A DNA stretch of 64,000 nucleotides. Source: an uncultured Acidimicrobiaceae bacterium. GTDB taxonomy: Bacteria; Actinomycetota; Acidimicrobiia; Acidimicrobiales; UBA8190. Location of the stretch: the NCBI GenBank assembly GCA_963842145.1, contig CAWJFJ010000012.1, forward strand, positions 227,060 to 291,059, given 5' to 3'. The translations under genes and the position numbers were made by a program. Each line of letters opens with the position of its first letter. The first letter of the stretch is position 1. The notes beneath the pieces are model-generated. The model saw only the letters and a program-made list of their open reading frames with translations. It did not search any database and was not told where the DNA came from. Positions 1 to 64,000 of this stretch are shown piece by piece.

Positions 1-64
1 GATGTCGTTCGGGGAAGCCTGGGTGGGAAGTGCAGTTGGACTGCCCGCGCTCGCGGTAACACCC

Positions 65-275
65 GGAGTAGTGCGGGTGGCAAGGGGCTTCGGACCGTCC
101 GGGATTGCCGGTGATGCGCTACTTCCCGGCAGTCGATTGGCGGCTGGGCCGCACTATATTGCTCGCCGGTGGAGATCCTGAGCGGGTCGCCCATGGCCGG
201 TCCCCCCCGAATCCGGCGAAACCTGCCGGACACAGAGGCAGGAACCGGCCAGGCATATCAGCGAGTATCGAGCGT
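65..275 (+). repeat. Dispersed intergenic repeat, long-form copy D
   Basis: ATTGCCGGTGATGCGCT at 104-120, TATTGCTCG at 157-165 and GAGATCCTGAGCGGGTCGCCC at about 172-192. Aligns with 7318-7530 over about 170-210 nt at roughly 65-70% identity by eye. No convincing CDS overlaps it. Confidence 0.7.
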
Positions 276-355
276 CTTCGATCCCAACTTGTGTTCCCAA
301 CCTCCAACCGTCACCCGCATCTCGTGAGCACCACGACGCCTGGCGAAGCTCCCGG

Positions 356-1645
356 TTACCAGGGAAGCCCGGAGCCCCCGGCTGATCCGAAGAACCCTGC
401 GTCACCGAAGCTGAACACACCGCCATCGGCGCCGACCAGCCAGTACCCCAAATCACCGTGGGTGGCCGCAATCCCGACGATGGGGGCGGCGGGCCGGACC
501 CGCTCACCTGGAAGCGATCCGAGGAAGTGGGGCTTTGCTCCGCCCGGAGCCTTGACAGCGAAGACCCCACCGTCACCGGCCACGAACCAGGCTCCGTCAC
601 CGGTGGGTGTGACGGCGACACCGCTCACGAGGGAAGCGCGCACCACGGTGCCGATCGACAGCGTCCTGTTGCCGGTGTTGTGCACGTCCCCGTACCCGAT
701 AGCGGCGCCCAAGATCCCCGCTTCGTAGTAGCCGCCGCCGTCGGCGGTGGCTCCAAGGCCGACGAAGGGCTCGTCGGTGAGGCCAGTGGCGAGGTTGGCC
801 GGTTGGGGGGCCGAGCCCAGGAAGGGAGCGGCACCGAAGCTGAAGACGCCGCCGTCCTCGCCCAGGAGCCAGTAGCCACCGCCGGCCGGATCGGCGGTGA
901 TGCCGACGATCGTGTCGGCGGTGAGGGCGAGGTAGGGAGCGTCGGGTACGACGTGTTGCCCGGGCAACGAGCCGCAGAACTTGGCGTCACCGAAGCTGAA
1001 TACACCGCCATCGGCGCCGACCAGCCAGTACCCGCCCCCGTCGGTGGTGGCGGCGATCCCGACGATGGGGGCGGCGGGCACGACCCCTTCACCCGGCAGA
1101 GAGCCGTAGAAGTGGGCGTCGCCGTAGCTGAAGACCCCGCCGCCCGCCTGGGTCAGCCAGTAGCCCTTCCCATCCGGGGTGGGGGCGATCCCGACGAAGC
1201 GCGACGGCAGAGGGATCGTGACCGTGAAGGGCACGGACACGGTGATCTCGGAACTGGCGAAGTTGGACGTGTTGCAGGCCAGGGAGAACATGTAGTGACC
1301 GGCGGACACCGACGCGCCGGGAGGGGCATTGGGGGACCCGAGGACGCTTGGAATGACGAAGCGTTGGCTACCTCTACTCGCGTTGTATGGCAGGAGGGTG
1401 CCGCTGCTCCGCGCTTTCGCTGGCCCGAACTCCACGGGCCCACAGCCGTCGTTCGCCGGAGAGGAGAACGTCACGGTGACGACCGAACCGATCGACCCTG
1501 CGCTGGAGCTCACCGAGAGTCTCGGCGCAACCGTCGCTCCGGCAAGCGAAGGCACAACGATAACGGCTCCAGCAGCAATGGCTACCGTCCCGGCCACGAC
1601 CGTCGAGACACGAACCCACGCTGTCCTTCGACTTCTGGTCTTCAT
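356..1645 (-). CDS. Secreted or membrane-anchored repeat protein (N-terminal signal/TM, Ig-like segment, then about six GYWLVGADGGVFSFGDAxFxGS repeats; beta-propeller-like)
   Basis: ORF 356..1810. An internal ATG at 1645 gives MKTRSRRTAWVRVSTVVAGTVAIAAGAVIVVPSLAGA (basic N-terminus plus hydrophobic helix). The 40-50 aa repeat unit recurs about six times. Start choice is an inference. Confidence 0.75.
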   Translation of the reverse strand: MKTRSRRTAWVRVSTVVAGTVAIAAGAVIVVPSLAGATVAPRLSVSSSAGSIGSVVTVTFSSPANDGCGPVEFGPAKARSSGTLLPYNASRGSQRFVIPSVLGSPNAPPGASVSAGHYMFSLACNTSNFASSEITVSVPFTVTIPLPSRFVGIAPTPDGKGYWLTQAGGGVFSYGDAHFYGSLPGEGVVPAAPIVGIAATTDGGGYWLVGADGGVFSFGDAKFCGSLPGQHVVPDAPYLALTADTIVGITADPAGGGYWLLGEDGGVFSFGAAPFLGSAPQPANLATGLTDEPFVGLGATADGGGYYEAGILGAAIGYGDVHNTGNRTLSIGTVVRASLVSGVAVTPTGDGAWFVAGDGGVFAVKAPGGAKPHFLGSLPGERVRPAAPIVGIAATHGDLGYWLVGADGGVFSFGDAGFFGSAGGSGLPW

Positions 1646-1881
1646 GTCTGTTCCCCTCGTTGGCGACGCGCAACAAGCGGCGTCGAGATGGCAGATACGA
1701 CCTCGCCGCTTCCCAAGCAGCGCCCGTGATCCAGTCTTCTTCTCGGCAGTCCTTGGCGCAACGCGCAGGCCAGGTAGGGCCAAAAGCCCCCTGGTAACCC
1801 CCCCCGTCACCGCTGACCACTCAGACGGCCGGGTGCGGGAAGCTCAAAACAAGGTCAGTCACTACCGCCTGATGGCGACCG

Positions 1882-1906
1882 GGATCACTTCATATGTGGG
1901 TGATCC
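1882..1906. repeat. Left end site of the double-recombinase element (imperfect palindrome GGATCAC-N11-GTGATCC)
   Basis: GGATCACTTCATATGTGGGTGATCC. Its outer 14 nt, TATGTGGGTGATCC (1893-1906), are the exact reverse complement of 4255-4268. Confidence 0.75.
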
Positions 1907-1966
1907 ACCAGGCGGGATGACGTCACCGGCAGGGTGGAGCCTTCCCGATGGAAGGAGATCACCCAC

Positions 1967-3005
1967 ATGCCGCTCCAGTTATCAGTTGAGCGTTCTTTAG
2001 CTCCCTCGGGCGAGCAGGTCGTCCGACTCGGACACGAGCTTCTCGACGACTACCTGACGTTCCTCGCAGGCCGAGCCCGGCCAAACTCTGTCCTGGCCGC
2101 CGCCTTCGATCTGAAGGTGTTCTTCTGCTTCGTGCAGAAGGAACCGGCGCAGGTCACGAGCCGTGACGTGCTCAACTTCATCGGCGCCCAGCGAGCACCA
2201 CGGACGCAGACGAAGGTCGTGCGCATCTCCGATGGCGGATCGGGACTGTCGGCCCGGACGGTGGCCCGGCGGCTGTCGTCGATCTCGGGATTATTCGCCT
2301 ACCTGATTGTGCGCGGAGACGCCGGCGTGTCCACGTCGCCGGTGCCGAGGGGATTGATGACTCGCCGGGCCCGACGAAACAATGGGCGGGCGGCGCCGCT
2401 CGTGCGCACGCCGAAACTCCTGCCGAGAATCCTGCAGCCGCAGGAGGTTGACTCTCTGGTGGCTGCGCTGCGCACAAAGAGGGACAGGGGCCATGGTCGA
2501 GGCCATGGTCCTCGGTGGCCTGCGACGCTGCGAGGTGCTCGGTCTGCGGATGGCCGACCTCCAGATCGGTGAGCGCAAGGTGTTCATCGCCGACGGGAAA
2601 GGCGGACGCCAGCGCGTCGTTCCCATGTCGGGGCGGTTCTTTGCATCGGTGGCCCGCTATCTCAACGAGGAACGCCCCGCTGACGCCGTCACCGACGTGG
2701 TCTTCGTCGTGTTGAAGGGTAAGCGTCGGGGACAGCCGTTGTCGGCCTATGGGATCGACGAGATCCTCGAGTTGGCCAAGGAGCGGGCCGGCCTTGTCCA
2801 CGCCACGTGCCATGAGCTGCGCCACACGTGTCTCACGCGACTTCGTGAAGCGGGCATGGCTCTCGAAGCCGTGCAGGCCCAGGCCGGGCACGCCTCGATC
2901 GAGACCACCCGCCTCTATCTGCACCTGGCCGACGACTGGTTGGCCGGCGAGTACCGCCGGGCATCGGAAGCCATCGACGCCCAGGCCCTGGCGGTGGTCC
3001 GATGA
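1967..3005 (+). pseudogene. Tyrosine recombinase/integrase 1, frameshifted
   Basis: The N-terminal SAM-like domain is in the frame of ORF 1934..2572 and the catalytic domain (HELRHTCLT, GHASIETTRLYLH) is in the frame of ORF 2382..3005. The frames rejoin as LRTKRDR/AMVEAMVLGGLR if one G is removed from GGGG at 2487-2490. RBS GGAAGGAG precedes the ATG at 1967. Confidence 0.8.
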
Positions 3006-4237
3006 AGGCCCTTGCACACACGCATTCGGCGCCCTCTCTGTCCGAGACCATCGCGGCCTATCTGGGCCGAATTGTCGTTGTCTTTGCGGCCTCAAAGTGT
3101 GACCAGCTTCGGGAGCGACCTGAGGATGTTCGCCTTCTTTCTCGCCGACAACCATCCGGAGGTCCAGGGGGCCAGTGACCTCGAGCGCCGTCACATCGAG
3201 AGCTACAAGAGCCATATGGCCACCGCCACCGGAACCAAGGGCCGGCGCCTGGCCACGGCCACCGTCCGGCGGCGGCTGTCGACGCTGCGGATGTTCCTGG
3301 AACGCATCACGGAATGGGGTTGGGACGACGCCCCGCCCCGGGTGCTCATCTTCGCCGGGGATCTGCCCAAGTGCGACGAGCCGTTGCCCAAGTTCTTGGA
3401 CGACGCCCGCTTCGCCGCTTTCATGCGGGCAGCCAGGAGCGAACCCCGTCCCCTTCTGCGCCTGACCATCGAATTGCTGGCCGGACGGGCATGCGGGTGG
3501 GCGAACTGTGCGACCTCGAAGCCGACGCCACGGTGAAGATCGGCGACACCCACTGGCTGCGCATCCCGGTCGGGAAGCTCCACAACGACCGCTACATTCC
3601 GCTGCATCCCCAGCTCGTCGACATGCTCGAGGAGTGGTCGCATCACCCTGACTGCGGGGTGGGAGGCCGGCTGCTCAGCATCGAGGGTCGTCCGCTCAAC
3701 CGGCATGCCGTCACCCGCATGTGCGACCGTTGTGCGAAGAAGGCGGGCATCGGACACGTCCACCCCCATCAGTTGCGGCACACCGTGGCCACCCAAGCGG
3801 TGAACCGCGGCATGAGCCTCGAGGCCATCGCCGCCCTCCTCGGCCATCGTTCCATGTCCATGACGATGACCTATGCCCGCATCGCCGACCGGACCGTGGC
3901 CGACGAGTACTTCGCCGTGAGCGAGAAGGTCGAAGCTCTGTATGACAAGGCCCCCATCTTGTCGGCCAACGCCGAAGGTCCGAGCATGCGCCGTCTGCGC
4001 CGTGAGCACCACCGAATGCTCGGCAACGGCCTCTGCACCCGGCCTGTCGAACTCGATTGCGCCTTCGAGACCATCTGCGAGAGCTGCACCTACTTCGCCA
4101 CGTCTGTCGAGTTCCGTCCGACGCTGCGGCGACAGCTGAAAGACGCCACCCGCAAGGGCCAGACCGGCCGCCAGAAGCTCTTCAGCGGCCTTCTCGAGGG
4201 GATCGAAGGGGTGAAGGACCTCAAAGGCGAGCAATAA
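3002..4237 (+). pseudogene. Tyrosine recombinase/integrase 2 (Cys-rich C-terminal extension), at least two frameshifts
   Basis: The ATG at 3002 overlaps the upstream stop. Reading switches frame near 3065-3075 and again at GCCGG 3480-3484 (expected GCCCGG, giving ELLARTGMRVGELC). The catalytic part (HQLRHTVAT, GHRSMSMTMTYA) and the CxxxxxxCxxxxCxxC tail are in ORF 3314..4237. Confidence 0.75.
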
Positions 4238-4254
4238 TCAAGGATCAATCGGAC

Positions 4255-4280
4255 GGATCACCCACATAACACCCTGATTC
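4255..4280. repeat. Right end site of the double-recombinase element
   Basis: GGATCACCCACATAACACCCTGATTC. The first 14 nt are the inverted copy of 1893-1906, and the distal TGATTC resembles the TGATCC arm of the left site. Confidence 0.7.
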
Positions 4281-5575
4281 ATGATTGGGGCGGCGCTGGG
4301 CTTCGGTTCTAGCGTCTCGGGAGCTTGGCGGCCTGGCTCTGTAACACCCTGCCGCCTGAGGGTTGGCCTCAAGTAACGAAGTGTCAGCCGCCGAGTTCCT
4401 CGGCCACGGCGTGGCTCGAAAGAGGCGAGCAAGAACCGGTCTCATCAGGACTGCCCGACGTGGCTCCCACCAGCGACCAGGGAGGAACACGATGGTGCTC
4501 ATCGGCATCGATCCGCACAAGGCGACTCACACTGCGGTGGCGGTCGACACAGAAGAGACGGCACTGGCCGAGCTCACGGTGAAAGCAGACCGTCACCAGG
4601 TCGAGCGTCTCCTCAAATGGGCGATCGACTTTCCGGATCGACGCTGGGCCGTCGAGTCGGCCAACGGGCTCGGGTTCTTGTTAGCCCAGCAGCTCGTGGC
4701 TGCCGGCGAAGACGTCGTCGACGTCCCGCCCACCTTGGCGGCCCGGGTTCGGGTCCTCGGGTCGGGCAAGACGCAGAAGAACGACCGCAACGACGCCTTG
4801 TCCACCGCCATCGCCGCGATGCGGGCCAAGAGACTGCGCAACGTCGTGGCCGAGGACCACGGAGGCGTCTTGCGCCTGCTGGTGGATCACCATCACGACC
4901 TGGGGTCGCTGCGCACCCAGGCCGTCTGTCGGCTCCATGCCCTGGTGCGGTGCCTAATCCCAGGTGGGACGGGAGTTCGGCTCTCCCGCGGCCCGTGCGG
5001 CGGTTGTGCTGCGCAGTGTGCGACCGACCAATGCAGTGGACGTCGAACGCAAGCGCATGGCTCTTGGTCATGTGGCTGACATCAGACGTCTCGACGCCGA
5101 GATCGCCGCGTCCAAGGTCCGCATCGAGACCGCCGTGGCGGCCTCGGGCACGAGTGTGACCGAGCTCTATGGCGTCGGGCCGGTCGTGGCCGCCTTTCTG
5201 ATCGGCCACAGCGGCGACATGGCGCGGTTCGCCAACAGGGACCACTACGCCTCGTATAACGCCACGGCTCCTATCGAAGCCTCGAGCGGTCCGAGGGTGC
5301 GGCACCGGCTCAACCCCCGGGGCAACCGACGCCTCAACCACGCCATCCATGTGATCGCCATCTGCCAGATCCGCCACCCGACCGAAGGGCGGAAGTACTT
5401 CGATCGCAAGGTGGCCGAGGGCAAGACCACCAAGGAAGCGTTGCGGGCACTCAAGCGTCAGATCTCGAACGTCGTGTATCGCCAGCTGGTCATCGATTCC
5501 GGCAGGTGACATAGCGGACCCGGGAGGGCAAGTAGGGGCGACTCCTATGGCCAGCGCGACCGGCTCACACCCTGA
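4269..5575 (+). mobile_element. IS110-family element 1 (boundaries tentative)
   Basis: The transposase lies at 4492-5509. ACACCCTGA occurs at 4269-4277 and 5567-5575, which would delimit about 1.3 kb, a typical IS110 size. No terminal inverted repeats, as expected for this family. Confidence 0.4.
4492..5509 (+). pseudogene. IS110-family (DEDD) transposase, frameshifted
   Basis: The N-terminal part, MVLIGIDPHKATHTAVAVD...KNDRNDA, is in ORF 4363..5079. The C-terminal part, ...GVGPVVAAFLIGHSGDMARF...RLNHAIHVIA..., is in ORF 4964..5509. The frame changes near 4960-4972. RBS GGGAGGA precedes the ATG at 4492. Confidence 0.85.
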
Positions 5576-5842
5576 CACCGGCTCTTCAGTTCGGCCACTT
5601 CCCGGATCCAGCACAACGATACGTCCGGCCCCCGGCCGGCGCTTCAGCGCGCCCAAATGACCCCTCTTGACAGAAAGAGGCTTCGTGTTGGTATGGGCCA
5701 CGAGGGGTCACACCAGACCAGATCCTCGCCCCGCGACAGACTGCCCAAGGCGACCTCAGGCCGTCCGGTATCACCTCGGTGACCGGGCGCAATGTCGCCC
5801 CCGCCACCCAGCGATATTGATGATCCAGTGAGGCCCTGAGGA

Positions 5843-5938
5843 AGTCGTCGAAAGGTGCAACCACTCACAATCACGCGTCGCCGTCAATACAGTCGTCGAA
5901 AGGTGCAACCACTCACAATCACGCGTCGCCGTCGATAC
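5843..5938. repeat. Tandem duplication, 2 x 48 bp
   Basis: AGTCGTCGAAAGGTGCAACCACTCACAATCACGCGTCGCCGTC(A/G)ATAC at 5843-5890 and 5891-5938, with one mismatch. Confidence 0.95.
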
Positions 5939-5999
5939 AGCGCGGGCCGATCCCGGGTCGGCTCCAGAGGAACACTGGCACCTGTCGGATGGCCGGAGC

Positions 6000-6533
6000 T
6001 TAGCGAGGTCCTCGCCAGCGAAACATGGGAAATGGCCGCCATGGGTGCCGCAGGGCGTATCGGAGCGCCGTACGTCCCAGGAACTCATGGAACCCCCAGT
6101 GGGGGAACGCGTCGATCACCTCGGCGAACTGCGCTGGGCCCACGGACTTACCCCATCGCCGTGGCCAGGCGTCGGCTCGGTCGGCCCGGCGAAAGCCCTC
6201 GGCCAGAGGGTCGTCCAATGGTCGCAAGCAATGGTGGTATTCGATCATGAGTCGAAGACGAGGTGTTGGCTCGACCTGGAACTCGGAGGCGAGTTCTTCG
6301 GCCAGTCGGGCCGATGGGGCGAGGTAGTCGAGGGTGTGGGCAGTCCAGAGTCCAAGGTCATGGGCCACCCATGCCAACGCCAGCTCATTCGATTCGGCAA
6401 GGTCGGACATGTTCAAATGCAGATTGAAGCCCCGGTAGACGTGGTTGCGATACATGACGGCCTGCGCCCCGAGGTCGTCGTCGTAGCGCCCAAGGATGGC
6501 GTCGATCAGAGGGTTGGCCCGGACGAGCTGCAC
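6000..6533 (-). CDS. Hypothetical protein, possibly HD-domain-like
   Basis: Uninterrupted 177-aa ORF with an ALAWVAHDLG and IEYHH pattern. The family assignment is from memory only. Confidence 0.45.
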   Translation of the reverse strand: MQLVRANPLIDAILGRYDDDLGAQAVMYRNHVYRGFNLHLNMSDLAESNELALAWVAHDLGLWTAHTLDYLAPSARLAEELASEFQVEPTPRLRLMIEYHHCLRPLDDPLAEGFRRADRADAWPRRWGKSVGPAQFAEVIDAFPHWGFHEFLGRTALRYALRHPWRPFPMFRWRGPR

Positions 6534-6589
6534 AGACAGAAGCTAGCCCGCCGCCCTGATTACGCCGAGCAGCTGCCCTATTCCGGCAT

Positions 6590-7120
6590 TCAGGACAAAG
6601 GTGGCGCCCAGCCTGAGTCACGCCCAAAGATGCCCAAGAGTCGGTCCTGGACAGGGGCGTCGTCGGGGATGTGTATAGCCGGTGCAAACATGTCTGAACC
6701 GTCGCGGCGCTCCAGATTGGCCAACGCTCGGTCCAGTCCGATCTGACAGAGCCGAGGGTCCAGGGTGACTTCGACGCCGACGGCCGCGCAGAGATCCCAG
6801 GTGTGGATCAGCACCTCGGTGGTGAGGTAGGCCAGAAGCGAGGTGCGCTTCTCATTGAGGACCCCTGGGCGAGACAGGGTCGAGAAGAGGGCATCCACGG
6901 TCACCGCCCATCGAGTCTCGGGGTCGTCCTTGGGTCTGGTGGGCTTGGCCTCCAGTGGCCGGAGCAGCAATACGTCGTGGAATCCGATGACGTGCTCCAG
7001 CACCCCTCGGGCGTCCCATTCGGCGCACGGTGAGGGTGCATCCCAGTGCCCCGTGGATGATCGCACTGCGACTGTGAAGCCATCACAAGCTTGACGGTGA
7101 TCCTCCAGCACCTCCACCAC
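6590..7120 (-). CDS. DinB/MDMPI_N-like (TIGR03086-type) protein
   Basis: WDAPSPCAEWDARGVLEHVIG and LTTEVLIHTWDL motifs. The start is placed at the GTG at 7120, behind GGAGGG; start uncertain. Confidence 0.6.
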   Translation of the reverse strand: MVEVLEDHRQACDGFTVAVRSSTGHWDAPSPCAEWDARGVLEHVIGFHDVLLLRPLEAKPTRPKDDPETRWAVTVDALFSTLSRPGVLNEKRTSLLAYLTTEVLIHTWDLCAAVGVEVTLDPRLCQIGLDRALANLERRDGSDMFAPAIHIPDDAPVQDRLLGIFGRDSGWAPPLS

Positions 7121-7317
7121 AGCACCCTCCAAATTCCAAGGCGGATCCCCGATGTTGGCCGATTTGATGGCGGCGGTCCAGGTTATCCACCTGAGCGATA
7201 CCCCTGCCGGTGGTCGGGCGGGGCAGCCGGAGGACCCGGCCGGCGTCGAACGGCGAGCGACCGCCGGGCTTTCAAGCCTGGCCTGAGGACCTGAGAAGGA
7301 CCGATCGGTATTCGCGC

Positions 7318-7530
7318 GTGCGGGCAGGGCGCGTTCGGCTCGCACCCCATCCGCAACTGCCGATGATGCGCTCTTTCCCGCCCGTCAGTTGATCATCGGG
7401 GCCGCGCAGTATTGCTCGGCGCCGGCGATCCCGGGCGGGTCCACCCGATGGCCCGGCCCTCGAATCCAGTGCAATCTGTCGGACGCAGACGAAAACAGGG
7501 CCACGCATAACCCCGAATACCGCCCGTCGG
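7318..7530 (+). repeat. Dispersed intergenic repeat, long-form copy C
   Basis: AACTGCCGATGATGCGCT at 7355-7372 and GCGCAGTATTGCTCGGCGCCGGCGATCCCGGGCGGGTCC at 7404-7442. Homologous to 65-275, and 34 of 39 nt match 29357-29395. Possible hairpin CCGATGAT (7360-7367) with ATCATCGG (7392-7399). Confidence 0.75.
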
Positions 7531-7609
7531 TCCCTTGCCGTCGCTAGGGGATAGCGCTCCTTGCCCGGTCCGGCACATCTCGGAACGTGTGTTGGATGCC
7601 AGGCCGATT

Positions 7610-8134
7610 TCAGAACCTGAAACGAGTGAGGCCCCCTGGTTCCGTGCCCAAAGTCACGACTGCTGAGCGCGGATGGACTCGAAACACGCTCCATGGCGGT
7701 GGTCCTTGCGACGGTGCATTGAACGGTGCGGTGATACCGGACCCGCTCTCATCGACTTCGGCGGGCCAGCCCTGGTCCGCCCAGGCCTTGGCAAGGCGCG
7801 CCAGTGTAGCTGGGTCGGTTTCCCTCGCCGCGTCACCCTCGACGACAATGTCTGCATCACGAATCGATACCGCGATCGAGCAGCGCGGATCGCGGTCGAC
7901 GTTGCGGCGCTTCCGGGTGCCCGAACCGGTCTGGAACCAGAAGGTTCCGTCGAGCCAAAGCGCGCCGACCGCAGTCACATGCGGGCTGCCGTCCGCGTTC
8001 ACCGTCGACAGCCACGTCGTGCGGGCGTTGTGGGCCTCTGGCGCCGGCTGAGATCCGGCGTCGAGTTTCTCGACGATGGCAGCCCATTGCACCGGCGCAA
8101 GTCCGTCCGCCGCACCCAGATTGATGACTTCCAT
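7610..8134 (-). CDS. Pyridoxamine 5-phosphate oxidase (PPOX) family protein
   Basis: MEVINLG... with TTWLSTVNADGSPHVTAVGALWLDGTFWFQTG, typical of the split-barrel PPOX fold. ATG at 8134. Confidence 0.65.
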   Translation of the reverse strand: MEVINLGAADGLAPVQWAAIVEKLDAGSQPAPEAHNARTTWLSTVNADGSPHVTAVGALWLDGTFWFQTGSGTRKRRNVDRDPRCSIAVSIRDADIVVEGDAARETDPATLARLAKAWADQGWPAEVDESGSGITAPFNAPSQGPPPWSVFRVHPRSAVVTLGTEPGGLTRFRF

Positions 8135-8418
8135 GGCGAGGCTGCCTTTCGCTAACGACAAATGGAGCATAAATCGCGCCCTCTTGGTCCATTGCCTGCC
8201 GAGGGACCGATAACGCCCGACGACACCGTAGCCTCGTCTCGTGATGGCTCGTCCAAGCACCCGAGGCCGTATCACCCGGACCCGGATGGCCACCGACGCT
8301 CGGTCCGCCGTGAGGTCGCCCTGGTCGCCATATTGGCAGCCCCACGGGTACCGCGTGGAAATGTTCAGCGCTTGGGCTCAAGTGGTGACCGCGACATCTC
8401 CTGACCCGGAGGTGTCAG

Positions 8419-9675
8419 ATGGAAACCCGAGGACGAAAGCGCCGCGCTAGTCAGTCGGATCTCGACGCGGCGGTCGAGGCGGTGCTCGCGGGAGCAAGCT
8501 ATAGGAGTGCCGAGGCGTTGACCGGGGTTCCTCAGTCGACGGTGAGGGACTACGTCTTGCGGTGGGGTTTCCTGCGACAGCGTGTTCCCCGGGGCGGCCC
8601 TAAGCGGGTTCTTGACGGGGTGGAGGTATCCACCTTCAGAACGGATCTGGGCGACGAGCGTGGGGCCATGACACGCGAACGCAAACGGCGCCCCGGCTCG
8701 CTCAGTGTGTCCGAGCGCGAGGAGGTCAGGGTCGGCATCGAGGTCGGAGAGTCCGACGAAGCCATCGCCGCCCGCATCGGCCGGCACCGCTCGACGGTCT
8801 GGCGTGAGATCGCGGCCAACGGTGGGCGGGGGCGCTACCGGGCAGCGGTGGCCGAGGAGCGAGCGGCGCCAGCCGCCCGACGGCCCAAGAACCCCTGGAC
8901 CGAGGAACGCCCCTGGCTGTGGGAGGAGGTCCAGGGACTGCTGCGCACCAAGAAGTGGTCGCCCGAGCAGATCGCCCACCGGTTCCGCAAGGAGCACCCC
9001 GACCAGCCAGAGTGGTGGGTGTCTCACGAAGCCATCTACCAGGCGGTCTTCGTCCAGGCGAAGGGCGAGCTGCGAAAGGAGCTCACCGCGTGCTTGCGCT
9101 CGGGCCGGGCTCGGAGACGTCCTCGCTCGCGAGCCTCCTCTGGACGAAGCGCAATCTTCGGGATGGTCAACATCTCCGAACGCCCCCCGCAGGTCGAAGA
9201 CCGAGCCGTGCCGGGCCACTGGGAGGGAGACTTGATCATCGGGGAGAGCGGCGCCAGCGCCGTCGCCACGTTGGTGGAGCGCACCACCCGCATGGGCATG
9301 CTGATCAAGCTCGAGAATCGCACCGCCGAACATGTCGCGTCGGCGGTAGCGGACAACATCGTGCATCTACCAGACCAGCTCGCCAAGTCCCTCACCTGGG
9401 ATCAGGGGATAGAGATGGCAACGCACGCCGCGTTCAAGGTCGCCACCGGCGTCCCGGTCTACTTCTGCGACCCCCATTCGCCCTGGCAGCGCGGGAGCAA
9501 CGAGAACTGGAACGGCCTCGTCCGTCAGTTCCTGCCCAAGGGCACCGACCTATCGGTCCACTCCCAAGAGGACCTCGACGCCATCGCCGCCCTGCTCAAC
9601 GAGCGTCCACGCAAGACCCTCGCATGGGAGACTCCAGCGGAACGATTCAACAGACTTGGCGCGGCCACTGCCTGA
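8419..9675 (+). CDS. IS30-family transposase (apparently intact)
   Basis: N-terminal HTH regions ([20 protein letters not shown]) and a DDE core with [18 protein letters not shown] and [23 protein letters not shown] could not resolve the inverted repeats of the element. Confidence 0.9.
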
Positions 9676-10045
9676 ATCTGCCGCGGTGGTGATCCCGGTC
9701 TAGTCACCGTCCGACCCGGATACCCGACTCCGACGCAATCCTCATTCCATCGATGGATGCACGAGGCTCGGGATCCCCGATTCTGCGCTGTCTTGGCCGA
9801 TCTTCGCCGTTGAACTCCACCCACCCGGGATCGGCACATCCAGCGCGCGACATCTGGATACAGGTTGCGAACGCAAATTGGAGTTATGGCGCGCACACGA
9901 GACTCGGTCAGGCCGCACACCGAGCCGTTATGCATCCGATAGCGACCGGCGTTCTCCTTCAGAGGATCGCTCAAGAACAGTTGATCTGTCCGCAGATCAG
10001 ATCTCTCTTCCTACGATTGGTCCCCTTCTCGAAGCTGGTTTGGCG

Positions 10046-12288
10046 TTAATCGTTTCGGGCGACCTCGGGCCCGGTGATCCGGTTGAGAAGCGGGAACGTC
10101 GAGGCGATGATCGCAAGCGAAGCAGCAAGTCCGCCTATGACGGTGGCCCAGTACGCAATTCCCGGGATTCGGAACGCGATGCCGACCTGGGAGTGGAGGT
10201 AGAGCCCAGCGGAAACCAGGCCGATCACGATCGACGCCGCGGCGACGAGAAGGAGCGGCAGCGCACTCTCCAGCGCGACGACGCGGTACAGGACGCCGGT
10301 GGAGACGCCAGTGAGCCTGAGCAGGCTGAACGGGCGCTTGCGCTCGCTCAACCCGGCTGCGATGTTCACGGCAAGGCTGCAGGCGGCGATGATCAGGCTC
10401 GCCACGATGATCACATCGGTCAGGTCCTGGATCATCGTGAGAAGGCGCGAGACGTCCGGCGTGTTCCCCTGGACCACCACCGGCGTTCCGCGGAAGGGAA
10501 AGGCCCGCTCGAGCGCGGTCCGTACCCGCTCGAGGGAGCTGGACGATCCGTCCGTGGCGACGACGACCGCCTCGGCGGGAAGATTCGCGATGCCCGCCAC
10601 CGACAGGTGAGCGGACGGCCAGACCGTCGATGAGGACGCCGAGTTGTTCCCAGTGACCGGCTGGAGGAAGTAGCCGATCGTCGCCACCGTCGCTCCCGGT
10701 GCGCACTTGCCGATCGCGGGCGTCTTCGCCAGCTGGTCGCACGCAACCAGCCCCTCCCCGTTCATCTGCTGAACAGGGGACGGGCCAACGTGGACCACCG
10801 TCACGCCGCGCACCCCTGGCGTCGGCGCGGAGCCCCGTGAGCACCTGGCCTGGGACAGAAGGAACTTCGTTGGAAGCGCCACACGAATTCGTGACTCCGC
10901 AGAGCTGGTCGTCGAGGGTTGCGGTGGACTCGGCGCTGCCTCCCTGAGAGCTGACGGCGACGATCGAGCTGAGCGCCCCGATCGCTGCGCTCGCGACGAA
11001 GAGGGCGAGCACGAGCCCACTGATCGAGCGGAAGGCCGCCCGAGGGTTGTCGAGGAGCCGGCGACCGGCGATGAGCGTAGCGGGCCGACGTGCCCGCTTG
11101 GCCATGAGTCGAGAGCCCATCTTGGTCAGCCACGGTCCGGCGAGGACCAGCCCCACCACGATGAGCACGAAGCCCACGAGCACCTCCAGAATCTGGCTGC
11201 CGTTGCTCTTCGGCTTGCCGGCGGCGTGCGAAGTACGCGAGCAGGGCGACGCCAGCCAGAAGTGGGATGATCCGGACGATCCGCGGCGGAGCAGACGAGG
11301 CTCGTCGGTTCACGCCGAGCGGCGAGATCTGGACGCGGCGGAGCGCGAGGCGCGCGGACACGACAGCGGCGATCGGGACGCCGATGACGACGAGTGCCAC
11401 GTCGATCCCCTGGAGCGAGAGGTCGCCCTGGGCGAACGGCAGTCCGGCGAAGGGGACGTGGACGAGCAGCGGCCGGAACAGGAAGAAGAGTGCGAACCCG
11501 ACCGCCACTCCCGCGAGGGCGGCGAACGTCGCCTCCACGGCTGCGATCACCGAGACCTGATGTGGCGTCGCCCCGACGAGGCGCATGGCGGCGAAACGCT
11601 CCTCTCGCCGCGCGGCGGACAGCCGGCTCGCCGTCGCGATCAAGATGAGCACGGGCAACAACAAGGCGACGGCTCCGCCCGCCAGGATCCACTTCAGAAC
11701 GGGTCCGCTCCCGACGCCGCTCTGGCAGGTGTAGCAGCTGCTCGGCGTTTGCTGAATGCCTCGGACCTCAACCGCCCCAGGGACCTGCGAGAGCTGGCGC
11801 GCGTCGTGGCCGATGACGATGATCAGCGAGTTCGGCGACGGAAGCGCCGCTGCGCCGATGGTCCCGATCTGGCGCCCGGGGAACCGGTCCCGCAGCTCGC
11901 TCGCCGGCACGGACGCGAGGAGACTCGTGAGGGCCGGCGATGCGTAGAACTCCCCCGGTCCGGGCAGGTGAGCAATCCCCGGCGGGATCGGTGCGCTCGG
12001 TCCGGTGGCGGCAACGTCGACGCGGTCGATCGACTGGTTGCCGAACTGGTCGACGCTGAGCAGCCACCACAGCCGGTCGGACGTCGAGCTGCTCGCGGTC
12101 GACGGAGGCGATTGCACCGAGGTGTCGAGCCACGCACCACGGTCGGTCTGGGCGTGCAGCCCGTTCATGCCGGCCAGGGCGAACAGCAGCAGACCGACGC
12201 CGAGGGCGACCGCAGCCGCGGTGACGAGGACACGTAGCGCCGCCTCGCGACCGCTTCCCAACGTCAAGCGCAGGCCGAGTCGGATCAT
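10046..12288 (-). pseudogene. ABC transporter permease with two FtsX domains, two frameshifts
   Basis: The protein reads across three frames (ORFs 10801..12288, 10011..11183 and 10046..11020), with junctions near 11225 and near 10830. Its ATG at 12288 overlaps the upstream ATPase stop (ATGA). Confidence 0.8.
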
Positions 12289-12960
12289 CCTGGCACCGCC
12301 GCGGTCGTGGTCACCCGGCCATCGCGAACGATCACTTCGCGGTCGGCGTAGGCGGCGACGCGGGGCTCGTGGGTGACGAGGATCACCGTCGATCCCTGCT
12401 CGCGCGCGGCGCGCGTCAACAGGCCCATGACCAGCTCCCCGTTCAGCGAGTCGAGTGACCCGGTCGGCTCGTCGGCGAAGAGCACGTCGGGATGGGCGAC
12501 GAGGCCACGCGCCAGCGCGACGCGCTGCGACTGGCCGCCCGACATCTCGCCGGTGCGGTGGCGCTCCATGCCCTCGAGGTCGAGCCGTTCGAACCAGCTC
12601 CGCGCTTCACGGAGGGCCTCGTCACGGTGCGTGCCACCGAGCAAAAGCGGCAGCGCGACGTTCTCCTCGGCGGTCAGCTCCGGCACGAGCTGGCCGAACT
12701 GGAACACAAAGCCGAAGCGATCACGCCGCAGCCGGGAGCGCTCGGCCTCCCGCATCGCGTCGAGGCGCTGACCGTCGAAGTAGACCTCGCCGGAGTCCGG
12801 GACGAGGATGCCCGCCAGGCAGTGGAGCAGCGTCGACTTGCCCGAGCCGCTCGGGCCCATCACGGCGACGATCTCGCCACGCTTCACTGAGAAGATTCGC
12901 CCCGCGGAGCGCCGGGGTCTCGCCGAAGGAGAGCACGAGGTTTCGCCCCTCGATGACCAC
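12285..12960 (-). pseudogene. ABC transporter ATP-binding protein (MacB/LolD-like), frameshifted
   Basis: Walker A GPSGSGKST, signature SGGQSQR and Walker B LFADEPTGSLD are in ORF 12285..13109. The N-terminus, VIEGRNLVLSFGETPALRGANL, is in ORF 12721..12960. The frame changes near 12890. An alternative ATG at 13003 overlaps the PadR stop but lies in a third frame. Confidence 0.8.
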
Positions 12961-12999
12961 CCCTCCGGCTTGGACCAGGGAAGAACCGTTCGGCTACCG

Positions 13000-13524
13000 T
13001 CATGACGCCACCTCCTCGGCGAGCGCCGCGAGTCGCGCTTCGGTGAGGTCGATCCAGCGCAGGTCGGCCTCCAGGTGGAAGAGGCCGTGGTCGGCGAGCA
13101 GGGCGTCAACGAGGTTGCCTCGTTGCTTGAGCTCGGTGAGCTCGCGCATCCGCTGGAGGTGCGCCGCCCGCTGCGCGTCGAGGTACTCCTCCGCGGGGCG
13201 ACCGAGCATGAGCGAGAGCACGACCTTCACGAAGAGGTCGGTCTGGAGGTAGGGCTCGGCCGGGATGGGCTCCGCGAGCCACGCCTCGACATCGCCCTTT
13301 CCGGTCTCGGTGATGGTGTAGCGCTTGCGGTCCGGACCAGCTCCGGGCTCAGCCTCGCCGGCAATGGCCTTTCCGTCCCTCGCCAGACGGGCGAGGGTGG
13401 CGTACACCTGGCCGAAGGGAAGCGGCCGGCCGCGGCCGAAGTACGCGTCGTAGTCGCGCTTCAGGTCGTAGCCGTGGCTCGGTTCGCGGTCGAGGAGCCC
13501 GAGGAGGGCCATAGGGACGCTCAT
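13000..13524 (-). CDS. PadR-family transcriptional regulator
   Basis: MALLGLLDREPSHGYDLKRD...KRYTITETG winged-helix pattern. It is the first gene of a PadR-ABC-FtsX operon. The start is either 13524 or 13536. Confidence 0.85.
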   Translation of the reverse strand: MSVPMALLGLLDREPSHGYDLKRDYDAYFGRGRPLPFGQVYATLARLARDGKAIAGEAEPGAGPDRKRYTITETGKGDVEAWLAEPIPAEPYLQTDLFVKVVLSLMLGRPAEEYLDAQRAAHLQRMRELTELKQRGNLVDALLADHGLFHLEADLRWIDLTEARLAALAEEVAS

Positions 13525-13542
13525 ACCTGCAAGCATACGCTG

Positions 13543-13567
13543 GGTGTATACGTGGGGTCAATACACC
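13543..13567. promoter_or_regulatory. Candidate PadR operator (inverted repeat GGTGTAT-N11-ATACACC)
   Basis: Perfect 7-bp arms at 13543-13549 and 13561-13567, 7-19 nt upstream of the PadR start codon. Confidence 0.4.
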
Positions 13568-14139
13568 TCCCCGCCTGGCTGCAAACCGAGGCTTCCGCAG
13601 CTTGCCAAGCCTCGTCACCCGTAGCCGGTAGTCAACCTCCGCGGTGTCGGCGGGGTGATCGGACAGCCCTCTCCCCTCCGACCGGTCGCTGGAGGCGGTC
13701 CGCTCTATCGATCCGAGGGTCTCGTGCAGATCGGGGTGTTCGGGGCGAGCTTGTGATCCGACGCCGAAAGGAAGTACGGCTCGGAGATCTGCTTCGGCAG
13801 CGCATATTCGCGGCACAAGCCAACCTGCAAAGCCGGTCGCGACCGCTCGCACATGCCGGTGTTGCTCGGCCTGCCGGATGCGGCCCTCAGAGCCGGGGTG
13901 AGCGGTATCGCTCCGGGCCGTGATTATAGGCGGGTCGGCCGGAGGCATAGCGCTCGCCTCCGGCACATCCAGATCGGGCCAGTCGATACACTCTCGGCGC
14001 AAACGGCGACGTCGGGCGCTTCGTCTGAGGGGATCTCAGGTCCCACTCGGGCCGGTAGCGTGCCGACGGTGAGCACAATAGGAGCAGAGGACCACCGCGC
14101 GAGGGCGGGTCACCGGAGCCCGGGTCTGCTTCGATCGAG

Positions 14140-14865
14140 GTGCCATCCGTGATCGGGCCACGCGCCACGCTCCGCAGTTCGTTCCGAGTCGAGCTGAGCC
14201 TCCTCACTCATGTCGCCGGTGCCATTACGGCAGCGCCAGTGGTCGCCGTATTTGCCCTCGGACTCGCCTTTGTCGGCACGCGCGCTGCGATCGCCATGGC
14301 AATCGGCGCCAACCTGATTGCCATCGTGTCCCTGGTTGGGGCGCCTCGGCTGCCCATCCGGCTCGCCGTCTGGGACACGGCGGCGATGGGGGTCTCGGTC
14401 TTTGTAGGCGCAGCGACCGGGCCCAATGTCCTACCTGAGTGCGGTCGGCGGACAGATCCGTGCGGCGGGGAACCTTATCGACAAGGCGCGCAGCACCGAT
14501 AGCCGACAGGCGTGGCGACCCCGGATCTCCACCCCGAGTGCCCCTGATCCCGGCCGGGTTCGGAGCGATCTGGCGATGGCGCGTGAGAACCTACGCGGCG
14601 ATGCGCCGGCCTTCCGGCACGCTGTCCGATTGGCGGTCGCCGTTCTCGCCTCGGCGCTCTTGGCGTCGTGGCTGTCGCTTCCGCGCGGCTACTGGGTCCC
14701 CTTCGCCGTCGCTGTCATCTTGAAGCCGGACTACAGCACTCTGTTCAGTAGGGGTGTGGGTCGGATCATCGGCACCATGCTCGGAGCCACCTTGGCCGCC
14801 ATTCTGGTCAGTGGGCTCCATCCGGGTTTGATCCTTACCGCCGTGCTCGTGGTGCTGACGTGTAG
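14140..14865 (+). pseudogene. FUSC-family (aromatic acid exporter-like) membrane protein, frameshifted and C-terminally truncated
   Basis: TM-rich N-terminus in ORF 14140..14502 and FRHAVRLAVAVLASALLASWLSLPRGYWVPFAVAVILKPDYSTLFSRGVGRIIGTMLGA in ORF 14426..14977. Family-like sequence ends near 14860. Confidence 0.55.
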
Positions 14866-15280
14866 GGCACCAAAATGTCGATCGTGGCGCTTTGGCATCG
14901 TGATATCGCAATCTCAGTCGGGAGACGAGGGCACGATGGTACTCAAGCGACACGAGGGCACCGAGATGCCGGTCTGATTCGGGTTCGGGCCAAGTCTCCA
15001 CAATGAGAGATGGGTAAACGGCCGCCGGCTCCTCGATCGGTGTGAGGAGTTCGTGTTTGGCGAAAATCGTCATTCGGAGTGGGTCCGGTCCGTTGATCAG
15101 CGGAAGTTGCAGGACGGCCAACGCCAGTTGTAAACGCTGATCGAAAAGGGGAGCACCTGAGACTCAGAACGCGCTGATCGAAAAGGGGAGCACCTGACCA
15201 TCCCCGTGCTTGCTCGATCCCATTCACAGGCTTCTGGCCTGGGAGTCGAGCGAGTGGACGGGAGAAGGGTGCACACCGAC

Positions 15281-16771
15281 ATGGAGATGTGGACGGAGAT
15301 CCGGCGCAAGGTCTTCGTGGAGAGCGCGTCGAAGCGCTCGATCAGGCGTGACTACCGGGTGAGCGCTCGGACCCTGGAGAAGATCCTGGCCAATGCCGAG
15401 CCGCCGGGCTATCGCCTGAGGGTTACTCGGCCGAAACCGGTGCTCGGCCAGTTCCTTGGGGCCATCGAGGAGATCCTGATCGCCGATCGGGATGCCCCGG
15501 CCAAGCAGCGCCACACCGCCAAGCGGATCTTCGAGCGTCTCCGCGACGAGCATGGCTACACCGGCTGCTCGTCTCAGGTCCGAGCCCAGGTGGCGGCGGC
15601 CAGGCGACGCCAAAGAGAGGTCTTCGTCCCGCTCTCCCACCCGCCGGGTGAGGCCCAATACGACTTCGGCGAGGCCACCGTGATCATCGCCGGTGAGCAG
15701 ATGAAGGCGGCGTTGTCGGTCATGACACTGCCCTATTCGGACGTGTTCCACGTCTCGGCCTACCCGCGCGAGTGCACGGAGACCTTCCAGGCCGGCCACG
15801 TGGCCGCCTTCGACTTCTTCGGCGGGGTGCCCACCCGCACCAGCTATGACAACTCGAGAATCGCCGTGGCCAAGGTGGTGGGACGGGATCGCGAGCTCAC
15901 CCGGGAGTTCCTGCGCCTGGAGAGCCACTTCCTCTTCACTCACCACTTCTGCCGAGTGGCCCGGGGAAACGAGAAGGGCCACGTCGAGAGCCTGGTGGGC
16001 TTCGGACGGCGGAACTTCTTGGTCCCGGTCCCGTCATTCGACTCTTTCGCCGAGCTGAACACCCACCTGGAGGCCGCGTGCCGGGCGGACATGGAGCGTT
16101 CGGTGCGGGGCAAGCCCGAGGGGAAGGCCGAGCGCCTGGAGGTGGACCGAGCCGCCATGCTCGACCTGCCCGCTGAATCCTTCGACCCGCGACGTGTCGC
16201 CCAGGCCAGCGCCAACTCGCTGTCGCTCGTGCGCTTCGACCGCAACGACTACTCGGTGCCGACCGCGCATGCCCATCACGAGGTGACGGTCCTCGGTGGT
16301 GTCGAAGAGGTCCGCATCCTCTCGGGGACCGAGGTGGTGGCCCGACACCCGAGGTGCTGGTCGAAAGAGGAGATCTCCTTTGACCCTCGGCACTACCTGG
16401 CCCTCCTGGAACGCAAGCCCGGAGCCCTCGATCACGCCCGACCCCTGGAGAACTGGGACCTGCCGGCGTGCTTCGGGCACTTGCGTCGACGGCTGGAGGC
16501 AGACCTCGGGTCGGCTGGCACCAGGGAGTACATCAAGGTGCTGCGCCTCATGGAGCGGGCATCGCTGCGCCAGCTCACCGGAGCCATCGAGGAGGCGCTG
16601 GCTATCGGGGCGACCGGATCGGACGCCGTCTCGTTGATCCTGTTCCACCGCGAGGAACGCCCCGTCGGGCTGTTCAGCCTCGACGGTCACCCCCACCTCA
16701 GGTCCTTCGTCATCGATCCACCCGATCTCGGTGCTTACAGCACCCTGACCCAGATAGGAGCGAGTGCATGA
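15281..16771 (+). CDS. istA: IS21-family transposase IstA (intact)
   Basis: Continuous ORF. ATG at 15281 behind GGGAGAAGGG. The stop overlaps the istB ATG (ATGA at 16768-16771). Confidence 0.9.
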   Translation: MEMWTEIRRKVFVESASKRSIRRDYRVSARTLEKILANAEPPGYRLRVTRPKPVLGQFLGAIEEILIADRDAPAKQRHTAKRIFERLRDEHGYTGCSSQVRAQVAAARRRQREVFVPLSHPPGEAQYDFGEATVIIAGEQMKAALSVMTLPYSDVFHVSAYPRECTETFQAGHVAAFDFFGGVPTRTSYDNSRIAVAKVVGRDRELTREFLRLESHFLFTHHFCRVARGNEKGHVESLVGFGRRNFLVPVPSFDSFAELNTHLEAACRADMERSVRGKPEGKAERLEVDRAAMLDLPAESFDPRRVAQASANSLSLVRFDRNDYSVPTAHAHHEVTVLGGVEEVRILSGTEVVARHPRCWSKEEISFDPRHYLALLERKPGALDHARPLENWDLPACFGHLRRRLEADLGSAGTREYIKVLRLMERASLRQLTGAIEEALAIGATGSDAVSLILFHREERPVGLFSLDGHPHLRSFVIDPPDLGAYSTLTQIGASA

Positions 16772-17575
16772 AGTCCCTCGAAACCAAGTCCATGGTGCTG
16801 TTGCACCACCATCTGAAAGCCCTCCGGCTGCCGACCATCGGAGCCGAGTGCGAGAAGGTGGCCAGCCAGGCGGCCACCGACAACGTCGACCACCTGGCCT
16901 ACCTGCTCCAGCTCACCGAGTTGGAGCAGGCTCGAACGGGAGCGGAGAGCGGCCGAGCGTCGCTTGAAGGCAGCTCGGTTCCCCACCATGAAGACACTGG
17001 AGAACTTCGACTTCGCAGCCCGCCCGTCGGTGAACAAAATGCTGGTCGCCGAGCTGGCCCGGTGCGAGTTCATCGACAAGCGCGAGAACGTGCTGCTGGT
17101 CGGAAACCCGGGCACCGGCAAGTCCCACTTGGCCACCGCCCTCGCCGCGGCGGCGTGTGCCAAGGGCTACAAGGTGCGGTTCTTCCGGGCCACCGAGCTG
17201 GTGACCACGTTGATCGAGGCCAGGGACGAACGCGGCTTCCTGCGTCTAAAGAGTCAGCTCGCCAAGTTGGACCTGCTCGTGCTCGACGAGCTGGGCTACG
17301 TGCCCGCGTCCAAGGTCGGCGCCGAGCTGCTCTTCGACGTCATCTCCACCGCCTATGAGCGGACCAGCCTGATCGTGACCACCAACCTGCCCTTCGAGTC
17401 CTGGACCGAGGTCCTCGGATCCGAGCGCCTTACTGGGGCCACGCTCGACCGGCTCACCCACCGGTGTCGGATCATCGAGACCAAGGGAGAGAGTTACCGG
17501 CTCACCGACGCCAAGACTCGGGCCCGCCGGACAAAGCCAGTCACGGATGTGGACGAGGCTCAGGCCGCCAAGTAG
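16768..17575 (+). pseudogene. istB: IS21-family helper ATPase IstB, frameshifted
   Basis: MKSLETKSMVLLHHHLKALRLPTIGAE...LTELE is in one frame, then LEREREAAERRLKAARFPTMKTLENFDF...GNPGTGKSHLA...LVLDELGY in the frame of ORF 16964..17575. The frame changes near 16925-16932. Confidence 0.85.
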
Positions 17576-17780
17576 GTTCGGACCAAAGTGCTCCCCGTTT
17601 CGACCGGCGCGCGCTTCCCTTTTCGATCAGCATTCACACTCCTTGGAACGGCTCGTCTCCGCGCCTCCCTTCCGTGAGGCGGCATGATGTTTCGATGGAG
17701 TCGATGTTTCGGTGGAGCGGTCACCAGGGGGGTCGCAGATCGTGGCGCCCGTCGCCGAGCGGACGGCCTGACGGCCAGCC

Positions 17781-18554
17781 GTGAGCAGGCCGGTGCACCG
17801 CTTCGACGGCCAGATCGCCATTGTCACCGGGGCGGCGTCCGGCATCGGAAACCAGATCGCTCGGGACCTCGTCGCCAGAGGGGCCCGGGTCTTTGGGGTT
17901 GACGTCCAGGCGGAACTCCTGCGCGAGGTGCCGGGGATCACCGCGCTCCCGTGCGACCTCGCCGACACCGACGCGTACCGGGCGCTGCTGACAGGCGTCG
18001 AGAATGACTGCGGGCGGGTAGACGTCCTGGCCAACGTGGCCGGAATCGATGAATCGCTCTCGGCGGTCGGTGCGGACACGGCGTTCTACCGTCGGATCCT
18101 CGAGGTGAACTTCTTCGCCGCGGTCACCGGGACGCTCACCGTCCTGCCGGGAATGACCGGGCGCGGGCGCGGGCGCATCCTCAATTGCTCCAGTGACAGC
18201 GTCCATTCACCTGTCGCCTACGGGTCAGCGTACGTGGCGTCGAAGGGCGCTCTCTCGGCATTTACCGAGAGTGTGGCGCTCGAAGTCCGGCCCCTGGGCG
18301 TGCATGTGCACATTCTCTACCCCGGGTTCGTGGAGACTCCGCTGGCCACCCGTTCGCTCGAACGGGGGATGAAGCGTCCCCCCAAGGCGATCGTGCGTAC
18401 CACCGGGCAGGTCTCGGCCTCCGCGCTCGACGGCATGGGCGGGCGCGCCATCGAGATCGACGCGGCCAGGGTGGCGGCTCTGACCCCGCTGCTCCGCATT
18501 TTGGTGCCGCCGTTGTACCGGCGGCTCATGGCGGGGCGGTCCATGCCCATATAG
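17781..18554 (+). CDS. Short-chain dehydrogenase/reductase (SDR)
   Basis: IAIVTGAASGIG cofactor motif and the YVASKGAL catalytic motif. Confidence 0.85.
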   Translation: MSRPVHRFDGQIAIVTGAASGIGNQIARDLVARGARVFGVDVQAELLREVPGITALPCDLADTDAYRALLTGVENDCGRVDVLANVAGIDESLSAVGADTAFYRRILEVNFFAAVTGTLTVLPGMTGRGRGRILNCSSDSVHSPVAYGSAYVASKGALSAFTESVALEVRPLGVHVHILYPGFVETPLATRSLERGMKRPPKAIVRTTGQVSASALDGMGGRAIEIDAARVAALTPLLRILVPPLYRRLMAGRSMPI

Positions 18555-19034
18555 GTGGATGCTCCGCCGATCCGGGGGGTGAATGGCCCAGCATCGGGTC
18601 ACCAGTCAGCCTCTGACCGGGATTTCGTCCCCAGGGCCGCTCGCCCGACCAGGCGATCCCTGCCGGTTCCTGAACCGCCCCGGGATCCACGGAGACTCTG
18701 ACCAGGCCGCACTCACACGGCATCACGTCTCGCCCGGTCCAGGACATGTTGCGCTCAGAAACGGCTATGGGCGCTGCATTTGAGAAGGGACGTATCCCAG
18801 ATCTGTCGGATTTGCGTAGGTAGCGCCGTTGCTACGAACGCGATGCGGGCTGCCCAAATGAGCCGATTTTGAGTTTGGGTTCACGCGACGCCGGATCGCT
18901 ACAGATCGGGCTGGATAGCGGTGCGCTCCTAGAACCCCTGGGTCGGGAGCCGATCTCATGTTCGAGCGGTTCGTCTTCTCGCCGGCACCGCCCGTTTCCG
19001 TTGTCGCTACCTCGGGCGTGTCAGTAGGGTCCGG

Positions 19035-19856
19035 GTGGTGAGTGCCAAGCCAATCGAGTCGGCAAGGGCTGTCGGTGAGGGCGCGGTGGAAACGTTGCGC
19101 GGGCTGCTCGCCCGAAAGGTAGCCGAGGTCATCCGAAGTGATCCCGAGGAAGCGGCCACCGCGCTCGAACTCGGCATCATTGACCGTCGTTGGCTGGACG
19201 ACCCGGTCCATCAGCCGATTTCTCCCAGCAAGCCGACCGAGATCCTCGAGCACTTCCTGGCGCGATCGGTGGAGCGCAAGCCGTCACTGCTCTCGACCAC
19301 GGGCCTCAGCGCTGTCCAACTCCTGGCCGCTCTCCGGAGTCACGGGACCGGTGAGGTCGAGGTGGTGACGGTCGCGTTTACTGATCTCGAGGGGTTCACG
19401 GCATTTACCGACACCCACGGTGACAGCGCGGCGGCGGCTTTGATCAGCGAGCACCACCGGACGGCCGGCCCTATCGTACGCCGCTGGCGCGGGCGCGTGG
19501 TGAAGCACCTGGGTGACGGGCTGCTCTGCACCTTCCCCGACGCCAACAGGGGAATCCGAGCCGCGCTCGAATTGCTCGAAACCTCGCCCTCTCCGCTGCG
19601 TCTGCGAGCGGGCCTGCACGTAGGAGAAGCAGTGGTCAGTCAGGACGACGTTCTCGGTCATGTCGTCAACATCGCCGCCAGGGTCACAGAGACGGCCAAG
19701 GGGAACCAGATCGTGGTGACCGCGGAGACTGCAAGGGCGGCCGGGGCAATACCCGGCGTCGAGTTCCGACGACTCCGCAAGCGGCGCCTCAAGGGCATCT
19801 CTGAGCGCGTGGAGTTGTGCGAGGTGGTTGGGGTGCCGACGCCGCCCCCACGATGA
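19035..19856 (+). CDS. Class III adenylate/guanylate cyclase domain protein
   Basis: VTVAFTDLEGFTAFTDTHGD, VKHLGDGLLCTF and GHVVNIAARV motifs. Confidence 0.85.
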   Translation: MVSAKPIESARAVGEGAVETLRGLLARKVAEVIRSDPEEAATALELGIIDRRWLDDPVHQPISPSKPTEILEHFLARSVERKPSLLSTTGLSAVQLLAALRSHGTGEVEVVTVAFTDLEGFTAFTDTHGDSAAAALISEHHRTAGPIVRRWRGRVVKHLGDGLLCTFPDANRGIRAALELLETSPSPLRLRAGLHVGEAVVSQDDVLGHVVNIAARVTETAKGNQIVVTAETARAAGAIPGVEFRRLRKRRLKGISERVELCEVVGVPTPPPR

Positions 19857-19967
19857 AGCCCGTGGGAGACGTCGCGCAAGAGACCTTCGACCCTGTTTTC
19901 CCCGTCGATAGTGGCGCACGCTGAGGGTAGGCGGTTGCCGGGGATCCAGCAGGAAGGAGCCCTTGTG

Positions 19968-20321
19968 ATGGTGAACCAAGGGAATCGGTTAGAGGAAGAG
20001 GTCTTCGAGTTTGTTCGCGTGAGCGAGGAGACAGTGCTAGGCAAGGTGGCTGATGCCGTTGGCGAGTTCCTGCCGGTCGAAGTGCCAGTGGTGAGCGAGC
20101 TGGTGGAAGGCATTTTGGAAGTCACCGCGGCGGTCATGAAGACTCAACGCGAGTTCGCGCAAAGGATGCTGGAGCAGACACGCAACGCTGTCGGGGTGAC
20201 CACCAGGACCAAGCCGACGGCGTCGGCGCCGGAGCGGAGGGCCACGGTAACAAGAGCGTCCAAGGGGCCTCAGGTAGCTCGGACGACTCGGCCGGCAAAG
20301 CGGAGCGTGAGGGCAGCTTAG
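19968..20321 (+). CDS. Small phasin-like protein with basic C-terminal tail (paralog P1)
   Basis: MVNQGNRLEEEVFEFVRVSEE...KTQREFAQRMLEQTRNAV followed by an R/K/T/A-rich tail. RBS GGAAGGAG. About 81% aa identity over 75 residues to the copy at 56826-57177. The phasin-like label is an inference. Confidence 0.7.
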   Translation: MVNQGNRLEEEVFEFVRVSEETVLGKVADAVGEFLPVEVPVVSELVEGILEVTAAVMKTQREFAQRMLEQTRNAVGVTTRTKPTASAPERRATVTRASKGPQVARTTRPAKRSVRAA

Positions 20322-20489
20322 GTCATCGCCTCACCCTGGTATGGAGTCGGTGACCACGACCTCGGCGACCGGATGTCGACGTTCGGTCAGGCACGGCGGC
20401 ACCTGAGATTCGGGTGTCCGGGCTCTGTTGGTGCCCTTCAGCCCAAGAGTCTTAGGCTGGCGGTCACACGACCCGCAAGAGGAGGAGCA

Positions 20490-20987
20490 ATGGCGATGAC
20501 CGAAACCACAACGCCATCCAAGGTTGCTCGTGCCATCTTCGAGGCGCTGAGCAAGAAGGACCTCGACGCCGCCACGGAATTCATCACTGACGACACCGTG
20601 GACGATTTTGTGGCCATTGGCGAGGTCCGAGGCAAGCCAGCAATCCGGCGGTTCTTTGACGAGCTACTGGCTGCCTTCCCCGACTTCGAGATGACGGTTG
20701 ACAGGATCGTCGGTGACCGTTCCTCCGCAGTGGTGCAGTGGCATGCGGCCGGGAGCTTCTCCGGTGGGAAGTTCCAGGGCATTGAGGCGACAGGCAAGCA
20801 CGTCGAAATCCGAGGCGTGGACGTCATGGAGATCACCGCGGGCCAGGTCGTGCACAACACCATCTACTACGACGGGGCTTCGTTTGCCCGACAGATCGGA
20901 ATGCTCCCGCACAACGGTTCGGGACCCGACAAAGCGATACAGTCGGTGTTCAACACCGTGACCCGTTTTCGTAAGCACCTTTCGTAG
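20490..20987 (+). CDS. SnoaL/NTF2-like (ester cyclase-like) protein
   Basis: MAMTETTT... with FITDDTVDDFVAIGEVRGKPAIRRFFDELLAAFPDFEMTV. RBS GGAGGAG precedes the ATG at 20490. Confidence 0.7.
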   Translation: MAMTETTTPSKVARAIFEALSKKDLDAATEFITDDTVDDFVAIGEVRGKPAIRRFFDELLAAFPDFEMTVDRIVGDRSSAVVQWHAAGSFSGGKFQGIEATGKHVEIRGVDVMEITAGQVVHNTIYYDGASFARQIGMLPHNGSGPDKAIQSVFNTVTRFRKHLS

Positions 20988-21037
20988 TCGCACACCTTCG
21001 ACTCTCACGCCAGTTACCTCACCAGGGAAGGTGCACG

Positions 21038-21301
21038 ATGCCGAATGTCGGTGATCGAGTTCGTGTCGCATCCACGAAAGTCGGCCAGGCCCAGCGCGAT
21101 GGCGTCGTGACGGGCGTCGTTGGTCAGCTCCTTCGCATCAGATGGTCTACGGGCGAAGAGTCAACCGTCGTGCCAGGCCCCGGCGCGGTCGCCGTGATCG
21201 GCAAGGTTAGGGCGCCATCAAGCCAGAAGGGCACGGCTCCAACGAAGGCAGCCAAGGCAGCGGCGAAGTCGAAGAAGACCACCAGGAAGACGGCCCGGTA
21301 A
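21038..21301 (+). CDS. DUF1918-like small protein with lysine/alanine-rich tail
   Basis: GDRVRV...RDGVVTGVVGQLLRIRWSTGEESTVVPGPG SH3-like pattern, then PTKAAKAAAKSKKTTRKTAR. Confidence 0.65.
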   Translation: MPNVGDRVRVASTKVGQAQRDGVVTGVVGQLLRIRWSTGEESTVVPGPGAVAVIGKVRAPSSQKGTAPTKAAKAAAKSKKTTRKTAR

Positions 21302-21363
21302 CCTCCTCAGCCTGATATCGGGCTATTTCCCGGCGCAGGTAGGCGCGGTCGGCTGGTTCTTAC

Positions 21364-21549
21364 CTAGCCATGGTGAAGAGATGCCTGGCGAGGTCTAGTC
21401 TCTGGGCAACCCCACACCGGGTGGCGGAGCAGCTGGAGCAAAAAGCGCGAGCTCTCCCCGGGCGCGCTCGTCCGCAGCGCACCGCGTTGCTGCATGGCGT
21501 TGCCCAGCGCGAAGGCGCAGGCGGCGACCAAGGCGAGGGAGGCCGCCAT
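21364..21549 (-). pseudogene. N-terminal remnant of a DMT/EamA-like transporter
   Basis: MAASLALVAACAFALGNAMQQRGAL...FLLQLLRHPVW, then loss of similarity and a stop. Confidence 0.35.
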
Positions 21550-21964
21550 CCCGGACCCCGCGGGCCCGCTACGCCCGGGCCCTCGGCACGATGGCGGGGG
21601 CGACGTGCACCTGGTCGTCGCTGCCGACATCGAAGACCTGGCGATCGCCGGGGTCGGCGTCTCGATCACGGCGAAGCCGTCGGCCTCGACCACCAGCACC
21701 GTCTGTTCGACCGCCATCGCTCCCTCGCGCCGGCTCGTGCGCGCGCCGGGTGCACACCCGCGTGTCGCGACCCCGCCGACCGGCCAACGGACCCCCATCT
21801 GCCCGCTCGACGCTAACCGACCTCGGATTGCCCCGCGACCTTGCCGACCTCGGTCTCGAGCCCGTAGAAGCACGGGCGTTGGCCCCGGCTACCCGGGCCA
21901 GTGACTCGTCCATGGGCGTGCTCACGGAGCTCGACGGCGCACCCGACCGTGACAACATCTGGCG

Positions 21965-22630
21965 GTGCGCTTTCATGCTGAGCACCGCTTCAATGGGTCG
22001 AAGGAAGCCGTCGCGGCGCTCCTGGCCGATCCCGCCTTCTACGTAGGCCTCGCCCTCCCCGACCTGAGCAAGCCCGAGGTGCTCGAAAAACGAAAGGACG
22101 GAGACGACGCCATGCTGTGGCTCCGGTACGAATTCGTAGGGAGCCTCGATCCGATCGGGCGCCGTCTGCTTGGCTCGGGCCACCTGGCGTGGATCCAGGA
22201 GGTGCGGATCGACCGGTCGGCGGGCTCCGGCGCTCTCCGCTTCGAGGCTGAAAAAGACCCGAGGCAACTGTACGGTGCAGCCGACTTCGTCCTCGCCGCA
22301 ACCGGAGGCGGAACTGTTCGGCGTCTCGACGGCGAACTGGTTGTGGCGGTGCCGGGCATAGGTCGCATGGCTGAGCGACGGATCGTTCCCGCGCTCCTGC
22401 GCCGACTGGACATCGAGGCTCAGGCCTCGACGACCAGCTGCGGCGAGGAGGATGAGCTCGGAACAGGTGGCGGTCTTCGCTTACGGCATTCATCTCTGCC
22501 CCGAGCGAGGGCGTCCAGGATCGCTGCAGGAGAGCGGGGAACCCATGCCGCCCACCCGGCGACCCGTTGTGTTCCGACTTCGCCACGGAATTTCGGGAAC
22601 ACGAGATCGCTCGAAGTCGTGGACCGTTGA
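21965..22630 (+). CDS. DUF2505/SRPBCC-like protein (C-terminus doubtful)
   Basis: MRFHAEHRFNGSKEAVAALLADPAFY... The last 60 or so residues are low-complexity. A one-base shift near 22425 would end the protein as AQALDDQLRRGG-stop near 22452. Confidence 0.55.
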   Translation: MRFHAEHRFNGSKEAVAALLADPAFYVGLALPDLSKPEVLEKRKDGDDAMLWLRYEFVGSLDPIGRRLLGSGHLAWIQEVRIDRSAGSGALRFEAEKDPRQLYGAADFVLAATGGGTVRRLDGELVVAVPGIGRMAERRIVPALLRRLDIEAQASTTSCGEEDELGTGGGLRLRHSSLPRARASRIAAGERGTHAAHPATRCVPTSPRNFGNTRSLEVVDR

Positions 22631-22635
22631 CCGAT

Positions 22636-22722
22636 CGGAACTGCCGGTTGTGCTCGGGTCTCAGCGGGTCAGGCGTGATCGAACCTGAGCAGTATCACTC
22701 AGGGGGCGGATGATCCCGGTCG
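22636..22722 (+). repeat. Dispersed intergenic repeat, short-form copy A
   Basis: GGAACTGCCGGTTGTGCT from 22637, GCAGTATCACTCA at 22689-22701 and GATGATCCCGGTCG at 22709-22722. Block spacing is 53 nt. Confidence 0.65.
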
Positions 22723-22911
22723 ATTTGCACCCGTTCCACCTGACGAGTCGACTGCATCACTGGCACTTTCCGGCCCTTTATTGCGGCTCTCATCGACCAA
22801 CAGATACGACATCTAGGTTCGGCGGGACGCGGACAGGAACGGACCCTACGCCCTGACCCCCCGGCCGGAGGGGGAGTTTATGAGCACCACAGGCGCAAGG
22901 CTCGGTTTGAG

Positions 22912-23394
22912 TCAGAGCTTGTAGCCGATAGACCGCAGCAGCGCCGTGCGCTCGGTCACGTCGTCCTCAGTCTCCACACCCACAGGGGTTGAGCCGTCGA
23001 TGACCCCCAGGATTCCCCGTCCGAGTTCGGTCTCGGCCACCACAACCTCCACGGCGTTGGCCGTCGCGCAGTAGATGCTGCAAACTTCAGGGACCAACTT
23101 GAGCTGGTTGAGAACGTTCAGTGGGTAGCCTTCGCGAAGCAAAACGACGAAACAGTGGCCCGCCCCGATGGCCCGAGCGTTTCGGACGGCGAGCTCGACC
23201 AGATCTTCATCGTTGCCCGAGCGCCGGACAAGGCATTTCCCTGACGCTTCGCAGAATCCAAGCCCGAAACGTAGGTGCGGGCTCGTACACACGAGGGCTT
23301 CGTGGATATCTTCGACGGTCTTCACAAAGTGGGCTTGTCCGAGGACGACGTTCAGGTCCTGGGGCTTTTCGATCGGAATGACGTGCAGGTCCAT
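22912..23394 (-). CDS. Adenosine-specific kinase family protein
   Basis: IEKPQDLNVVLGQAHFVKTVEDIHEAL, FCEASGKCLVRRSGND, ATANAVEVVVAETELGRGILGVIDG and the LRSIGYKL end, as in the roughly 160-aa family. Confidence 0.75.
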   Translation of the reverse strand: MDLHVIPIEKPQDLNVVLGQAHFVKTVEDIHEALVCTSPHLRFGLGFCEASGKCLVRRSGNDEDLVELAVRNARAIGAGHCFVVLLREGYPLNVLNQLKLVPEVCSIYCATANAVEVVVAETELGRGILGVIDGSTPVGVETEDDVTERTALLRSIGYKL

Positions 23395-23674
23395 GCTGGT
23401 AAGCCTCTCACTCCATCAGCTGACTCGCCCGAAAACGCTAGAGGGGCGAGTGTGCCTTCTATTCGCAGCTTGATGAGCGCGGAACCATTTCGTTCCACGT
23501 CGCGCCTCGTGGGCCATACCGGCTCGCCAGACCGCGTCATTTATGGGTGTAGTGACAGCCCGATAATCAGTCGCACGCCACTCAGGAGCTTGGGAGAACT
23601 GGCCCGTTCAACTACCGTCCGCTCGATGCGTGTTCCGGACGGGAACTGCCTTGGTGGTGAGGGTCCCACTCCTG

Positions 23675-23929
23675 CTAGAGGTGCGCTGGTCGGCCCTCAC
23701 GCTCGGAGATCGTCTCGGCTGCAGCGTCAACCAACTGGTGCGACAAGTCGGACAGCGCGCGTGCAGCAGCGAGCTCCTCGCCGACCATCGGCATGTTCGG
23801 GTCAGCCGGATGGCGTCTCGCCCGACCGGCGCCAACGAAGGTGGCACCACGGATTGTGAGTGAGGCGCGCGCTTCGGTATGGCGGTCGTCCTCGCCGAAG
23901 GTGATCTCGATCTCCGTGGTCTCGACCAT
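23675..23929 (-). CDS. DUF1876-like small protein
   Basis: EIEITFGEDDRHTEARASL...GAGRARRHPADPNMPMVGEELAAARALSDLSHQL. Confidence 0.6.
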   Translation of the reverse strand: MVETTEIEITFGEDDRHTEARASLTIRGATFVGAGRARRHPADPNMPMVGEELAAARALSDLSHQLVDAAAETISEREGRPAHL

Positions 23930-24101
23930 CTCGTCCCCCTTTCCTCTTCGGCCAATATCCCAAGGCTATCTCTGCGCGCATCAATGAGGTGTTGTCACCC
24001 TGGCAGACCACCCGGTTGCTTCCGCAGCTCCCTTGAGCCTTCGAGGAGCCCCTCGATAACGCCGCCGACCTGCGCACTGTGGCCCCCAGCCTCACCGCCC
24101 G

Positions 24102-24168
24102 ATACTGCCGGGTCCTTCTCGGGGCGGGGAAAGGCGCCGCCAGGTCGAGACGCTCGGGATCACTCACG
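24102..24168 (+). repeat. Dispersed intergenic repeat, short-form copy K
   Basis: ATACTGCCGGGT at 24102-24113 and GGGATCACTCACGG at 24156-24169. Block spacing is 54 nt. It ends 72 nt from the GNAT stop codon. Confidence 0.6.
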
Positions 24169-24239
24169 GCCGGGTTTTGCGAGCGGATCGCTACTTAGTC
24201 AGGTAACGCGTCACCATCCCGGACGGGAAGGGGAAACAG

Positions 24240-24827
24240 TCACCCCCGCCACATGGCCCACACCACCGGACCATGAGGAACCTGGATCTCATCGGTGACC
24301 ACGAACCCGTGTCGCTCATAGAACGGGATGTTGCGCTTCTTCGACGATTCCAGATAGATCCGATCGCCGTCGCGGTCACAACGGTTGAGGACCGGGGCCA
24401 GGATGGCCGAACCCGCGCCATGGCCCTGGCACTCGGGATCGGTCCCGAGCATCTGGAGATACCAGTGGCGTTCCTTCGGGTGGTGGCTGGCAAAATAGAG
24501 GAGGCCCTGTGCGCACCTCGTGATCCGCAATCCGACGAGGCTCGTGGTGATGAGTCCGAGCTTGGCGTCGGTGCGCCAGCCCAAGGGGAAGGTGCCCGGT
24601 GGGTTCCAGATGGCGGCGCACCTGCCGTCGTCGGCGGCATAAACCTGGCCGAAGGGGAGCGACGCTCGCAGCAACGAACGGAAGAAGCGGGGGAGCTTCC
24701 GGCGCCGGGACTCATTGTGGGGGAAGAGCCACATCGTGAGCGGGTCGTCGTCGAAGGCATGCGTCAGGGTGGTGGCGAGCCGGTCGATGTCCCCGGGCAG
24801 CGCCTTGCGGATGGAATGCGTGGTCAT
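24240..24827 (-). CDS. GNAT-family N-acetyltransferase
   Basis: YLQMLGTDPECQGHGAGSAILAPVL...YLESSKKRNIPFYERHGF acetyl-CoA binding pattern. Confidence 0.8.
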   Translation of the reverse strand: MTTHSIRKALPGDIDRLATTLTHAFDDDPLTMWLFPHNESRRRKLPRFFRSLLRASLPFGQVYAADDGRCAAIWNPPGTFPLGWRTDAKLGLITTSLVGLRITRCAQGLLYFASHHPKERHWYLQMLGTDPECQGHGAGSAILAPVLNRCDRDGDRIYLESSKKRNIPFYERHGFVVTDEIQVPHGPVVWAMWRG

Positions 24828-24844
24828 GGTGGAAACGGTACCGG

Positions 24845-24960
24845 TCAGTGCTCGTGACTTGCCGCCGTCTCGAAGCCCAGGCCGCTGTTGGCCCCGGTCA
24901 CCACGGCGATGCGACCGGCGAGGGGCGGATGTCGTCTGTGGTCCACCGTGCCATGAATAG
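24845..24960 (-). pseudogene. N-terminal remnant of an SDR
   Basis: LAGRIAVVTGANSGLGFETAA, then a stop at 24845-24847, immediately upstream of the GNAT gene. Confidence 0.4.
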
Positions 24961-25584
24961 GGACCCTACGCGGAGCGGTGGGGATCTTCCAGGTGCTGCT
25001 CGCCGACCCCGCCCACCGATGTGGGAGCACCCCCCAGGCGACTCCCGTCACCCTCGTCTTTCTGCCTGCCGACGAAGAGTCGCTACGTACGCGAGGGCCA
25101 CCCCGGCGTCTGGTGGAAATTAGCTCCACGCCCCCCTAGCGTCGGGGTGACCTCCGTGTACCGTCCGCCCCTGGTCGCCACGCAGGGCGTATGTCGACCC
25201 CCAGTATGCGCTTCTGAACAGAGAAAGGGGTACTGGTGGGTAACTTTCTCGCATCGCCCGGAGCGGTGGTCGCACGGGCCCGGCGAACCACAGCGCCAGC
25301 CGTGCTTGCTCCAGTTGCCGCTCGAACCTGCCGGGTTGTTCGCTCCATGGCGGAGGACGACTCGCTCAGTCGCCGCCTCAGCACCGGGTTACCGGCATCA
25401 GGCATTTCCCGGTCACGTAGATCGGCCGTTCGAGACGCCCAGGTCCGGCGGGGTCGCTGGGGCACAAGGAGGCCTCGTCCTGCCATGAGATTGCTGCCAA
25501 GGCGAACGCGGACCTTTGGTCCTTTGCCACGATGCCTCGCGTCCTATGGTGCATTTGTCACCGCACCGATGCGGGAGGAGACCG

Positions 25585-27039
25585 ATGGAGCGAATGGACA
25601 CGCTCGACGCCGAGTTCCTCCACCTGGAGGACGGGATCGCGCATATGCACATCGGCGCGGCATGCCTGTTTGCCGACCCACCCCCGTCGTTCGACGACAT
25701 CGCGGGAATGGTCGCCGCCAAGCTGCACCTCATCCCTCGCTACCGCCAGCGAGTGCGTTCGGTCCCGTTCGAGCTGGGCCGACCGATCTGGGTCGACGAT
25801 CCCCACTTCAACCTCGCTTACCATCTGCGACACACGGCGCTGCCCGCACCGGGTGATGACGCTGCCGTGTGCCTCCTGATGGGACGGATTATGTCCCAGC
25901 CGCTCGACCGTGACCGGCCATTGTGGGAAACATGGCTCGTCGAAGGTCTCGAGGGCGGGCATTGGGCGCTTGTGTTCAAGGTCCACCACTGCATGGTCGA
26001 CGGGATCGCCGGGGTCGAACTGCTCCGTGTGCTTCTGGATCTCGAGGCCGAGACCAAGGTGGCTGTCCCCGAGCCATGGGAGCCCCAGCCCGAACCCCAC
26101 GGCGCGGCAAAGGTGCTCGACGCCTGGGGTGGCCTCGCCACCAATGTCATCGCCACCGCCCGCGGGCTTCCCCGAGCCATGACCCACCCGGCGGACGCCG
26201 TCCGCTCCGCCCTCGGGACCGCCCGGGGGCTCGCCCGTTTTGCCGGCGACCTGGGCGCCACGCCACCGCTGTCGATCGAGGGCAGCATCGGCCCCCACCG
26301 CACCTGGGCTCACTCGTCCGCCAGCCTCGGCGACGTCCGCACGATCCGCTCGGTGTTCGCGGGCACGATTAACGACGTCGTGCTCGCCGCGGTCAGCGGC
26401 GGCTACCGGGAGTTGCTCCTCTCGCGAGGCGAGGACGCCGACCGAGCGATCGTCCGCTCCTTGGTGCCGGTGTCGACTCGGCACGACGACGGCCATGGCG
26501 GATTCGGCAATCGGGTCTCGGCCCTTCTCTACGACCTGCCCGTCCACGTCGCTGACCCGGTCGAACGACTAGAGGTTGTCCACGAGCAGATGTCCGAACT
26601 GAAGGCGTCGCATATGGCCGAAGCCGGGGAGGCGGTCGCCGCTATCGGCAACCTCGCCCCGCCGATGGTCGTGGGCCCACTGAGCCGGATGGTCGTCCGT
26701 GCTATACACCGTCTCCCGCAACGCTCGGTCAACACCATCACCACCAACGTGCCCGGACCGCAGTTCCCCCTCTACTGCCTCGGTCGCGAGATGCTCGAGT
26801 ACCGTCCGTTCGTCCCTATCAGCCACGGAGCCCGAGTGAGCACGGCCATCCTCTCCTACAATGGCCACCTCTTCTTCGGGATCACCGGCGACTATGTGAC
26901 GGCATCCGACGTGCACGTGCTCTCCTTGGCCGCGTCGGCCGGCATCGAACAACTCCGCCAACGCGCCCTCACCCGACTCGGCAAGACGCGACCGGGCAAT
27001 CCTCGATCCGGCACGATCCGACCCGAGACCAGAGCATGA
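25585..27039 (+). CDS. Wax ester synthase/diacylglycerol acyltransferase (WS/DGAT) 1
   Basis: MERMDTLDAEFLHLED start behind GGGAGGAG. HHCMVDG active-site motif. NVPGP motif near the C-terminus. Confidence 0.9.
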   Translation: MERMDTLDAEFLHLEDGIAHMHIGAACLFADPPPSFDDIAGMVAAKLHLIPRYRQRVRSVPFELGRPIWVDDPHFNLAYHLRHTALPAPGDDAAVCLLMGRIMSQPLDRDRPLWETWLVEGLEGGHWALVFKVHHCMVDGIAGVELLRVLLDLEAETKVAVPEPWEPQPEPHGAAKVLDAWGGLATNVIATARGLPRAMTHPADAVRSALGTARGLARFAGDLGATPPLSIEGSIGPHRTWAHSSASLGDVRTIRSVFAGTINDVVLAAVSGGYRELLLSRGEDADRAIVRSLVPVSTRHDDGHGGFGNRVSALLYDLPVHVADPVERLEVVHEQMSELKASHMAEAGEAVAAIGNLAPPMVVGPLSRMVVRAIHRLPQRSVNTITTNVPGPQFPLYCLGREMLEYRPFVPISHGARVSTAILSYNGHLFFGITGDYVTASDVHVLSLAASAGIEQLRQRALTRLGKTRPGNPRSGTIRPETRA

Positions 27040-27123
27040 GCACAGGAGCACCTACCACAAAGTCCCGTCACCTTCGATGGATCGAGTTTGCTCGACCGTC
27101 GCCCGATCCGAATTGCCGGTTCT

Positions 27124-27140
27124 GCGCGCTCCCAGCGCGC
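27124..27140. terminator. Hairpin between convergent genes (GCGCGCT-CCC-AGCGCGC)
   Basis: Perfect 7-bp stem at 27124-27130 and 27134-27140, between the WS/DGAT stop (27039) and the GH1 stop (27227). No U-tract. Confidence 0.4.
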
Positions 27141-27226
27141 TCCCTTCAACCTTCCCACCCGCCCCATACCCCCCCGTGCCCAGCCGGTGCGACTTTCTAG
27201 AATAGTGCCGTCGGCCTCCCCGATGG

Positions 27227-28430
27227 TCAATGCTTGACCTTTCCGAGCTCGTTCGTGCGCGCCACGTTCCCGTACCACGCCGCGCTTGGCTTGGCTTTGC
27301 GCTCGAACGTCGTTCGGTCCACCGAATGCAGTCCCAGTTTGGGGCCGTAACCCATGTTCCACTCGAAGTTGTCGAGAAGGCTCCATACGAAGTAGCCGCG
27401 CACGTCGATCCCCTCGGCGATGCAGGCGTGGACACCGCGCAACGCCTTGTCGAGGTAGGCGATGCGCTCGACGTCGTCCTCCGTTGCGAGCCCGCTCTCT
27501 GTGATGAGTACGGGCAAGCCGGTGAATTCGGCCGTGCGCCGCACACAGTGTTGGACTGCCTGTGGCCAGTTCTCTGTGCCCATCTGTGTCTGCCCCACCG
27601 ACGGATCATCGGGGGCGAGTCCCTCAGGCCCGAAGTGCATGCGGGTGTATGCCTGCACGCCGACAAAATCATCGCCTTCCGCGGCACGCAAAAAGGTGTC
27701 CTCGAGAATATCCTCCGCCAAGTCGCGTGTGGCCTCGCCACCCTCCTCGGCCACGATCTCAGCCATCGACAGTGTGAGCCCGACCGGGTAACTGCCGGGT
27801 CCTGACCGGAGCGCCTCGACGGAGAGCCGGTGGGCACGCGCCATCGCATCGTTCACCGCGATGTGGCGGACCAAGTCGTCCTTCACCCCCGGTGGATAGT
27901 CCCCGATGGTGTAGCCCATGGCCCCGATCACATTGGGTTCATTGATAGTGCAGGCCCAACCGATCAGATCCCCGAGATACGCCCCAGCGCGTTCCACGAA
28001 CCGGGCGAACCGGTCAGGGGCGTCGGGCGCCTCGAAGCAGCGCGCGCGCTGCGAGCCATGACGGGCTCGTGAAGTGGTGGAACGTGACCACCGGGACAAT
28101 GCCGCTCTCGTGGCACTCGGCACACATCCGTCGGTAGTGCTCCAATGCCGCCACCGAGAATTCCCCCTCAGCCGGCTCGATGCGGCTCCATTCCAGGGAA
28201 AAGCGGTAAGCACCGAGACCCATGCTGACAACCAAGTCAAGGTCCTCTGGCCACCGATGGTACGAGTCACAGGCGTCCCCGCTCGACTCGGCGCATCGTG
28301 AATCCCTAGCGTGCTCGAAGGCCCACCAGTCATTGTTCGTGTTTCCGCCCTCGATCTGGTGGGCGGCGCCGGCCGCCCCCCACAAGAACCCCTCAGGGAA
28401 CTCGAGGGCCTGGCCTTCATCTGTCGCCAT
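27227..28430 (-). pseudogene. GH1 beta-glucosidase, frameshifted
   Basis: The N-terminus, FPEGFLWGAAGAAHQIEGG...TFHHFTSPSW, is in ORF 28014..28430. The remainder (TINEPN, ITESG, LLDNFEW) is in ORF 27227..28465. The frame changes near 28040. Confidence 0.85.
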
Positions 28431-28682
28431 GAGGGCTCATCGTAGCGACGACTCAGACACCGCAAGCTGGCCGACTACGCGAACACGCCCCTGTCCTTCT
28501 ACAGGGCGGATTGGCCTGCCCGGCTCGCGTTGACCGCCCGGGAGGCACATACGGGAAGTACGGGCGCCCAGTCGTCGTTACCTCACTCATTCAAGACCGA
28601 CCGTCGCCTCCACAGCTGGCGAGCGTCTCGGTCGGCGGCCCAGTTGAGACCGCACCTTCAGGCTGACGTCAAGCCGATACCG

Positions 28683-29132
28683 TTAGGAGGTCTCGGTCGG
28701 CACGGTCGGTTCGGGGTGACCGAAAATCACTTCGCCCGTGATCGGCCGCACGAGGTTCGCTAGGTCCGATACGACGTCCATGAGGAGATCGTCAACCGTC
28801 AGCATTCCGACCATGCGCCCCTCCTCCACCAAGGGAAGCCGCCGGAAGGCGTGGTCGGTGAAGATCCGCACGGCTTCCCGAAGGTCCGCGGTGGCACCGA
28901 GCGTCACGACCCTGGTGGACATCACGGCATCCACCCGGCTGTCTGAAGGGAGCCTCCGTGCGAGTGCTCGTACCACGAGGTCGCGGTCGGTCACGATCCC
29001 AATTGGCTTCTCATCGTCGACTATGACAACGGCGCCCACCGCCGCCTCGTCCATGAGCTTCCCCACCTCCGCCAGGCTGCGATCTGCTGGCACCGTCACT
29101 GGCACCTTCCTGCTCGCGTCCTTCGCCCGCAT
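28683..29132 (-). CDS. CBS-domain pair protein
   Basis: Two CBS-like repeats (VGAVVIVDDEKPIGIVTDRDL and RRLPLVEEGRMVGMLTVDDL). ATG at 29132 behind AAGGAGG. Confidence 0.8.
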   Translation of the reverse strand: MRAKDASRKVPVTVPADRSLAEVGKLMDEAAVGAVVIVDDEKPIGIVTDRDLVVRALARRLPSDSRVDAVMSTRVVTLGATADLREAVRIFTDHAFRRLPLVEEGRMVGMLTVDDLLMDVVSDLANLVRPITGEVIFGHPEPTVPTETS

Positions 29133-29304
29133 CTCGACCTCCTTGCTGGCTCTCAACGTGACACTACGCTCAGCTTCGCAGCTTTCGTAGGGCCGAACGT
29201 CACGACGCACCGACGTTCGACCTTCTCATTCGCGGTGAAGACGCTCGGTCAGACCAGGCGGTATCGCCGCTCTTCCGTTGCACTACATCGTCAAGCCGAC
29301 CGCT

Positions 29305-29395
29305 CGGAACTGCCGGTGATATGCCGGGTGTCACGGGCGAGAAGGAGGCCAGGGCAGCGCAGTATCACGCGGCGCTAGCGATCCCGGGCGGGTCC
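29305..29395 (+). repeat. Dispersed intergenic repeat, short-form copy B
   Basis: CGGAACTGCCGGTGAT from 29305 and GCGCAGTATCACGCGGCGCTAGCGATCCCGGGCGGGTCC at 29357-29395. Block spacing is 54 nt. Confidence 0.7.
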
Positions 29396-29978
29396 CTCCG
29401 GACCGGGGCATCTTCACGCGGCACGTCTCGCCGGCGACACTCCGATCCACGATTCGCACGGGATCGCCAGTGTTGTACCGGATCCCAACGTCCGGTCGTG
29501 ACGGAAGCCAACCTATATTGCTGAGGTCCGCCGATCCGGAGCACGGCGCCCCGGACCGGGCAATCTATCGGTCGCCACCGGGCACGATACTCGTGAAACT
29601 GCTGGTCGTCCTCAATTTTGCTCCAGCCGGCCTGTACCTGTGTCGATAAGGCTCCGGTGAAGGGAGAAGAGGCGCAGGTGGCTGTCCCGCCGGTCCAATG
29701 CGACAGCGCGCGACCCGTCGTGACCACCGCGCCCCACGCGAATCAAGGTGGGCCCGCGCCCACCGTCTTGTTGTACACGATTCAGGCATTCGCATTGGTG
29801 ATCGTGATGGTGGCTCGCCATTTCGGGATCGTGGCAAACGAACCCTGGTGGGCGTACGCGAGCCGCGATCGCCGGCTCGTCGCTGATCAGTCGACGGCTT
29901 GATCGGTGGTCGTTTGCACCTCGCGGATCGTGGCGCCTTCATGTTCGTGTATGCGTCCACGCGGTCACAGTCCTGGCC

Positions 29979-31988
29979 GTGATCTACCTGACCGGTTGGG
30001 GTCCAGCGCTGGGCCTGTGCTTCGTCTATGCCGCGCTGGTGGATTTGCAGCAGTCCGGCCCGTCGTCGTGGCGGGCAGTACTCGGGTGGTCGTTGGTCTG
30101 CTGCGCGGCGGGTCAGCTCTCGGTGTTCGAAGGTTGGATGCCCTCGTTTCTAGGCCATTCAGAAGCTCAGTCGTTGGGATTCTTGGGTGCGATCGCATTT
30201 TCGATCGTGATCATTATGGCCGGTGCCATTGGTGAATCGAAGCAATGCTCGGATGACTTGCTTGCCCGCGCCCGGGACGAAGCACTAAGCAGGGAAGCCC
30301 AATACAAGGCGGTCGTCGACAACGCGGCCGAAGGAATTCTGACCTTTGCCCTGGACGGATCAGTTCTGTCGTTCAATCGGGCTGCGCAAGCGATATTCGG
30401 CTGGAACGAGGCAGAAATTGTAGGACGGCCTGCCTCTACCTTGGTGCCATCAGAGCTCCACGATGCGCTCGGACAGTTCCTCGCAACCTGCGAGGAAACA
30501 GGAACGGCCGCTGGTCAGAGTAACGATATTGAAATTGCTGGTGTGCGACGCGATGGGACGCAGTTCCCGATGGTGGTTTCCACGAGCGCGATCACCGGTT
30601 CAGCGAATGCGATATTCATTTCGGGAGTCGTTCGAGATTTGTCGGAACAAAAGGCCCTTGAGGCGCAGCTCACTTTTCAGGCGATGCACGATTCGCTCAC
30701 GGGTCTAGCCAATCGGATGATGTTAACCGATCGGCTCGACCAGACCCTCGCCCGGGTCCGACGGCACGGCCGCATGTGTGGTGTGTTCTATGTCGATCTG
30801 GACCGGTTCAAAGCCGTGAACGATACCCTGGGTCACTCGGTCGGTGACCAGCTACTCACCGAGGCCGCCGTTCGAATTACGACCGCGGTGCGTGAGTTGG
30901 ACACAGTTGCACGTCTGGGGGGCGATGAGTTCGTGGTGCTGTGCGAGGACATCGAGGGGATTCATCATGCAACTGAAGTGGCAGAGCGCATTATTGGGAT
31001 CTTCCAATCGCCTTTCCGGCTCGGGGGCGAGAACATCAGCGTCAGTGCCAGCGTCGGCATCGCATTGTCCACCGACGGGGTAGAGACAGCAGAAGCGATC
31101 CTCGCCAACGCCGACACTGCGATGTACCGGGCCAAAAGCAACGGACGAGGCTGCTTTCAACTCTTTGACCAGACCATGCAAGACTGGGTCATCGAGCAGG
31201 CCGCGCTTGAAGCCGCCCTCCGTCAGGCCGTCCCTCGCGGCGAGCTTGTGCTCTACGGCCAGCCTATTGTCGAAGCCCAAACGGGCCTCATCGAAGGATT
31301 CGAGGTTCTCGTACGCTGGGAGCGTCCCGGTTTCGGCCTTCTTGGCCCCTACGGTTTCATCACGACGGCGGAAGAGACAGGCTTAATACTCGAGATTGGG
31401 TCCTGGGTTCTTGACCAAGCCTGCCTTCATGCAGCAACGTGGGCGAAACGCTGGCCTGACCGGCGCCTCCCTGTCGCCGTCAACATCTCAGGTCGTCAAC
31501 TGTTGGCGGGGGACATCGTCAAAATCGTTGCCGGGACACTGGCTCGAACGAGCCTCGACCCGACCCTGCTTACCCTGGAGCTCACAGAAAGTACCCTCAT
31601 TGACGACGCGACCACCGTCGAGCCAATCCTGCGCTCGCTCCGGGACCTCGGCGTCAACCTGGCGCTCGATGATTTCGGTACCGGCTACTCGTCACTCAGC
31701 TACCTTCGTGCCTTTCCCTTCAATATCGTGAAGATCGATCAATCCTTTATACGGACGATCGGGACAAGACAAGAAGATGCCGCCATCGTGGCAGCCGTCA
31801 TCGGACTCGCTAAGAATCTTGGCCTCGACGTTGTCGCCGAAGGTGTGGAAACACAAGAGCAACTCGCCGCTCTAAGAGAGCTCGCCTGCCACCATTTGCA
31901 GGGATACCTCTTCGCCAAACCGCAGCCCATTCTCCGGGTCACCGAGCTTCTTGAGACACCAATGCTAACGTTCGCCAACGTCGAATGA
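29979..31988 (+). CDS. Membrane-anchored PAS-GGDEF-EAL protein
   Basis: TM helices at the N-terminus, a PAS segment (AEGILTFALDGSVLSFNRAAQAIFGW), RLGGDEFVV and EVLVRWERP...DDFGTGYSSL. The N-terminus may extend upstream in other frames (TM-like LLYTIQAFALVIVMV at about 29770). Confidence 0.85.
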   Translation: MIYLTGWGPALGLCFVYAALVDLQQSGPSSWRAVLGWSLVCCAAGQLSVFEGWMPSFLGHSEAQSLGFLGAIAFSIVIIMAGAIGESKQCSDDLLARARDEALSREAQYKAVVDNAAEGILTFALDGSVLSFNRAAQAIFGWNEAEIVGRPASTLVPSELHDALGQFLATCEETGTAAGQSNDIEIAGVRRDGTQFPMVVSTSAITGSANAIFISGVVRDLSEQKALEAQLTFQAMHDSLTGLANRMMLTDRLDQTLARVRRHGRMCGVFYVDLDRFKAVNDTLGHSVGDQLLTEAAVRITTAVRELDTVARLGGDEFVVLCEDIEGIHHATEVAERIIGIFQSPFRLGGENISVSASVGIALSTDGVETAEAILANADTAMYRAKSNGRGCFQLFDQTMQDWVIEQAALEAALRQAVPRGELVLYGQPIVEAQTGLIEGFEVLVRWERPGFGLLGPYGFITTAEETGLILEIGSWVLDQACLHAATWAKRWPDRRLPVAVNISGRQLLAGDIVKIVAGTLARTSLDPTLLTLELTESTLIDDATTVEPILRSLRDLGVNLALDDFGTGYSSLSYLRAFPFNIVKIDQSFIRTIGTRQEDAAIVAAVIGLAKNLGLDVVAEGVETQEQLAALRELACHHLQGYLFAKPQPILRVTELLETPMLTFANVE

Positions 31989-32014
31989 AGGAACGTTGTT
32001 GACAATCTCACGGT

Positions 32015-32474
32015 GACAATCGGGAGCGTCCTCTCGGCCCGGGTGGGTTAACCGGAGGCGACGTTGCTAGCGCCACCGACCGCAACCACGGAACCGATGC
32101 CGAGGCCATCGACATCACATTTGATCCACAAGAGACCTCCTACCGTGCGCTGCTCGAGTGTTTCTTCCAGATTCGTGACCCGAACACACTCAACCACCAA
32201 GGCAACGACATCGGCGATCGGCACGAGCCACCGATCGGTGATCTTCTACCTCGACGACGGGCAACTGTGGGTCGCTCGAGACACCATCGCCGGAGTCGAA
32301 GCGTCTGGACTATGGCCCGGCAAAGTGATCACCGAGTTCGCGCCGGCAGGTCCGTGTTTGGAGGCAGAACCCGAACACCAGGACTATCTGGAGCACTACC
32401 CGGACGGATATACCTGCCATGGCCCGCGCCCCGGCTGGGTGCTGCCCCATCGAAGCGACGCCGTCGCCCGATAG
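32015..32474 (+). pseudogene. msrA: Peptide methionine sulfoxide reductase MsrA remnant (N-terminally truncated, frameshifted)
   Basis: [54 protein letters not shown], then TSHRSVIFY...[19 protein letters not shown] in another frame. The extra 7 nt GATCGGC at about 32211-32217 looks like a local duplication. A one-base gap at GGTTAACC near 32047 breaks VGYTGG. The catalytic GCFWG region is absent. Confidence 0.75.
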
Positions 32475-32764
32475 GGAATAGGCACTGATGGGGGCGGCAC
32501 AGAGTTTCGTTCGGCGCCCGCGGTACCTCGCCTCCCTCTGACCGCGGCGGAGCCGTCAGGCGCGCGACGAGATCCTCGGCTGTAGGCGTCACCGATAGGG
32601 AAGTCATGGGTTGGAGGACGCACGGCGCTCATCGCTCTCCTGGTATCCCTGCTACTTATCTGTGTGGGACCCGGACGGTGTCGCACTCGGGCTTCGCCGA
32701 CGCGCGCCAGGCGACGGCGACGGCGACGGCATGTCGGGGGCAGCCCGCCGCGAGGATGCCGCCC

Positions 32765-32785
32765 GTAGACCCCCCGGGGGGGTCT
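32765..32785. repeat. GC palindrome TAGACCCCCC/GGGGGGGTCTA
   Basis: Near-perfect 10-bp arms with no loop. A second 12-bp perfect palindrome, TGACCCGGGTCA, lies at 32806-32817. Confidence 0.9.
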
Positions 32786-33239
32786 AACTTGCGGCCGCCC
32801 TATCGGTGACCCGGGTCATTTGGTTGACACTCCCCCCGCCTCCGAAACCCCGGCGTCTCCCCGCATCCGGGCAGGTCAGAGGGCAGGAATGTACATGGGG
32901 GAATTGGGCCGCGAACGAGGCCCGGAAGTGCCTCCGTGGGCACCGCCCCGACAGGTCGGGGGTCCCGACGCGTTAGGCCATGGCGATCAGCTCCGATCAG
33001 AAGGAGCGGACATGCCGCTCGTCGTTCCCGTATGGCCGCCGGGCGCCCAGACTTATCTCGGTGCGCGGAGACGGAGCTCCGGTCACATGATGATGGGTAG
33101 GGGTACCCCACAGAGGGGGGGTTGCCGCCGCTCAGTTCTTTCGGGCCGGCCGGGACCAGGGCCCCGGCGGCAGTAGCTGCGCGGGAGCCGGCGGCAACAT
33201 CGACAACAGGCGCGGTGGCCACACGGGGGGAGAGGCAGA

Positions 33240-34289
33240 TCAGGCGGCCGGCGCCAGGGCGTCGTCCCCCAGGTCTCGGAGCGTGTGGAAGCAGCGCCGG
33301 CTGAGCTTCCGACCGACCGAGAGGGCGGCCCGTTCGGGCCCCAGGCGGTCGCGGACCCGAAGGTAGTACTGGTGGTCGGGCGAGGTGCGCTTGGCCGCCG
33401 ACATGGCGGCTTCATAGAGAGCCCAGCGCAAGATGGCCGGGCCCTGGCGGGCCAGATGTCCCTGGGCCCGTTGCGAGTCCGAGGCCCAGACCGTGACGTC
33501 CAGGCCGGCGTGGCGCACGGCGTCGGACGAGGATCCGAATCGCCGGCAGTCGCCCATCTCCTCCCAGACGGCCACCGACAGCAGGGCGCCGATTCCGTAG
33601 TGGCCCTGGAGGGCCCGGCACCCGATCTGGCGACGGCCGAAGGCCACCAAGTCGCCGCGCAGGCGACCGAGCTCGGTGTCCAGCCGGTCGATCTGATCGA
33701 GGACCACCGCCACGGCCTCCCGCCCCGAGGAGCTGAGATCGGCCCTCTCCAGATGGGCCTGGCCGTCGGCGTCGAGCAGGTGGCAGGCGAGGGCGGGCAC
33801 CCCCTGATGGAACAGCGTGGCCCGGATCCGCTGCATCCAGGCCCGGCGCTCGTCGGCCAACGCCTTGTACAGCCGGACCCGGGCCCGGACCTCGAGGACG
33901 TGGTCCGGGGGGATCCAGGACTCGGGCAACCGGCCCATGGCCAGCAGCTCCCGAAGGAGCCGGGCGTCGGCCCGGTCGGTCTTGGCCCGTTGCTTCCGGC
34001 CGCGCTCTCGGGCCGTGTCGGCCGGCTCGGCCAGATGGGCACGGGCCCCCACCCGCTCGAGCTCCTCGGCCACGAAGCGCCAGCCGGTGCAGCCCTCCAG
34101 GGCGAAGTCCACGTCGCCGCGCTCCTCGAAGCGCTCGAGCCACGACCGCACCTGCTGGCGGTCGGCGGGGGCGATCTTGCCCCGGCTCACCTCTCCCGTG
34201 CCGGTGTCCAGATAGTCGAACGTGATCTGCCGGCAAGGTCAAGATGGGATGACTGTCTTTGCTCGCGAAGCTGTAGCTTCTCGCCACAT
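33240..34289 (-). pseudogene. IS110-family transposase 2, with an in-frame TGA near the 5-prime end
   Basis: ORF 33240..34190 has FALEGCTGWRFVAEEL, RAKTDRADARLL and HYGIGALLSVAVWEEMGDCRRF. The in-frame upstream ATG at 34289 (MWREATASRAKTVIPS) is separated from it by a TGA at 34239-34241. Confidence 0.8.
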
Positions 34290-34707
34290 CAGGCCAAGCG
34301 TGGATCCTCCTTTTCCTCCGTGGGGGGAGGGATCTGCACTCCGCCGGCCGATCGCAAAGTGTCCTTTCCGACCCGAGTACGGCTCAACGACGAAGGTCGG
34401 TGCAAATAGCGCATAATCGGGGATCCCGATAGGGGCTCTTTCTCGGTGGAGCGGGTCGCGCTTGCCCAGAGTAGCGAGCCCCGGTTAGCGGCGACACGAG
34501 CCATATTCGCGGCCGAGAGCGATACAGTACCGATCAGGGTCTGAGCGGCATCACCTTGACGTTTACGCAAGCCGGCATTTGCGCGTGTTTCCGCGACCTC
34601 CTTTGGGGCTGTCACAAGGCTGTGTCGTGGACCGTAGGTGAAGTGCGCACCAAGTCTTCGTCGACCTTGCTCACCTCGCCGCTAGCGGCTTCCGAGCGAT
34701 CTGACGC

Positions 34708-36513
34708 TCAAGGCCCGGGGCTCTTCGGGCCGAGGCCCGTCACGGCCTCGCCCACGGACGGGAAGAAATGGTCCTCGCCGATTCGGTCGAACAGACCACT
34801 TCGACGCAGACTCTCGCGCACGTGCTGTCCGGCACGGGCCATTGCAAACGCGACGTGGTCGCGGGCGAGGTCGTCGAGCACCTCCCCAAGCTCTTGCGCG
34901 CCCGTGTAGTCGATGTCGCTCATCCCGAGGGCGTCGAGGACAACCAACTGCGGTGCCCCGACCGCACGTGTGAGCGAGGTCTCCAGCTGGGTGCGAAAGT
35001 GCACCGCGTTCGCATACCACAGCGGAGTGGCGAACTGCAGCACGAGCACGCCGGGAACCTGGGCCGCGTGCTCCTCGGTGCTGAGCGGTGCCCAACTCGT
35101 CGTGCCCGGGATGCGACCGAGTACGTGAAGCTGCGGGCGGGCGCTCAGACGGGTGCGGTCGAGGATCGCCAAGCCCACGGCCACGCCAATGCCCTGCTCG
35201 ACGCCGACGAGGGCGACGGTCAGCATGGTGACCACCGCCAGCGCGAGCTCGAACCGGTCGAAGCGGGCAATGGCCCGAACGTCGCGCACGTGGAAGATCC
35301 GAATGGCCACGAAGATCAGCACCGCGGCGAGCGTCGCCAGAGGCACGTCCTTGAGGAGTCCCGCGGCGGGAACGAGCAGGACCACGGCCGCCGCCGCGCC
35401 GAGGCCGGCGGCCTGGGTGCGACCGGACGCCGAGGCGACCGCAGCGGTCCTCGGCGGGCTGGCGTTCACGGGGAAGGATCCGAAGAGGCCCGCCACGATG
35501 TTCCCGGCTCCGACTCCGAGGAAGTCCCGGCCTACGGCCACCTGGTAGCCGCTTTTGCCGGAAAAGGCGCGGGTGGTCGCGGCCGATTGGCTCACCACCA
35601 CGAGGGCGACCACCGCCGCGATCGGAGCCACGCTCCGCAGCGCCGACCACGACAGGCCGACCAGGCCCACCCGGGGCGCACCGTGCGCCACCATGCCGAG
35701 CACGGCCACACCGTGGGCCTGGAGCCCCAGCGCCCCCACGACCACCGTCGAGCCGATGAGCCCCACCAGGGCGCCGGGAAGCCTCCTATCGACACGCTCT
35801 GCTACCACCACGATGGCGAGGACGACGGCGCCGATGCCCAGTGCCCAGCCGTTGGTGTCCCCGAGGTGGGTAGCCACCACCCCTATCCGGTGCAGCGTCG
35901 ACCCGCTTGCCGCCGAGAGGCCGAAAAAATCCGGCAACTGGTGGACGACGATGATGACGGCCACCCCGGCGAGAAATCCGGTGATGATCGGGGCCGACAG
36001 GAACTCCGCGATCCACCCCAGACCGAGGAGGCCCACAAGGGCCACCAGCACCCCGACTGTCACCGCGAGGATCCCGACGAGGTCGACGTAGCGAGGGGAG
36101 CCGATCGGCGCCAGGTGGGCGATCCCGACTGCGAAGAGTGGGGCGATAGTGGAGTCGGCACCGACGGACATCTGCGGGTTCGAACCGAGCAGGGCGAAGA
36201 CCAAGGTGCCCGCCACGAAGGCGTAGAAGCCGGTAATCGGCGGCATGCCGGCGAGCCGGGAAGTGGCCAGTTGCTCGGGGACAGCGATCACGAGCAGCGT
36301 GACCGCAGCGAGCAGGTCGGGTGTGGCCCACGACCGGCGGTACCCGCGCAGCGAGGAGAAGACGACCGCTGGCAGTCGCCAGTGTTGGTGCTCTCGGGCG
36401 CGACCGGGCCCTCCCGGCGTCCCGGTCAACGCCTTCCCGAGCCGACTGACTCCTCGGGGCTCCCCCCGACCCTGCATGGCACCGGGGTCATCATCGCGTA
36501 TCGCCGCGCCCAC
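34708..36513 (-). CDS. SulP-family anion permease with C-terminal STAS domain
   Basis: LLAAVTLLVIAVPEQLATSRLAGMPPITGFYAF and many TM helices. The STAS-like tail includes LVVLDALGMSDIDYTGAQEL. Exact start uncertain. Confidence 0.85.
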   Translation of the reverse strand: MGAAIRDDDPGAMQGRGEPRGVSRLGKALTGTPGGPGRAREHQHWRLPAVVFSSLRGYRRSWATPDLLAAVTLLVIAVPEQLATSRLAGMPPITGFYAFVAGTLVFALLGSNPQMSVGADSTIAPLFAVGIAHLAPIGSPRYVDLVGILAVTVGVLVALVGLLGLGWIAEFLSAPIITGFLAGVAVIIVVHQLPDFFGLSAASGSTLHRIGVVATHLGDTNGWALGIGAVVLAIVVVAERVDRRLPGALVGLIGSTVVVGALGLQAHGVAVLGMVAHGAPRVGLVGLSWSALRSVAPIAAVVALVVVSQSAATTRAFSGKSGYQVAVGRDFLGVGAGNIVAGLFGSFPVNASPPRTAAVASASGRTQAAGLGAAAAVVLLVPAAGLLKDVPLATLAAVLIFVAIRIFHVRDVRAIARFDRFELALAVVTMLTVALVGVEQGIGVAVGLAILDRTRLSARPQLHVLGRIPGTTSWAPLSTEEHAAQVPGVLVLQFATPLWYANAVHFRTQLETSLTRAVGAPQLVVLDALGMSDIDYTGAQELGEVLDDLARDHVAFAMARAGQHVRESLRRSGLFDRIGEDHFFPSVGEAVTGLGPKSPGP

Positions 36514-37012
36514 TGATCGGGATCGCTTGCGGTACCCGGGGCGATCGACGCCATTGCCGAGGAGGACCGGACCATGCCGAGTACACGCTCGGCGGCAACG
36601 CCGAGGCGTGCCAGTGGATTGATCGTGTTGGCACCGGCGCCCTCCTCCCTAGCTGCCCAGAACCTTGGGCCGAGCACAGGAACCCCCCGAGCCTGCTGGT
36701 CCAGCTCGCGCTTTAGCGAGATCGATCCCCGTGCCTCCCAGCCCTCCAGAATGTCCCCGAAGGGCCGGTCGGTGAAACTCGCGCCTGACGATCTTGAGGG
36801 AGATGGATGCCGACAGCGGAACGGGCCAATATCGCGTCTGTGACGCCGAAATCAGCGCTCGGTTGCGGGCCCGTCGCTCAAGCCCGCCAAGCTGGCCAAC
36901 GGGTGCGGATGCGTGATCGCCAGGTGGTCGGTCATCATGGACACGTGACGCTGGTCAGACGAGAAGGACGCCCGAGCGCGCCACAGCCGCCCGACCATCG
37001 AAGGAGCCAGCC

Positions 37013-37474
37013 GTGTCAGACATCCTCAATGATCTCCCTGAGAGCCACCAAGACATTCTGCGGAAGACCCTGACCGCCACGCTTACCACCGTCGACGCAA
37101 AAGGCCGCCCACGGTCGACAGCTGTCTGGTACTTCGTAGACAGCGACGGCCAGTTGAAGAGTTCGATAACGTCCGACCGGCATCAGTACAAGGATCTGAG
37201 GCGAAATCCCAATTGCGATCTGTTCATCATCGATTTCCAGAACCCGCTCCGTACTCTTGAGGTACGCGCCGAGGCCGAGCTCGTCGCTGACCCCGACAAG
37301 GCCACGGTCCGCAAGTTGGCCAACGCCTACAGCCTTGACGAAGCCAAGCTGGTTCGCGATGAGGAGGACTGTTACACGGTCACCTATCGGCCTCGCAGGC
37401 TGGTCGCGCTCCGTTACAGGCTGGAGGACATCCTGTTCGGGCCTGTCGCTGGCGAACAGCCGCCTCGACACTAA
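37013..37474 (+). CDS. PPOX-class (probably F420-dependent) oxidoreductase family protein
   Basis: LTATLTTVDAKGRPRSTAVWYFVDSDGQLKSSITSDRHQYKDLRRNP. GTG start behind GAAGGAG. Confidence 0.7.
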   Translation: MSDILNDLPESHQDILRKTLTATLTTVDAKGRPRSTAVWYFVDSDGQLKSSITSDRHQYKDLRRNPNCDLFIIDFQNPLRTLEVRAEAELVADPDKATVRKLANAYSLDEAKLVRDEEDCYTVTYRPRRLVALRYRLEDILFGPVAGEQPPRH

Positions 37475-38004
37475 CCGTCCTGTATGTACCTGAAGTAGGG
37501 CGGTCAGACCAAATGGGAACCCGTCCGGGATCGCCACCGCTGAGTGATTGCGCGTAGGGCCGGTGGCGGCCGCTCATCCGACGACCGGGGTTTACCCGGC
37601 AATGCCGATCGGTCGCGACCCGAATTCTGGGCCTCTTTGGCCGTTGTTATGCGCTAGCGCCACCGGCGAGCGGATCGCCAATTATTTGTCCGTGCGTGAG
37701 TGATTTGTGACGATCGAATGTGTGCCAAGGTCGGGCGAGTATCGAGAGCGGCAGCAAGGAGATCCGTATACATGGCCATACTGATAACTCTTGCCACTCC
37801 TCAGGACCACTGTCAGGGGACAAGGACTCTAAAGGCTTGGACAAAGGGCCTCGGATCCCAGTTCTTGGAACCTCGAGAGCACGACGGGCGACATGGGTCC
37901 TTGGTCTCTTGACCCTGGGACTTTCGGCCCTATCGTCTTCGAGGAAGAGAAGGCACTCGTGAGGTCACGGAGCCCCCAAGGGCACGCGACAAGGAGGATT
38001 GACC

Positions 38005-38601
38005 GTGAAGCGCAAGACCTTTGACATGATCCTGACGGCTGGCGGAGGCGTCCTGGTTGTCGTCCTGCTCGCCGCCGGTGCGCTCGGCCTGTGGGGATAC
38101 AGCTTCGCCAACTCAAACGTCCACAACCAGCTGTCCGAGCAGCAGATCACGTTCCCGCCGGCGGTAGCGTTCGCTCACCCCAAGGCCGGCACCGAGATCA
38201 CCCCGTCGATGGTCGGAACCGTGAGCACGTACGCCGGGCAGCCGTTGGTCACGGGTCAAGAGGCGGAGGTGTATGCCGATAACTTCATCGCTGTGCACCT
38301 TCAGGAGATCGGCGGCGGCCAGACCTACGCCCAGCTCTCGGGCGCGGCCCTGGCCCTGCCGAAGGGTTCAGCCGCCTACACCGCAGCCGAGGCCAAGGTC
38401 CAGACGGTGTTCCAGGGCACGACCCTTCGTGGGCTGCTGCTCGAGGCCTACGCCTTCGGTACCTTCGGACAGATTGCGTTGGTCGCCGCCATCGTCTCCT
38501 TCATCCTGGCCGGCGTCATGCTGGTGCTGACGCTGTTCGGGCTACTGCACCTCCGTCGGGTTCCTGAAGACGCTGAGTTCCCGGCAGCGGGCAGGAAATA
38601 A
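38005..38601 (+). CDS. Conserved two-TM membrane protein, function unknown
   Basis: N-terminal helix ILTAGGGVLVVVLLAAGALGLWGY and C-terminal helix IALVAAIVSFILAGVMLVLTLFGLL. AGGAGG lies 7 nt before the GTG at 38005. Confidence 0.7.
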   Translation: MKRKTFDMILTAGGGVLVVVLLAAGALGLWGYSFANSNVHNQLSEQQITFPPAVAFAHPKAGTEITPSMVGTVSTYAGQPLVTGQEAEVYADNFIAVHLQEIGGGQTYAQLSGAALALPKGSAAYTAAEAKVQTVFQGTTLRGLLLEAYAFGTFGQIALVAAIVSFILAGVMLVLTLFGLLHLRRVPEDAEFPAAGRK

Positions 38602-38640
38602 CGTCCGCTCCGGCCTAATCACCATGCTCGTGGAGCACGC

Positions 38641-38675
38641 CCCACCCGGTCTCGAGATCTCGGAGACCGGGTGGG
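38641..38675 (+). terminator. Strong hairpin after the membrane-protein gene
   Basis: CCCACCCGGTCTC (38641-38653) pairs with GAGACCGGGTGGG (38663-38675) around a 9-nt loop, followed by TT. It lies 40 nt after the stop codon. Confidence 0.6.
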
Positions 38676-38789
38676 TTCGCGTCTGCGGGCGGAAGGAGCC
38701 TTCCGGCGTATCCGGCCCTTCTGACCCGCGATCACCGGTAGCGATGCGACGTGCATCTGGAGCATGGGGTCTTAACTTCACCTAAGAAT

Positions 38790-39257
38790 CCCGTCGGCGC
38801 CATCCGGTCGACTTTGAACGAGACGACCTTGCTGGCCAGCTCATCGATGCGGGGTTCGATCGACAAAGCCGCGCCGTCTTCGTGTGGGAAGGTGTGACCC
38901 AGTACTTGAAGAGGGAAGCGGTTGACTCGACATTCGACGTCATCCGCCACCTTGCCGGGCCGGACAGCACCGTGATCGTCACCTATGTCGACCGACGCGC
39001 GCTCACGGAGCCAAGTCCCTTCCCGGAGGCACGCCGGTGGGTCGGAGCAGTTGCCCGTGTCGGCGAACCTTGGATCTTCGGGCTCCTGCCCGAGGACGCC
39101 CCGAGCTTCTTCGCCAAGCGCGGCTTCGTCCTCCAACGAGATCTTTCGACACTCGACGCCAGCCGTGAGTGGCTAAGCGATCCGCTCGCATCGCCATTGG
39201 GGCTCCGGGCTCTACCGAGTCGTGGTCGCCCGAGCCAACGTCACAGTTGCTGCCTGA
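38790..39257 (+). pseudogene. C-terminal fragment of a class I SAM-dependent (TIGR00027-like) methyltransferase
   Basis: VDFERDDLAGQLIDAGFDRQSRAVFVWEGVTQYL...VTYVD. The SAM-binding N-terminal half is absent. The expected YRVVVARA ending is in a different frame (stop at 39255-39257). Confidence 0.55.
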
Positions 39258-39452
39258 CAGTCACTGCGAATCAGGGGCCGAGCCACCTGTAGACGCTGCC
39301 ACCCAGTACTGATGTCCAGTGAGACCCTGAGGAGTTCGACGACACTCCCGACCACCTCACTCACATTGTGACGATGCCGTTCCGATCGTGATGAGGAACA
39401 CAATGGGACCTTCGACCCTGACACGGCCCGGAGTATTCTGTTTACATACCAG

Positions 39453-40883
39453 GTGATGACGCTCGATCTGTCGCGCTGGCAATTCGGTATCACCACGGTC
39501 TTCCACTTCATCTTCGTCCCGCTAACCATTGGGCTCGCTCTGCTGTTGGCGATCATGCAGACGGCGGCCTACCGGACACGGCACGATGAAGTGAAGCACC
39601 AGAAGTGGGAACGCATGACCCTCTTCTGGCGCCGGCTTTTCCTCATCAACTTCGCCATCGGTGTGGTCACCGGCATCGTCCAGGAGTTCCAGTTCGGCAT
39701 GAACTGGGCGGCCTACTCGCGCTACGTGGGAAGTGTCTTTGGTGCCCCCCTCGCCGTCGAGGCCCTGCTCGCCTTCTTCTTGGAGTCGACTTTCCTAGGC
39801 GTGTGGATTTTCGGAAGAGATCGGGTGTCCGCCCGCATCCACCTGGCGTCGATCTGGCTGGTGAGCGCTGGCACCACTCTGTCGGCCTACTTCATCCTGG
39901 CCGCCAACGCCTGGATGCAGCACCCAGTCGGCTACAAAGTGGTCGGCGATCGGGCCGTCATGACCAACTTCTGGGCCGTGATGACCAACAGCACGCTCAT
40001 CAGTTCTTTCCTCCACGTCTTCACCGCCGCCCTCGTCACCGCCGCCGTGCTGATGCTGGGGGTGAGCGCCTGGCACCTGCTTCGCAGCCGGCGCGCCGGG
40101 CAACCCCCCCATCCGGTGTTCTCCGCCTCAGCCAAACTGGCACTGATCGTCGGGGCCATCGCCATCGTGGCCACCATGTTCTTCGGCGACAATCAGGCTC
40201 GGTTAATGGAAAAGCAGCAGCCGATGAAGATGGCGGCGGCCGAGGCCATCTACAACACCCAGAACGGCGCCAGCTTCTCGCTGCTCACCATCGGGAACCT
40301 CTCGGGCCAGCCGGTCTTCCAGTTACGACTGCCTCACATGTTGTCGGTGCTGGCCGACAACAGTTGGAACGGTCCCGTCCAGGGAATCAACCAGATCCAG
40401 GCCCAAGAGGCCGCCAAGTACGGACCGGGCAACTACAAGCCCATTCTGTGGGTCACCTACTGGACCTTCCGGATCATGGTGGGCTGCGGGATCCTCATGC
40501 TCTTGATCATGGCCGTCGGCCTCTGGCTCATGTACCGACGGAAGCTGGACGACTCGAAATGGTTCCTCGGGTTGGCCGTCCCCACCATCGCCCTTCCGTT
40601 CTTGGCCAATGCGATGGGTTGGATCTTCACCGAGATGGGACGCCAGCCCTGGGTGGTCTACGGACTCCTCAAGACCTCGCAAGCGGTCTCCAACATCGGC
40701 ACCGGCTACGTGGTGACGACCTTGATCGGGTTCACCGCCATCTACAGCGTGCTGGCGATAATCGACTTCGGCCTCATGGCCCGCTTCGCCCGCCTCGATC
40801 CCGACGCCGCGGACGAGCACGACCACGACAACGACAGCGGGCTCGTCTCCGGTGAGGACCGGGTGCCGGCCCTCGTCTACTGA
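39453..40883 (+). CDS. cydA: Cytochrome bd oxidase subunit I
   Basis: LSRWQFGITTVFHFIFVPLTIGLA and the Q-loop GDNQARLMEKQQPMKMAAAEA. Intact 476-aa ORF. Confidence 0.93.
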   Translation: MMTLDLSRWQFGITTVFHFIFVPLTIGLALLLAIMQTAAYRTRHDEVKHQKWERMTLFWRRLFLINFAIGVVTGIVQEFQFGMNWAAYSRYVGSVFGAPLAVEALLAFFLESTFLGVWIFGRDRVSARIHLASIWLVSAGTTLSAYFILAANAWMQHPVGYKVVGDRAVMTNFWAVMTNSTLISSFLHVFTAALVTAAVLMLGVSAWHLLRSRRAGQPPHPVFSASAKLALIVGAIAIVATMFFGDNQARLMEKQQPMKMAAAEAIYNTQNGASFSLLTIGNLSGQPVFQLRLPHMLSVLADNSWNGPVQGINQIQAQEAAKYGPGNYKPILWVTYWTFRIMVGCGILMLLIMAVGLWLMYRRKLDDSKWFLGLAVPTIALPFLANAMGWIFTEMGRQPWVVYGLLKTSQAVSNIGTGYVVTTLIGFTAIYSVLAIIDFGLMARFARLDPDAADEHDHDNDSGLVSGEDRVPALVY

Positions 40884-40900
40884 GACGACAGGGAGAACTG

Positions 40901-42062
40901 ATGGTTTCCACAGTGGCGGCGGCGGTCCCGCCTTACACCGGACTCGAAGTGTTCTGGTTCACGATCATCGCCATCTTGTGGGTGGTCTACTTCGTGCTCG
41001 AGGGTTTCGACTTCGGCGTCGGCATGCTGCTGCCGGTGGTGGGCAGAAACGACCTCGATCGCAGGGTGTTGATCAACACCATCGGCCCGGTGTGGGACGG
41101 CAACGAGGTCTGGCTGCTGGTGGCAGGGGGCGCCACCTTCGCCGCCTTCCCGAACTGGTACGCCACCTTGTTCAGCGGCTTCTATCTGCCATTGTTCTTG
41201 ATCCTGGCGGCACTCATCTTCCGGGGAGTGGCCTTCGAGTTCCGGGCCAAGCGCGCCCTGCCGGCGTGGAGGAGCACCTGGGATCACGCCATCTTCTGGG
41301 GAAGTCTGATCCCGGCTCTGTTGTGGGGCGTGGCCTTCGCCAACATCCTGCGTGGGGTCCCGATCGGGCGGCAGTTTAGCTATCTACGGGTCGTTTTTCA
41401 ACCTGCTCAACCCTTACGCGCTGGTGGGTGGGGTCACGACGCTGCTGCTCTTCGCCCTCCACGGTGCTGTCTTCTTGTCCCTCAAGACCACCGACGAGAT
41501 CCACGAACGGGCTTCCCGTGTGGCCAAAATCCTCGCTCCCGCTGCGACCGCCGCCCTGGTTGCGTTTCTGGCCTGGACCTACGTGAACGCCCACAACGCG
41601 CACGACACCGGACTGGTTCCTCCCTTCGTTCCTATTGCCGCCATCGTGGCGGTCTGCGTGGTCGGGTGGCTCCTGCGCGAACGACTGGAGGGTTGGGCCT
41701 TCGTCGCCACCGCCGTCGGTTTGGTCGGCTTGGTGGCCACGATTTTCTTGAATCTCTACCCGAGGGTGATGGTGTCGAGCATTTCTCCGGCCTTCAACCT
41801 CACCATCGGCAATTCGGCCTCGGCGCCATACACCCTCAAGGTCATGACCATCGTGGCATTGATCTTCACGCCGATCGTGTTGGTGTATCAGGGTTGGTCG
41901 TACTGGGTGTTCCGGGCGCGGGTGCGCCGACCGGGCTCGATCTCGGTTCCGCGCCACGGTACCGGCGGGTCATCGGGTCTTTCCGGTGCGGGGGACACCA
42001 ACCCGGCGCTCACGGCTTCAGGTGACGCCGACTCGCCTCCCGGTGAAGGCGGAAGCTCTTGA
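40901..42062 (+). pseudogene. cydB: Cytochrome bd oxidase subunit II, frameshifted
   Basis: FWFTIIAILWVVYFVLEGFDFGVGML...GPVWDGNEVWLL is in ORF 40901..42025, and YGSFFNLLNPYALVGG...YQGWSYWVFR is in ORF 41352..42062. Removing one G from GGG at 41366-41368 restores GVPIGGSLAIYGSFF. There is an unusual tail of about 50 aa after YWVFR. Confidence 0.85.
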
Positions 42063-43810
42063 GCGTGGATGGCCGCCGGCGCCGGGGGCTGATCGATCCC
42101 CGCCTGACGCGTCGAGTCGCTCTCACCCGCCGCTACCTGGTGGCGGCGGTGGCGGTGGGCAGTGGTGCGACGGTCTGTCTCGTCGCTCAGGCCGTCCTGT
42201 TGGGCTTCATCATCGAGCACGTTCTTCTCGATCATGGCTCGCTCACCAGCGTCTTCCCGCAAATGATCGGGTTGGGCGGGGCGTTCGTGCTCCGGGCTGT
42301 GTGTTCGTGGGCGGGCGAATGGGCCGCCCACCACACCTCGGCCCTGGTGACCTCCACGCTCCGGCGGCAGGTGATCGCCCGGGCTGTCGCCCTCGGGCCG
42401 TCATGGCTGGCCACCGAGCGCACGGGCGAACTGGCGGCGTCCGCCACCCAGGGGGTGGAGGCTCTCGACACCTTCTTCGCCCGCTACCTACCCACCGCCG
42501 TGCTGGCGGGTCTCACGCCGGTGCTTCTGTTGGTCTTCATTCTATGGACCGATTGGCTCTCTTTCATCATCCTGGCCGTGACGGTGTCGGTCATCCCCCT
42601 CTTCATGGTGCTCCTCGGCCTCGAGGTGAAACAGAACGCGGCACACCAGTGGGCTCGACTCTCCGAATTGTCGGCCACCTTCTACGACGTCGTTCAGGGC
42701 CTCCCCACCCTGCGTGCCTTCGGTCGGGCCCGTGCCGGACGCCGCACCTTGGAACGTGCCAACGAGAAGTTCCGGGCTACGACCATGAGCACCTTGCGCG
42801 TTGCGTTTCTTTCGTCGCTCGCCCTCGAGGTCCTCGCCTCGGTGGGCACCGCGTTGGTCGCGCTCTTTCTTGGACTCCGGCTGCTCGACGGCACCGTGCA
42901 TCTCGGGATGGCCCTGGCCGTCCTCATCCTGGCCCCCGAGGTCTATCTTCCTCTGCGGCGCGCGGGCGCCGAGTTCCACGCCAGCGCCGCGGGACAGGCC
43001 GCGGCCGGGCGCATTCTCGACATCCTCGATGGCGGCGAACCGGCTGCCGCCGATCGACCGGCGCCGAACACCGACGGGAAACGGAGACCGCCCGAGGTGG
43101 CCGTCAACCCGATCCGGTTCCGCCAGGTGGAGTTCCGCTACCCCGGGCGCGGTGTTCCCGTGCTTGATGGCGTGGACCTCACCATCGAACCGGGTGAGCA
43201 CCTGGCCATCACCGGCGAGTCCGGGTCTGGTAAGTCGACGCTGCTGTGGCTGGTGTTGGGATTCGTGAGGCCGAGCCACGGCACACTCACCGTGGGCGGG
43301 ATCGACCTTCGCGGTATCTCTCTGCGCCACTGGCGCCAACAGATTGCTTGGGTTCCCCAACTCCCGTACCTCGTCCGGGGGACGATGGCCGACAATCTCC
43401 TTCTCGGCCACCCCGATGCTGGCGATCGGGCGCTCACGCGCTCGATCGAGTTGTCCGGTCTGGCCGGCCTGGTCGAAAGGCTTCCCCGTGGGGTCGACAC
43501 TCTGGTGGGCGAGGGAGGCGTCACCCTGAGCGCCGGTGAGCGCCAGCGGATCGCCCTCGGGAGGGCCATTCTGCGTGACGCGCCGCTCGTTCTCCTGGAC
43601 GAGCCCACCGCGCATCTCGACGGCGACCGGGAAGCATCACTGCGTGACGCCCTGACACCGTGGTTGGAGGGTCGGACGGTGGTGGTGGCCGCGCATCGCC
43701 GCGGCCTCGTCGGTCGCGTCGACCGCACCGTGGCCCTGATCGGCGGGCAGCTCGTCGACGTCGCCCTTACCGGGTGGCCTGAGACACGATCACTGGTGGC
43801 CCGGCCGTGA
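42059..43810 (+). CDS. cydD: Thiol reductant ABC exporter CydD
   Basis: Six-TM domain plus an ABC ATPase (GESGSGKST, LSAGERQR, LLDEPTAHLD). Position after cydB. Overlaps cydC by 4 nt. Confidence 0.88.
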   Translation: MSVDGRRRRGLIDPRLTRRVALTRRYLVAAVAVGSGATVCLVAQAVLLGFIIEHVLLDHGSLTSVFPQMIGLGGAFVLRAVCSWAGEWAAHHTSALVTSTLRRQVIARAVALGPSWLATERTGELAASATQGVEALDTFFARYLPTAVLAGLTPVLLLVFILWTDWLSFIILAVTVSVIPLFMVLLGLEVKQNAAHQWARLSELSATFYDVVQGLPTLRAFGRARAGRRTLERANEKFRATTMSTLRVAFLSSLALEVLASVGTALVALFLGLRLLDGTVHLGMALAVLILAPEVYLPLRRAGAEFHASAAGQAAAGRILDILDGGEPAAADRPAPNTDGKRRPPEVAVNPIRFRQVEFRYPGRGVPVLDGVDLTIEPGEHLAITGESGSGKSTLLWLVLGFVRPSHGTLTVGGIDLRGISLRHWRQQIAWVPQLPYLVRGTMADNLLLGHPDAGDRALTRSIELSGLAGLVERLPRGVDTLVGEGGVTLSAGERQRIALGRAILRDAPLVLLDEPTAHLDGDREASLRDALTPWLEGRTVVVAAHRRGLVGRVDRTVALIGGQLVDVALTGWPETRSLVARP

Positions 43811-45609
43811 GCCCCGATGCCGTGAAGGCGCGCTCCGCCGGAGCCACTCTTCGCGCCGTTGTGCGCGTCGGCGCTCCCCCCCGGAGCCGCTTCCTCCTCG
43901 GCACCCTACTCGGCAGTGCCACGGCCGTGTGCACGGTCGCCCTCCTTGCCTGTTCGGGCGCCTTGATCGACAAGGCCGCGCTGCGCCCGCCGCTCTACAC
44001 CTTGACCGTGCTGATGGCCGCCGTGCAGTTGCTGGCCCTCAGCCGTGGGCCGCTGCGGTACGGCGAGCGGCTTGTCTCCCACGATGCCGCCCTCGGAGCC
44101 TTGGGCCGTGTCCGCATGTGGCTCTATGACCAAGTCGAGCCCCGGTCGCCCGCCGGTCTGGCGAACTGGCGCAGCGGTGATCTGTTGGCTCGAGCCACGA
44201 GCGACGTTGACCTCCTCCAGGACCTCTACCTGCGCGGCATCTCTCCTGTGATCGTCGCAGGTGTCACGTCGCTGGTCGCCGTGGTCGTCGTGGTCGTCGT
44301 GTTACCGGTGGCCGGCCTCATCCTGGCGGCCGGGCTGACGGGCACCGGCGGACTCATGTCGGTGGTGGCGTGGACTCGCCAGCATCGTCTCGGGGCGACG
44401 GAGGAGGCTCTGCGCGGCGAGCTTTCGGCCGACGTCGTGGAGCTCCTGCGGGCCGCCCCGGATCTGGTGGCGCTGGGCCGAGACGAGGACTACCTCGAGC
44501 GGACCCTGGCCTCTGACGCCTCCCTGACCCGGCTTGCCTGCCGGCGATCGTGGACCGAAGGGGCGATCTCGGCCATCTCGGTTGTCTGCACCGGGGCGAC
44601 CGTAGTGGCCCTGCTCGTGGTGGCCATCCCCGCCGTCGGCACCCACAGGCTTCCCGGTTACATGCTGGCGGTTCTGCCCCTGGTGGCGCTGGGCGCTTTC
44701 GAGGTGGTGGCCCCGGTGGCAGACGCGGTGTCGAGGCTCTCACACCATGTGGAGGCGGCGCGCCGTCTCTTGGAGATCGCCGACATTCCGCTGCCGGTAA
44801 CCGACCCCACCGACCCGGCACCCACCCCCGCGGACACCGATGTGTCGCTCCAGAGTGCCGTGCTCCGCTACGGACCGGACCATCCCCGGGCCCTGGACGG
44901 GCTCACCCTTTCTGTACCGGCGGATCGCAAAGTGGCCCTGATTGGTCCCAGTGGTGCCGGGAAGAGCAGCGTGGTCAACGTCCTCCTGCGATTCTGGGCC
45001 TTGGAGGACGGTGAAGCTGCCCTCGGGGGGACCTCGCTCGACCAACTCAACCAGGAAACGACGCGGGGACTGATCGGCTGGGTGGCCCAGGACACACATC
45101 TGTTCAACACCACCATTGGCGCCAACATCGCTCTGGCTCGGCCCAGTGCAGACGATACGGAGGTCGCTGCGGCGGCCCGGGCGGCCCAACTCGGTCCGTG
45201 GATCGACTCGCTGCCTCGCGGCCTCGACACGCCGGTGGGAGAACAGGGGGCGCAACTCTCGGGTGGCCAACGCCAACGGCTCGCCCTGGCTCGCGCCTTG
45301 CTGGCCCGGGCGCCGGTGCTCGTCCTTGACGAGCCGACCTCAGGACTCGACGAGCCAACCGCCCAACGGCTTGTCCATGACGTCCTAACTGCCACCACCG
45401 GAACCAGCCTTCTTTACATCACCCACCGGACAGACGAGGTGGCGAACTTCGACAAGCTAATCATCGTCGACAACGGCAAGGTGATCGGGGATATCGACCC
45501 CAAAGCCCGTCTCCCGTATGCCGACTCAGAATCTTGCCGGACTGCACTCATCGGTGTTGAACTCCTCGATACCATCCCGGATCCGATCGGGCGGGCACCT
45601 CGGGCGTGA
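43807..45609 (+). CDS. cydC: Thiol reductant ABC exporter CydC
   Basis: TM domain plus ATPase (GPSGAGKSS, LSGGQRQR, VLDEPTSGLD). Last gene of the cyd operon. Confidence 0.88.
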   Translation: MSPDAVKARSAGATLRAVVRVGAPPRSRFLLGTLLGSATAVCTVALLACSGALIDKAALRPPLYTLTVLMAAVQLLALSRGPLRYGERLVSHDAALGALGRVRMWLYDQVEPRSPAGLANWRSGDLLARATSDVDLLQDLYLRGISPVIVAGVTSLVAVVVVVVVLPVAGLILAAGLTGTGGLMSVVAWTRQHRLGATEEALRGELSADVVELLRAAPDLVALGRDEDYLERTLASDASLTRLACRRSWTEGAISAISVVCTGATVVALLVVAIPAVGTHRLPGYMLAVLPLVALGAFEVVAPVADAVSRLSHHVEAARRLLEIADIPLPVTDPTDPAPTPADTDVSLQSAVLRYGPDHPRALDGLTLSVPADRKVALIGPSGAGKSSVVNVLLRFWALEDGEAALGGTSLDQLNQETTRGLIGWVAQDTHLFNTTIGANIALARPSADDTEVAAAARAAQLGPWIDSLPRGLDTPVGEQGAQLSGGQRQRLALARALLARAPVLVLDEPTSGLDEPTAQRLVHDVLTATTGTSLLYITHRTDEVANFDKLIIVDNGKVIGDIDPKARLPYADSESCRTALIGVELLDTIPDPIGRAPRA

Positions 45610-46006
45610 GCGCTGGCTGAATGCTCTGTAGCGCTCGATTGCGAGTTTCGGATACCGGCGAATTTCTTCGCCTGGCCGCCCGACAACGACGCCATGCTGT
45701 GCACCCTGGCTCTGGGTCGATGACGATTACTCCCATGACGGCGGCAGAGCCTCCGGGGATCCCAGGCCGGTTCACCTTCGCCTGTCGTCGCTTGGTCCAC
45801 CACGACGTTCTCGACGATTGCCCAGGGGTGACAACCGTGAGTCAACTGGGGAACAAGACCCGTCAGGTCCGGCGAACAGACGGCATTTGGGTTCAGGCCC
45901 TTGAGCCGAGAAACGCCAAGAGCGACCACCATCCTTCTACTCTCAACCGGTCGAACGCACTTCGTCTGCCGACCTTGTCGGGGAACCTTGAGACCAGATA
46001 GCGGCC

Positions 46007-47956
46007 TCAGGGCTTGATTGTGAGGACGTTGTCGCGGGCGGCCCGAGCCGCCTTCTTGGCTTCGTACATGGCCTGGTCGGCCTGGTGCACCAGCGCCATG
46101 GGGTCGGTCTCGGCATCGCATTCGGTCAGCGCCACGCCGACGCTTGCTCGTAGCGGGACCTGAACACCTTCGACGGGGAGGCTCCGTCGGCCCAAGCTGG
46201 CCTGGATGCGTTCGACGACCGCGTCCCCGTCGCAGCTGTGATCGTGGCACAGGACCACGAGGAACTCGTCGCCACCGAGGCGTCCGACAACATCACACGA
46301 GTCGGTCGCCTCGATGAGGGCTTCGCCGGTGGCGATAATGGCGGCGTCGCCGATCTCGTGGCCGAAGGTATCGTTCAGGGGCTTGAGTCCATCGAGGTCG
46401 ATGAAGAGTACCTCCACCGTTTCGCCTTCATATCGTCTCCGGCTGACATCGGTCGTGAGATAGTCGAAGACGGCTGCGCGGTTGTAGAGGCCGGTAAGTC
46501 GGTCGTGGGTGGCTGCTTCATGCAGTTGTTGGCGGTGAAGCTCCCGTTCGCGGATCCTGGTGGCGAGCGCGTCGATCGTCGCTTGGAGCGCCCTGCCCGT
46601 CCGCCCCGGTAGCGGGACGATGAGCTCGGGATTGGAGAGGTCCTCGGTGGCGAGGGCCACCGTCTTGCCTTCGACCGCCTTCAGCGTGCCGGCCATATCG
46701 TTGAATGCAGACGTTGTGGCGACAACCTCTCTGGGACCTTTGTGGCTGAGCGGCTCCAGGTCGAATTGACCGCCGTGTACCTGAAAAGCGGCCTTCGCCA
46801 ACTTCTTGAGCGGGAGAGTCAGGACGCGTCCAGCGGCGATGACCCCGCCCAGGCAGGCGAGGCACAGCAAGGCCAGGAAGAGGATGGTCGCCGCAAACCG
46901 GGATGCGGCATGCGCTCCCTGTGCGAGCGCCGTGGTTCGGAGGTCCTGCGAGGCGGCGACAACGAGATTATTCAGGTCAGACAGGTACTGGAGGCCCGGG
47001 CGCATCGAGGATCCGGCGAAGCTGAGGTTGCCCACGAAGGGAGGCGGTTCATTATCCAACGTGACGGTCACGCCCTGTTGAATGGTGGCGGCGAACTTCT
47101 GATCGCTCGGGTCGGACCGCAGTCCGTCCCAGGCGCGCTGGGCACCGGGGCTCAAGTGGCCTGTGAACTCCCTCGTCGCCGTCTGGTACTCACCGGTGGC
47201 CTCGAGAAGCTCCTGCTTGGCATCGGTCGGGCCGGTGCCCTGAAGGACATAGATGGCGCCTTCGATCTGGTGGCCGCCGGCCAGGAACGCCTGATACGTC
47301 TGGTAGAGCGCCGAGGCGTGGACCTCGACGAGGCCCGGCGGTTGCCAGGCGGCGATGTCATTCTGCAACTCGTTGTAGCCCGAGTACCACAGATTGTCGA
47401 TGTCGGCAGCCATTTTGGTCAAGAAGGCGTGGACACGGATGAACGTGATCGTCCTGGCCTGCACCTCGGGAATCATGTTCTTCAACGTGGCCACATCCGA
47501 GCGAATCGTCGGCGTGGACGAGAATGTCGGGAAGTCAGCCAGCTTGGCCGTGCCCTGCGCCAGCTGCGTCTGGAACGGGATGGTGGGCTTGAGGAGCTTG
47601 TCCAGCGTTTCCTCGCTGATCCCGAGCTGACCCGAGTACGACACCGCCGTCATAGGCACTTGCACGACGTTCAGCTGTGCCCGCGCTGAGGCGATGACAG
47701 AGAGGCGCCCTGCTTCGCGAGCCACGGCCTGAGCATTCTGCCGGAACGTCCAGGCCGACGCCGCTTGAGATCCAGCCAAGATGGCGGTGGTGACCGTCGG
47801 CAGGAGCACGACGAGGATCAGAATGAGGCGCACGCCCGGACGCCAACCGCTCGACGTTGTCGGGCCTTGGTTCGCGGTATTGAGTTCCAATGGAGGCTCT
47901 GGGTCAGCTAGCGGTGCCTCGCCCGTGTCGACGTCGAGTCGAGATGCGGCTGTCAT
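46007..47956 (-). CDS. Membrane sensor diguanylate cyclase (periplasmic domain-HAMP-GGDEF)
   Basis: N-terminal TM, large extracytoplasmic segment, second TM (FLALLCLACLGGVIAAG), then HDRLTGLYNR and RLGGDEFLVV. Confidence 0.85.
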   Translation of the reverse strand: MTAASRLDVDTGEAPLADPEPPLELNTANQGPTTSSGWRPGVRLILILVVLLPTVTTAILAGSQAASAWTFRQNAQAVAREAGRLSVIASARAQLNVVQVPMTAVSYSGQLGISEETLDKLLKPTIPFQTQLAQGTAKLADFPTFSSTPTIRSDVATLKNMIPEVQARTITFIRVHAFLTKMAADIDNLWYSGYNELQNDIAAWQPPGLVEVHASALYQTYQAFLAGGHQIEGAIYVLQGTGPTDAKQELLEATGEYQTATREFTGHLSPGAQRAWDGLRSDPSDQKFAATIQQGVTVTLDNEPPPFVGNLSFAGSSMRPGLQYLSDLNNLVVAASQDLRTTALAQGAHAASRFAATILFLALLCLACLGGVIAAGRVLTLPLKKLAKAAFQVHGGQFDLEPLSHKGPREVVATTSAFNDMAGTLKAVEGKTVALATEDLSNPELIVPLPGRTGRALQATIDALATRIRERELHRQQLHEAATHDRLTGLYNRAAVFDYLTTDVSRRRYEGETVEVLFIDLDGLKPLNDTFGHEIGDAAIIATGEALIEATDSCDVVGRLGGDEFLVVLCHDHSCDGDAVVERIQASLGRRSLPVEGVQVPLRASVGVALTECDAETDPMALVHQADQAMYEAKKAARAARDNVLTIKP

Positions 47957-48357
47957 GGTCAGGGGAATCGGTAGGGGATTGCCATTCCTTGACCGAAGGC
48001 AATCACGGCTCCCAGTTTGTTGTCCAGCGTCGAAGTGCCATGGGTCTCAGCGATCGTGGTCATTCGTTCCTCGCAGCTCGTCGGCGGAGCTGGTCCATCT
48101 CGAATCACAACGACGCCACAACGTTCGAGATCAATCTCGTCGGGCGAGCATGACCGTCGGACGAGCCGTCGGATCCATGGCGAAGCCGGCGACATCCGGC
48201 CCACTATCCGTGGGTCCGAGCGGATGACGAATGTGGCAAAGAGACGACCGCCGAAATCGCTACAGATCCACAACCAACCGAGCGTCGCCGTTGATATCGC
48301 CGAGTGATGTGCTGATATTCCTGGTGTGGAGAACGCCGCGCCCCGCATCTCGCCGAA

Positions 48358-50595
48358 ATGACCCTGTCGCCCCGCATCATCGGGCGCCTCTCGGGCGCCC
48401 TGTGGGTGGCGTGTGGATCGCTGGTGGTCGTGACTGCCCCGATCATGCCCTTCCCGCCAGGCGCTCTCCCTCGGGGGGTGATCCTGGTCGGCTGCACGGC
48501 GGTGTTCTGTGGAATAGGGATCTGGGTGCTCCCCTGGAAGCGCTGGGGGCGGTCGGCCACTTTGTGGATCGTTCCCTTGGCCTTCGCCGCCATCGCCCTC
48601 TACAGCCAGTTCAGCCGGGACGAGGGATCTCTGTCCGGGTTGCTCTACCTGGTGACGTTTGTGTGGATCGGGCTTGCCCACCGTCAAGGCACCTCGTCGT
48701 CGTTCCTACCCCTCGTCACCCTGGCCTACGTGACACCACTATGGCTCGACGGCGATTGGCATAGTGGCTTCGGAGTGGCATCGGTCGTCTTCGTCGTGCC
48801 CTGCTGCATCGTGGTCGGCGAAATCGTGGCGTGGGTCGGCGCCCGCTTGCGACGATCAGAAACGGCTCTGACCGAGGCCGAGGCTCGCTTTCGCCTTGCT
48901 TTCGAGAACGCACCGATGGGCATGGGCATGGCCACGCTCGACGGGCGTGTCCTGCAGGTTAACCGGGCGTTTGCCGACGTCCTCGGATATCAGCCGACAG
49001 AGATGGAAGGGCTGCTCCTTCCGGACATCACACATCCTGAGGACCGCGACGCCAAGCACTCCGAGATCGAAGCGTGCCTGGCCGGCACGCTCGACCGCTA
49101 CCAAGTCGAAAAGCGCTACCGCCACGCCGAAGAGCACTACGTGTGGGTCCTCGTCAGTGCCGCCTGCGTGCGCGATGCGAGCGGATACCCTCTCTACATG
49201 ATCGGTCAGCTTGAGGACATCACCGAGCGCCGGGCCCTGCAAGATCGTCTCTCGCATGCCGCCGCCCACGACCTGCTGACGGGAATGCCCAATCGGGTGA
49301 GCTTCATGGACGAGCTGGAAGTGGCACGCCAGCGATGCCAGCGGGGACACCAACAGATCGCTGTCATGTTCCTCGACCTGGATCGCTTCAAGCTCATCAA
49401 CGACAGTCTCGGTCATGACGCCGGGGACAGACTCCTCCAACGGGTCGCCCAGCGCCTGAGGCGAGCGCTGCGCGCGGGCGACCTCCTCGCACGTTTCGGC
49501 GGCGATGAGTTCACCGTCCTGTGTGACGTGACGGACGAGTGTGACGCCGTCGAGATAGCCCAGCGCCTTCTCACCGCCATGAAGCGACCGTTGGCCACGG
49601 CCGACAGCGAAGTATTTGTCTCAGCAAGTATCGGCCTGGCCCTGTCTGTCTCCGGACAGGAGCCTGGATCGGAACTCCTGCGCAATGCCGACGTCGCCAT
49701 GTACCGAGCCAAGGTGCTCGGACCGGGGCACCTGGAGGTCTTCCACACGAGTGACGACGCGGGTCACGCCCGACGGTTGCGCACGTCCACCGACCTCCAC
49801 CGTGCCGTGGATCGGGAAGAGTTCGAACTGCACTATCAGCCCGTGGTGGAACTCCACTCCTCCACGCTCGTCGGTATCGAAGCGCTCGTCCGATGGCAGC
49901 ACCCCACCCGAGGTCTGCTGATGCCGGCAGAGTTCATACCTCTGGCCGAAGACAGCGGTCTGATTGTGCCGATGGGCACGTGGGTCCTGAACGAAGCCTG
50001 CCGACAGGCGGTGGCCTGGCAGCGATGTCGGACGGCTGCCGGTCTCGATGCGACCAGACTCAATATCTCGGTCAACGTCTCCGCTCATCAGCTGTTCGAC
50101 CCGACCTTTCCTCGACTTGTCGCCGACGCCATTGACACCTCCGGCATCGATGCGGACCGGCTGTGGCTTGAAATCACCGAATCCACTCTCATGACCCACA
50201 GCGAGGAAGAAGTGACAACGTTGCGGCGGCTGCGAGACCTCGGGTTGCACCTGGAGATCGATGATTTTGGCACCGGGTATTCGTCACTCAGCCGGCTCAA
50301 GCAGTTCCCTGTAGAGACGCTCAAGATCGACCGCAGTTTCATCGACAATCTGGACAATGACATAGGGGACATCGCCATCGTTCGAGCGATCATCGCCCTG
50401 GGTGAAGCCCTGGGCCTCTCGGTCATCGCCGAAGGAGTTGAAAGAGCAAGTCAGGCCCATGCTTTAACCAAGCTTGGCTGTTTCCTGGCTCAGGGCTACC
50501 TCTACGGACGGCCAAGGCCGGCAAATGCCATTGAGCCGTTCCCCGCCGACGACTTCGGTAGCTGGATTGGTGTTCCGGAGACCGCCACGGTTTGA
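48358..50595 (+). CDS. Membrane-PAS-GGDEF-EAL protein
   Basis: Multi-TM N-terminus, PAS (FENAPMGMGMATLDGRVLQVNRAF), RFGGDEFTVL, and EALVRWQHP...DDFGTGYSSL. Confidence 0.88.
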   Translation: MTLSPRIIGRLSGALWVACGSLVVVTAPIMPFPPGALPRGVILVGCTAVFCGIGIWVLPWKRWGRSATLWIVPLAFAAIALYSQFSRDEGSLSGLLYLVTFVWIGLAHRQGTSSSFLPLVTLAYVTPLWLDGDWHSGFGVASVVFVVPCCIVVGEIVAWVGARLRRSETALTEAEARFRLAFENAPMGMGMATLDGRVLQVNRAFADVLGYQPTEMEGLLLPDITHPEDRDAKHSEIEACLAGTLDRYQVEKRYRHAEEHYVWVLVSAACVRDASGYPLYMIGQLEDITERRALQDRLSHAAAHDLLTGMPNRVSFMDELEVARQRCQRGHQQIAVMFLDLDRFKLINDSLGHDAGDRLLQRVAQRLRRALRAGDLLARFGGDEFTVLCDVTDECDAVEIAQRLLTAMKRPLATADSEVFVSASIGLALSVSGQEPGSELLRNADVAMYRAKVLGPGHLEVFHTSDDAGHARRLRTSTDLHRAVDREEFELHYQPVVELHSSTLVGIEALVRWQHPTRGLLMPAEFIPLAEDSGLIVPMGTWVLNEACRQAVAWQRCRTAAGLDATRLNISVNVSAHQLFDPTFPRLVADAIDTSGIDADRLWLEITESTLMTHSEEEVTTLRRLRDLGLHLEIDDFGTGYSSLSRLKQFPVETLKIDRSFIDNLDNDIGDIAIVRAIIALGEALGLSVIAEGVERASQAHALTKLGCFLAQGYLYGRPRPANAIEPFPADDFGSWIGVPETATV

Positions 50596-50713
50596 ATTCC
50601 CTTTAGTAGATCGATGAGGCTCGACATCGCATCGAGGTCCTTGTCGAACACTGTTAGGTAAGAGACACCGACGCTCGTGACCACGTGGCCGGGCAAGCAC
50701 CTCAATTGTCAAC

Positions 50714-51544
50714 TCAGTGTTCGGTCAACTCGTAGACCGCATGCACCGGCCAATGATCCGACGGGGCCACATTGCCCGCATAAACATGAGGACTCGACGC
50801 CGAAAGCGGTCGAGCGTTCTTGTTGGCAACAATCCAATCGAGGACAAAGCTCGATGCAAATACCGACCCCAGCAGACGATCTGGATAGGCGGGCATGGTC
50901 GGCGGAGGTATCTGATGCAGTTTCGCCCAACAGCTATCGAAACCTGCCATCAGGAGGTGTGCCAATGGGGCGAGCGAGTCGTTGAAGTCGCCCAAGAGGA
51001 AGGCAGCTTCACTCTCGCGAACAAGCCGGCCAAGAACTCCGATGATTGCTTTGATCTCGCTCACCCGGCTATTGCGCCCCTCGTCCAGCTCGCTCGACAA
51101 ACCTGCGTCGCTGAGGTGGATGTCGCCAACGAATAGCGTCATCGGCCGATCGACCACCTGCAGACGCGTCCAAAAGAGGCGATGATTCGGATATGTCTCG
51201 ATTCCGAACTCCTCGGCACCGTACTCAACGAGCTGGAAAAGGTTACGGTTCCACCAGATATTGCCCTCTGTCGTCCAACCACCGAACGAATCCTCTACGC
51301 GTCCGTGATCCGACAGCACGTCGTCGAGAAGCTCTCGGGTCTCGGGGGTTAGTTCTTGGACGCACAGTACGTCTGGCCGATACCGTTCAAGGAACAGCCG
51401 AACGGCAGGCTCGCGCTCGGGCCAGCGCTCCGTGCCCCACAGATTGTACGTAGTCAACGACAGCCTGACCGGGAACACGACGCCTCCAACCTCCTCCTGG
51501 TCTCTGGGGCTCCAGGTTCCATCATATTCTGGCCGTTTCCGCAC
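50714..51544 (-). CDS. Endonuclease/exonuclease/phosphatase (EEP) family protein
   Basis: LTTYNLWG, DVLCVQE, GDFN and the SDHWPV end motif. Confidence 0.8.
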   Translation of the reverse strand: MRKRPEYDGTWSPRDQEEVGGVVFPVRLSLTTYNLWGTERWPEREPAVRLFLERYRPDVLCVQELTPETRELLDDVLSDHGRVEDSFGGWTTEGNIWWNRNLFQLVEYGAEEFGIETYPNHRLFWTRLQVVDRPMTLFVGDIHLSDAGLSSELDEGRNSRVSEIKAIIGVLGRLVRESEAAFLLGDFNDSLAPLAHLLMAGFDSCWAKLHQIPPPTMPAYPDRLLGSVFASSFVLDWIVANKNARPLSASSPHVYAGNVAPSDHWPVHAVYELTEH

Positions 51545-51609
51545 ATCCCAGCCCGTCGAGGTCGAGGCTCAGAAAGGATGGCTTCAGTGAGCGACACCTA
51601 TTCAGATGG

Positions 51610-52059
51610 CTAGCTGACGCAGAACTCATTCCTCTCGGGATCCTGCATCAGTGCGAAATAGTCCATCTCATCAGAGTCGGTGCGGACATGAGCGGCACCC
51701 ATGTGGACTAATCGGTCGACCTCCGCGTTCACGAGCGGTTGGCTGGTCTGTTTGGGTGCTCCGGGTGCCACGCGAAGGTCGAGATGAACACGATTCTTGA
51801 CGAGCTTTCGTTCCGGCACACGGTGGAACAGCACAGACGGTCCATGCCCATCAGGATCGACGACCTTGCTCCATTGTTCACCCTGCTCCGCAGCAACTCT
51901 TTGCGAGAATTCCCGCCAACTGGAGTGTCCTCCGGGTGGGTCCGCAATCCGATAGTCGAGCGCCTCTGCCCAGAACTCGGCGAGTCGGTCCGGGTCGATG
52001 CAGTCGATAGCCACCTGCATTTGTCTCGCCATGAGAACAGGATATTCGATCGGGTCCAT
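51610..52059 (-). CDS. VOC/glyoxalase-like domain protein
   Basis: VAIDCIDPDRLAEFWAEALDY...KNRVHLDL...DPERNEFCV. Start uncertain (alternative M at 52032). Confidence 0.7.
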   Translation of the reverse strand: MDPIEYPVLMARQMQVAIDCIDPDRLAEFWAEALDYRIADPPGGHSSWREFSQRVAAEQGEQWSKVVDPDGHGPSVLFHRVPERKLVKNRVHLDLRVAPGAPKQTSQPLVNAEVDRLVHMGAAHVRTDSDEMDYFALMQDPERNEFCVS

Positions 52060-52525
52060 CGAGGCACTTTGACAGACTGCTCAGGGCATGCCGATCTGTG
52101 CGGTTGGCGGAGTAACGGTCCCAGGATCGAAAGGCTGGATCAACAAGGTGCGCAAAGTTAGGCGCGGCGGGAGAATGCCCTACGACCTCGTTCTAAAAGA
52201 CGTTTCGCTAATACAGTGACTACTTGGTCACAAAGAGAGACCGGTGTGCTCCCGTGGAGGACCGTTAAGACCCTTTGGTCCAGGTTTGATGACAATAATC
52301 CGGGGATTTGACCTCCGGATTCTCGTCCCGATGGTCAGAGAATCGGAACCCGGACGGTCTCAATGTCATGTGGTTGCGGGGCTGGGACCCGTCGGGCGGG
52401 TTAAGACTACAATGATTGGCACCGGCAGCGATGTGAGCGTTAGTCGTGCCTCGCGCGATGTGGCATTGGCGAGATCGCCGGGAATGGCGTGACCGACAGC
52501 CGGGCAGAAACAGGGGGGACCCAAT

Positions 52526-53821
52526 GTGGAACTTCGCCGTGGGAGCCTGACGGTCGCAACAGCGGCGGCGGTTGGCCTGGTCGCCGCCGCTTGCTCGACC
52601 ACGTCCGGGGCCGGATCCGCCTCGTCGACGGCGCCCGGTGTGTCGAAGCATGCGATCATCGTGGGCAGCCTGACCACGGCGTCGGGACCGCTCGCCGGAC
52701 AATTCGCCCAGGTCGTCGACGGCGTGCAGGCCTACTTCGACGCCGTCGACGCCCAAGGCGGCGTCGACGGCCGCAAGATCTACCTGAGATACCAGGCCGA
52801 CGACACCGGGAGCCCGACCGACGACACCACCGAAGCCCGGAACCTCGTGGAGCAGAACCACGTCTTCGCCGTGGTCGGTGTAGGCACGCCGTTCTTCACC
52901 GGTGCCTCGTTCTTCGCCGCCGAGGGCACCCCCGCCTTCGGCTACGTGGTCAGCCCGGACTGGGACAACAGCCCCAATCTCTTCGGCGCCTACGGGTCCT
53001 ATCTCGACTACACCACCAGCCAGCCCCTCGAGGCGCACCTAGCCCGGCAGCTCCATGCCAAGTCCGTGGCCGTGGTGGCGTACAACGTCGCGGCCCAGTC
53101 GGAGGATGCCTGCGCCTCGGTGGTCCAAGGGCTGCAGAAGGCCGGCGTCCACGTCGGGTTTCAGGACCTGGCCTTCGGCCTGGGCGCCAACCCCACGGCC
53201 GACGTGGTCAAGATGAAGGCGGCGGGTGTGGATCTCTTCATCTCGTGCATGTCCGGCTCAGACAACCTCGCCTTCGCCACGGCCATGCACCAGTACGGCA
53301 TGGCTTCGGTGCACCAGATCTGGCTCACCGGCTACGACCGTTCCTACCTCGGACAAGCCCCGGCGGACATGGTGGGCGTCATCTATCTCCTGCTGCACGT
53401 ACCCTTTGAGGCCGTGGCCGCCTACCCGGGCAAGTACCCGGCCATGGCCCAATACCTGGCCACCATGAAGAAGTATGAGCCGCAATACGTTTACAATGAC
53501 CTCGCCTTCCAGGGCTACGTGAACGCCGTGCAGTTCGTGCAGGGCCTGAAGGAGATGGTCAAAGCTGGTCTACCCATCACCCAGGCCAACCTGATAAAGA
53601 CGATCAACAAGGAGACCACCTTCACCGGGGGGTTGACGACACCGGTGAACTGGACGCACGCGCACTCCTCGGCACCGCCTCCGTACTGCGAGGCCTTCGT
53701 GGAAGTATTCCCCGGCGACGTGCTCAAGCCCGCCTTCGTCCAGAGGAACGACGAGGTCTTCGTGTGCGCCAACAACCAGGGGACGATCGTGCCGCCGCCT
53801 GCGGGTACGCCGGGCCTCTGA
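52526..53821 (+). CDS. ABC transporter substrate-binding lipoprotein (branched-chain amino acid type)
   Basis: Signal peptide with lipobox (GLVAAAC at the cleavage Cys) and a periplasmic-binding-protein type I pattern. No intact permease or ATPase genes follow. Confidence 0.8.
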   Translation: MELRRGSLTVATAAAVGLVAAACSTTSGAGSASSTAPGVSKHAIIVGSLTTASGPLAGQFAQVVDGVQAYFDAVDAQGGVDGRKIYLRYQADDTGSPTDDTTEARNLVEQNHVFAVVGVGTPFFTGASFFAAEGTPAFGYVVSPDWDNSPNLFGAYGSYLDYTTSQPLEAHLARQLHAKSVAVVAYNVAAQSEDACASVVQGLQKAGVHVGFQDLAFGLGANPTADVVKMKAAGVDLFISCMSGSDNLAFATAMHQYGMASVHQIWLTGYDRSYLGQAPADMVGVIYLLLHVPFEAVAAYPGKYPAMAQYLATMKKYEPQYVYNDLAFQGYVNAVQFVQGLKEMVKAGLPITQANLIKTINKETTFTGGLTTPVNWTHAHSSAPPPYCEAFVEVFPGDVLKPAFVQRNDEVFVCANNQGTIVPPPAGTPGL

Positions 53822-53836
53822 TCGCCGGCGGCGTCG

Positions 53837-53960
53837 GTGAACACCTTCCTCGACGACGCGATGCCTGACATATTGCCGGGCATGGCCGTCGGCCTGGTGC
53901 TCGCCTTCCGCGCCAGAGGGTTATGCAACCTGGCGTTCGCCGCTCGGGCCTTCGTGACCC
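53837..53960 (+). pseudogene. Possible N-terminal remnant of a LivH-like permease
   Basis: FLDDAMPDILPGMAVGLVLAFRARGLCNLAFAARAF resembles the first helix of branched-chain permeases, then similarity stops. Confidence 0.3.
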
Positions 53961-53998
53961 ACGCGCGATCTGCTCAACTGGTTGATCGAGGACAGCCA

Positions 53999-55284
53999 AT
54001 GATGCCTCCGGATGCAGAAACGACCGACGTCGTCGTGATCGGCGCGGGGATGGCCGGGGCGAGCGCGGCTCGGGCCCTTGCTCAGGGCGGGACCCGCATC
54101 GTGGTCGTCGAAGCCACCGACCGCGTCGGTGGCAGGATCAGCACAGTTCGAGACTTTGCTGAGACTCCCGTTGAGGCCGGTGCGGAGTTCATTCACGGAG
54201 TGAACGCCGCCACGTGGTCCGACGTGCGTGCCGCCGGACTCGCCGTGCAGCCGGTGCCCTATCGGTACTCGTGGTTCGAACTGGGCGGACGCACCCGCTG
54301 GCTCCCCTTGCATCTGGCGTACCCCGGGTCTGGCCGGTGGCGACAGTCCTGCGGTCCCTCGGCCATCTGCGCGGTGATGATCGCTCCGCGGCCGCCTTCA
54401 TCGCCGACAAGGGCTACAGAGGCCGGGCCCGTGAGCTGGCGCAGCTCGTGCTCACCGCACACCTACCCGGCAGCGTGGAAGAGGTCGGGGTCAGAGGGCT
54501 AAAGGCCGATGGCGTCCTCCGCCTCGAAGGTGGGCTCAACCATCGGGTGCTCGACGGCTACGATCGCCTCCCCCACCATGTCGCGCTCGGGCTCGACATC
54601 CGCTTCAGCTTCGAGGTGACCACGGTGGCCTGGGGCCCCGACGGGGTCGAGGTCACCGCCCGCGACGGACGGCGGATTCGGGCCCGTGCTGGTGTGATGA
54701 CACTGCCCCACGCTGTGTTGCGCGCCGCGGTCGTCACGTTCGAGCCGACGCTGCCCGAAACCAAGACGTCCGCCCTGTCACGCATCGCCACGGGCCCCGT
54801 GGTCAAGGTGCTCCTGCGCTTTGCCGAACGGTTCTGGCCTCGACGGATGGTCGAGCTCGTGTGTGGAGAAGGACCGGTCACGCTCTATTGGCCGACCTCC
54901 TACGGGACCACGGGCCCCCCTGTGCTCATCGCCTACGCCACCGGGCCGCGTGCCGCTGCGCTGTCGAAAGCCGGCGACGCTCTCGCGATCGAACTGGTGC
55001 TCGATGACGTCGGTCGGTTGTTCCCCCGAGTGGATCCCCGACGACTCGTGCGCGCCGCCCGTTTTGTCAACTGGTCGACCGATCCGATGGCGCTCGGCGG
55101 GTATACGTTTCTTCCCCCCGGGGCCGTCGGGGCCCGTGAGCAACTTGCCGCACCGGACACCGGCGCCTTGATATGGGCAGGATCCGCCACGGTGTGCCGA
55201 CCCATTGCTGACACGGTAGAGGCCGCTTACCTGAGCGGGTTGCGTGCGGCCCGTCAGGTCAGTGTCATCCTAAGGCGCCCATGA
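53999..55284 (+). pseudogene. FAD-dependent amine oxidase, frameshifted
   Basis: DVVVIGAGMAGASAARAL...VVEATDRVGGR is in the frame of ORF 53837..54502. The remainder, through GGYTFLPPGA...AGSATV, is in ORF 54214..55284. The frame changes near 54290-54320. Confidence 0.8.
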
Positions 55285-55552
55285 GCAGCAGGGCTGCGCG
55301 AGTTGCACACAAATCCACCAGCGCGAACCATCGTGTCGGGTTCGCTCCCCGTCTGGCCGACCTGAGCTCAACGTCGGCCCCAGGCTGCGTAAGCTAACAC
55401 GCATGTCAGTCACGCCCCTCGTCCCCGTAACCGGACAACCTCCGGCCGACGCCGACTCACAGCGTGAGCACCCACTCGGAGCCACGGGGTCTGACGCCGC
55501 GTCGCTGCCGGCTGGCCCGTCGGGGACGCTCGGCGAACCGAAGGAGGTGGGT

Positions 55553-56824
55553 ATGTCCTCGCGCTCTCCGTGGGGTTTTGCCGCGGCTGCTTATCACCGG
55601 GCCCGGCGCGTGACGGGAGACCCGCGCCTCGCCGGCGTCTTGCGGGCAGGCCCCCGGGTGGCGTCCTTCCTGGTGCGCGGCAGGGCTCGAAACACCGGTG
55701 CCGCCGAGGACGACAGTATCGTGCCCGTGCGACCGACGGCCGGCCTGGCCGTGCAGGCGCTCCTCGACGAGGTGCTTATCGCCGTCTTCCGCCACCCGGA
55801 TCTGCTGCCGAGACCGGGCGACTACGAGCCCTCCGCCGCCGATCTGGCGAGCACCCGGGCGCTCTTCGAGGCCCGTGGGTGGCTCGCGCACCCCGGCCTC
55901 TACCACCGAGAACCCGACACGCCCGAAGACGTGCGGTCACGCCACGAGCATGCCCTGGGCCTCGGCTACGAGCACGCCACCTTCACGAGCGGCTGGGAGC
56001 CTGACCCCGAAGAACCGGGGCGCAGTCGATGGCTCGACCACGAGGCGAATCGCAGCGTGCACGCGTGGTTGGCGCGCGCCCCGGGACGTGACCATGGCAT
56101 GTGGCTGGTCTGCGTCCACGGCTTCGGCATGGGCACCTCCGCGTCGATGGACCTACGAGCGTTCCGGGCCACCCAGCTTCATCGCAGGGGAATCAACGTC
56201 ATCGTGCCGGTCCTGCCGCTGCACGGGCCACGGGCCTCGGGTCGGGTGCGGGGCGAGGACCTCATGACCATCGATCTGGTTGACAGCATGCACGGCATGG
56301 CGCAAGCCACCTGGGACATGCGCCGGGTGATCAGATGGTTGCGCGAGACCCACGGTGCCCGACACGTGGGCGTCATCGGCTACTCGCTCGGCGCCCTTGT
56401 CGCCTCGCTTGTCGCCTCCGTCGAAGACGACCTCGCGTGCGTGATCGCCGGCATTCCGGTGGTCGATCTCCCGGAGCTGTTCCGGCGGCACAGCCCGGCG
56501 CGCATCGCCCGCTTGGCCGATGCCTACGGGGTCCTCGGTCAGGCCGCCGACGACGTCCACCGGGTGGTCTCCCCACTGGCCATGGATTGCCGGGTCCCGT
56601 TCGAGCGACGCTTCCTCTTCGCCGGCCTGGGCGACCGGATGTCGACGTTCGGCCAGGCGCGGCGGCTTTGGCTGCACTGGGACCGCCCCACCCTAGCCAC
56701 CTACGCCGGCGGCCACGTGGGCTTCTACTGGTCGGGCGCCGTCAAGCGGCTCGTGGACGACGCCATATCCAGTTCGTTTCCGGCCGTAGCCACCCACTCC
56801 CAGACACCACGGGTGAGGCGATGA
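55553..56824 (+). CDS. Alpha/beta-fold hydrolase (possible lipase/esterase)
   Basis: HGFGMG oxyanion region and GYSLG nucleophile elbow. The strong RBS GAAGGAGG before the ATG at 55553 favours this start over 55403. Confidence 0.75.
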   Translation: MSSRSPWGFAAAAYHRARRVTGDPRLAGVLRAGPRVASFLVRGRARNTGAAEDDSIVPVRPTAGLAVQALLDEVLIAVFRHPDLLPRPGDYEPSAADLASTRALFEARGWLAHPGLYHREPDTPEDVRSRHEHALGLGYEHATFTSGWEPDPEEPGRSRWLDHEANRSVHAWLARAPGRDHGMWLVCVHGFGMGTSASMDLRAFRATQLHRRGINVIVPVLPLHGPRASGRVRGEDLMTIDLVDSMHGMAQATWDMRRVIRWLRETHGARHVGVIGYSLGALVASLVASVEDDLACVIAGIPVVDLPELFRRHSPARIARLADAYGVLGQAADDVHRVVSPLAMDCRVPFERRFLFAGLGDRMSTFGQARRLWLHWDRPTLATYAGGHVGFYWSGAVKRLVDDAISSSFPAVATHSQTPRVRR

Positions 56825-56825
56825 C

Positions 56826-57177
56826 CTAGGGCGCTGCCCTCACGCTCTGCTTTGCCGGCCGCGTCACCCGAACTGCCTGAGGCCCCTTGGACGCTCTCGT
56901 TGTCCTGGATCTCCGCGCCGGGCCGGTCGCCTTCGGCTTGGTCCTGGTGGTCGACAGCGTTGCGTGTCTGCTCCAGAATCCTTTGCGCAAACTCGCGCTG
57001 GGTCTTCAGGACCGCCTCGGTGAATTCCAGAATGCCTTCTATCAGCTCGCTTACCACTGGCACTTCGACCGGTAGGAACTCGCCCACGGTCTCGGCCGCC
57101 TTACCTAGGGCTGCCTCCTCGCTCTCGCGAACGAAATCGAAGACCTCCTCCTCTAACCGATTCCCATGCGTTACCAT
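56826..57177 (-). pseudogene. Phasin-like small protein, paralog P2, with a 4-nt indel relative to P1
   Basis: MVTHGNRLEEEVFDFVRESEE...KTQREFAQRILEQTRNAV. After about 56951 the P1-like basic tail (TTRTKPKATGPARRSRTTRASKGPQAVRVTRPAKQSVRAAP-stop at 56826) is only readable in the +1 frame. The uninterrupted ORF 56725..57210 instead gives an acidic tail overlapping the hydrolase gene. Confidence 0.6.
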
Positions 57178-57408
57178 GACAACGGCTCCTTCCTGCTGGG
57201 CCCCCGGCATCCGCCTACCCTCAGCGTGCGCTGCTTTCGACGCCGATGACAGGGCCGAAGGTCACTTGCGCGAAGTCTCTACGGTGAGCCAGACGTGCAG
57301 GCGTGAGCTGAACCTGAGCGCTCCCTTCACTCGGACGGCATGGCGACCCAGCAGAGGTTCATGGACGTGCCAACGATGGACGCCAGGCGCCTCCGATCAC
57401 CGAGACCG

Positions 57409-58926
57409 CTACGGAGACCGGCTTTCGCTGCGAAACGACCTCGAGGTAGACCGCCCCGGGGCCGTCGCGCGAGCGCCGGGCCCTCGTGAGGTGTGAGTTG
57501 TAGACCGACGCTTGGCACCGTGAGAGGGCCGCTTCGCGTCCAGCTCCTCGAGGGCGGGCCGCAACGCGGAGGCCAGGTCCCATAGGTCAGGCAGCTGGTC
57601 CGGACAGGCCACCAACCCAACGTCGAGCGTGTGAGTGGAACTTATCGCGGTGATGTTGAGCCCCACCCCGTCGAAGATCGGGCCGAGGGGAAAGATCGAA
57701 TCCAGACGCGCTCCCGCGAAGTAGAGGGGCACCGGAGGGCCCGGGACATCGGAGACGAGGACGTTGCAGAGCGGGGGGTGCAAGGACGAGAGGTGCAGCC
57801 GCGCGTAGAGGCTCGTCACCAGCGAGAAGAGGGCCGGTACGGGAACGTCGAGCCACTCCATCAGCACGTCCGAACCCATCGCCGACTGAAATCGCTTGGC
57901 CTCGAGCACCGCTTGGTGGATGGCAACCAACCGATCCGCCGGGTCCTCCACGTCCGTCGCCAGACCCGTGAGCATGACGCTGATCAGGTTGGCTTCTTCT
58001 GTGCCTTGATCGCCTCGCACCGACACCGGTACCGCCGCCACCAGTTGCTTCTGAGGCAGCTTCCCTAACGAAACAAGGAAGCGTCGCATTGCGCCTGCCA
58101 CCACGGCAAGAACCACGTCGTTGATGGTGACCTCGAAAGCGTGGGCGACGCCCTTGATCTTGTCCAGTGAAAGAGACGTGAAGGCTACCTCGCGCCGTGG
58201 CGTGACCGTTGTGTTGAAAGGGATATGGGGTGCACTGAAAGGAGCAGTGAGTGGGGCACCGCCTCGGCGATGATGGTCGACAATCTGGCGAACGACACGT
58301 ATGCCAGCGCCCAACGTGTGCTCCACCGCTCGAGCGCCGAGCAGCGGGCGCTGGATCATGGAGACAAGAGAGCTGGCGAGCATGGCCAGGTCGCCCGGTC
58401 GTCCCTCGGGCACCTGGGACCCCGGCGTCGGTGGAGCTGGAACGTCGGGCTGAAGAGCAAAGAGCGATGCCATGAATTGCATGCCGGCAGCACCGTCCAT
58501 CAAGGAGTGGTGCAGTTTCGCCACGATGCACAGGCGGTCCCCCTCGAACTCTTCGACCACGTACATCTCCCACAGGGGGTAGCGCCGATCGAGCTTGCGG
58601 CCGGCGAGGTCAGAGACGAAGGACGCCAACTCCACCTCTGTGACTGGTGTCGGCAACCTCACCGCCCGGATTTGATGGTCGAGGTCGACTCGGGGATCAT
58701 CTATCCACCTGGGCACGTCGAGGCCCAGTGGCATCGTGACCAAGCGCCGCTGCAATGGCGAGACCAAGTGGATCCGTTCTCGGACATATTCTCTTACGGC
58801 TATGACGCGGTCTCCAGGTGGCATGGTGGAGGGATCAAGGACCATTACCGCCATGCCATGGGTGACGTAGCTGGCCGGCCCCTCGGCGGCGAGGAATGCG
58901 GCGTCTATCCCATTTAGGCGGCGCAT
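57409..58926 (-). CDS. Wax ester synthase/diacylglycerol acyltransferase (WS/DGAT) 2
   Basis: MRRLNGIDAAFLAAEG start, HHSLMDG motif and SDVPGP near the C-terminus. The last 40 or so residues are low-complexity, so the true stop may differ. Confidence 0.88.
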   Translation of the reverse strand: MRRLNGIDAAFLAAEGPASYVTHGMAVMVLDPSTMPPGDRVIAVREYVRERIHLVSPLQRRLVTMPLGLDVPRWIDDPRVDLDHQIRAVRLPTPVTEVELASFVSDLAGRKLDRRYPLWEMYVVEEFEGDRLCIVAKLHHSLMDGAAGMQFMASLFALQPDVPAPPTPGSQVPEGRPGDLAMLASSLVSMIQRPLLGARAVEHTLGAGIRVVRQIVDHHRRGGAPLTAPFSAPHIPFNTTVTPRREVAFTSLSLDKIKGVAHAFEVTINDVVLAVVAGAMRRFLVSLGKLPQKQLVAAVPVSVRGDQGTEEANLISVMLTGLATDVEDPADRLVAIHQAVLEAKRFQSAMGSDVLMEWLDVPVPALFSLVTSLYARLHLSSLHPPLCNVLVSDVPGPPVPLYFAGARLDSIFPLGPIFDGVGLNITAISSTHTLDVGLVACPDQLPDLWDLASALRPALEELDAKRPSHGAKRRSTTHTSRGPGARATAPGRSTSRSFRSESRSP

Positions 58927-59206
58927 TCCCGCCTTACTCCCGCCACCCGTGGAGTGAACCACCAACCACTGAGAGCCATGTCCGTGTCCTTACCCCTCAT
59001 TCGACTGCGGTGGGCAGCCTCCCTCAGGATGGATCTCCTGACTGCCGATCGCCAGAGTCGAAGGGCCCGTCTTGGCGCGCACCGGCCTCGTCGGCGCTCG
59101 GTGTTCCACTGTTGGTGCCGAGAATGTCATCTGTCATAGCGCTGGTGAGCGCCTTCTGCCCGCACCACCCCTTGCCGCGCCGCTTGGCCGGTCGTAGCGT
59201 GTCGGC

Positions 59207-59608
59207 GTGACAGAGAACGACGGACTGCGGCGCTACCTCAGAGCGGGCATGACCCTCACGGAGGTCACCCGCGCACGCGCTGACGAATTGGTGCGTGGCC
59301 TAATCAAGACCGGGGAGATCGAGCGCCATAAGGCTCAGGACTGGGTCGAGGCCCTGGTGAAGACGGGCGGCGACCGCTCCGTTGCGCTCATCTCGACCGT
59401 GCGCGGCGAGTTCCGCAAGCCGTTCAAGGGGCTCGGTTTCACCAACGTGGACGTCCTCGCCGAGAAGGGTGGCGACACCTTGTCGCGCTCCCCGGCGGCG
59501 GCACGCAAGGCCACCGGGGGCGCAGCCACCAAGGCCCCTGCCACGAAGGTTCCGGCCAAGAAGACTGTAGCTCGCAAGGCTCCCGCCACGAATAAGGCGG
59601 GCGCCTGA
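59207..59608 (+). CDS. Phasin-like (PHA granule regulator-like) protein with A/K/P-rich tail
   Basis: LRRYLRAGMTLTEVTRARADELVRGLIKTGEIERHKAQDWVEALVK, then ATKAPATKVPAKKTVARKAPATNKAGA. Confidence 0.6.
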   Translation: MTENDGLRRYLRAGMTLTEVTRARADELVRGLIKTGEIERHKAQDWVEALVKTGGDRSVALISTVRGEFRKPFKGLGFTNVDVLAEKGGDTLSRSPAAARKATGGAATKAPATKVPAKKTVARKAPATNKAGA

Positions 59609-60541
59609 CCCCAGCGCCGGTGTGGCAGGATGCGCGCAACGTGCTAATAATCCGGTACCGCGCTGGGAGTGCTCGGAATGACGGTTCACAACGATGGCGC
59701 GCAGGTCAACGCCCGAGCGATCAGCCGACGCCCTAGCTGTAGCCACAGGGGCTCCCGCCCATCGCTGATTCAAGGCTGGCCACGCCGAACTTCATCTCAC
59801 GGCACTGCGGCCGAGCGGGAGTCACGTGCTCATAATCGCGAGGTCGCGTGATCTCGGACGGGGCGGTCAGATCGCCGCCAGGCGTGGATGGCGACACCGG
59901 CCAGGCCGGCGAGCCCGACGATCTTCCAGACGGAACGGTCTCCTCATCTTCCCATCATCGTATTGACGTCACGCGAGCCTCCGGGCCACTGACCGGCCTG
60001 GGCCTGAGCGGACGGGCGTCTCCCCGTGAGGAGCTGCAGCTCCGTGGTTGAGCACGCCATCCAGCTCATCAGCTGCGGGTTGGCAGACGGAGAAGCCGTC
60101 GACCGTGCCGTGGCAGCACCGGCTGTCCTGGACCCCCAGACAGTGAGCCACCCAGGCGGTGTCCAAATAAGTCAAAACTTCGTCCCCCACGGCTGGGCCA
60201 TGCAGGCAGATCGCTCGATCTGCGTGCGCGCCAACCTCAAGACCGCCAGGACCCCTCAGCGCCAGAACGAGACGGCTCGGGACGCAGTCCGGGCGGGCCG
60301 ACGTACGTTGCCATAACTGCAATTTGCGGTCGAACTGTGTATTCAGGTGTCGCGCACTGGAAGTGCCGCTTGCGCGTGGGGGTCTGGACCCGGCCACGAG
60401 GCGAGAAGGCATCCGGTATTCGCGGACAGGCGGCGTTCCGTCGACGGTAACTCGAGTCACAACCGCGGGGCCAGAGATTCTGTGCCCGGCCCCAACGCCG
60501 CTAAGGGCACGGGGACCGGGCACGACGATCCCGTACGGTCC

Positions 60542-61444
60542 TCAGCTGCCTCCTGCCACGAAGGCGGTGACGATGTAGCTGGCGTGGCGGTCCAGGTTAT
60601 TGCGCGCCCGGTCATAGCGGGTGGTTGTCCTGGGATCCGAATGACGTGCCGCGATCTGGACGTCTCGAAGCGGCACCCCGGCGTCGAGGGCGGCGGTGAT
60701 GGAGCTGTGGCGAAGCGAGTGCGGGGAGATGTGCTTGGTGATCCTGGCGCGCTTCGCCAATCGGTTCACGATCCGGGTGGCCGCGTGGCGGTTCAGGCGA
60801 CTGCCAGCCTGGGTGAGGAGCAGTGGACCCGAGACCCTCTCGCCGGCAGCCAAGTCGACGGCCCGGGCCACGCGCGGCGGGAGGGGGATCACGGCCAGCT
60901 TGGAGCCCTTCCCGAGAACGGTCACAGTGCGGTGGCCCCGCTCGAGGGACAGAGCTTCGATATTGATTGAGCATGCCTCAGACACCCGCAGGCCGAGCAG
61001 CCCGAGGAGGCACGCAAGGGTGTGGTCCATCGGCCCTCCGGCTGCCCCTTGGGCGATGAAGGCACTGAGCTCCATGCGGTCGAGGCCCAAGGTGGCCGAC
61101 TCGGTGTCGATCTTGGGTCGTCGGACGTACTCGGCCGGCGAGTGCTCGATCAGGCCGTCGAGCACGCAGATCCGGTAGAAGCCGGCCACCGTCGATAGCC
61201 TCCGCCCGATGGTGGCCCGAGCCAGACCCTTCTCCTCCATGGAGCGGGCCCACAGCTCGATGTGGCCCCTCTTGGTGGCGAAGACCTCGAGATCGACGGA
61301 GGCGCACCAGGCGAAGAACTGGCGCAGGTCGCTCACGTAGCTCTTGCGGGTCGGGCCCGAGTAGCGGGCCAGAAAGCCGGCCACGGCCAGGCGCGCCTCG
61401 TCGAACAGTGGCGGGGTGGGCATGGTGATGGCGGTGCTGGACAT
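60542..61444 (-). CDS. Tyrosine recombinase (XerC/D-like integrase), intact
   Basis: MSSTAITMPTPP start at 61444. GLRVSEA, HSLRHSSITAALDAG and ARHSDPRTTTRYD catalytic motifs. Confidence 0.88.
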   Translation of the reverse strand: MSSTAITMPTPPLFDEARLAVAGFLARYSGPTRKSYVSDLRQFFAWCASVDLEVFATKRGHIELWARSMEEKGLARATIGRRLSTVAGFYRICVLDGLIEHSPAEYVRRPKIDTESATLGLDRMELSAFIAQGAAGGPMDHTLACLLGLLGLRVSEACSINIEALSLERGHRTVTVLGKGSKLAVIPLPPRVARAVDLAAGERVSGPLLLTQAGSRLNRHAATRIVNRLAKRARITKHISPHSLRHSSITAALDAGVPLRDVQIAARHSDPRTTTRYDRARNNLDRHASYIVTAFVAGGS

Positions 61445-61520
61445 GAAGGGATCTGCCTGGTCGTTCGTTGGTTCCCTCCATCGGCCAGCTCCGGCTGCCT
61501 TGTGACCTGGGGGCCACAAT

Positions 61521-61613
61521 GGGCGACATATCCCGCAGTATTGGGGGCGATGGCCGGCATATCCCGAGTTCCTGGGCGCGATCACCGGCATATCCCGCTG
61601 TTTCCGGATCTGG
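61521..61613. repeat. Three phased 31-bp direct repeats upstream of the integrase
   Basis: CATATCCCG at 61527, 61558 and 61589 (exact 31-bp period). Units 61521-61551 and 61552-61582 match at about 22 of 31 positions. Confidence 0.85.
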
Positions 61614-61850
61614 TCGCTCGGTATCGGAGCGGTGCACCCGAGCTGGGCGGCGGCGGTTGGTCGTGGGCCGAGCTTTGACAGCACGCCCGGTGCGTGTCGT
61701 TTGCCAGTGACATGGGACCACTAACCGGGTTGTTTTGCCAGTCACATGGGACCACCCCCGTTGCCAGTTATGGGACCACCCTGAGGGTCCGCCACCACCA
61801 GCCGAGAAGGTATTCGGCTGGGTCTCCAGAGTCGTTGACGAGGAGACCCC

Positions 61851-63405
61851 ATGGCGTTCAGGGAGGTATCGGTGGTGCAGATCAAGGAGTTGTTGCGACT
61901 CTGGTTGAAGGGTGCGGGCGAGCGAACGATCGCCCAGTCAGCGGGCGTCGACCGCAAAACGGTGCGGCGCTATCTCGAAGCGGCGAAGGAGCTCGGACTC
62001 GATCGCTCGGGTGGTGACGACCAACTAACCGACGAGCTGATTGGCCAGCTCGTCGAGCGCGTGCGACCACACCGGCCCGACGGTCACGGCGACGCGTGGC
62101 GGAATTGCTCCATGAAGAAGCGCGCCTCAAAGCCTGGGTCGACCAGGACCTCACCGTGGTGAAGATCGGCGTGCTGTTAAAGCGCAACGGCATCGTCGTG
62201 CCGCACCGGACCCTGGCGCGCTTCTGCGTCGAGCGACTCGGGACGTCCAAACGCACCACGACCACGGTGCGCGTCGCCGACCCCCCGCCGGGCATCGAGC
62301 TGCAGGTGGATTTTGGGCGACTCGGGCTCCTGCCCGACGGCGAACGCCGCCGGGTCTGTCAGGGACTCATCTTCACCGCGTGCTTCAGTCGCCACTCCTT
62401 CGTCTGGCCCACGTTCACACAGACGACCGCAGAGGTCATCAAGGGCTTCGAGGCCGCGTGGGGATACTTCGGTGGCGTTTTTCCAGTGGTCATTCCGGAC
62501 AACATGAAGTCGATCGTCGTCACGGCCGAGCACACCGCGCCACGCTTCAACGACGTGTTCCTCGAATACGCCCAGAGCCGCGGGTTCAGCGTCGACGCCG
62601 CGCGTGTGCGCACCCCGACCGACAAACCCCGCGTCGAGCGAACGGTCCACTACGTCCAGCACAACTTCTTCGCCGGCGAAGCGTTCCGCGATCTCGAGCA
62701 CTGCCGGGCGCTCGCCGAGACGTGGTGTCGCGACACGGCGGGCACGCGGATCCACGGCACCACCCAACTGCGACCCCTCGAGGTCTTTCGCGCCGAAGAG
62801 CAGCGACTCTTGCTGCCGGCGCCGGGCTCGCCCTTCGACACGCCGGTCTGGAGCGAGCCCAAGGTGCACCGCGACCTGCACGTCGAGGTCGACCGCGCCC
62901 TCTACTCGGTGCCTCGAGCATTCCTCGGCCAGCGCCTCTCGGCTCGTCGCGACGCCACCACCGTGAAGCTCTACTGTCGCGGTGAACTGGTGAAGCTGCA
63001 CCCGAGAGTGAGACCGGGCCAGCGATCGAGTGACCCGGCGGACTTTCCCGAGGGCACCTCGATCTACGCCACGCGCGACGTCGCGTCCCTGCTCGCGAAG
63101 GCCGCAACCCACGGAGGAAGCGTCGAGGCGATGGCGAGGGCCGTCCTCTCTCACCCGCTGCCCTGGACCAAGATGCGCCAGGTCTACCGACTGGTCGGCC
63201 TCGGCGACAAGTGGGGGTCGCGACGCCTCGACGACGCGTGTCGCCGCGCGCTCGACGCAGAGAGCACGGACGTGAATCTGGTTACCCGCATGCTCGAGCG
63301 CGCTCGCGAGTCAACCGAACACGACGAGCGCTTCGGCCCGTGCTCGTCCAGGGTCGCTTCGCGCGCGATGCGTCTGAGTTCGCGATCAAGCGAGCGAACT
63401 CGTGA
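61851..63405 (+). pseudogene. istA: IS21-family IstA, at least two frameshifts
   Basis: The HTH part (IKELLRLWLKGAGERTIAQSAGVDRKTVRRYL) is in ORF 61851..62162 and the DDE core is in ORF 62096..63538. The terminal FAIKRANS-stop at 63403-63405 is in a third frame and overlaps the istB GTG. Confidence 0.8.
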
Positions 63406-64000
63406 GCCCCACGCCGAGCGTCTCACCAGAACTCAAGTCGCTCATGCGTCGCCTCAAACTCGGCCAGCTGACTCGACACCCTGCCCGAACGTTTGGCGTT
63501 GGCACGCACCCACCATCTGGGAGCGGCCGAGTTCTTAGAGCAGCTCTTCAGCGACGAGGTGCAGCGTCGCGAGAGCGCGTCGGCCGGGCTGCGCGCGAGA
63601 AAGGCCCAGCTCGATCCCGCGATGGTGCTCGAGGCCTGGGACGAGACGACCTCGTCACCTACGACCGCGCGGTTTGGAGGAACTCGTCTCCTTGCGCTTC
63701 GCGGAGGCGGCCAACAACGTGTTCATTCTCGGACCGGTCGGGGTCGGCAAGACGTTCCTCGCGAGTGCACTCGGCTACGTGCGCATGTCGACGACGCGTC
63801 AGCGTGCACTTCGAGCGAAGCGACCGGCTGCTTCAAGCGTCTGAAGGCGGCTCGCCTCGACGCGAGCTACGAGGCCAAGAGCTGCGCAAGCTGATCGGGG
63901 TCGACCTACTCATCCTGGACGACTTCGCTCTCACGCCGCTCGACGCCACGGAGACGCTCGGACCTCTACGATCTCGTCGTCGAGCGCCACCACGCCGCGC
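63402..64000 (+). pseudogene. istB: IS21-family IstB, several frameshifts, truncated by the window edge
   Basis: ELKSLMRRLKLGQL, AAEFLEQLFSDEVQRRES, FILGPVGVGKTFLA and LLILDDF are all visible but in different frames. Confidence 0.7.

Follow-up and report, generated by a model that had tools for sequence, protein, structure and literature searches.

Intergenic regions of an uncultured Acidimicrobiaceae bacterium harbor a previously undescribed family of repeats of 150-300 nt that carry conserved blocks at fixed distances, and we consider it probable that this family is a lineage-specific, non-autonomous, non-coding dispersed repeat that acts at the DNA level in the manner of MITE, REP or BOX elements. 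Within the 64,000-nt stretch of DNA that we analyzed (referred to as the window), profile searches recovered about 11 copies, 10 on the plus strand and one on the minus strand (Table 1). The same searches detected 69 loci in peat and soil metagenome contigs, nearly all of them true members, which represent at least 57 non-redundant copies. Among genomes, true matches came only from four Acidimicrobiales MAGs of different species. Copies are present in the relative L202 (94% amino acid identity); none were found in three 20-kb segments of relatives at 87-91% or in 29 kb of more distant relatives (about 90 kb sampled, five related genomes in all). The family is patchy among relatives and confined to certain uncultured peat-soil Acidimicrobiales. 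No match to it was found in Rfam (even at E = 10), among plasmids and phages, or in the literature.

Table 1. Copies of the repeat family in the window, with their recognizable parts and the evidence for each.
Feature	Position	Strand	Parts and immediate context	Evidence
Full-length A-type copy	56..340	+	Block 1 ATTGCCGG 104-111; block 2 TATTGC 157-162; GATCC 174; degenerate terminal motif near 316-335	nhmmer subfamily-A profile E = 5.5e-55; z = 33 vs 7318
D-type copy	5806..5992	+	Degenerate block 1 ATTGATGATCC; block 2 CAATCAC; terminal motif CTGGCACCTGTCGG; perfect 48-nt tandem duplication 5843-5938	80% identity to L202 interior at site orthologous to 7318
Full-length A-type copy	7300..7590	+	Block 1 ACTGCCGA 7356-7363; block 2 7410; terminal motif CCGGCACATCTCGG 7573-7587	nhmmer E = 1.8e-50
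5'-truncated A-type copy	9685..9850	+	Begins at GGTGGTGATCC	nhmmer 9683-9741 E = 2.7e-4; sequence read
Short C-type copy	13841..13988	+	In order: CATGCCGG, GTATCGC, GTGATTATAGGCGGGTC, CCGGCACATCCAGATCGG	nhmmer E = 4.8e-5; 80% identity to L202 9982-10095
Short B-type copy	22622..22785	+	Block 1 22640; TATCAC 22693; terminal motif CTGGCACTTTCCGG 22770-22783; 5' motif overlaps stop codon of DUF2505 gene	nhmmer E = 1.6e-25 (training member); z = 12 vs 29270
Strongly diverged copy	24092..24235	+	Block 1 ACTGCCGG 24104-24111; GATCAC 24158	Block-pair spacing correct; profile weak, E = 2.6
Solo 5' motif and block 1	27094..27143	+	CGCCCGATCCGAATTGCCGG; no interior recognizable by nhmmer profile or alignment	nhmmer E = 0.016, profile positions 4-36 only
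Short B-type copy	29291..29435	+	Block 1 29309; TATCAC 29363; terminal motif GCGGCACGTCTCG 29419-29431	nhmmer E = 2.9e-25 (training member); z = 17 vs 7318
Diverged copy	29443..29600	+	In tandem with 29291..29435	nhmmer E = 4.9e-4
B-type copy	37470..37621	-	About 40 nt beyond stop codon of plus-strand gene 37013-37474	nhmmer E = 1.3e-8 and 1.2e-9; matches both exact patterns

Each unit begins with a resident 5' motif, GACCGnTCGGAAY, that ends in a TGCCGG core and is followed by the element interior. The interior comprises GGTGATGCGCT, about 35 variable nt, the sequence GTATYRCTC and, 17 nt further, GGTGATCCCGGRCGGGTC; long copies possess about 110 additional nt ending in CCCCGAGTAYSG. At the 3' side, roughly 45 nt of loose conservation lead up to the terminal motif GGCACwTyyCGG; in many copies this motif includes, at a constant distance, the core in reverse complement (CCGGCA). 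Internal segments distinguish the modular subfamilies A to D. Of 37 non-redundant copies, 28 have their first two blocks 53-54 nt apart, and 31 have GATCC 17 nt after block 2. The orthologous copies at window position 65 and in L156 are 68% identical overall, compared with 73% at third codon positions of the neighboring gene, and their blocks 1-3 are nearly invariant. The sequence between the blocks drifts at about the neutral rate while the blocks and their spacing stay constant.

The family was first noticed through five plus-strand AYTGCCGR blocks (starting at 104, 7356, 22640, 24104 and 29309), each followed 53 or 54 nt later by KATYRC. This pairing proved to be strongly enriched: the window contains five such pairs on the plus strand and none on the minus strand, whereas 200 dinucleotide shuffles gave 0.02 on average. 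The resemblance between the copies at 65-275 and 7318-7530, originally judged by eye, was borne out by formal local alignment against shuffles (z = 33); the corresponding values were 17 for 7318 vs 29270, 12 for 22600 vs 29270 and 10 for 7318 vs 22600. A repeat finder independently grouped 146-194, 7399-7447 and 29352-29400 (73-84% identity), and family profile E-values were as low as 1e-61. Short CCGG-rich motifs are common, and the three-block pattern yields more than 110 chance matches over 596 Gb of genomes, but the number of block pairs, the alignment and profile scores and the 180-230 nt common to 57 non-redundant copies refute the notion that the pattern arose by chance or from the base composition of a GC-rich genome, to which we assign next to no probability. 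The copy at 24104 scored z < 2 in every pairwise alignment; it was retained because its spacing is correct and its orthologous site shows the same junction behavior as the others.

Several weaker candidates in the initial annotation could be re-evaluated with the profiles. The one at 13853 is a real copy (E = 5e-5), as is that at 37595 (37516-37614, E = 1e-8), which lies on the minus and not, as proposed, on the plus strand. Conversely, 9815-9955 had been placed on the minus strand and turned out to be the 3' end of a 5'-truncated plus-strand copy, 9685-9850. At 27109 only the 5' block was recognized (E = 0.016), and the candidates at 18650 and 1872-1936 were not upheld (E = 30 and 16). Two copies, 5806-5992 and 29443-29600, were new. 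The proposal that no copy lies in a coding sequence holds for the whole family: all copies are intergenic, and among 77 matches no overlap with a predicted gene exceeds 60 nt.

Comparisons with related contigs point to the core as the site at which the elements are reshuffled. In three independent comparisons, all of metagenome contigs, flanks of 84-96% identity end exactly within TGCCG/G (the slash denotes the junction). Homology between the window and L202 stops at 7362, within block 1, in one instance (96%) and at 24111, the final base of block 1, in another (91%); the third break separates L154 from L174 and L140. All three breaks fall within the same 2-3 nt, with the conserved side to the left or to the right, and past the junction lie interiors of different subfamilies and different neighboring genes. 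In related genomes, the 5' motif is preserved at orthologous sites, while the interior subfamily and the genes beyond differ. The place in L202 equivalent to copy 22622..22785 holds a member of another subfamily. Copies in L163 and L147 share 86% identity with the interior of copy 7300..7590, and the L202 interior at the site orthologous to 7318 is 80% identical to window positions 5822-5990. Since the swapped interiors have such close relatives elsewhere, they must have been replaced rather than have diverged in place. As judged from these alignments, the TGCCG/G core is the junction where flanks and interiors assort independently. On a larger scale, the window and L202 are collinear over an Rv2632c-like/kinase block, a variable segment and an MDMPI block, and the variable segments differ in content and have family copies at their borders.

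Recombinase and transposase genes abound in the region. An IS110 element is nested inside a copy in L202, and an IS30-family element, whose right end (9682) was set by homology with L195, directly abuts truncated copy 9685. These sequence data suggest that the element behaves as mobile or recombining DNA; mobility itself we infer, because we observed neither an empty site nor an excision product, and no genome with identical copies at two loci. Terminal inverted repeats are generally absent (over 33 copies the best inverted match scored 7.3, the direct control 7.0 and shuffles 6.8), the exception being a single copy whose two ends form a good inverted repeat of 15-16 nt. A search for target-site duplications was negative, no autonomous parent element was found, and no transposase or recombinase gene is consistently linked to the copies. 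Of the four identities that had been suggested at the outset, a REP/MITE-like repeat nevertheless fits best: the family is multi-copy, intergenic, modular and patchy, its interiors are replaced and an IS is nested in it, although it fails the strict TIR/TSD and REP definitions.

Adjacent copies are co-oriented 13:1 while the flanking genes lie on both strands. The upstream neighboring gene is on the opposite strand in 26 cases and on the same strand in 24; for the downstream neighbor, these numbers are 32 and 22. Of 54 cases that could be scored, 32 have the 3' end of the element pointing toward that of a convergent gene; copy 56..340, for instance, lies some 20 nt away from the stop codon, at 356, of the convergent minus-strand gene 356-1810. 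Co-orientation this strong is unusual for cut-and-paste MITEs.

A 3' UTR structure, terminator or small-RNA family had also been envisaged. The copies would then be structured RNA elements, produced from the sense (window plus) strand or within neighboring transcripts, and could function either as 3' UTR/terminator modules or as small or antisense RNAs opposite the 3' ends of convergent genes; the conserved blocks would be RNA helices and loops, and spread at the DNA level would be secondary. Two proposed helices, TGCC-GGTGAT-GCGC/GCGC-ATYRCT-GGCA and GGYGATCC/GGGTCRCC, pair in 82% of cells, with changes on both sides in 17 cells compared with 6.3 in shuffles (one of 500 shuffles reaches 17), but they were derived from the same sequences on which they were tested, and related sequences can surpass shuffles through kinship alone. 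The covariation score is modest (0.141 vs 0.128; 20 of 500 shuffles), with one hairpin pair covarying (U-A 8, C-G 7, U-G 5). Six proposed pairs are mostly G·U on the sense strand, which hints that this strand is read as RNA or single-stranded DNA. In block 2, the degenerate positions Y and R stand opposite G and U of GGUGAU, so that 93% of cells pair on the sense strand and 57% on the opposite one. RNAalifold favored the plus strand for the first seven copies (-9.5 vs -2.4 kcal/mol), yet almost no consensus structure remained with 37 copies (-1.1 kcal/mol) or 14. Folding energies were no better than those of dinucleotide shuffles on either strand (z = -0.8 to -1.2 for single copies; mean z, spacer +0.26, core -0.4/-0.55), and the complementarity noted between 7360-7367 and 7392-7399 exists but is peculiar to that one copy. 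The frequent convergent arrangement and the 3' part of A-type copies, which on the convergent gene's strand reads as a GC hairpin and then TGTCTTCCTCT, would suit an RNA function; the otherwise mixed orientation toward neighboring genes, the absence of a promoter consensus at the 5' side and of a U-rich terminator on the sense strand, and the empty Rfam search do not. Replacement of the interior by another subfamily at orthologous sites is likewise unexpected for a gene-specific RNA element, and we regard such a function as unlikely.

A set of recombinase target sites, another of the original suggestions, is partly supported by the breaks at TGCCG/G and by the co-orientation, which is what excision, rather than inversion, needs. 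Copies would then be dedicated attC- or res/cer-like sites in which accessory sequence for protein binding adjoins a terminal crossover core, and crossover within TGCCGG of direct repeats would excise and re-insert gene blocks and shuffle accessory genes in a plastic region. The breaks with either side conserved and different genes beyond, the variable segments bounded by family copies, the local abundance of recombinase and transposase genes, and the block spacings (17 bp, and about 53 bp or some five turns of the helix), kept despite unalignable intervening sequence, all agree with this. However, no recombinase is tied to the family: both tyrosine recombinase genes of the window are split over two frames and reach 65 and 33 bits against an integron-integrase cut-off of 265. 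The attC hallmarks (RYYYAAC ... GTTRRRY) are absent, and segments between copies span 1.5-9 kb with several genes on both strands. Moreover, the interior beside a conserved gene block differs too (copy at 22600 vs L202 10005-10110), which a single crossover point does not explain, and the argument draws on just three junctions, all in metagenome contigs. Such dedicated sites appear quite unlikely to us.

It is very improbable that the copies are invertons, in which an invertase would flip the interior between TGCCGG and the partly inverted CCGGCA..T..CGG and thereby switch promoters or terminators near many genes; the reverse-complemented core in the terminal motif, the one copy with inverted ends and weak matches of the two tyrosine recombinases to tyrosine-type DNA invertase models are outweighed by inverted-repeat scores no higher than controls in 33 copies, by the lack of an inverted interior in any contig and of a promoter consensus inside the copies, and by the interior swaps and synteny breaks that inversion leaves unexplained.

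Under the preferred reading as a dispersed DNA repeat, parallels exist with several known systems. Like the Correia elements of Neisseria, the family is small, non-coding, multi-copy and strictly intergenic, has internal-segment subfamilies, is patchy among relatives and often lies near gene ends, with possible terminator-like hairpins; unlike these MITEs, it generally lacks TIRs and detectable target-site duplications, is co-oriented, has no parent IS that we could find, and shows its sharp junction where the conserved 5' motif meets the interior instead of at an outer terminus. With REP/BIME, REPIN (RAYT) and IS200/IS605-derived PATEs it shares intergenic position, GC-richness, abundance and the absence of TIR and TSD. 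REPs are preferred landing sites of IS110-family elements, which is matched by the IS110 in the L202 copy, and HUH/Y1-driven elements exhibit strand and orientation bias along the chromosome. In contrast to REPs, the units measure 150-300 nt and are not 20-40 nt palindromes or REP doublets, their hairpin stability does not exceed shuffles, and RAYT, TnpA(Y1) and TnpB genes were not seen in the window or near copies. The enterobacterial ERIC/IRU and pneumococcal BOX elements are similar in size (100-300 nt), imperfect long-range complementarity, modularity (boxA-B-C), conserved blocks with variable parts between, lack of coding capacity, an unknown mobilizing enzyme and possible effects on flanking transcripts, but differ in host phylum and have no sequence relationship to the family. 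Both kinds of repeat are found in either orientation, and no fixed junction of flank exchange is known to have been described for them. Integron attC and res/cer-type sites resemble the family as co-oriented non-coding sites of 60-200 bp with a crossover point at one end, constrained spacing of (here putative) protein-binding blocks and a location at borders of conserved and exchanged gene blocks; they differ in that the family lacks the AAC/GTT core motifs and an integron integrase in the window, has long multi-gene segments between sites and copies dispersed over many contigs, and exchanges the element interiors themselves. The family fails the strict TIR/TSD, REP and attC definitions.

A putative sequence-specific transposase or recombinase may recognize the conserved blocks and cut or join at the TGCCGG core. 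As candidate protein-binding sites, the blocks would account for the constancy of their sequence and spacing despite the drift between them. Either directional recombination or strand-specific insertion linked to replication could account for the near-uniform chromosomal orientation. Neighboring genes may be affected as a by-product, for example by a hairpin that resembles a terminator when the opposite strand is read. On balance, we favor the view that the family is propagated and reshuffled at the DNA level and is comparable in kind to MITE, REP, ERIC and BOX repeats.

The repeats constitute a real, previously undescribed family that is clade-restricted, abundant, non-coding and intergenic, with co-oriented copies and constrained sequence blocks; in the literature on repeats in Acidimicrobiales we found no description of such sequences. 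The block-1 sequence AYTGCCGR occurs 12 times on the plus strand of the window, whose G+C content ranges from 59 to 70%. The initial annotation had named five of these sites (104, 7356, 22640, 24104 and 29309) as being followed after 53-54 nt by block 2 (KATYRC), and exactly these five carry the pair; the minus strand has none, and 200 dinucleotide shuffles gave a mean of 0.02. It had also reported similarity of copy 65 with 7318 and of part of the 29309 copy with 7318. Local alignments over 230 nt compared with shuffles show similarity for the copies starting at 65, 7318, 22600 and 29270, among which z values of 33, 17, 12, 10 and 9 were obtained, the highest placing the formal alignment of 65 with 7318 well above random expectation, but the copy at 24104 was not significantly similar to any other. 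Independently of these alignments, a repeat finder put 146-194, 7399-7447 and 29352-29400 in one group.

A window profile built from the four good cores recovered additional members (see the table), and two weaker candidates of the initial annotation, 18650 and 1872-1936, turned out to be noise in this search. Since the profile hits are joined by a 5'-truncated and a divergent D-type copy, the window total comes to about 11 copies, 10 on the plus and one on the minus strand. All of them lie within the first 37.6 kb; the first 37 kb, with a copy about every 3-4 kb, are rich in mobile-element genes, and the last 26 kb (38-64 kb) contain housekeeping genes such as those for cytochrome bd oxidase and no copy. 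Within the D-type copy, positions 5843-5938 form a near-perfect (98%) 48-nt tandem duplication, AGTCGTCGAAAGGTGCAACCACTCACAATCACGCGTCGCCGTC[A/G]ATAC. Short direct repeats of 79-91% identity are also present at 31630-31700/50222-50292 and 20357-20400/56623-56666; the former pair lies in the EAL domains of two paralogous GGDEF-EAL proteins, and the latter is probably located inside paralogous genes as well.

Copies recovered with the profile or added subsequently, blocks shared with the related contig L202, and mobile-element and recombinase genes of the window
Feature	Coordinates	Strand	Remark
Copy	37516-37614	-	profile E = 1e-8
Copy, in tandem with 29291-29404	29455-29556	+	profile E = 5e-4
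Copy	13841-13937	+	profile E = 5e-5
Solo 5' block	27096	+	profile E = 0.016
5'-truncated copy	9685-9850	+	added in later work
Divergent D-type copy	5806-5992	+	added in later work
Rv2632c-like/kinase block	24111-22858		91% versus L202
MDMPI block	7362-6628		96% versus L202
Two tandem Xer-like tyrosine recombinase genes, each over two frames	1934-2572/2382-3005 and 3012-3536/3314-4237	+
IS110-family element	4266-5697	+
IS110-family element	33240-34238	-
IS30-family element	~8350-9682	+	transposase 8419-9675, 88% aa identity to one in contig L195
IS21-type istA/istB pair	15206-17575	+

The organism of the window recurs in peat or soil metagenomes, where several JGI and Logan contigs match it with 99.9-100% identity, and the closest homologues of window proteins are labelled 'Acidimicrobiales bacterium' at NCBI. 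Applied to 185,579 species genomes, a first three-block pattern was too loose, and the more than 110 matches listed were mostly due to chance; among the matches listed, the profile nevertheless confirmed four loci (L027, L032, L036 and L108), all from Acidimicrobiales/Acidimicrobiaceae MAGs, each of a different species. With a tighter 30-nt pattern, we retrieved 69 loci from metagenome contigs, nearly all of them true members and equivalent to 57 distinct copies once near-duplicates had been removed. A viral origin was discarded, the nine matches on viral contigs fitting the pattern alone, as was an origin from plasmids or phages, in which there was no match. Many of the sequences fitting the first pattern by chance measure exactly 81 nt and stem from Sphingomonadales and other Proteobacteria (L017, L030, L031, L070, L082-L084 and others); none fits the family profile, and they may reflect a conserved gene or RNA in those bacteria.

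According to the alignments, a unit starts with a semi-conserved 5' motif (GACCGnTCGGAAY) leading into the core TGCCGG of block 1. The core is followed by GTGATGCGCT, a segment of about 35 nt with subfamily-specific sequence and preserved length, block 2 (GTATYRCTCGGCGG) and, 17 nt after KATYRC, block 3 (GGTGATCCCGGRCGGGTC). The long A-type, to which 65, 7318 and most copies elsewhere belong, extends for about 110 nt more, up to CCCCGAGTAYSG, a part that is missing from the short types (22600, 29270, 13841 and 37614). All types tend to close with a tail of about 45 nt, in which conservation is loose, and the motif GGCACwTyyCGG, which includes the reverse complement of the core; the 5' leader of A-type copies resembles a duplicated and diverged block-1 region. 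Of 37 non-redundant copies, 28 have a distance of 53-54 nt between blocks 1 and 2, and 31 have 17 nt between block 2 and GATCC; this spacing is kept even where the intervening sequence cannot be aligned (22600, 29270, 24104 and the copy on L202, a contig from a relative of the window's organism with 94% amino acid identity). Orthologous elements are found downstream of a repeat-protein gene (356-1810) in the window and on contig L156, where first and second codon positions of the gene are 88-94% identical. Since blocks 1-3 are nearly invariant between the two elements while the element region is 68% identical, compared to 73% for third codon positions, the blocks and their spacing are constrained and the remaining element drifts at an about neutral rate. 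The gene itself, on the minus strand, is an ORF of 484 aa that contains DNA repeats of 110-148 nt (383-1209) and matches nothing in Pfam or NCBIfam; its homologue in L156 is 81% identical, and there too a family copy follows.

The location of the copies outside of genes, already noted initially, was corroborated with a codon-usage gene caller: none of 77 hits shares more than 60 nt with a predicted gene. Several copies in the window do end close to stop codons of minus-strand genes, the stops at 356 and 7610 being about 20-25 nt away once the tail is counted, but this does not hold as a rule family-wide. Relative to the copy, the upstream neighbour gene is oppositely oriented in 26 cases and equally oriented in 24, and the downstream neighbour in 32 and 22 cases, respectively. 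A cis-regulatory leader of one gene family was ruled out because the genes beside the copies are not related to each other and occur on both strands. Adjacent copies on the same contig share their orientation in 13 pairs and differ in one (seven contigs). The single switch of orientation in the window is located between 29.6 and 37.5 kb, near a weak change in GC skew; a tie between orientation and skew was rejected, the link being weak across loci (26 versus 14). The cumulative GC skew climbs to about +0.10 by 20-26 kb before dropping to -0.29, and the turn around 24-26 kb could represent a replication terminus or an island boundary near the switch in repeat orientation.

We lean towards viewing the family as a non-autonomous DNA element of the MITE/REP/BOX kind, in which the blocks would be putative binding sites for a transposase or recombinase acting at the core. 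It is probably an unusual form of a known kind of element and stands outside the strict classes, because it has no general terminal inverted repeats, neither a target duplication nor a parent IS was found, it is much larger than REPs, and attC motifs and an integron integrase are missing. Like MITEs, it is small (150-300 nt, relative to a size limit of about 500 bp), non-coding and present in many intergenic copies (about 11 in 37 kb of the window and 57 elsewhere); unlike them, it has no general terminal inverted repeats. When the 18-nt 5' motif of 33 copies was compared with downstream sequence, the best inverted match averaged 7.3, versus 7.0 for the direct control and 6.8 for shuffles; terminal inverted repeats and co-variation of the 5' and terminal motifs were dismissed, as the scores were no better than those of controls. 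An inverted repeat of 15-16 nt exists only in the L202 copy at 10005-10110. The single copy whose ends are clear showed no target-site duplication, and the search for empty sites led to relatives that are either without the family altogether or carry a member of another subfamily at the same place. REPs are GC-rich palindromes of 20-40 nt or inverted doublets thereof, in contrast to the 150-300-nt unit described here, whose hairpin signal does not exceed that of shuffles. Insertion into a palindromic REP-like target was likewise set aside, a search for intact palindromes centred on GCCGGC finding none of the expected type, and no Y1 (RAYT-type HUH) transposase was detected among the proteins scanned in 64 kb of the source genome. 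The conserved ends GACCGnTCGG..TGCCGG and GGCACwTyyCGG differ from those of integron attC sites in having no conserved AAC/GTT pair (RYYYAAC...GTTRRRY); moreover, in place of an array of single-gene cassettes, copies are 1.5-9 kb apart with genes on both strands, and the tyrosine recombinases at 1934-4237 stay far under the integron-integrase cut-off. Co-orientation is the only feature fitting an integron.

The mobile elements of the region were inspected for ends in common with the family, and none were found for the IS110, IS30 and IS21 elements in the window and the loci. Genes for IS110-family ('RNA-guided') transposases abound in these contigs of Acidimicrobiales and are also present at L202 5456-7225 and L204 12348-13378; in the window, one (4363-5509) is split over two frames, the element limits being taken from 88% homology with L158. 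The L202 element sits inside an A-type copy, directly after CCCCGAAT, and the remainder of the copy resumes beyond it; since the element has inserted in the copy, the latter is an IS110 target and not a part of the IS. That the copies are IS110 ends or orphan bridge-RNA genes of IS110 was rejected: upstream of the IS110 gene at 33240-34238 the profile reaches only E ~0.1, and IS110 homologues occur in a few loci and do not adjoin copies. The right end of the IS30 element, set by 90% homology with L195, adjoins a window copy that begins at block 3. The split frames of the tyrosine recombinases recur in independent Illumina contigs; these proteins score 65 and 33 bits versus an integron-integrase cut-off of 265, and all NCBIfam scores are far under the family cut-offs. 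Insertions of 148 nt (AT-richer, L135 2768-2915 versus L193/L133) and 1.1 kb (L199 4071-5191 versus L155/L138) between otherwise 99.5-99.9% identical contigs are other small mobile elements of the same populations, unrelated to the repeat family.

That the repeats act as an RNA element is an unlikely alternative, for which a strand bias in base pairing can be cited. Rfam searches gave no hit in the window at gathering score and only noise on two copies at E <= 10, and a known RNA family was ruled out at both thresholds. Single copies folded with z = -0.8 to -1.2 on either strand, and the mean for 37 copies was +0.26 with the variable spacer and -0.39 (plus strand) or -0.55 (minus strand) for the core. 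As RNAalifold reached only -0.6 kcal/mol with 14 copies and -1.1 kcal/mol with 37, and covariation was modest, a stable RNA or single-stranded DNA hairpin was rejected. A nested structure built by hand (TGCC-GGTGAT-GCGC with GCGC-ATYRCT-GGCA, an inner hairpin, and GGYGATCC with GGGTCRCC) paired in 81.7% of cells versus 80.7% in shuffles (9 of 500 reaching this value), contained 17 cells with double-sided changes versus 6.3 (1 of 500), and had a covariation score of 0.141 versus 0.128 (20 of 500); it was derived from the very sequences tested, and kinship alone can exceed shuffles without structure. The clearest covarying pair is U-A in 8, C-G in 7 and U-G in 5 copies, six pairs are mostly G·U on the sense strand, and the block-1/block-2 helix pairs in 93% of cells on the sense strand versus 57% on the opposite one. 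This hints, but owing to the origin of the structure does not prove, that one strand matters, as RNA or single-stranded DNA. Read from the opposite strand, the 3' part of A-type copies consists of a GC hairpin with TGTCTTCCTCT after it, a terminator-like arrangement that could serve convergent genes where present.

Distribution of the family among relatives is patchy. We compared contigs with adenosine-kinase homologues of 94, 91, 88 and 87% identity: L202, the 94% relative from the same sample, carries family copies, while the 91, 88 and 87% relatives have none in 20 kb each and two more distant genomes none in 17 and 12 kb. Following the adenosine kinase and MDMPI homologues into their contigs revealed no empty site; these contigs belong to the same strain, to a relative with other subfamily members, or to poorly syntenic relatives without the family. 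Homology between the window and L202 is limited to two blocks, which agree in order and orientation; on one side, each of them ends exactly in block 1, at 24111 behind ACTGCCGG and at 7362 behind ACTGCCG. At 7362, the 5' motif is part of the conserved flank (20/20 positions identical); to the right, the interior is A-type in the window, with 86% identity to copies on L163 and L147, and D-type in L202, with 80% identity to window 5822-5990 and the same 54-nt spacing to AATCAC, and the next genes encode PNPOx and DUF1059, respectively. Both the interiors and the next genes (GNAT versus others) differ at 24111 as well. In a third, independent case (L154 versus L174/L140), the interior and the 2.3 kb following it share 90% identity, and from ...G/CCGG leftwards the flanks show no relationship. 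In all three cases, the exchange point thus falls within the same 2-3 nt, although conservation of block 3 is at least as high as that of block 1. Since the swapped interiors belong to other subfamilies with close relatives elsewhere, they were replaced and did not diverge in place; these alignments of metagenome contigs show that interior and DNA beyond are exchanged at TGCCG/G between related genomes. A second junction at the A-type 3' end (CCCCGAGTAYSG) was ruled out, similarity running on for about 75 nt into a faster-evolving tail ending in GGCACwTyyCGG. Directly after the adenosine-kinase stop, about 65 nt (22858-22915) are about 90% conserved with L202 and contain the hairpin CCCCCTCCGGCCGGGGGG, probably the terminator of this gene; a 14-codon ORF preceded by GGAGG on the other strand is probably fortuitous.

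Dedicated recombination sites that shuffle gene blocks, comparable to res or cer, are a still less likely explanation: all three homology breaks lie in TGCCG/G and copies are co-oriented 13:1, but neither a recombination product nor a recombinase was observed. Only tentatively, and with even less confidence, can it be proposed that Acidimicrobiales possess an undescribed system for the shuffling of cassettes, with the repeats as its attachment sites. Its recombinase, which would be sequence- or RNA-guided and for which the frequent IS110-family enzymes, one of them inserted in a copy, may be considered, would cross over within TGCCGG of co-oriented sites, and multi-gene blocks and repeat interiors would be excised, exchanged and re-inserted; if circular forms arise, their junction would consist of the interior 3' end joined to GGTGATGCGC. 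That the copies are invertons is highly improbable, and chance resemblance can practically be dismissed.

To our knowledge, nothing is known about repeat content and genome plasticity of the Acidimicrobiales, which are abundant and almost uncultured in peat and soil. A dense repeat marking synteny breakpoints would help to explain contig breaks in MAGs of this order, and it provides a marker for strain typing and a tractable case of accessory gene-block exchange. As an ordinary MITE-like element, the family would be of local interest only. Its overall interest is moderate and would be far higher if the TGCCGG junction were a true site-specific crossover point, which would imply a new site-specific recombination or transposition system with candidate enzymes and targets in hand; were the repeats to serve cassette shuffling, they would form an integron-like platform for gene exchange that operates without integron integrase or attC.

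What the first reader, a model, noticed from the sequence alone, without database searches (positions are those of the whole stretch)
1882..4280. Two tandem tyrosine recombinases enclosed by a perfect 14-bp inverted repeat with palindromic end sites
- TATGTGGGTGATCC (1893-1906) and GGATCACCCACATA (4255-4268) are exact reverse complements and bracket only the two overlapping recombinase genes, a unit of 2376 bp.
- By my rough estimate, a chance 14-mer inverted repeat within a few hundred bp of both gene ends has a probability below 1e-3.
- Each end sits in a roughly 25-bp imperfect palindrome: GGATCAC-N11-GTGATCC on the left and GGATCAC-N13-TGATTC on the right. This is the architecture of a tyrosine-recombinase core site, with two inverted arms around a spacer.
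- Pairs of tyrosine recombinases are known from Tn554-like elements (TnpA/TnpB), but a compact inverted-repeat-bounded unit carrying nothing else is unusual.
- Both genes are frameshifted, so the copy is probably inactive.
Basis: partly seen in the sequence, partly recalled or inferred. Interest (0 to 1): 0.65.

Follow-up and report, generated by a model that had tools for sequence, protein, structure and literature searches.

The report
Minimal Tn554-family two-recombinase transposon
This is a 2.4-kb cargo-free jumping gene of soil Actinomycetota, a stripped-down relative of the staphylococcal resistance transposon Tn554, and its two inverted 14-bp ends are the halves of the site its two tyrosine recombinases act on: a real, widespread element, but a variant of a known kind.

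Summary
The 14-bp inverted repeat is real and functional. It recurs at the same two positions in about 20 related elements, and where it varies, both ends change together. The two genes are orthologues of Tn554 TnpA (Rec1) and TnpB (Rec2), not RIT, BIM or XerC/D. Rec2 lacks TnpB's ~200-aa N-terminal domain. There is no TnpC and no cargo. The unit is about 2,384 bp (window 1886-4269).

Joining its ends predicts a 14-8-14 palindromic core site. Twenty junction pairs place the crossover on a 3-bp lineage-specific identity (CAC here) inside the 8-bp spacer. Targets resemble C(C/G)GGTA-N8-TA(T/C)(G/C).

The right outer arm lies in an abutting IS110.

Two of the three frameshifts (both in Rec2) are assembly errors. 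The +G in Rec1 at 2487-2490 is genuine, so this copy is probably non-autonomous.

No circle or clean empty site was found. Mobility is inferred from near-identical copies with unrelated flanks.

Verdict: a new variant of a known kind, of moderate interest.

The parts
1879..1885 (.). Left target half-site CCGGGAT. It matches the target consensus C(C/G)GGTA-N and is not part of the element.
   Evidence: Flanks of 19 insertions give C(C/G)GGTA at positions -5..0 before the spacer. L002 and L003, 99.9% identical inside the element, differ here.
1886..4269 (+). The element, 2,384 bp if the shared CAC is counted once (equivalently 1889-4272).
   Evidence: Homology with L001 runs over window 1886-4273 and with L002 over 1879-4273. 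The L002/L003 copies define 2,390 bp. A contig from run X5 switches to a different flank at 1880.
1886..1888 (+). CAC, the left copy of the 3-bp crossover identity (spacer positions 2-4).
   Evidence: The same triplet follows the right arm at 4270-4272. The triplet is lineage-specific (CAC, CCC, TGC, GTG) and matches at both junctions in 18 of 20 insertions, and in 2 of 3 bases in the other two.
1893..1906 (+). Left terminal arm TATGTGGGTGATCC (the P' half of the predicted joined site).
   Evidence: It is conserved about 74 bp upstream of Rec1 in relatives and co-varies with the right arm.
1950..1969 (+). Ribosome-binding site GGAAGGAG (1950-1957) and the Rec1 ATG (1967-1969), overlapped by an internal inverted copy of the arm (1956-1969, minus strand, 12 of 14).
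   Evidence: As RNA, the left arm pairs with this copy (-42.7 kcal/mol, z = -3.1). The internal copy is present only in the closest relatives (L001-L003, L061). GGAAGGAG is invariant across clade 1.
1967..3005 (+). Rec1, the TnpA-type tyrosine recombinase (345 aa if read through). It carries a genuine +1 frameshift in the G run at 2487-2490.
   Evidence: Pfam PF00589 at 9e-36. It is closest to S. aureus TnpA (E = 2.6e-34, against 1.4e-12 for TnpB) and falls in the TnpA clade. The frameshift is reproduced in L081, L082 and contigs of X1, X2, X3 and X6.
3002..4237 (+). Rec2, a short TnpB-type tyrosine recombinase (411 aa once two assembly errors at 3069 and 3477 are corrected). It has a C-terminal C-x8-C-x5-C-x2-C motif.
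   Evidence: PF00589 at 8e-30. It aligns to residues 225-624 of the 637-aa S. aureus TnpB (E = 5.8e-35). The corrected ORF comes from L081. The four Cys are invariant in 45 homologues.
4255..4268 (-). Right terminal arm GGATCACCCACATA (the P half of the predicted joined site).
   Evidence: It lies 20-40 bp after the Rec2 stop in the closest relatives (L001-L006) and co-varies with the left arm.
4269..4272 (+). A (spacer position 1, always A at right junctions) plus CAC, the right copy of the crossover identity.
4270..5685 (+). IS110-family insertion sequence abutting the right end.
   Evidence: Depth rises 10- to 25-fold from about 4270 to about 5685, with loose ends at 4270 and 5685. The protein has DEDD_Tnp_IS110 and Transposase_20 domains. 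Its apparent frameshift at 4985 is also an assembly error.

Best explanation
The feature is an integrated copy of a minimal, cargo-free transposon of the Tn554 family. It encodes a TnpA-type and a shortened TnpB-type tyrosine recombinase.

Shown here: the two 14-bp inverted repeats are conserved terminal arms that co-evolve. Each junction carries the same 3-bp lineage-specific triplet (CAC here) in direct orientation. Insertion adds no target duplication beyond that triplet. Near-identical copies sit in unrelated flanks.

Inferred: the recombinases pair the two ends and exchange strands at the triplet. This releases or copies out a circle whose junction is GGATCACCCACATA-ACACTTCA-TATGTGGGTGATCC, two 14-bp arms around an 8-bp spacer, as in loxP or FRT. 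The circle then recombines with degenerate pseudo-sites of the form C(C/G)GGTA-N-XYZ-C(C/G)G-N-TA(T/C)(G/C) whose spacer positions 2-4 match the element's own. Identity is limited to 2-3 bp, and all 20 junction pairs have the same configuration. This suggests one decisive strand exchange with a 3-nt homology check, rather than branch migration across a 6-8-bp overlap.

The window copy has a real frameshift in the TnpA-type gene. It could therefore move only if another copy supplied TnpA. It sits exactly at the left tip of an IS110 copy.
For: Arms: present at equivalent positions in about 20 loci with at least 8 distinct arm sequences. The two ends always match (for example GGGTCATC/GATGACCC in L004, GGGCCATC/GATGGCCC in L005, GCCGGTGATC in 7 loci). 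A different perfect 13-15-bp terminal repeat (TTGACCGGCTAATC) bounds the distant three-gene relatives.

Orthology: reciprocal BLAST and a tree place Rec1 with TnpA and Rec2 with TnpB of a staphylococcal Tn554-family module whose TnpC is a DUF6262 protein.

Mobility: L002 and L003 in one MAG are 99.9% identical over 2,390 bp with unrelated flanks. The same lineage has further flanks in soil runs X25 and X26. Rec2 has 6,705 homologues at E <= 1e-20, many on contigs of about 2.4 kb.

Junction rule, target logo and predicted 14-8-14 sites. In the L002 lineage three of four right flanks begin with TATG exactly 8 nt after the arm (L002 itself has TACC).

Partial empty site: an orthologous intergenic region in another MAG reads ...CCGTCCGGTG-C-TGC-CGGT... 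uninterrupted where L004 carries the element. Other IS110 copies read ...GGGAT-CACCCTGATTC uninterrupted where the window has the element between GGGAT and CAC.
Against: No circular junction was found. The exact 14-N(6-10)-14 pattern is absent from metagenome contigs and from all fetched loci, and no go-back or skipping joints appeared in 12 runs.

No clean empty site with both flanks homologous was recovered. In the L002/L004 comparison homology ends 7 nt past the crossover.

A 3-bp overlap is shorter than the 6-8 bp typical of tyrosine recombinases, and shorter than the 6-bp core or footprint reported for Tn554 (PMC10214605). The strand-exchange details are therefore inference.

The 19 insertions in the target logo (20 junction pairs) come from related elements and are not fully independent. 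Activity of a short TnpB without TnpC has never been tested.
Confidence: 0.8

Rival explanations
1. A degenerate RIT (recombinase-in-trio) element that has lost one of its three recombinase genes.
For: RITs are also compact and cargo-free, have overlapping tyrosine-recombinase genes, and are bounded by terminal inverted repeats (34 bp; PMC10214605).
Against: Against a real RIT trio (L084; 407, 312 and 332 aa), Rec1 scores 56, 32 and 63 bits and Rec2 scores 41, 35 and 48 bits. Against Tn554-family TnpA and TnpB they score 119 and 125 bits. The tree separates the RIT proteins from both. The terminal repeats directly bracket two genes in every close relative, leaving no room for a third.
Confidence: 0.02
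2. An invertible DNA switch. The two recombinases would flip the 2.4-kb segment between the inverted repeats, as FimB and FimE flip fimS, rather than moving it.
For: Recombination between inverted sites gives inversion, and two tandem tyrosine recombinases act on the fim switch (established knowledge).
Against: The asymmetric part of each junction (the triplet and the spacer) is in direct, not inverted, orientation at the two ends. That orientation specifies excision or integration. Near-identical copies lie at unrelated loci. No strand-changing joints were seen. Nothing inside the segment would be switched by flipping it.
Confidence: 0.03
3. A chromosomal XerC/XerD-like pair, or the integrase pair of a larger island, with the 14-mers being a chance repeat or a regulatory palindrome.
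For: The best NCBIfam matches are to the XerC, XerA and XerD models, and the nearest solved structures are Xer proteins.
Against: Scores of 113-131 bits are far below the XerC and XerD cut-offs of 330-335. The genes are multi-copy and travel with their ends. The repeat is conserved and co-varies. Chance expectation is 0.21 against 3 observed.
Confidence: 0.01
4. A dead relic. The family once moved, but the short-TnpB, TnpC-less form is a decaying derivative that is no longer mobile anywhere.
For: The window copy has a real frameshift in Rec1. Several relatives have split genes (L001, L003, L062, L065, L068). Tn554 itself needs TnpC (PMC3414803, PMC10214605).
Against: Most close homologues are full-length at 400-411 aa, with the catalytic R-K-H-R-H-Y positions and four Cys invariant or nearly so across 45 sequences. 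L002 has both genes intact, and its 99.9%-identical sister copy and extra flanks in soil runs imply recent movement. Some apparent frameshifts in long-read MAGs are demonstrably assembly errors.
Confidence: 0.12

Closest known systems
Tn554 family transposons of Staphylococcus and Enterococcus (Tn554, Tn558, Tn559, Tn6674; tnpA-tnpB-tnpC)
   Same: Two adjacent, co-directional, overlapping tyrosine-recombinase genes in the same order. Rec1 is orthologous to TnpA and Rec2 to TnpB, including the C-terminal Cys motif. Insertion is orientation-specific with no conventional target duplication, and a short core is shared by element and target. Tn554 termini are described as imperfect inverted repeats (PMC10214605).
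   Different: No TnpC. TnpB lacks its ~200-aa N-terminal domain (411 against 637 aa). No passenger genes (2.4 kb against 6-7 kb). The terminal arms are perfect 14-16-bp repeats. The shared core is 3 bp with no carried-over footprint, whereas 6 bp is reported for Tn554. Targets are degenerate pseudo-sites rather than the single att554 in radC. The hosts are Acidimicrobiia and Actinomycetes.
Actinobacterial Tn554-related elements (Van Houdt et al. 2012, PMC3414803)
   Same: Same phylum and the same tnpA/tnpB pairing, in some groups without TnpC, with multiple identical copies per genome. My classes B (L019) and C (L044) correspond to these.
   Different: That class is defined by one 'abnormally long' recombinase (611-828 aa) plus one of typical size. 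Here both are of ordinary size. The passages of that paper retrieved here describe no ends, joined-site architecture or target rule.
[quoted passage not shown]
   Same: An ordinary and a large tyrosine recombinase act together. There are 13-19-bp imperfect terminal inverted repeats. The joined ends form inverted repeats around a short spacer, and there is target specificity. A single decisive strand exchange is the model that best fits my junction data.
   Different: SEs and GInts need four proteins (IntA, Tfp, IntB, Srap), have a 6-bp spacer and footprint, carry cargo and occur in Gammaproteobacteria. No sequence relationship to them was tested here.
loxP/Cre and FRT/Flp core sites
   Same: The predicted joined site has the same geometry, two inverted arms (14 bp here) around an 8-bp asymmetric spacer that sets orientation.
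   Different: Two different recombinases are encoded, whereas Cre and Flp each act alone. The partner site is only a weak copy. Identity is needed over about 3 bp, not over the whole spacer.

Membership tests
Tn554 family | A TnpA-type tyrosine recombinase encoded first | tested here: met
   Rec1 against S. aureus TnpA: 27.7% identity over 318 aa, E = 2.6e-34, 119 bits. It groups with the TnpA clade.
Tn554 family | A TnpB-type tyrosine recombinase encoded second, overlapping tnpA | tested here: met
   Rec2 against S. aureus TnpB residues 225-624: E = 5.8e-35, 125 bits. There is an ATGA overlap at 3002-3005.
Tn554 family | TnpB is a large protein (about 630 aa) with a long N-terminal extension | tested here: not met
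   Corrected Rec2 is 411 aa and begins at the position equivalent to about residue 205-225 of TnpB. No upstream ORF space exists, because Rec1 ends at 3005.
Tn554 family | A third gene, tnpC (DUF6262), downstream of tnpB | tested here: not met
   Only 17 bp separate the Rec2 stop (4237) from the right arm (4255). No downstream ORF exists in class A loci, whereas class C relatives have a ~100-aa DUF6262 ORF.
Tn554 family | Insertion without target duplication, at a short core shared with the element | tested here: met
   A lineage-constant 3-bp triplet lies at both junctions and nothing else is duplicated. The core is 3 bp, not 6.
Tn554 family | A 6-bp footprint carried from the previous left flank to the new right junction | tested here: not met
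   Right-junction spacer position 1 is A in 20 of 20 insertions while left-junction position 1 varies. Positions 5-8 always come from the element on the left and from the target on the right.
Tn554 family | A circular form | tested here: inconclusive
   The predicted junction was not found in metagenome contigs, fetched loci or laid contigs. Assemblies drop rare molecules, so this is a weak negative.
Tn554 family | Passenger (resistance) genes | tested here: not met
   The arms bracket only the two recombinase genes, 2,384 bp.
RIT (recombinase in trio) | Three adjacent tyrosine recombinases RitA, RitB and RitC | tested here: not met
   There are two genes only. Similarity to a real trio is weak, at 32-63 bits.
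BIM (bipartite module) | One tyrosine recombinase plus a conserved SMC-domain protein | tested here: not met
   Both genes are tyrosine recombinases. The BIM definition is taken from PMC3414803.
XerC/XerD chromosome dimer resolvases | Score above the NCBIfam equivalog cut-off; single-copy housekeeping genes | tested here: not met
   Scores of 113-131 bits against cut-offs of 330-335. The genes are multi-copy with mobile flanks.
Tyrosine recombinase superfamily | Catalytic R-K-H-R-H/W-Y residues in both proteins | tested here: met
   Full-length PF00589 matches. In the Rec2 family, R165, K192, H256, R259, H282 and Y291 are invariant or at least 90% conserved. The Rec1 sequence shows LRRCEV, GKGG, HELRHT, GH and LYLH.

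The most novel reading that the evidence does not exclude
Short-TnpB, TnpC-less, cargo-free elements form a large, so far undescribed 'insertion-sequence-like' branch of the Tn554 family in soil Actinomycetota. In this branch two ordinary-sized tyrosine recombinases suffice for transposition. The two proteins may divide the labour: one binds the identical element arms, the other the degenerate GGTA/TATG target arms. A 3-bp spacer triplet may act as a simple, re-writable address for insertion.
Probability: 0.3. Interest if true: 0.55.

Novelty: new variant of a known kind. Interest (0 to 1): 0.42.

Why it matters
The transposition route of Tn554, an important carrier of resistance genes in staphylococci and enterococci, is still unresolved (PMC10214605). 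Its three proteins and large TnpB make it hard to dissect. A natural two-protein, 2.4-kb relative would give a minimal system for three questions. What does each recombinase do? Is TnpC or the TnpB N-terminal domain needed? How little homology does a tyrosine-recombinase transposon need? This element offers clean 14-bp arms, a predictable joined site and a readable target rule.

It also improves annotation. Thousands of 'XerC/XerD-like integrase' pairs in actinobacterial genomes and MAGs are in fact transposon genes.

For this window, the finding also warns that single-base indels in the assembly create false pseudogenes.

Tried and rejected
Rejected: the outer arms are not conserved, and the right one lies in the IS110.

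(2) BIM element, recalled from memory as a two-recombinase module. The paper shows BIM is one recombinase plus an SMC-like protein.

(3) RIT. Rejected by direct comparison.

(4) REP-like repeat family as the target. CCGGKATCAC occurs 4 times in the window, but two of those are in unrelated contexts, one of them inside a coding sequence. Rejected.

(5) IS110 as a regular partner of the element. It is absent from the flanks of L001-L008, so the adjacency is specific to this locus.

(6) Circle junction search in metagenome contigs: 0 hits. Head-to-head arms in fetched loci: none.

(7) Empty site through the unique left flank: only occupied copies were recovered (L081, L082).

(8) Empty site for L004 in L002: only partial, since the right flanks are unrelated beyond 7 nt.

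(9) Structure prediction to explain the Cys-rich C-terminal extension: low confidence there (pLDDT 41-67), so no fold search was run. Pfam finds nothing in that extension or in the TnpB N-terminal extension.

(10) Junction promoter: the sigma-70 scan found nothing at the ends.

(11) Rfam: nothing above threshold.

(12) Programmed frameshift at the Rec1 G run. Rejected, because relatives are in frame there.

(13) PMC12169178 (Rhodococcus circular element): unrelated.
Full report
OBSERVATION

The window reads TATGTGGGTGATCC at 1893-1906 and its exact reverse complement at 4255-4268. Allowing two mismatches, the motif occurs three times in 64 kb against 0.21 expected, and none of 100 shuffles reaches three.

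Between the repeats lie two genes that overlap in ATGA (3002-3005). Read through their frameshifts, both carry a full Phage_integrase catalytic domain and a SAM-like N-terminal domain (E = 9e-36 and 8e-30).

ARE THE FRAMESHIFTS REAL?

Against intact relatives the window has three private single-base indels: +G at about 2490, +1 at 3069 and -1 at about 3481.

Independent short-read contigs from peat and soil metagenomes are otherwise identical to the window. They remove the base at 3069 and add one at 3477-3481, but reproduce the extra G at 2490. A JGI contig of the same locus (L081) is 99.93% identical over window 1-4346. It differs at only three positions, all single-base indels: 51, 3069 and 3477.

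So the second gene is intact (411 aa, the modal length of its homologues), and its 'frameshifts' are assembly errors. The first gene carries a genuine +1 frameshift between its two domains. The apparent frameshift in the neighbouring IS110 (4985) is also an assembly error.

WHAT THE GENES ARE

The second protein has 6,705 homologues at E <= 1e-20. Most come from Acidimicrobiales and other Actinomycetota metagenomes, and many sit on contigs of 2.3-3 kb, as expected for a repeated element that breaks assemblies.

A scan of one genome per species returned 78 loci. These fall into three architectures:
- Class A: a ~345-aa protein plus a ~410-aa protein and nothing else. This includes the window, L001-L008, L010-L014, L016, L018 and L026.
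- Class B: a ~350-aa protein plus a ~600-615-aa protein (L009, L015, L017, L019, L022).
- Class C: a ~360-aa protein, a ~640-655-aa protein and a ~100-aa DUF6262 protein (Gordonia, Mycobacterium, Rhodococcus, Aldehydirespiratoraceae).

Class C is the Tn554 layout. A staphylococcal plasmid module (L079) has TnpA of 361 aa, TnpB of 637 aa and a DUF6262 TnpC of 108 aa.

Reciprocal comparison gives:
- Rec1 to TnpA: E = 2.6e-34, against 1.4e-12 to TnpB.
- Rec2 to TnpB residues 225-624: E = 5.8e-35, against 4.7e-9 to TnpA.

The Rec2 match includes a C-terminal C-x8-C-x5-C-x2-C motif whose four cysteines are invariant in 45 homologues.

Against a genuine RIT trio (L084), both proteins score only 32-63 bits, and a distance tree separates the RIT proteins from both clades. 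BIM elements are one recombinase plus an SMC-like protein. XerC and XerD model scores are about a third of the cut-offs.

The element is therefore a Tn554-family member that lacks TnpC, the N-terminal ~200 residues of TnpB, and any cargo.

THE ENDS

In relatives the arm recurs about 64-130 bp upstream of the first gene and about 20-120 bp after the second. Where it differs, both ends carry the same change:
- TATGTGGGTCATCC in L004
- TATGTGGGCCATCC in L005
- TATGCGGGTAATCC in L006
- TATGCCGGTGATCC(T) in seven Mycobacteriales-type loci
- TATGCAGGTAATCCT in L016

The distant class C elements have a different perfect 13-15-bp repeat, TTGACCGGCTAATC. At least eight arm variants with matched ends rule out chance and show that both arms are read by the same specificity.

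Two copies in one MAG (L002, L003) are 99.9% identical over 2,390 bp and unrelated outside it, which fixes the boundaries. Some lineages carry an extra arm copy. In the window's closest relatives it lies internal to the left end. In the Mycobacteriales-type clade a second right-end arm lies 32 bp inside the outer one.

JUNCTION RULE

Lining up 20 insertions gives:
- Left junction: flank ...C(C/G)GGTA - N - XYZ - TTGA (or TAGA) - TATG arm.
- Right junction: arm ...CATA - A - XYZ - C(C/G)G N - flank.

XYZ is constant within a lineage: CAC in the window and L001, CCC in L002 and L003, TGC in L004, L005, L006 and L062, and GTG in nine Mycobacteriales-type copies. It is identical at both junctions in 18 of 20 cases. 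In the other two, two of three bases match, which narrows the crossover to positions 2-3.

XYZ is therefore not a target duplication made on insertion. It is a short identity between element and target.

Joining right end to left end predicts, in every case, a palindrome of two 14-bp arms around an 8-bp spacer. For the window this is GGATCACCCACATA-ACACTTCA-TATGTGGGTGATCC.

Reconstructed targets show a modest preference. The strongest positions are A immediately before the spacer (15 of 19) and C at spacer position 5 (16 of 19). Further junctions of the L002 lineage in soil runs have left flank ...GCGGT|ATCCC and right flanks ACCCCAAA-TATGCGTGGG and ACCCCGAT-TATGGGCGGC. With L003, that makes three of four right flanks of this lineage begin with TATG exactly 8 nt after the arm, while L002 itself has TACC. 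The target is thus a weak copy of the joined site.

EMPTY-SITE EVIDENCE IS PARTIAL

The 1,063 bp to the left of the L004 insertion, the 3' end of a 934-aa cellular gene, are 94.9% identical to a region of another MAG (L002 7801-8863). There the sequence runs on as ...CCGTCCGGTG-C-TGC-CGGT... with a single TGC. In L004, TGC flanks the element on both sides and the right junction continues CGGG. Beyond those 7 nt the right flanks are unrelated.

In the window, other copies of the IS110 read ...GGGAT-CACCCTGATTC... without interruption, whereas here the element sits between GGGAT and CAC. The simplest history is that the IS110 arrived first and the recombinase pair then inserted at its left tip.

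The left one (GGATCAC-N11-GTGATCC) uses target sequence that differs in other copies.

No circle junction or skipping joint was found in metagenome contigs, fetched loci or the contigs of 12 runs. That is a weak negative, because assemblies discard rare molecules.

MECHANISM

Shown: conserved, co-varying arms; a directly repeated lineage-specific triplet at both junctions; no other duplication; recent multi-copy spread; two recombinases with complete catalytic motifs in intact members.

Inferred: the ends are brought together and strands are exchanged at the triplet. This gives a circle with a loxP-like 14-8-14 site, which then recombines with pseudo-sites that match the triplet.

Spacer position 1 and positions 5-8 never segregate. 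All 20 junction pairs have the same configuration, and the right junction always has A at position 1. A 6-8-bp heteroduplex overlap, as in Tn916 or CTnDOT, is therefore unlikely. A single decisive strand exchange with a 3-nt homology check fits better. The strand-biased model proposed for SEs and suggested for Tn554 (PMC10214605) is of this kind. I did not test this.

The left arm can pair with the internal arm copy and the ribosome-binding site as RNA (-42.7 kcal/mol, z = -3.1), which could mute read-through translation. Across clade 1 the covariation support is weak, so this is only a suggestion.

COMPARISON WITH WHAT IS KNOWN, AND NOVELTY

The element works like Tn554 and is phylogenetically inside that family. 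It fails four of the family's descriptive features: TnpC, a large TnpB, a 6-bp footprint and passenger genes.

Van Houdt et al. (PMC3414803) defined actinobacterial Tn554 relatives by one abnormally long recombinase. TnCentral's authors call the family 'restricted to the Firmicutes'. In the text I could search I found no description of the short two-gene form, its 14-8-14 joined site or its 3-bp rule.

I rate it a new variant of a known kind. It is a real, widespread and tidy element, of moderate interest mainly as a minimal model for Tn554-type transposition and as an annotation fix.

Noticed in passing
window 51, 3069, 3477, 4985: The window sequence carries single-base indel errors relative to independent short-read assemblies of the same strain (L081 and Logan contigs). 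They create false frameshifts in Rec2 and in the IS110 transposase. Other apparent pseudogenes in this window should be treated with caution.
   Followed up: yes
window 4270-5685: An IS110-family element (DEDD_Tnp_IS110 plus Transposase_20) at 10- to 25-fold higher depth than its surroundings in peat and soil metagenomes. It has a 222-nt non-coding left end, the region where IS110 elements encode their bridge RNA. Other copies are preceded by ...CCGGTAT, ...GGCGGGAT or ...CCGAGAT, the same short motif that lies left of the recombinase-pair elements. Why the two unrelated elements share this flank motif is unexplained.
   Followed up: partly
window 5741-5786: The sequence ...CTGCCCAAGGCGACCTCAGGCCGTCCGGTAT-CAC-CTCGGTGACCGG resembles the flanks that precede other IS110 copies, and shares a 12-nt identity (GGCCGTCCGGTA) with the left flank of the L004 insertion. 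It fits the target consensus with the window element's own triplet CAC, so it may be an unoccupied target site.
   Followed up: partly
window 5843-5940: Two tandem copies, 98% identical, of a 48-bp unit (AGTCGTCGAAAGGTGCAACCACTCACAATCACGCGTCGCCGTCAATAC) just downstream of the IS110.
   Followed up: no
window 356-1810 (minus strand): A 484-aa ORF with a signal-like N-terminus and about eight repeats of a GGGYWLVGADGGVFSFGDA-like motif. It has no Pfam match at E <= 0.001.
   Followed up: partly
window 5507-5600 (minus strand): A sub-threshold Rfam match to the Mycobacterium sRNA ncrMT1302 (33 bits against a gathering score of 45, E = 0.0015) inside the right end of the IS110. Probably chance.
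   Followed up: no
L044, L045, L046 (Gordonia sp. B7-2 chromosome, about 937-970 kb): Three copies of a 3.45-kb class C Tn554-like element (360, 645 and 100 aa, with TTGACCGGCTAATC ends), at least 99.8% identical, within about 23 kb of one chromosome. L040 holds two related elements in opposite orientation.
   Followed up: partly
L010, L012, L018, L023, L026, L065 right ends: Mycobacteriales-type class A elements carry two direct copies of the right arm 32 bp apart. These are possible accessory recombinase-binding sites. The window clade instead has its extra copy at the left end.
   Followed up: partly
PDB entry 9i5v, chain 14: The best solved-structure match of Rec2 (E = 5e-20 over residues 25-303) is a 401-residue chain labelled 'ribosome-associated translation inhibitor RaiA'. 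That name does not fit a tyrosine-recombinase-like sequence, so the chain may be mislabelled.
   Followed up: no

Follow-up and report, generated by a model that had tools for sequence, protein, structure and literature searches.

The IS110-family recombinase gene at 4492-5509 of the window (the whole stretch of 64,000 nucleotides that was analysed) lies within an IS110-group insertion sequence that, judged from its sequence and that of its relatives, very probably moves by bridge-RNA-guided recombination. The boundaries of the element were obtained from other copies in the same genome, its left end shows a conserved RNA fold with compensatory changes, the guides carried by this fold covary with the DNA that they match, and the encoded protein belongs to the IS110 family. 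The 10-mer TAACACCCTG, present at both 4267-4276 and 4342-4351, is thereby explained as a guide adjoining the site selected by that guide. Guide-based IS110 elements are of an already known kind, and the element described here is an ordinary further member. The bridge-RNA logic can be read directly from the DNA, with four guides, both handshake positions, and about 70 covarying relatives, which is of use for annotating IS110 ends and for the search for bridge recombinases in Actinomycetota. Novelty is confined to a conserved minus-strand structure in the right end, which, in the event of its transcription, would add an accessory RNA not reported so far for this clade.

Boundaries and genomic copies

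BLAST searches against the own genome of the element retrieved four further full copies and one 5' fragment:

C12:526739-528156, full copy
C16:169278-170697, full copy
C12:11091-12506, full copy, 93% identity
C15:130812-133807, full copy, interrupted
C12:957788-958207, 5' fragment

Similarity between these copies sets in at a copy-specific position between 4265 and 4270 and ends at 5685, and the other copies are 93-100% identical to the window copy as far as 5685; therefore, the motif copy at 5567-5575 is internal and is not a boundary. The initial annotation had set the right boundary at that motif, giving a right non-coding region of about 65 nt and an element of about 1.3 kb; the values obtained here are instead about 173 nt and 1.41 kb. 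It had also proposed the comparison of edges across other copies as a test of its delimitation, and these edges do not coincide with the motif. The junction dinucleotide CT is found at 4274-4275 and again at 5681-5682, so the donor DNA extends from 4276 to 5682. The resulting layout is as follows:

4267-4275, plus strand: left junction, formed by the left target TAACACC (4267-4273) and the junction dinucleotide CT (4274-4275); varies between copies
4276-5682, plus strand: donor DNA of the IS110-group insertion sequence, 1,407 bp (about 1.41 kb), delimited by the own-genome copies
4276-4491, plus strand: left end, 216 nt
4492-5509, plus strand: IS110-family DEDD/Ser recombinase gene, identified by Pfam hits, frameshifted in the window copy
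5510-5682, plus strand: right end, about 173 nt
5667-5682, plus strand: right-end terminus, with TTGACA (5667-5672), the left donor GAAAGAGG (5673-5680), and the dinucleotide CT (5681-5682)
5683-5688, plus strand: right target TCG, plus TGT

Alignment of the own copies shows that positions 4267, 4269, and 4272 are variable among copies that are otherwise 99.7-100% identical. Four left-junction variants were observed (TAACAC, TATCAC, TATCAT, and GATCAC), the latter three of which precede CCTGATTC in other own copies, so the motif is not conserved at the left junction. On the evidence of this alignment and of the guide match described below, 4267-4275 is target-derived and not element DNA. On the opposite side, all own copies and nearly all relatives have TCG after the dinucleotide, and the bases beyond TCG vary. 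Conservation of target bases, TAWCAYC at the left and TCG at the right, calls for caution in annotation, as they mimic element ends when copies are compared. The hexamer TTGACA is common to most aligned right ends, with a minority carrying the single-base variants TTGACG, TTGACT, or TTGACC; by analogy with IS621 (PMC11208158), it would act as the -35 box of a promoter that arises where the ends are joined in the circle.

Recombinase gene

The 1018 nt of the gene region (4492-5509) are split over two frames by an extra C in the run 4985-4987. This C is absent from the four other copies, which encode a single 338-aa product, and the one-base insertion reflects either decay or an assembly error. 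The Pfam domain DEDD_Tnp_IS110 (PF01548) matches the first part of the ORF (5.7e-22, 78.6 bits against a cut-off of 29), and Transposase_20 (PF02371) matches the second part in a separate frame (4.4e-16). Thus, of the gene initially annotated at these positions, the IS110 assignment stands for both halves and the single open frame does not. An intact copy scored 144 bits with the NCBIfam model NF033542, "IS110 family RNA-guided transposase" (cut-off 140). The C-terminal domain aligns to the IS621 transposase 8wt6 (E = 2e-7), with the SG motif S265-G266 placed opposite the SG motif that carries the catalytic Ser of IS621. Residues D7, E55, D98, and D101 are invariant in a four-sequence alignment and, in our reading, probably constitute the DEDD catalytic set.

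Predicted bridge RNA of the left end

Relatives of the element were collected as 8 loci from genomes, including Acidimicrobiales and Acidimicrobiia MAGs (6 usable, 61-94% protein identity), and as 80 loci from metagenomes (54-65% protein identity), and about 70 relatives share the architecture of the insertion sequence. Folding of 73 aligned left ends with RNAalifold yielded the following structure:

4292-4464, plus strand: predicted bridge RNA, about 173 nt
4292-4316, plus strand: 5' stem-loop (4292-4300/4308-4316)
4319-4401, plus strand: target-binding loop
4319-4337/4383-4401, plus strand: outer stem of the target loop, with compensatory changes
4351-4357/4360-4367, plus strand: inner hairpin of the target loop (within 4351-4367), with compensatory changes
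4403-4464, plus strand: donor-binding loop
4403-4417/4449-4464, plus strand: outer stem of the donor loop, covarying in 4403-4415/4453-4464

A fold of 4270-4491 had been suggested as a check on the bridge-RNA proposal, and the alignment fold indeed contains a 5' hairpin and two guide-bearing loops. By helix, 7 of 9, 13 of 16, 4 of 6, and 8 of 12 pairs occur with at least two Watson-Crick types. The alignment contains 649 G·U cells when read on the plus strand and 56 when read on the minus strand, an asymmetry that favours the plus strand for the left-end RNA. The architecture is visible only in the alignment fold: the minimum-free-energy fold of the single left-end sequence has a long-range structure (z = -1.8) in which the loop arrangement is hidden. 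An inner stem-loop between the left and right donor guides is not detectable; the respective segment has 17 nt here and 12-30 nt in the relatives, mostly without a stable fold. A search of the left end against Rfam 15 gave no match at E up to 10, and a simple scan for sigma-70-type promoters found none on either strand. By eye, we noted a -10-like CATGAT at 4280-4285. According to the alignment model, the left end is predicted to encode an IS621-type bridge RNA, which would be transcribed from the plus strand.

Guides and their covariation with target and donor DNA

In IS621, the left target and donor guides are located on the 5' sides of the two internal loops, pair with the bottom strand, and hence read as the top strand, whereas the right guides occupy the 3' sides and are directed at the top strand. 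The guides take in the CT core, the left donor guide only as far as its first base (PMC11208160, PMC11208158). Four candidate guides occupy corresponding positions here:

4342-4350, plus strand: left target guide (LTG) UAACACCCU, on the 5' strand of the target loop, directly before the inner hairpin 4351-4367
4374-4383, plus strand: right target guide (RTG), with CGAAG (4377-4381), a 3-nt extension (4374-4376), and handshake positions (4382-4383)
4418-4426, plus strand: left donor guide (LDG) GAAAGAGGC, identical to the right-end terminus at 5673-5681 (9/9)
4444-4450, plus strand: right donor guide (RDG), with AUCAG (4444-4448) and the handshake positions GA (4449-4450)

All four were compared with their DNA partners in partner-shuffle tests on distinct pairs. 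The observed agreement was 7.27 of 9 positions for the LTG against the left target and core (5.91 in shuffled pairs; 48 distinct guide/flank pairs, 73 left ends), 2.64 of 5 for the RTG extension against the right flank from +4 to +8 (1.86 shuffled), 7.5 of 10 for the LDG against the left donor and core (6.83 shuffled), and 6.68 of 10 for the RDG against the core and right donor (5.74 shuffled); none of the 5000 shuffles reached the observed value in any of these tests (0/5000 each), counts that overstate significance, since the relatives are not independent, while the direction is the same in all four.

The LTG matches the left junction of the window copy at 9 of 9 positions and is read in the sense of the left flank. 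Among the relatives, a change in the guide is accompanied by one in the flank: ACACCCT is found here, ATGCCCT in L014 and L015, AGTGCCT in most relatives, ACCGTCT in L058, and TCCGCCT in L093. The proposal that the internal 10-mer acts as a bridge-RNA guide is therefore upheld by its loop position, by its sense, and by covariation across relatives. The expectation that flanks of other copies would match the internal 10-mer was borne out in part, as covariation holds across relatives and an exact match does not hold in the own copies, five of six of which differ from the internal copy at 1-2 positions. At position 3 the guide has A and the target usually T; this position matches in 35% of relatives and in one of the six own copies.

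For the RTG, reverse complementation of CT+TCG at 5681-5685 yields CGAAG; both TCG and CGA are invariant, so this part of the right-target pairing rests on conservation and not on covariation. With respect to the donor loop, the last core base is left unmatched by the LDG, as with the 8-nt LDG of IS621, and AUCAG of the RDG is the reverse complement of CTGAT at 4274-4278. In relatives, the RDG and its partner vary jointly, for example GCTTGA with AGCAGG, GGTTGA with ACCAGG, GAATGA with TTCAGG, and CATTCA with ATGAGG. Target position 7 is the pairing partner of G4449, the first handshake base in the donor loop, in 71 of 72 cases; the own donor takes this role in 1 of 64.

The two junction dinucleotides differ in 25 relatives. 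The left dinucleotide follows the LTG in 24 of these, and the right dinucleotide follows the LDG in 16 (the left one in 3). From this behaviour, the top-strand crossover falls immediately 3' of the dinucleotide, as it does in IS621, which again gives 4276-5682 as donor DNA. Since UAACACCCU consists of the top strand of the left target and CT, it is able to pair with the bottom strand. In the donor loop, GAAAGAGGC copies the right-end terminus, and AUCAG would pair with CTGAT at the start of the left end. Excision would produce a circle in which GAAAGAGG-CT is joined to GATTCATG, and the complex of recombinase and RNA would then exchange strands just 3' of CT at a site of the form TAWCAYC-CT-TCG. 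We infer the steps of transcription, circle formation, promoter activity at the junction, and catalysis.

Conserved structure of the right end

The alignment of right ends reveals a second structured region, which includes the third copy of the motif:

5516-5609, minus strand: conserved structured right-end element, most likely an RNA, as judged from pair counts
5567-5575, plus strand: third ACACCCTGA, the apical loop of the hairpin 5559-5564/5577-5582 in the right-end alignment

Of the cells formed by 25 pairs in 74 relatives, 1652 are Watson-Crick. The remaining cells comprise 146 G·U and 51 other combinations when read on the minus strand, and 10 G·U and 187 others on the plus strand, a pattern that points to an RNA from the minus strand. 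The element at 5516-5609 thus most likely corresponds to a minus-strand RNA. A -10-like TATCGT was noted by eye on the minus strand, from 5621 to 5616. In most relatives the apical loop is kept as CAYCCTGA between two CCGGCTC repeats, whatever their target guide, and no covariation of the motif with the guide or flank was detected (4.94 against 4.86 in shuffled pairs, with 905 of 5000 shuffles reaching the observed value). The loop was considered as a target mimic or guide partner, and this role was rejected at the level of the whole family, where it covaries with neither guide nor junction.

The Rfam family RF02341 (ncrMT1302) matches the minus strand of the window copy with 33.1 bits, below the gathering cut-off of 45. 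Scores of 33-34 bits were obtained at every own copy of the insertion sequence and nowhere else in the genome, and two relatives exceed the gathering score (L024, 47.2 bits; L064, 45.6 bits). The match spans the full model (positions 1-109) and falls at the same location in each own copy; it recurs in 7 of 20 scanned loci from relatives. A survey of 150 further Actinomycetota genomes gave seven sub-threshold hits, none of which (0/7) has a homologue of this transposase within 1.5 kb; the likeness to ncrMT1302 therefore does not establish homology. Among the papers searched, none mentions both Mcr11 and IS110. A more specific suggestion is that a conserved, structured small RNA of about 95 nt is encoded on the minus strand (5609 to 5516) of the right end throughout this widespread actinobacterial clade of IS110 elements. 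It would be a working part of the element, such as a regulator of the transposase or of the bridge RNA, and would share an evolutionary origin with ncrMT1302. We regard this suggestion as tentative and, on balance, rather unlikely. Should it hold, IS110 elements would be linked to a small RNA already studied in a pathogen, and the bridge-recombinase system would gain a second RNA.

Alternative explanations of the repeated motif

The 8-mer ACACCCTG occurs on the plus strand at 4269, 4344, and 5567, and the identity of the internal copy (4342-4351) with the left junction (4267-4276) over 10 nt was confirmed. Inspection by eye had revealed no other exact copies, and two were found in the window at 41062 (minus strand) and 63476 (plus strand). 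The total of five compares with 2.0 expected, and 5 of 100 shuffles reach five. Across the 4.2-Mb assembly the 8-mer is at background frequency (284 copies), whereas the 9-mer TAACACCCT is specific, with only seven occurrences genome-wide, of which six are internal to copies of the insertion sequence and one is at the left junction of the window copy. With regard to the concern that the motif might be frequent genome-wide, it thus applies to the 8-mer and not to the 9-mer.

Three same-strand copies lie within 1.3 kb, and the initial delimitation took direct ACACCCTGA repeats as the ends of an element of about 1.3 kb (4269-5575), both of which the internal copy would match. The comparison of copies refutes this delimitation, as the other copies remain identical for 110 nt more, to 5685. 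In addition, the motif of the left junction differs between copies, and the one at 5567 also occurs in relatives whose targets are unrelated and covaries with neither guide nor flank. All three copies exist as described and are not equivalent: the motif is two-fold meaningful, not three-fold. The background frequency of the 8-mer and the mismatches in five of six own copies would be in line with a match of the 10-mer by chance, or by duplication of a shared end sequence, combined with target choice by the protein alone. Such an origin is highly improbable given that guide and flank covary (0/5000), that the other three guide-DNA pairs behave in the same way, and that the 9-mer is confined to copies of the insertion sequence and the junction of the window copy.

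A function of the third copy within the subfamily was also considered. The loop CAGGGUGU of the putative minus-strand right-end RNA (5567-5574) has 8 nt of perfect complementarity to the guide ACACCCUG, and pairing between them could sequester the bridge RNA; in another variant, the DNA motif would be a half-site. A precedent exists in ISPpu9, in which the flanking small RNAs Asr9 and Ssr9 pair with each other (PMC8450116). Nonetheless, the loop motif shows no family-wide covariation with the guide, and most relatives share CCTG alone, so an interaction of loop and guide, if real, would be confined to this subfamily; we consider a function of this kind improbable. The reading of the element as one guided by a bridge RNA, with the 10-mer repeated as guide and target, is preferred over these alternatives.

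Neighbouring inverted repeat and target site

The left junction adjoins a neighbouring unit:

1893-1906 and 4255-4268 (right arm, plus strand): 14-bp inverted repeat of the neighbouring two-recombinase unit, 100% complementary

This repeat flanks two tyrosine recombinase genes, each split between two frames. Its right arm shares only 2 nt with the 9-nt guide match, and the crossover placed at 4275/4276 falls 7 nt beyond it. The 14-mer has three copies in the genome, the third of which (C17:403622) has no sequence of the insertion sequence in the 26 nt after it. Only one of the six copies of the insertion sequence abuts the 14-mer. The 14-bp repeat described in the initial annotation was thus confirmed, and no evidence was found that the repeat itself is targeted; the analogy to insertion sequences that target transposon inverted repeats is not supported, given the single abutting copy and the crossover outside the repeat.

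For the rebuilt target of the window copy, the predicted fold is a hairpin that has CT in its loop (-10.7 kcal/mol, z = -2.2). A palindromic target as a rule was rejected, since only 21% of the rebuilt family sites have z below -1.5 (mean z -0.57). Unoccupied sites were sought in 40 related genomes for the C12b locus, in five close genomes for the window locus, and by BLAST of rebuilt sites, with no empty site found in any of them; all relative loci scanned likewise gave no clear case of an unoccupied family-type target. The search yielded only a paralogous repeat in a genome of the same genus (G001), reading GGGATCACC joined to CGTGTTGGTATGGG. As no unoccupied target was found, the exact crossover is a position that we infer.

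Comparison with known systems

The assignment to the IS110 group follows from the location of the guide RNA upstream of the gene and from a left end (216 nt) longer than the right end (173 nt), by a small margin. The IS1111-group elements IS4321 and IS5075, as cited in PMC11208160, target terminal inverted repeats of the Tn21 family. They resemble the present case, as far as that citation goes, in that a member of the IS110 family is found beside the terminal repeat of another element; they differ in that the RNA here is in the left end (IS110 group, not IS1111), that one of six copies abuts the 14-mer, and that the guide match shares 2 nt with the repeat. ISPpu9 and ISPpu10 of Pseudomonas putida, also of the IS110 family, insert into palindromic repeats. 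In ISPpu9 a gene for a small RNA lies downstream of that for the transposase, and Ssr9 is described as complementary to an antisense RNA of the 5' UTR (PMC8450116, PMC12288879). Likened by description, the element studied here shares with them a rebuilt target that forms a hairpin with CT in the loop and a probable structured RNA 3' of the gene, whereas it lacks family-wide complementarity and has a palindromic context in only about one-fifth of the relatives. The likeness of the right-end element to RF02341, a small RNA of Mycobacterium, is weak (33.1 bits in the window copy against 45).

The closest parallel in design is IS621 of Escherichia coli. Shared features include a DEDD/Ser recombinase; a left-end bridge RNA of 173 nt here and 177 nt in IS621, with the same succession of 5' hairpin, target loop, and donor loop; an LTG of 9 nt in target sense that includes CT; an LDG that extends to the first core base; the handshake logic; short right guides (RTG and RDG) directed at the top strand; and TTGACA near the right-end terminus. 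The differences are a distant protein that is alignable in the C-terminal domain alone (E = 2e-7), a donor loop in which no inner stem-loop was detected, a long right end (173 nt) with a conserved minus-strand structure, the target TAWCAYC-CT-TCG, and a host that is an Acidimicrobiales-type actinobacterial MAG.

Target site and guides

Joining window 4261-4275 to 5683-5697 rebuilds the site without the IS110-group insertion sequence (IS) as CCCA CAT AACAC C-CT-TC GTGTT GGTA TGGG, an imperfect palindrome with the junction dinucleotide CT located in its loop. The trend toward a palindromic context among the IS relatives is weak (z below -1.5 in 21%). Palindromes of the form CCCATAT...ATATGGG constitute the insertion context of several relatives.

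Most relatives carry A as the third base of the left target guide in the bridge RNA (window 4344; target base 4269), whereas the usual target base is T. This position matches the target in 35% of cases across the relatives and is a systematic non-pairing position inside the guide. The donor-binding loop of the reference element, E. coli IS621, contains a 22-nt stem-loop, whereas in the clade of the window IS its place is taken by a linker of 12-30 nt:

Window 4427-4443: donor-binding loop linker, short and mostly without structure

Structured element in the right end

The right end of the IS contains a further element:

Window 5516-5609, minus strand (from the G·U pattern): conserved structure

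Its G·U count (146 vs. 10, the minus strand being the higher) indicates a putative minus-strand RNA. The match to the Rfam family ncrMT1302 is weak in the window copy and exceeds the cut-off in two relatives. By our own reading, a -10-like TATCGT (5621-5616) lies 7 nt upstream of this structure on the minus strand.

Flanking sequences and other copies

Immediately to the right of the IS, window 5684-5812 is a repeat with three copies (75-80% identity) in G001, a genome of the same genus. The only copy read, on contig C3, is preceded by GGGATCACC, which is similar to the left targets of IS copies (GATCACC, TATCACC). The DNA upstream of this G001 repeat also shows homology to the left flank of the IS copy at C12:11091. 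In two related MAGs (loci L011 and L012), the IS shares one right flank (GACTCGGATGGCCTC...) and the left flanks differ, which suggests a rearrangement at the IS.

In the same genome as the window, the IS copy at G000:C15:130812-133807 (L004/L007) has its transposase gene split close to the 3' end by an insert of 1.6 kb, which codes for an rve-type integrase and is another IS; the two halves of the copy share a 4-bp overlap (window 5461-5464). A 420-bp 5' fragment (G000:C12:957788-958207) retains the bridge RNA region, and its left flank is similar to window 1857-1883. Besides this fragment, the genome has two short remnants; C17:978330-978436 belongs to this set of partial copies.

Left neighbour

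In window 1893-4268, 14-bp inverted repeats enclose two tandem tyrosine recombinase genes. Since both are broken into two frames, with the SAM-like domain separate from the catalytic domain, and the IS is also frameshifted, either decay or assembly indel errors are suggested. The recombinase unit is present in one copy in its own genome.
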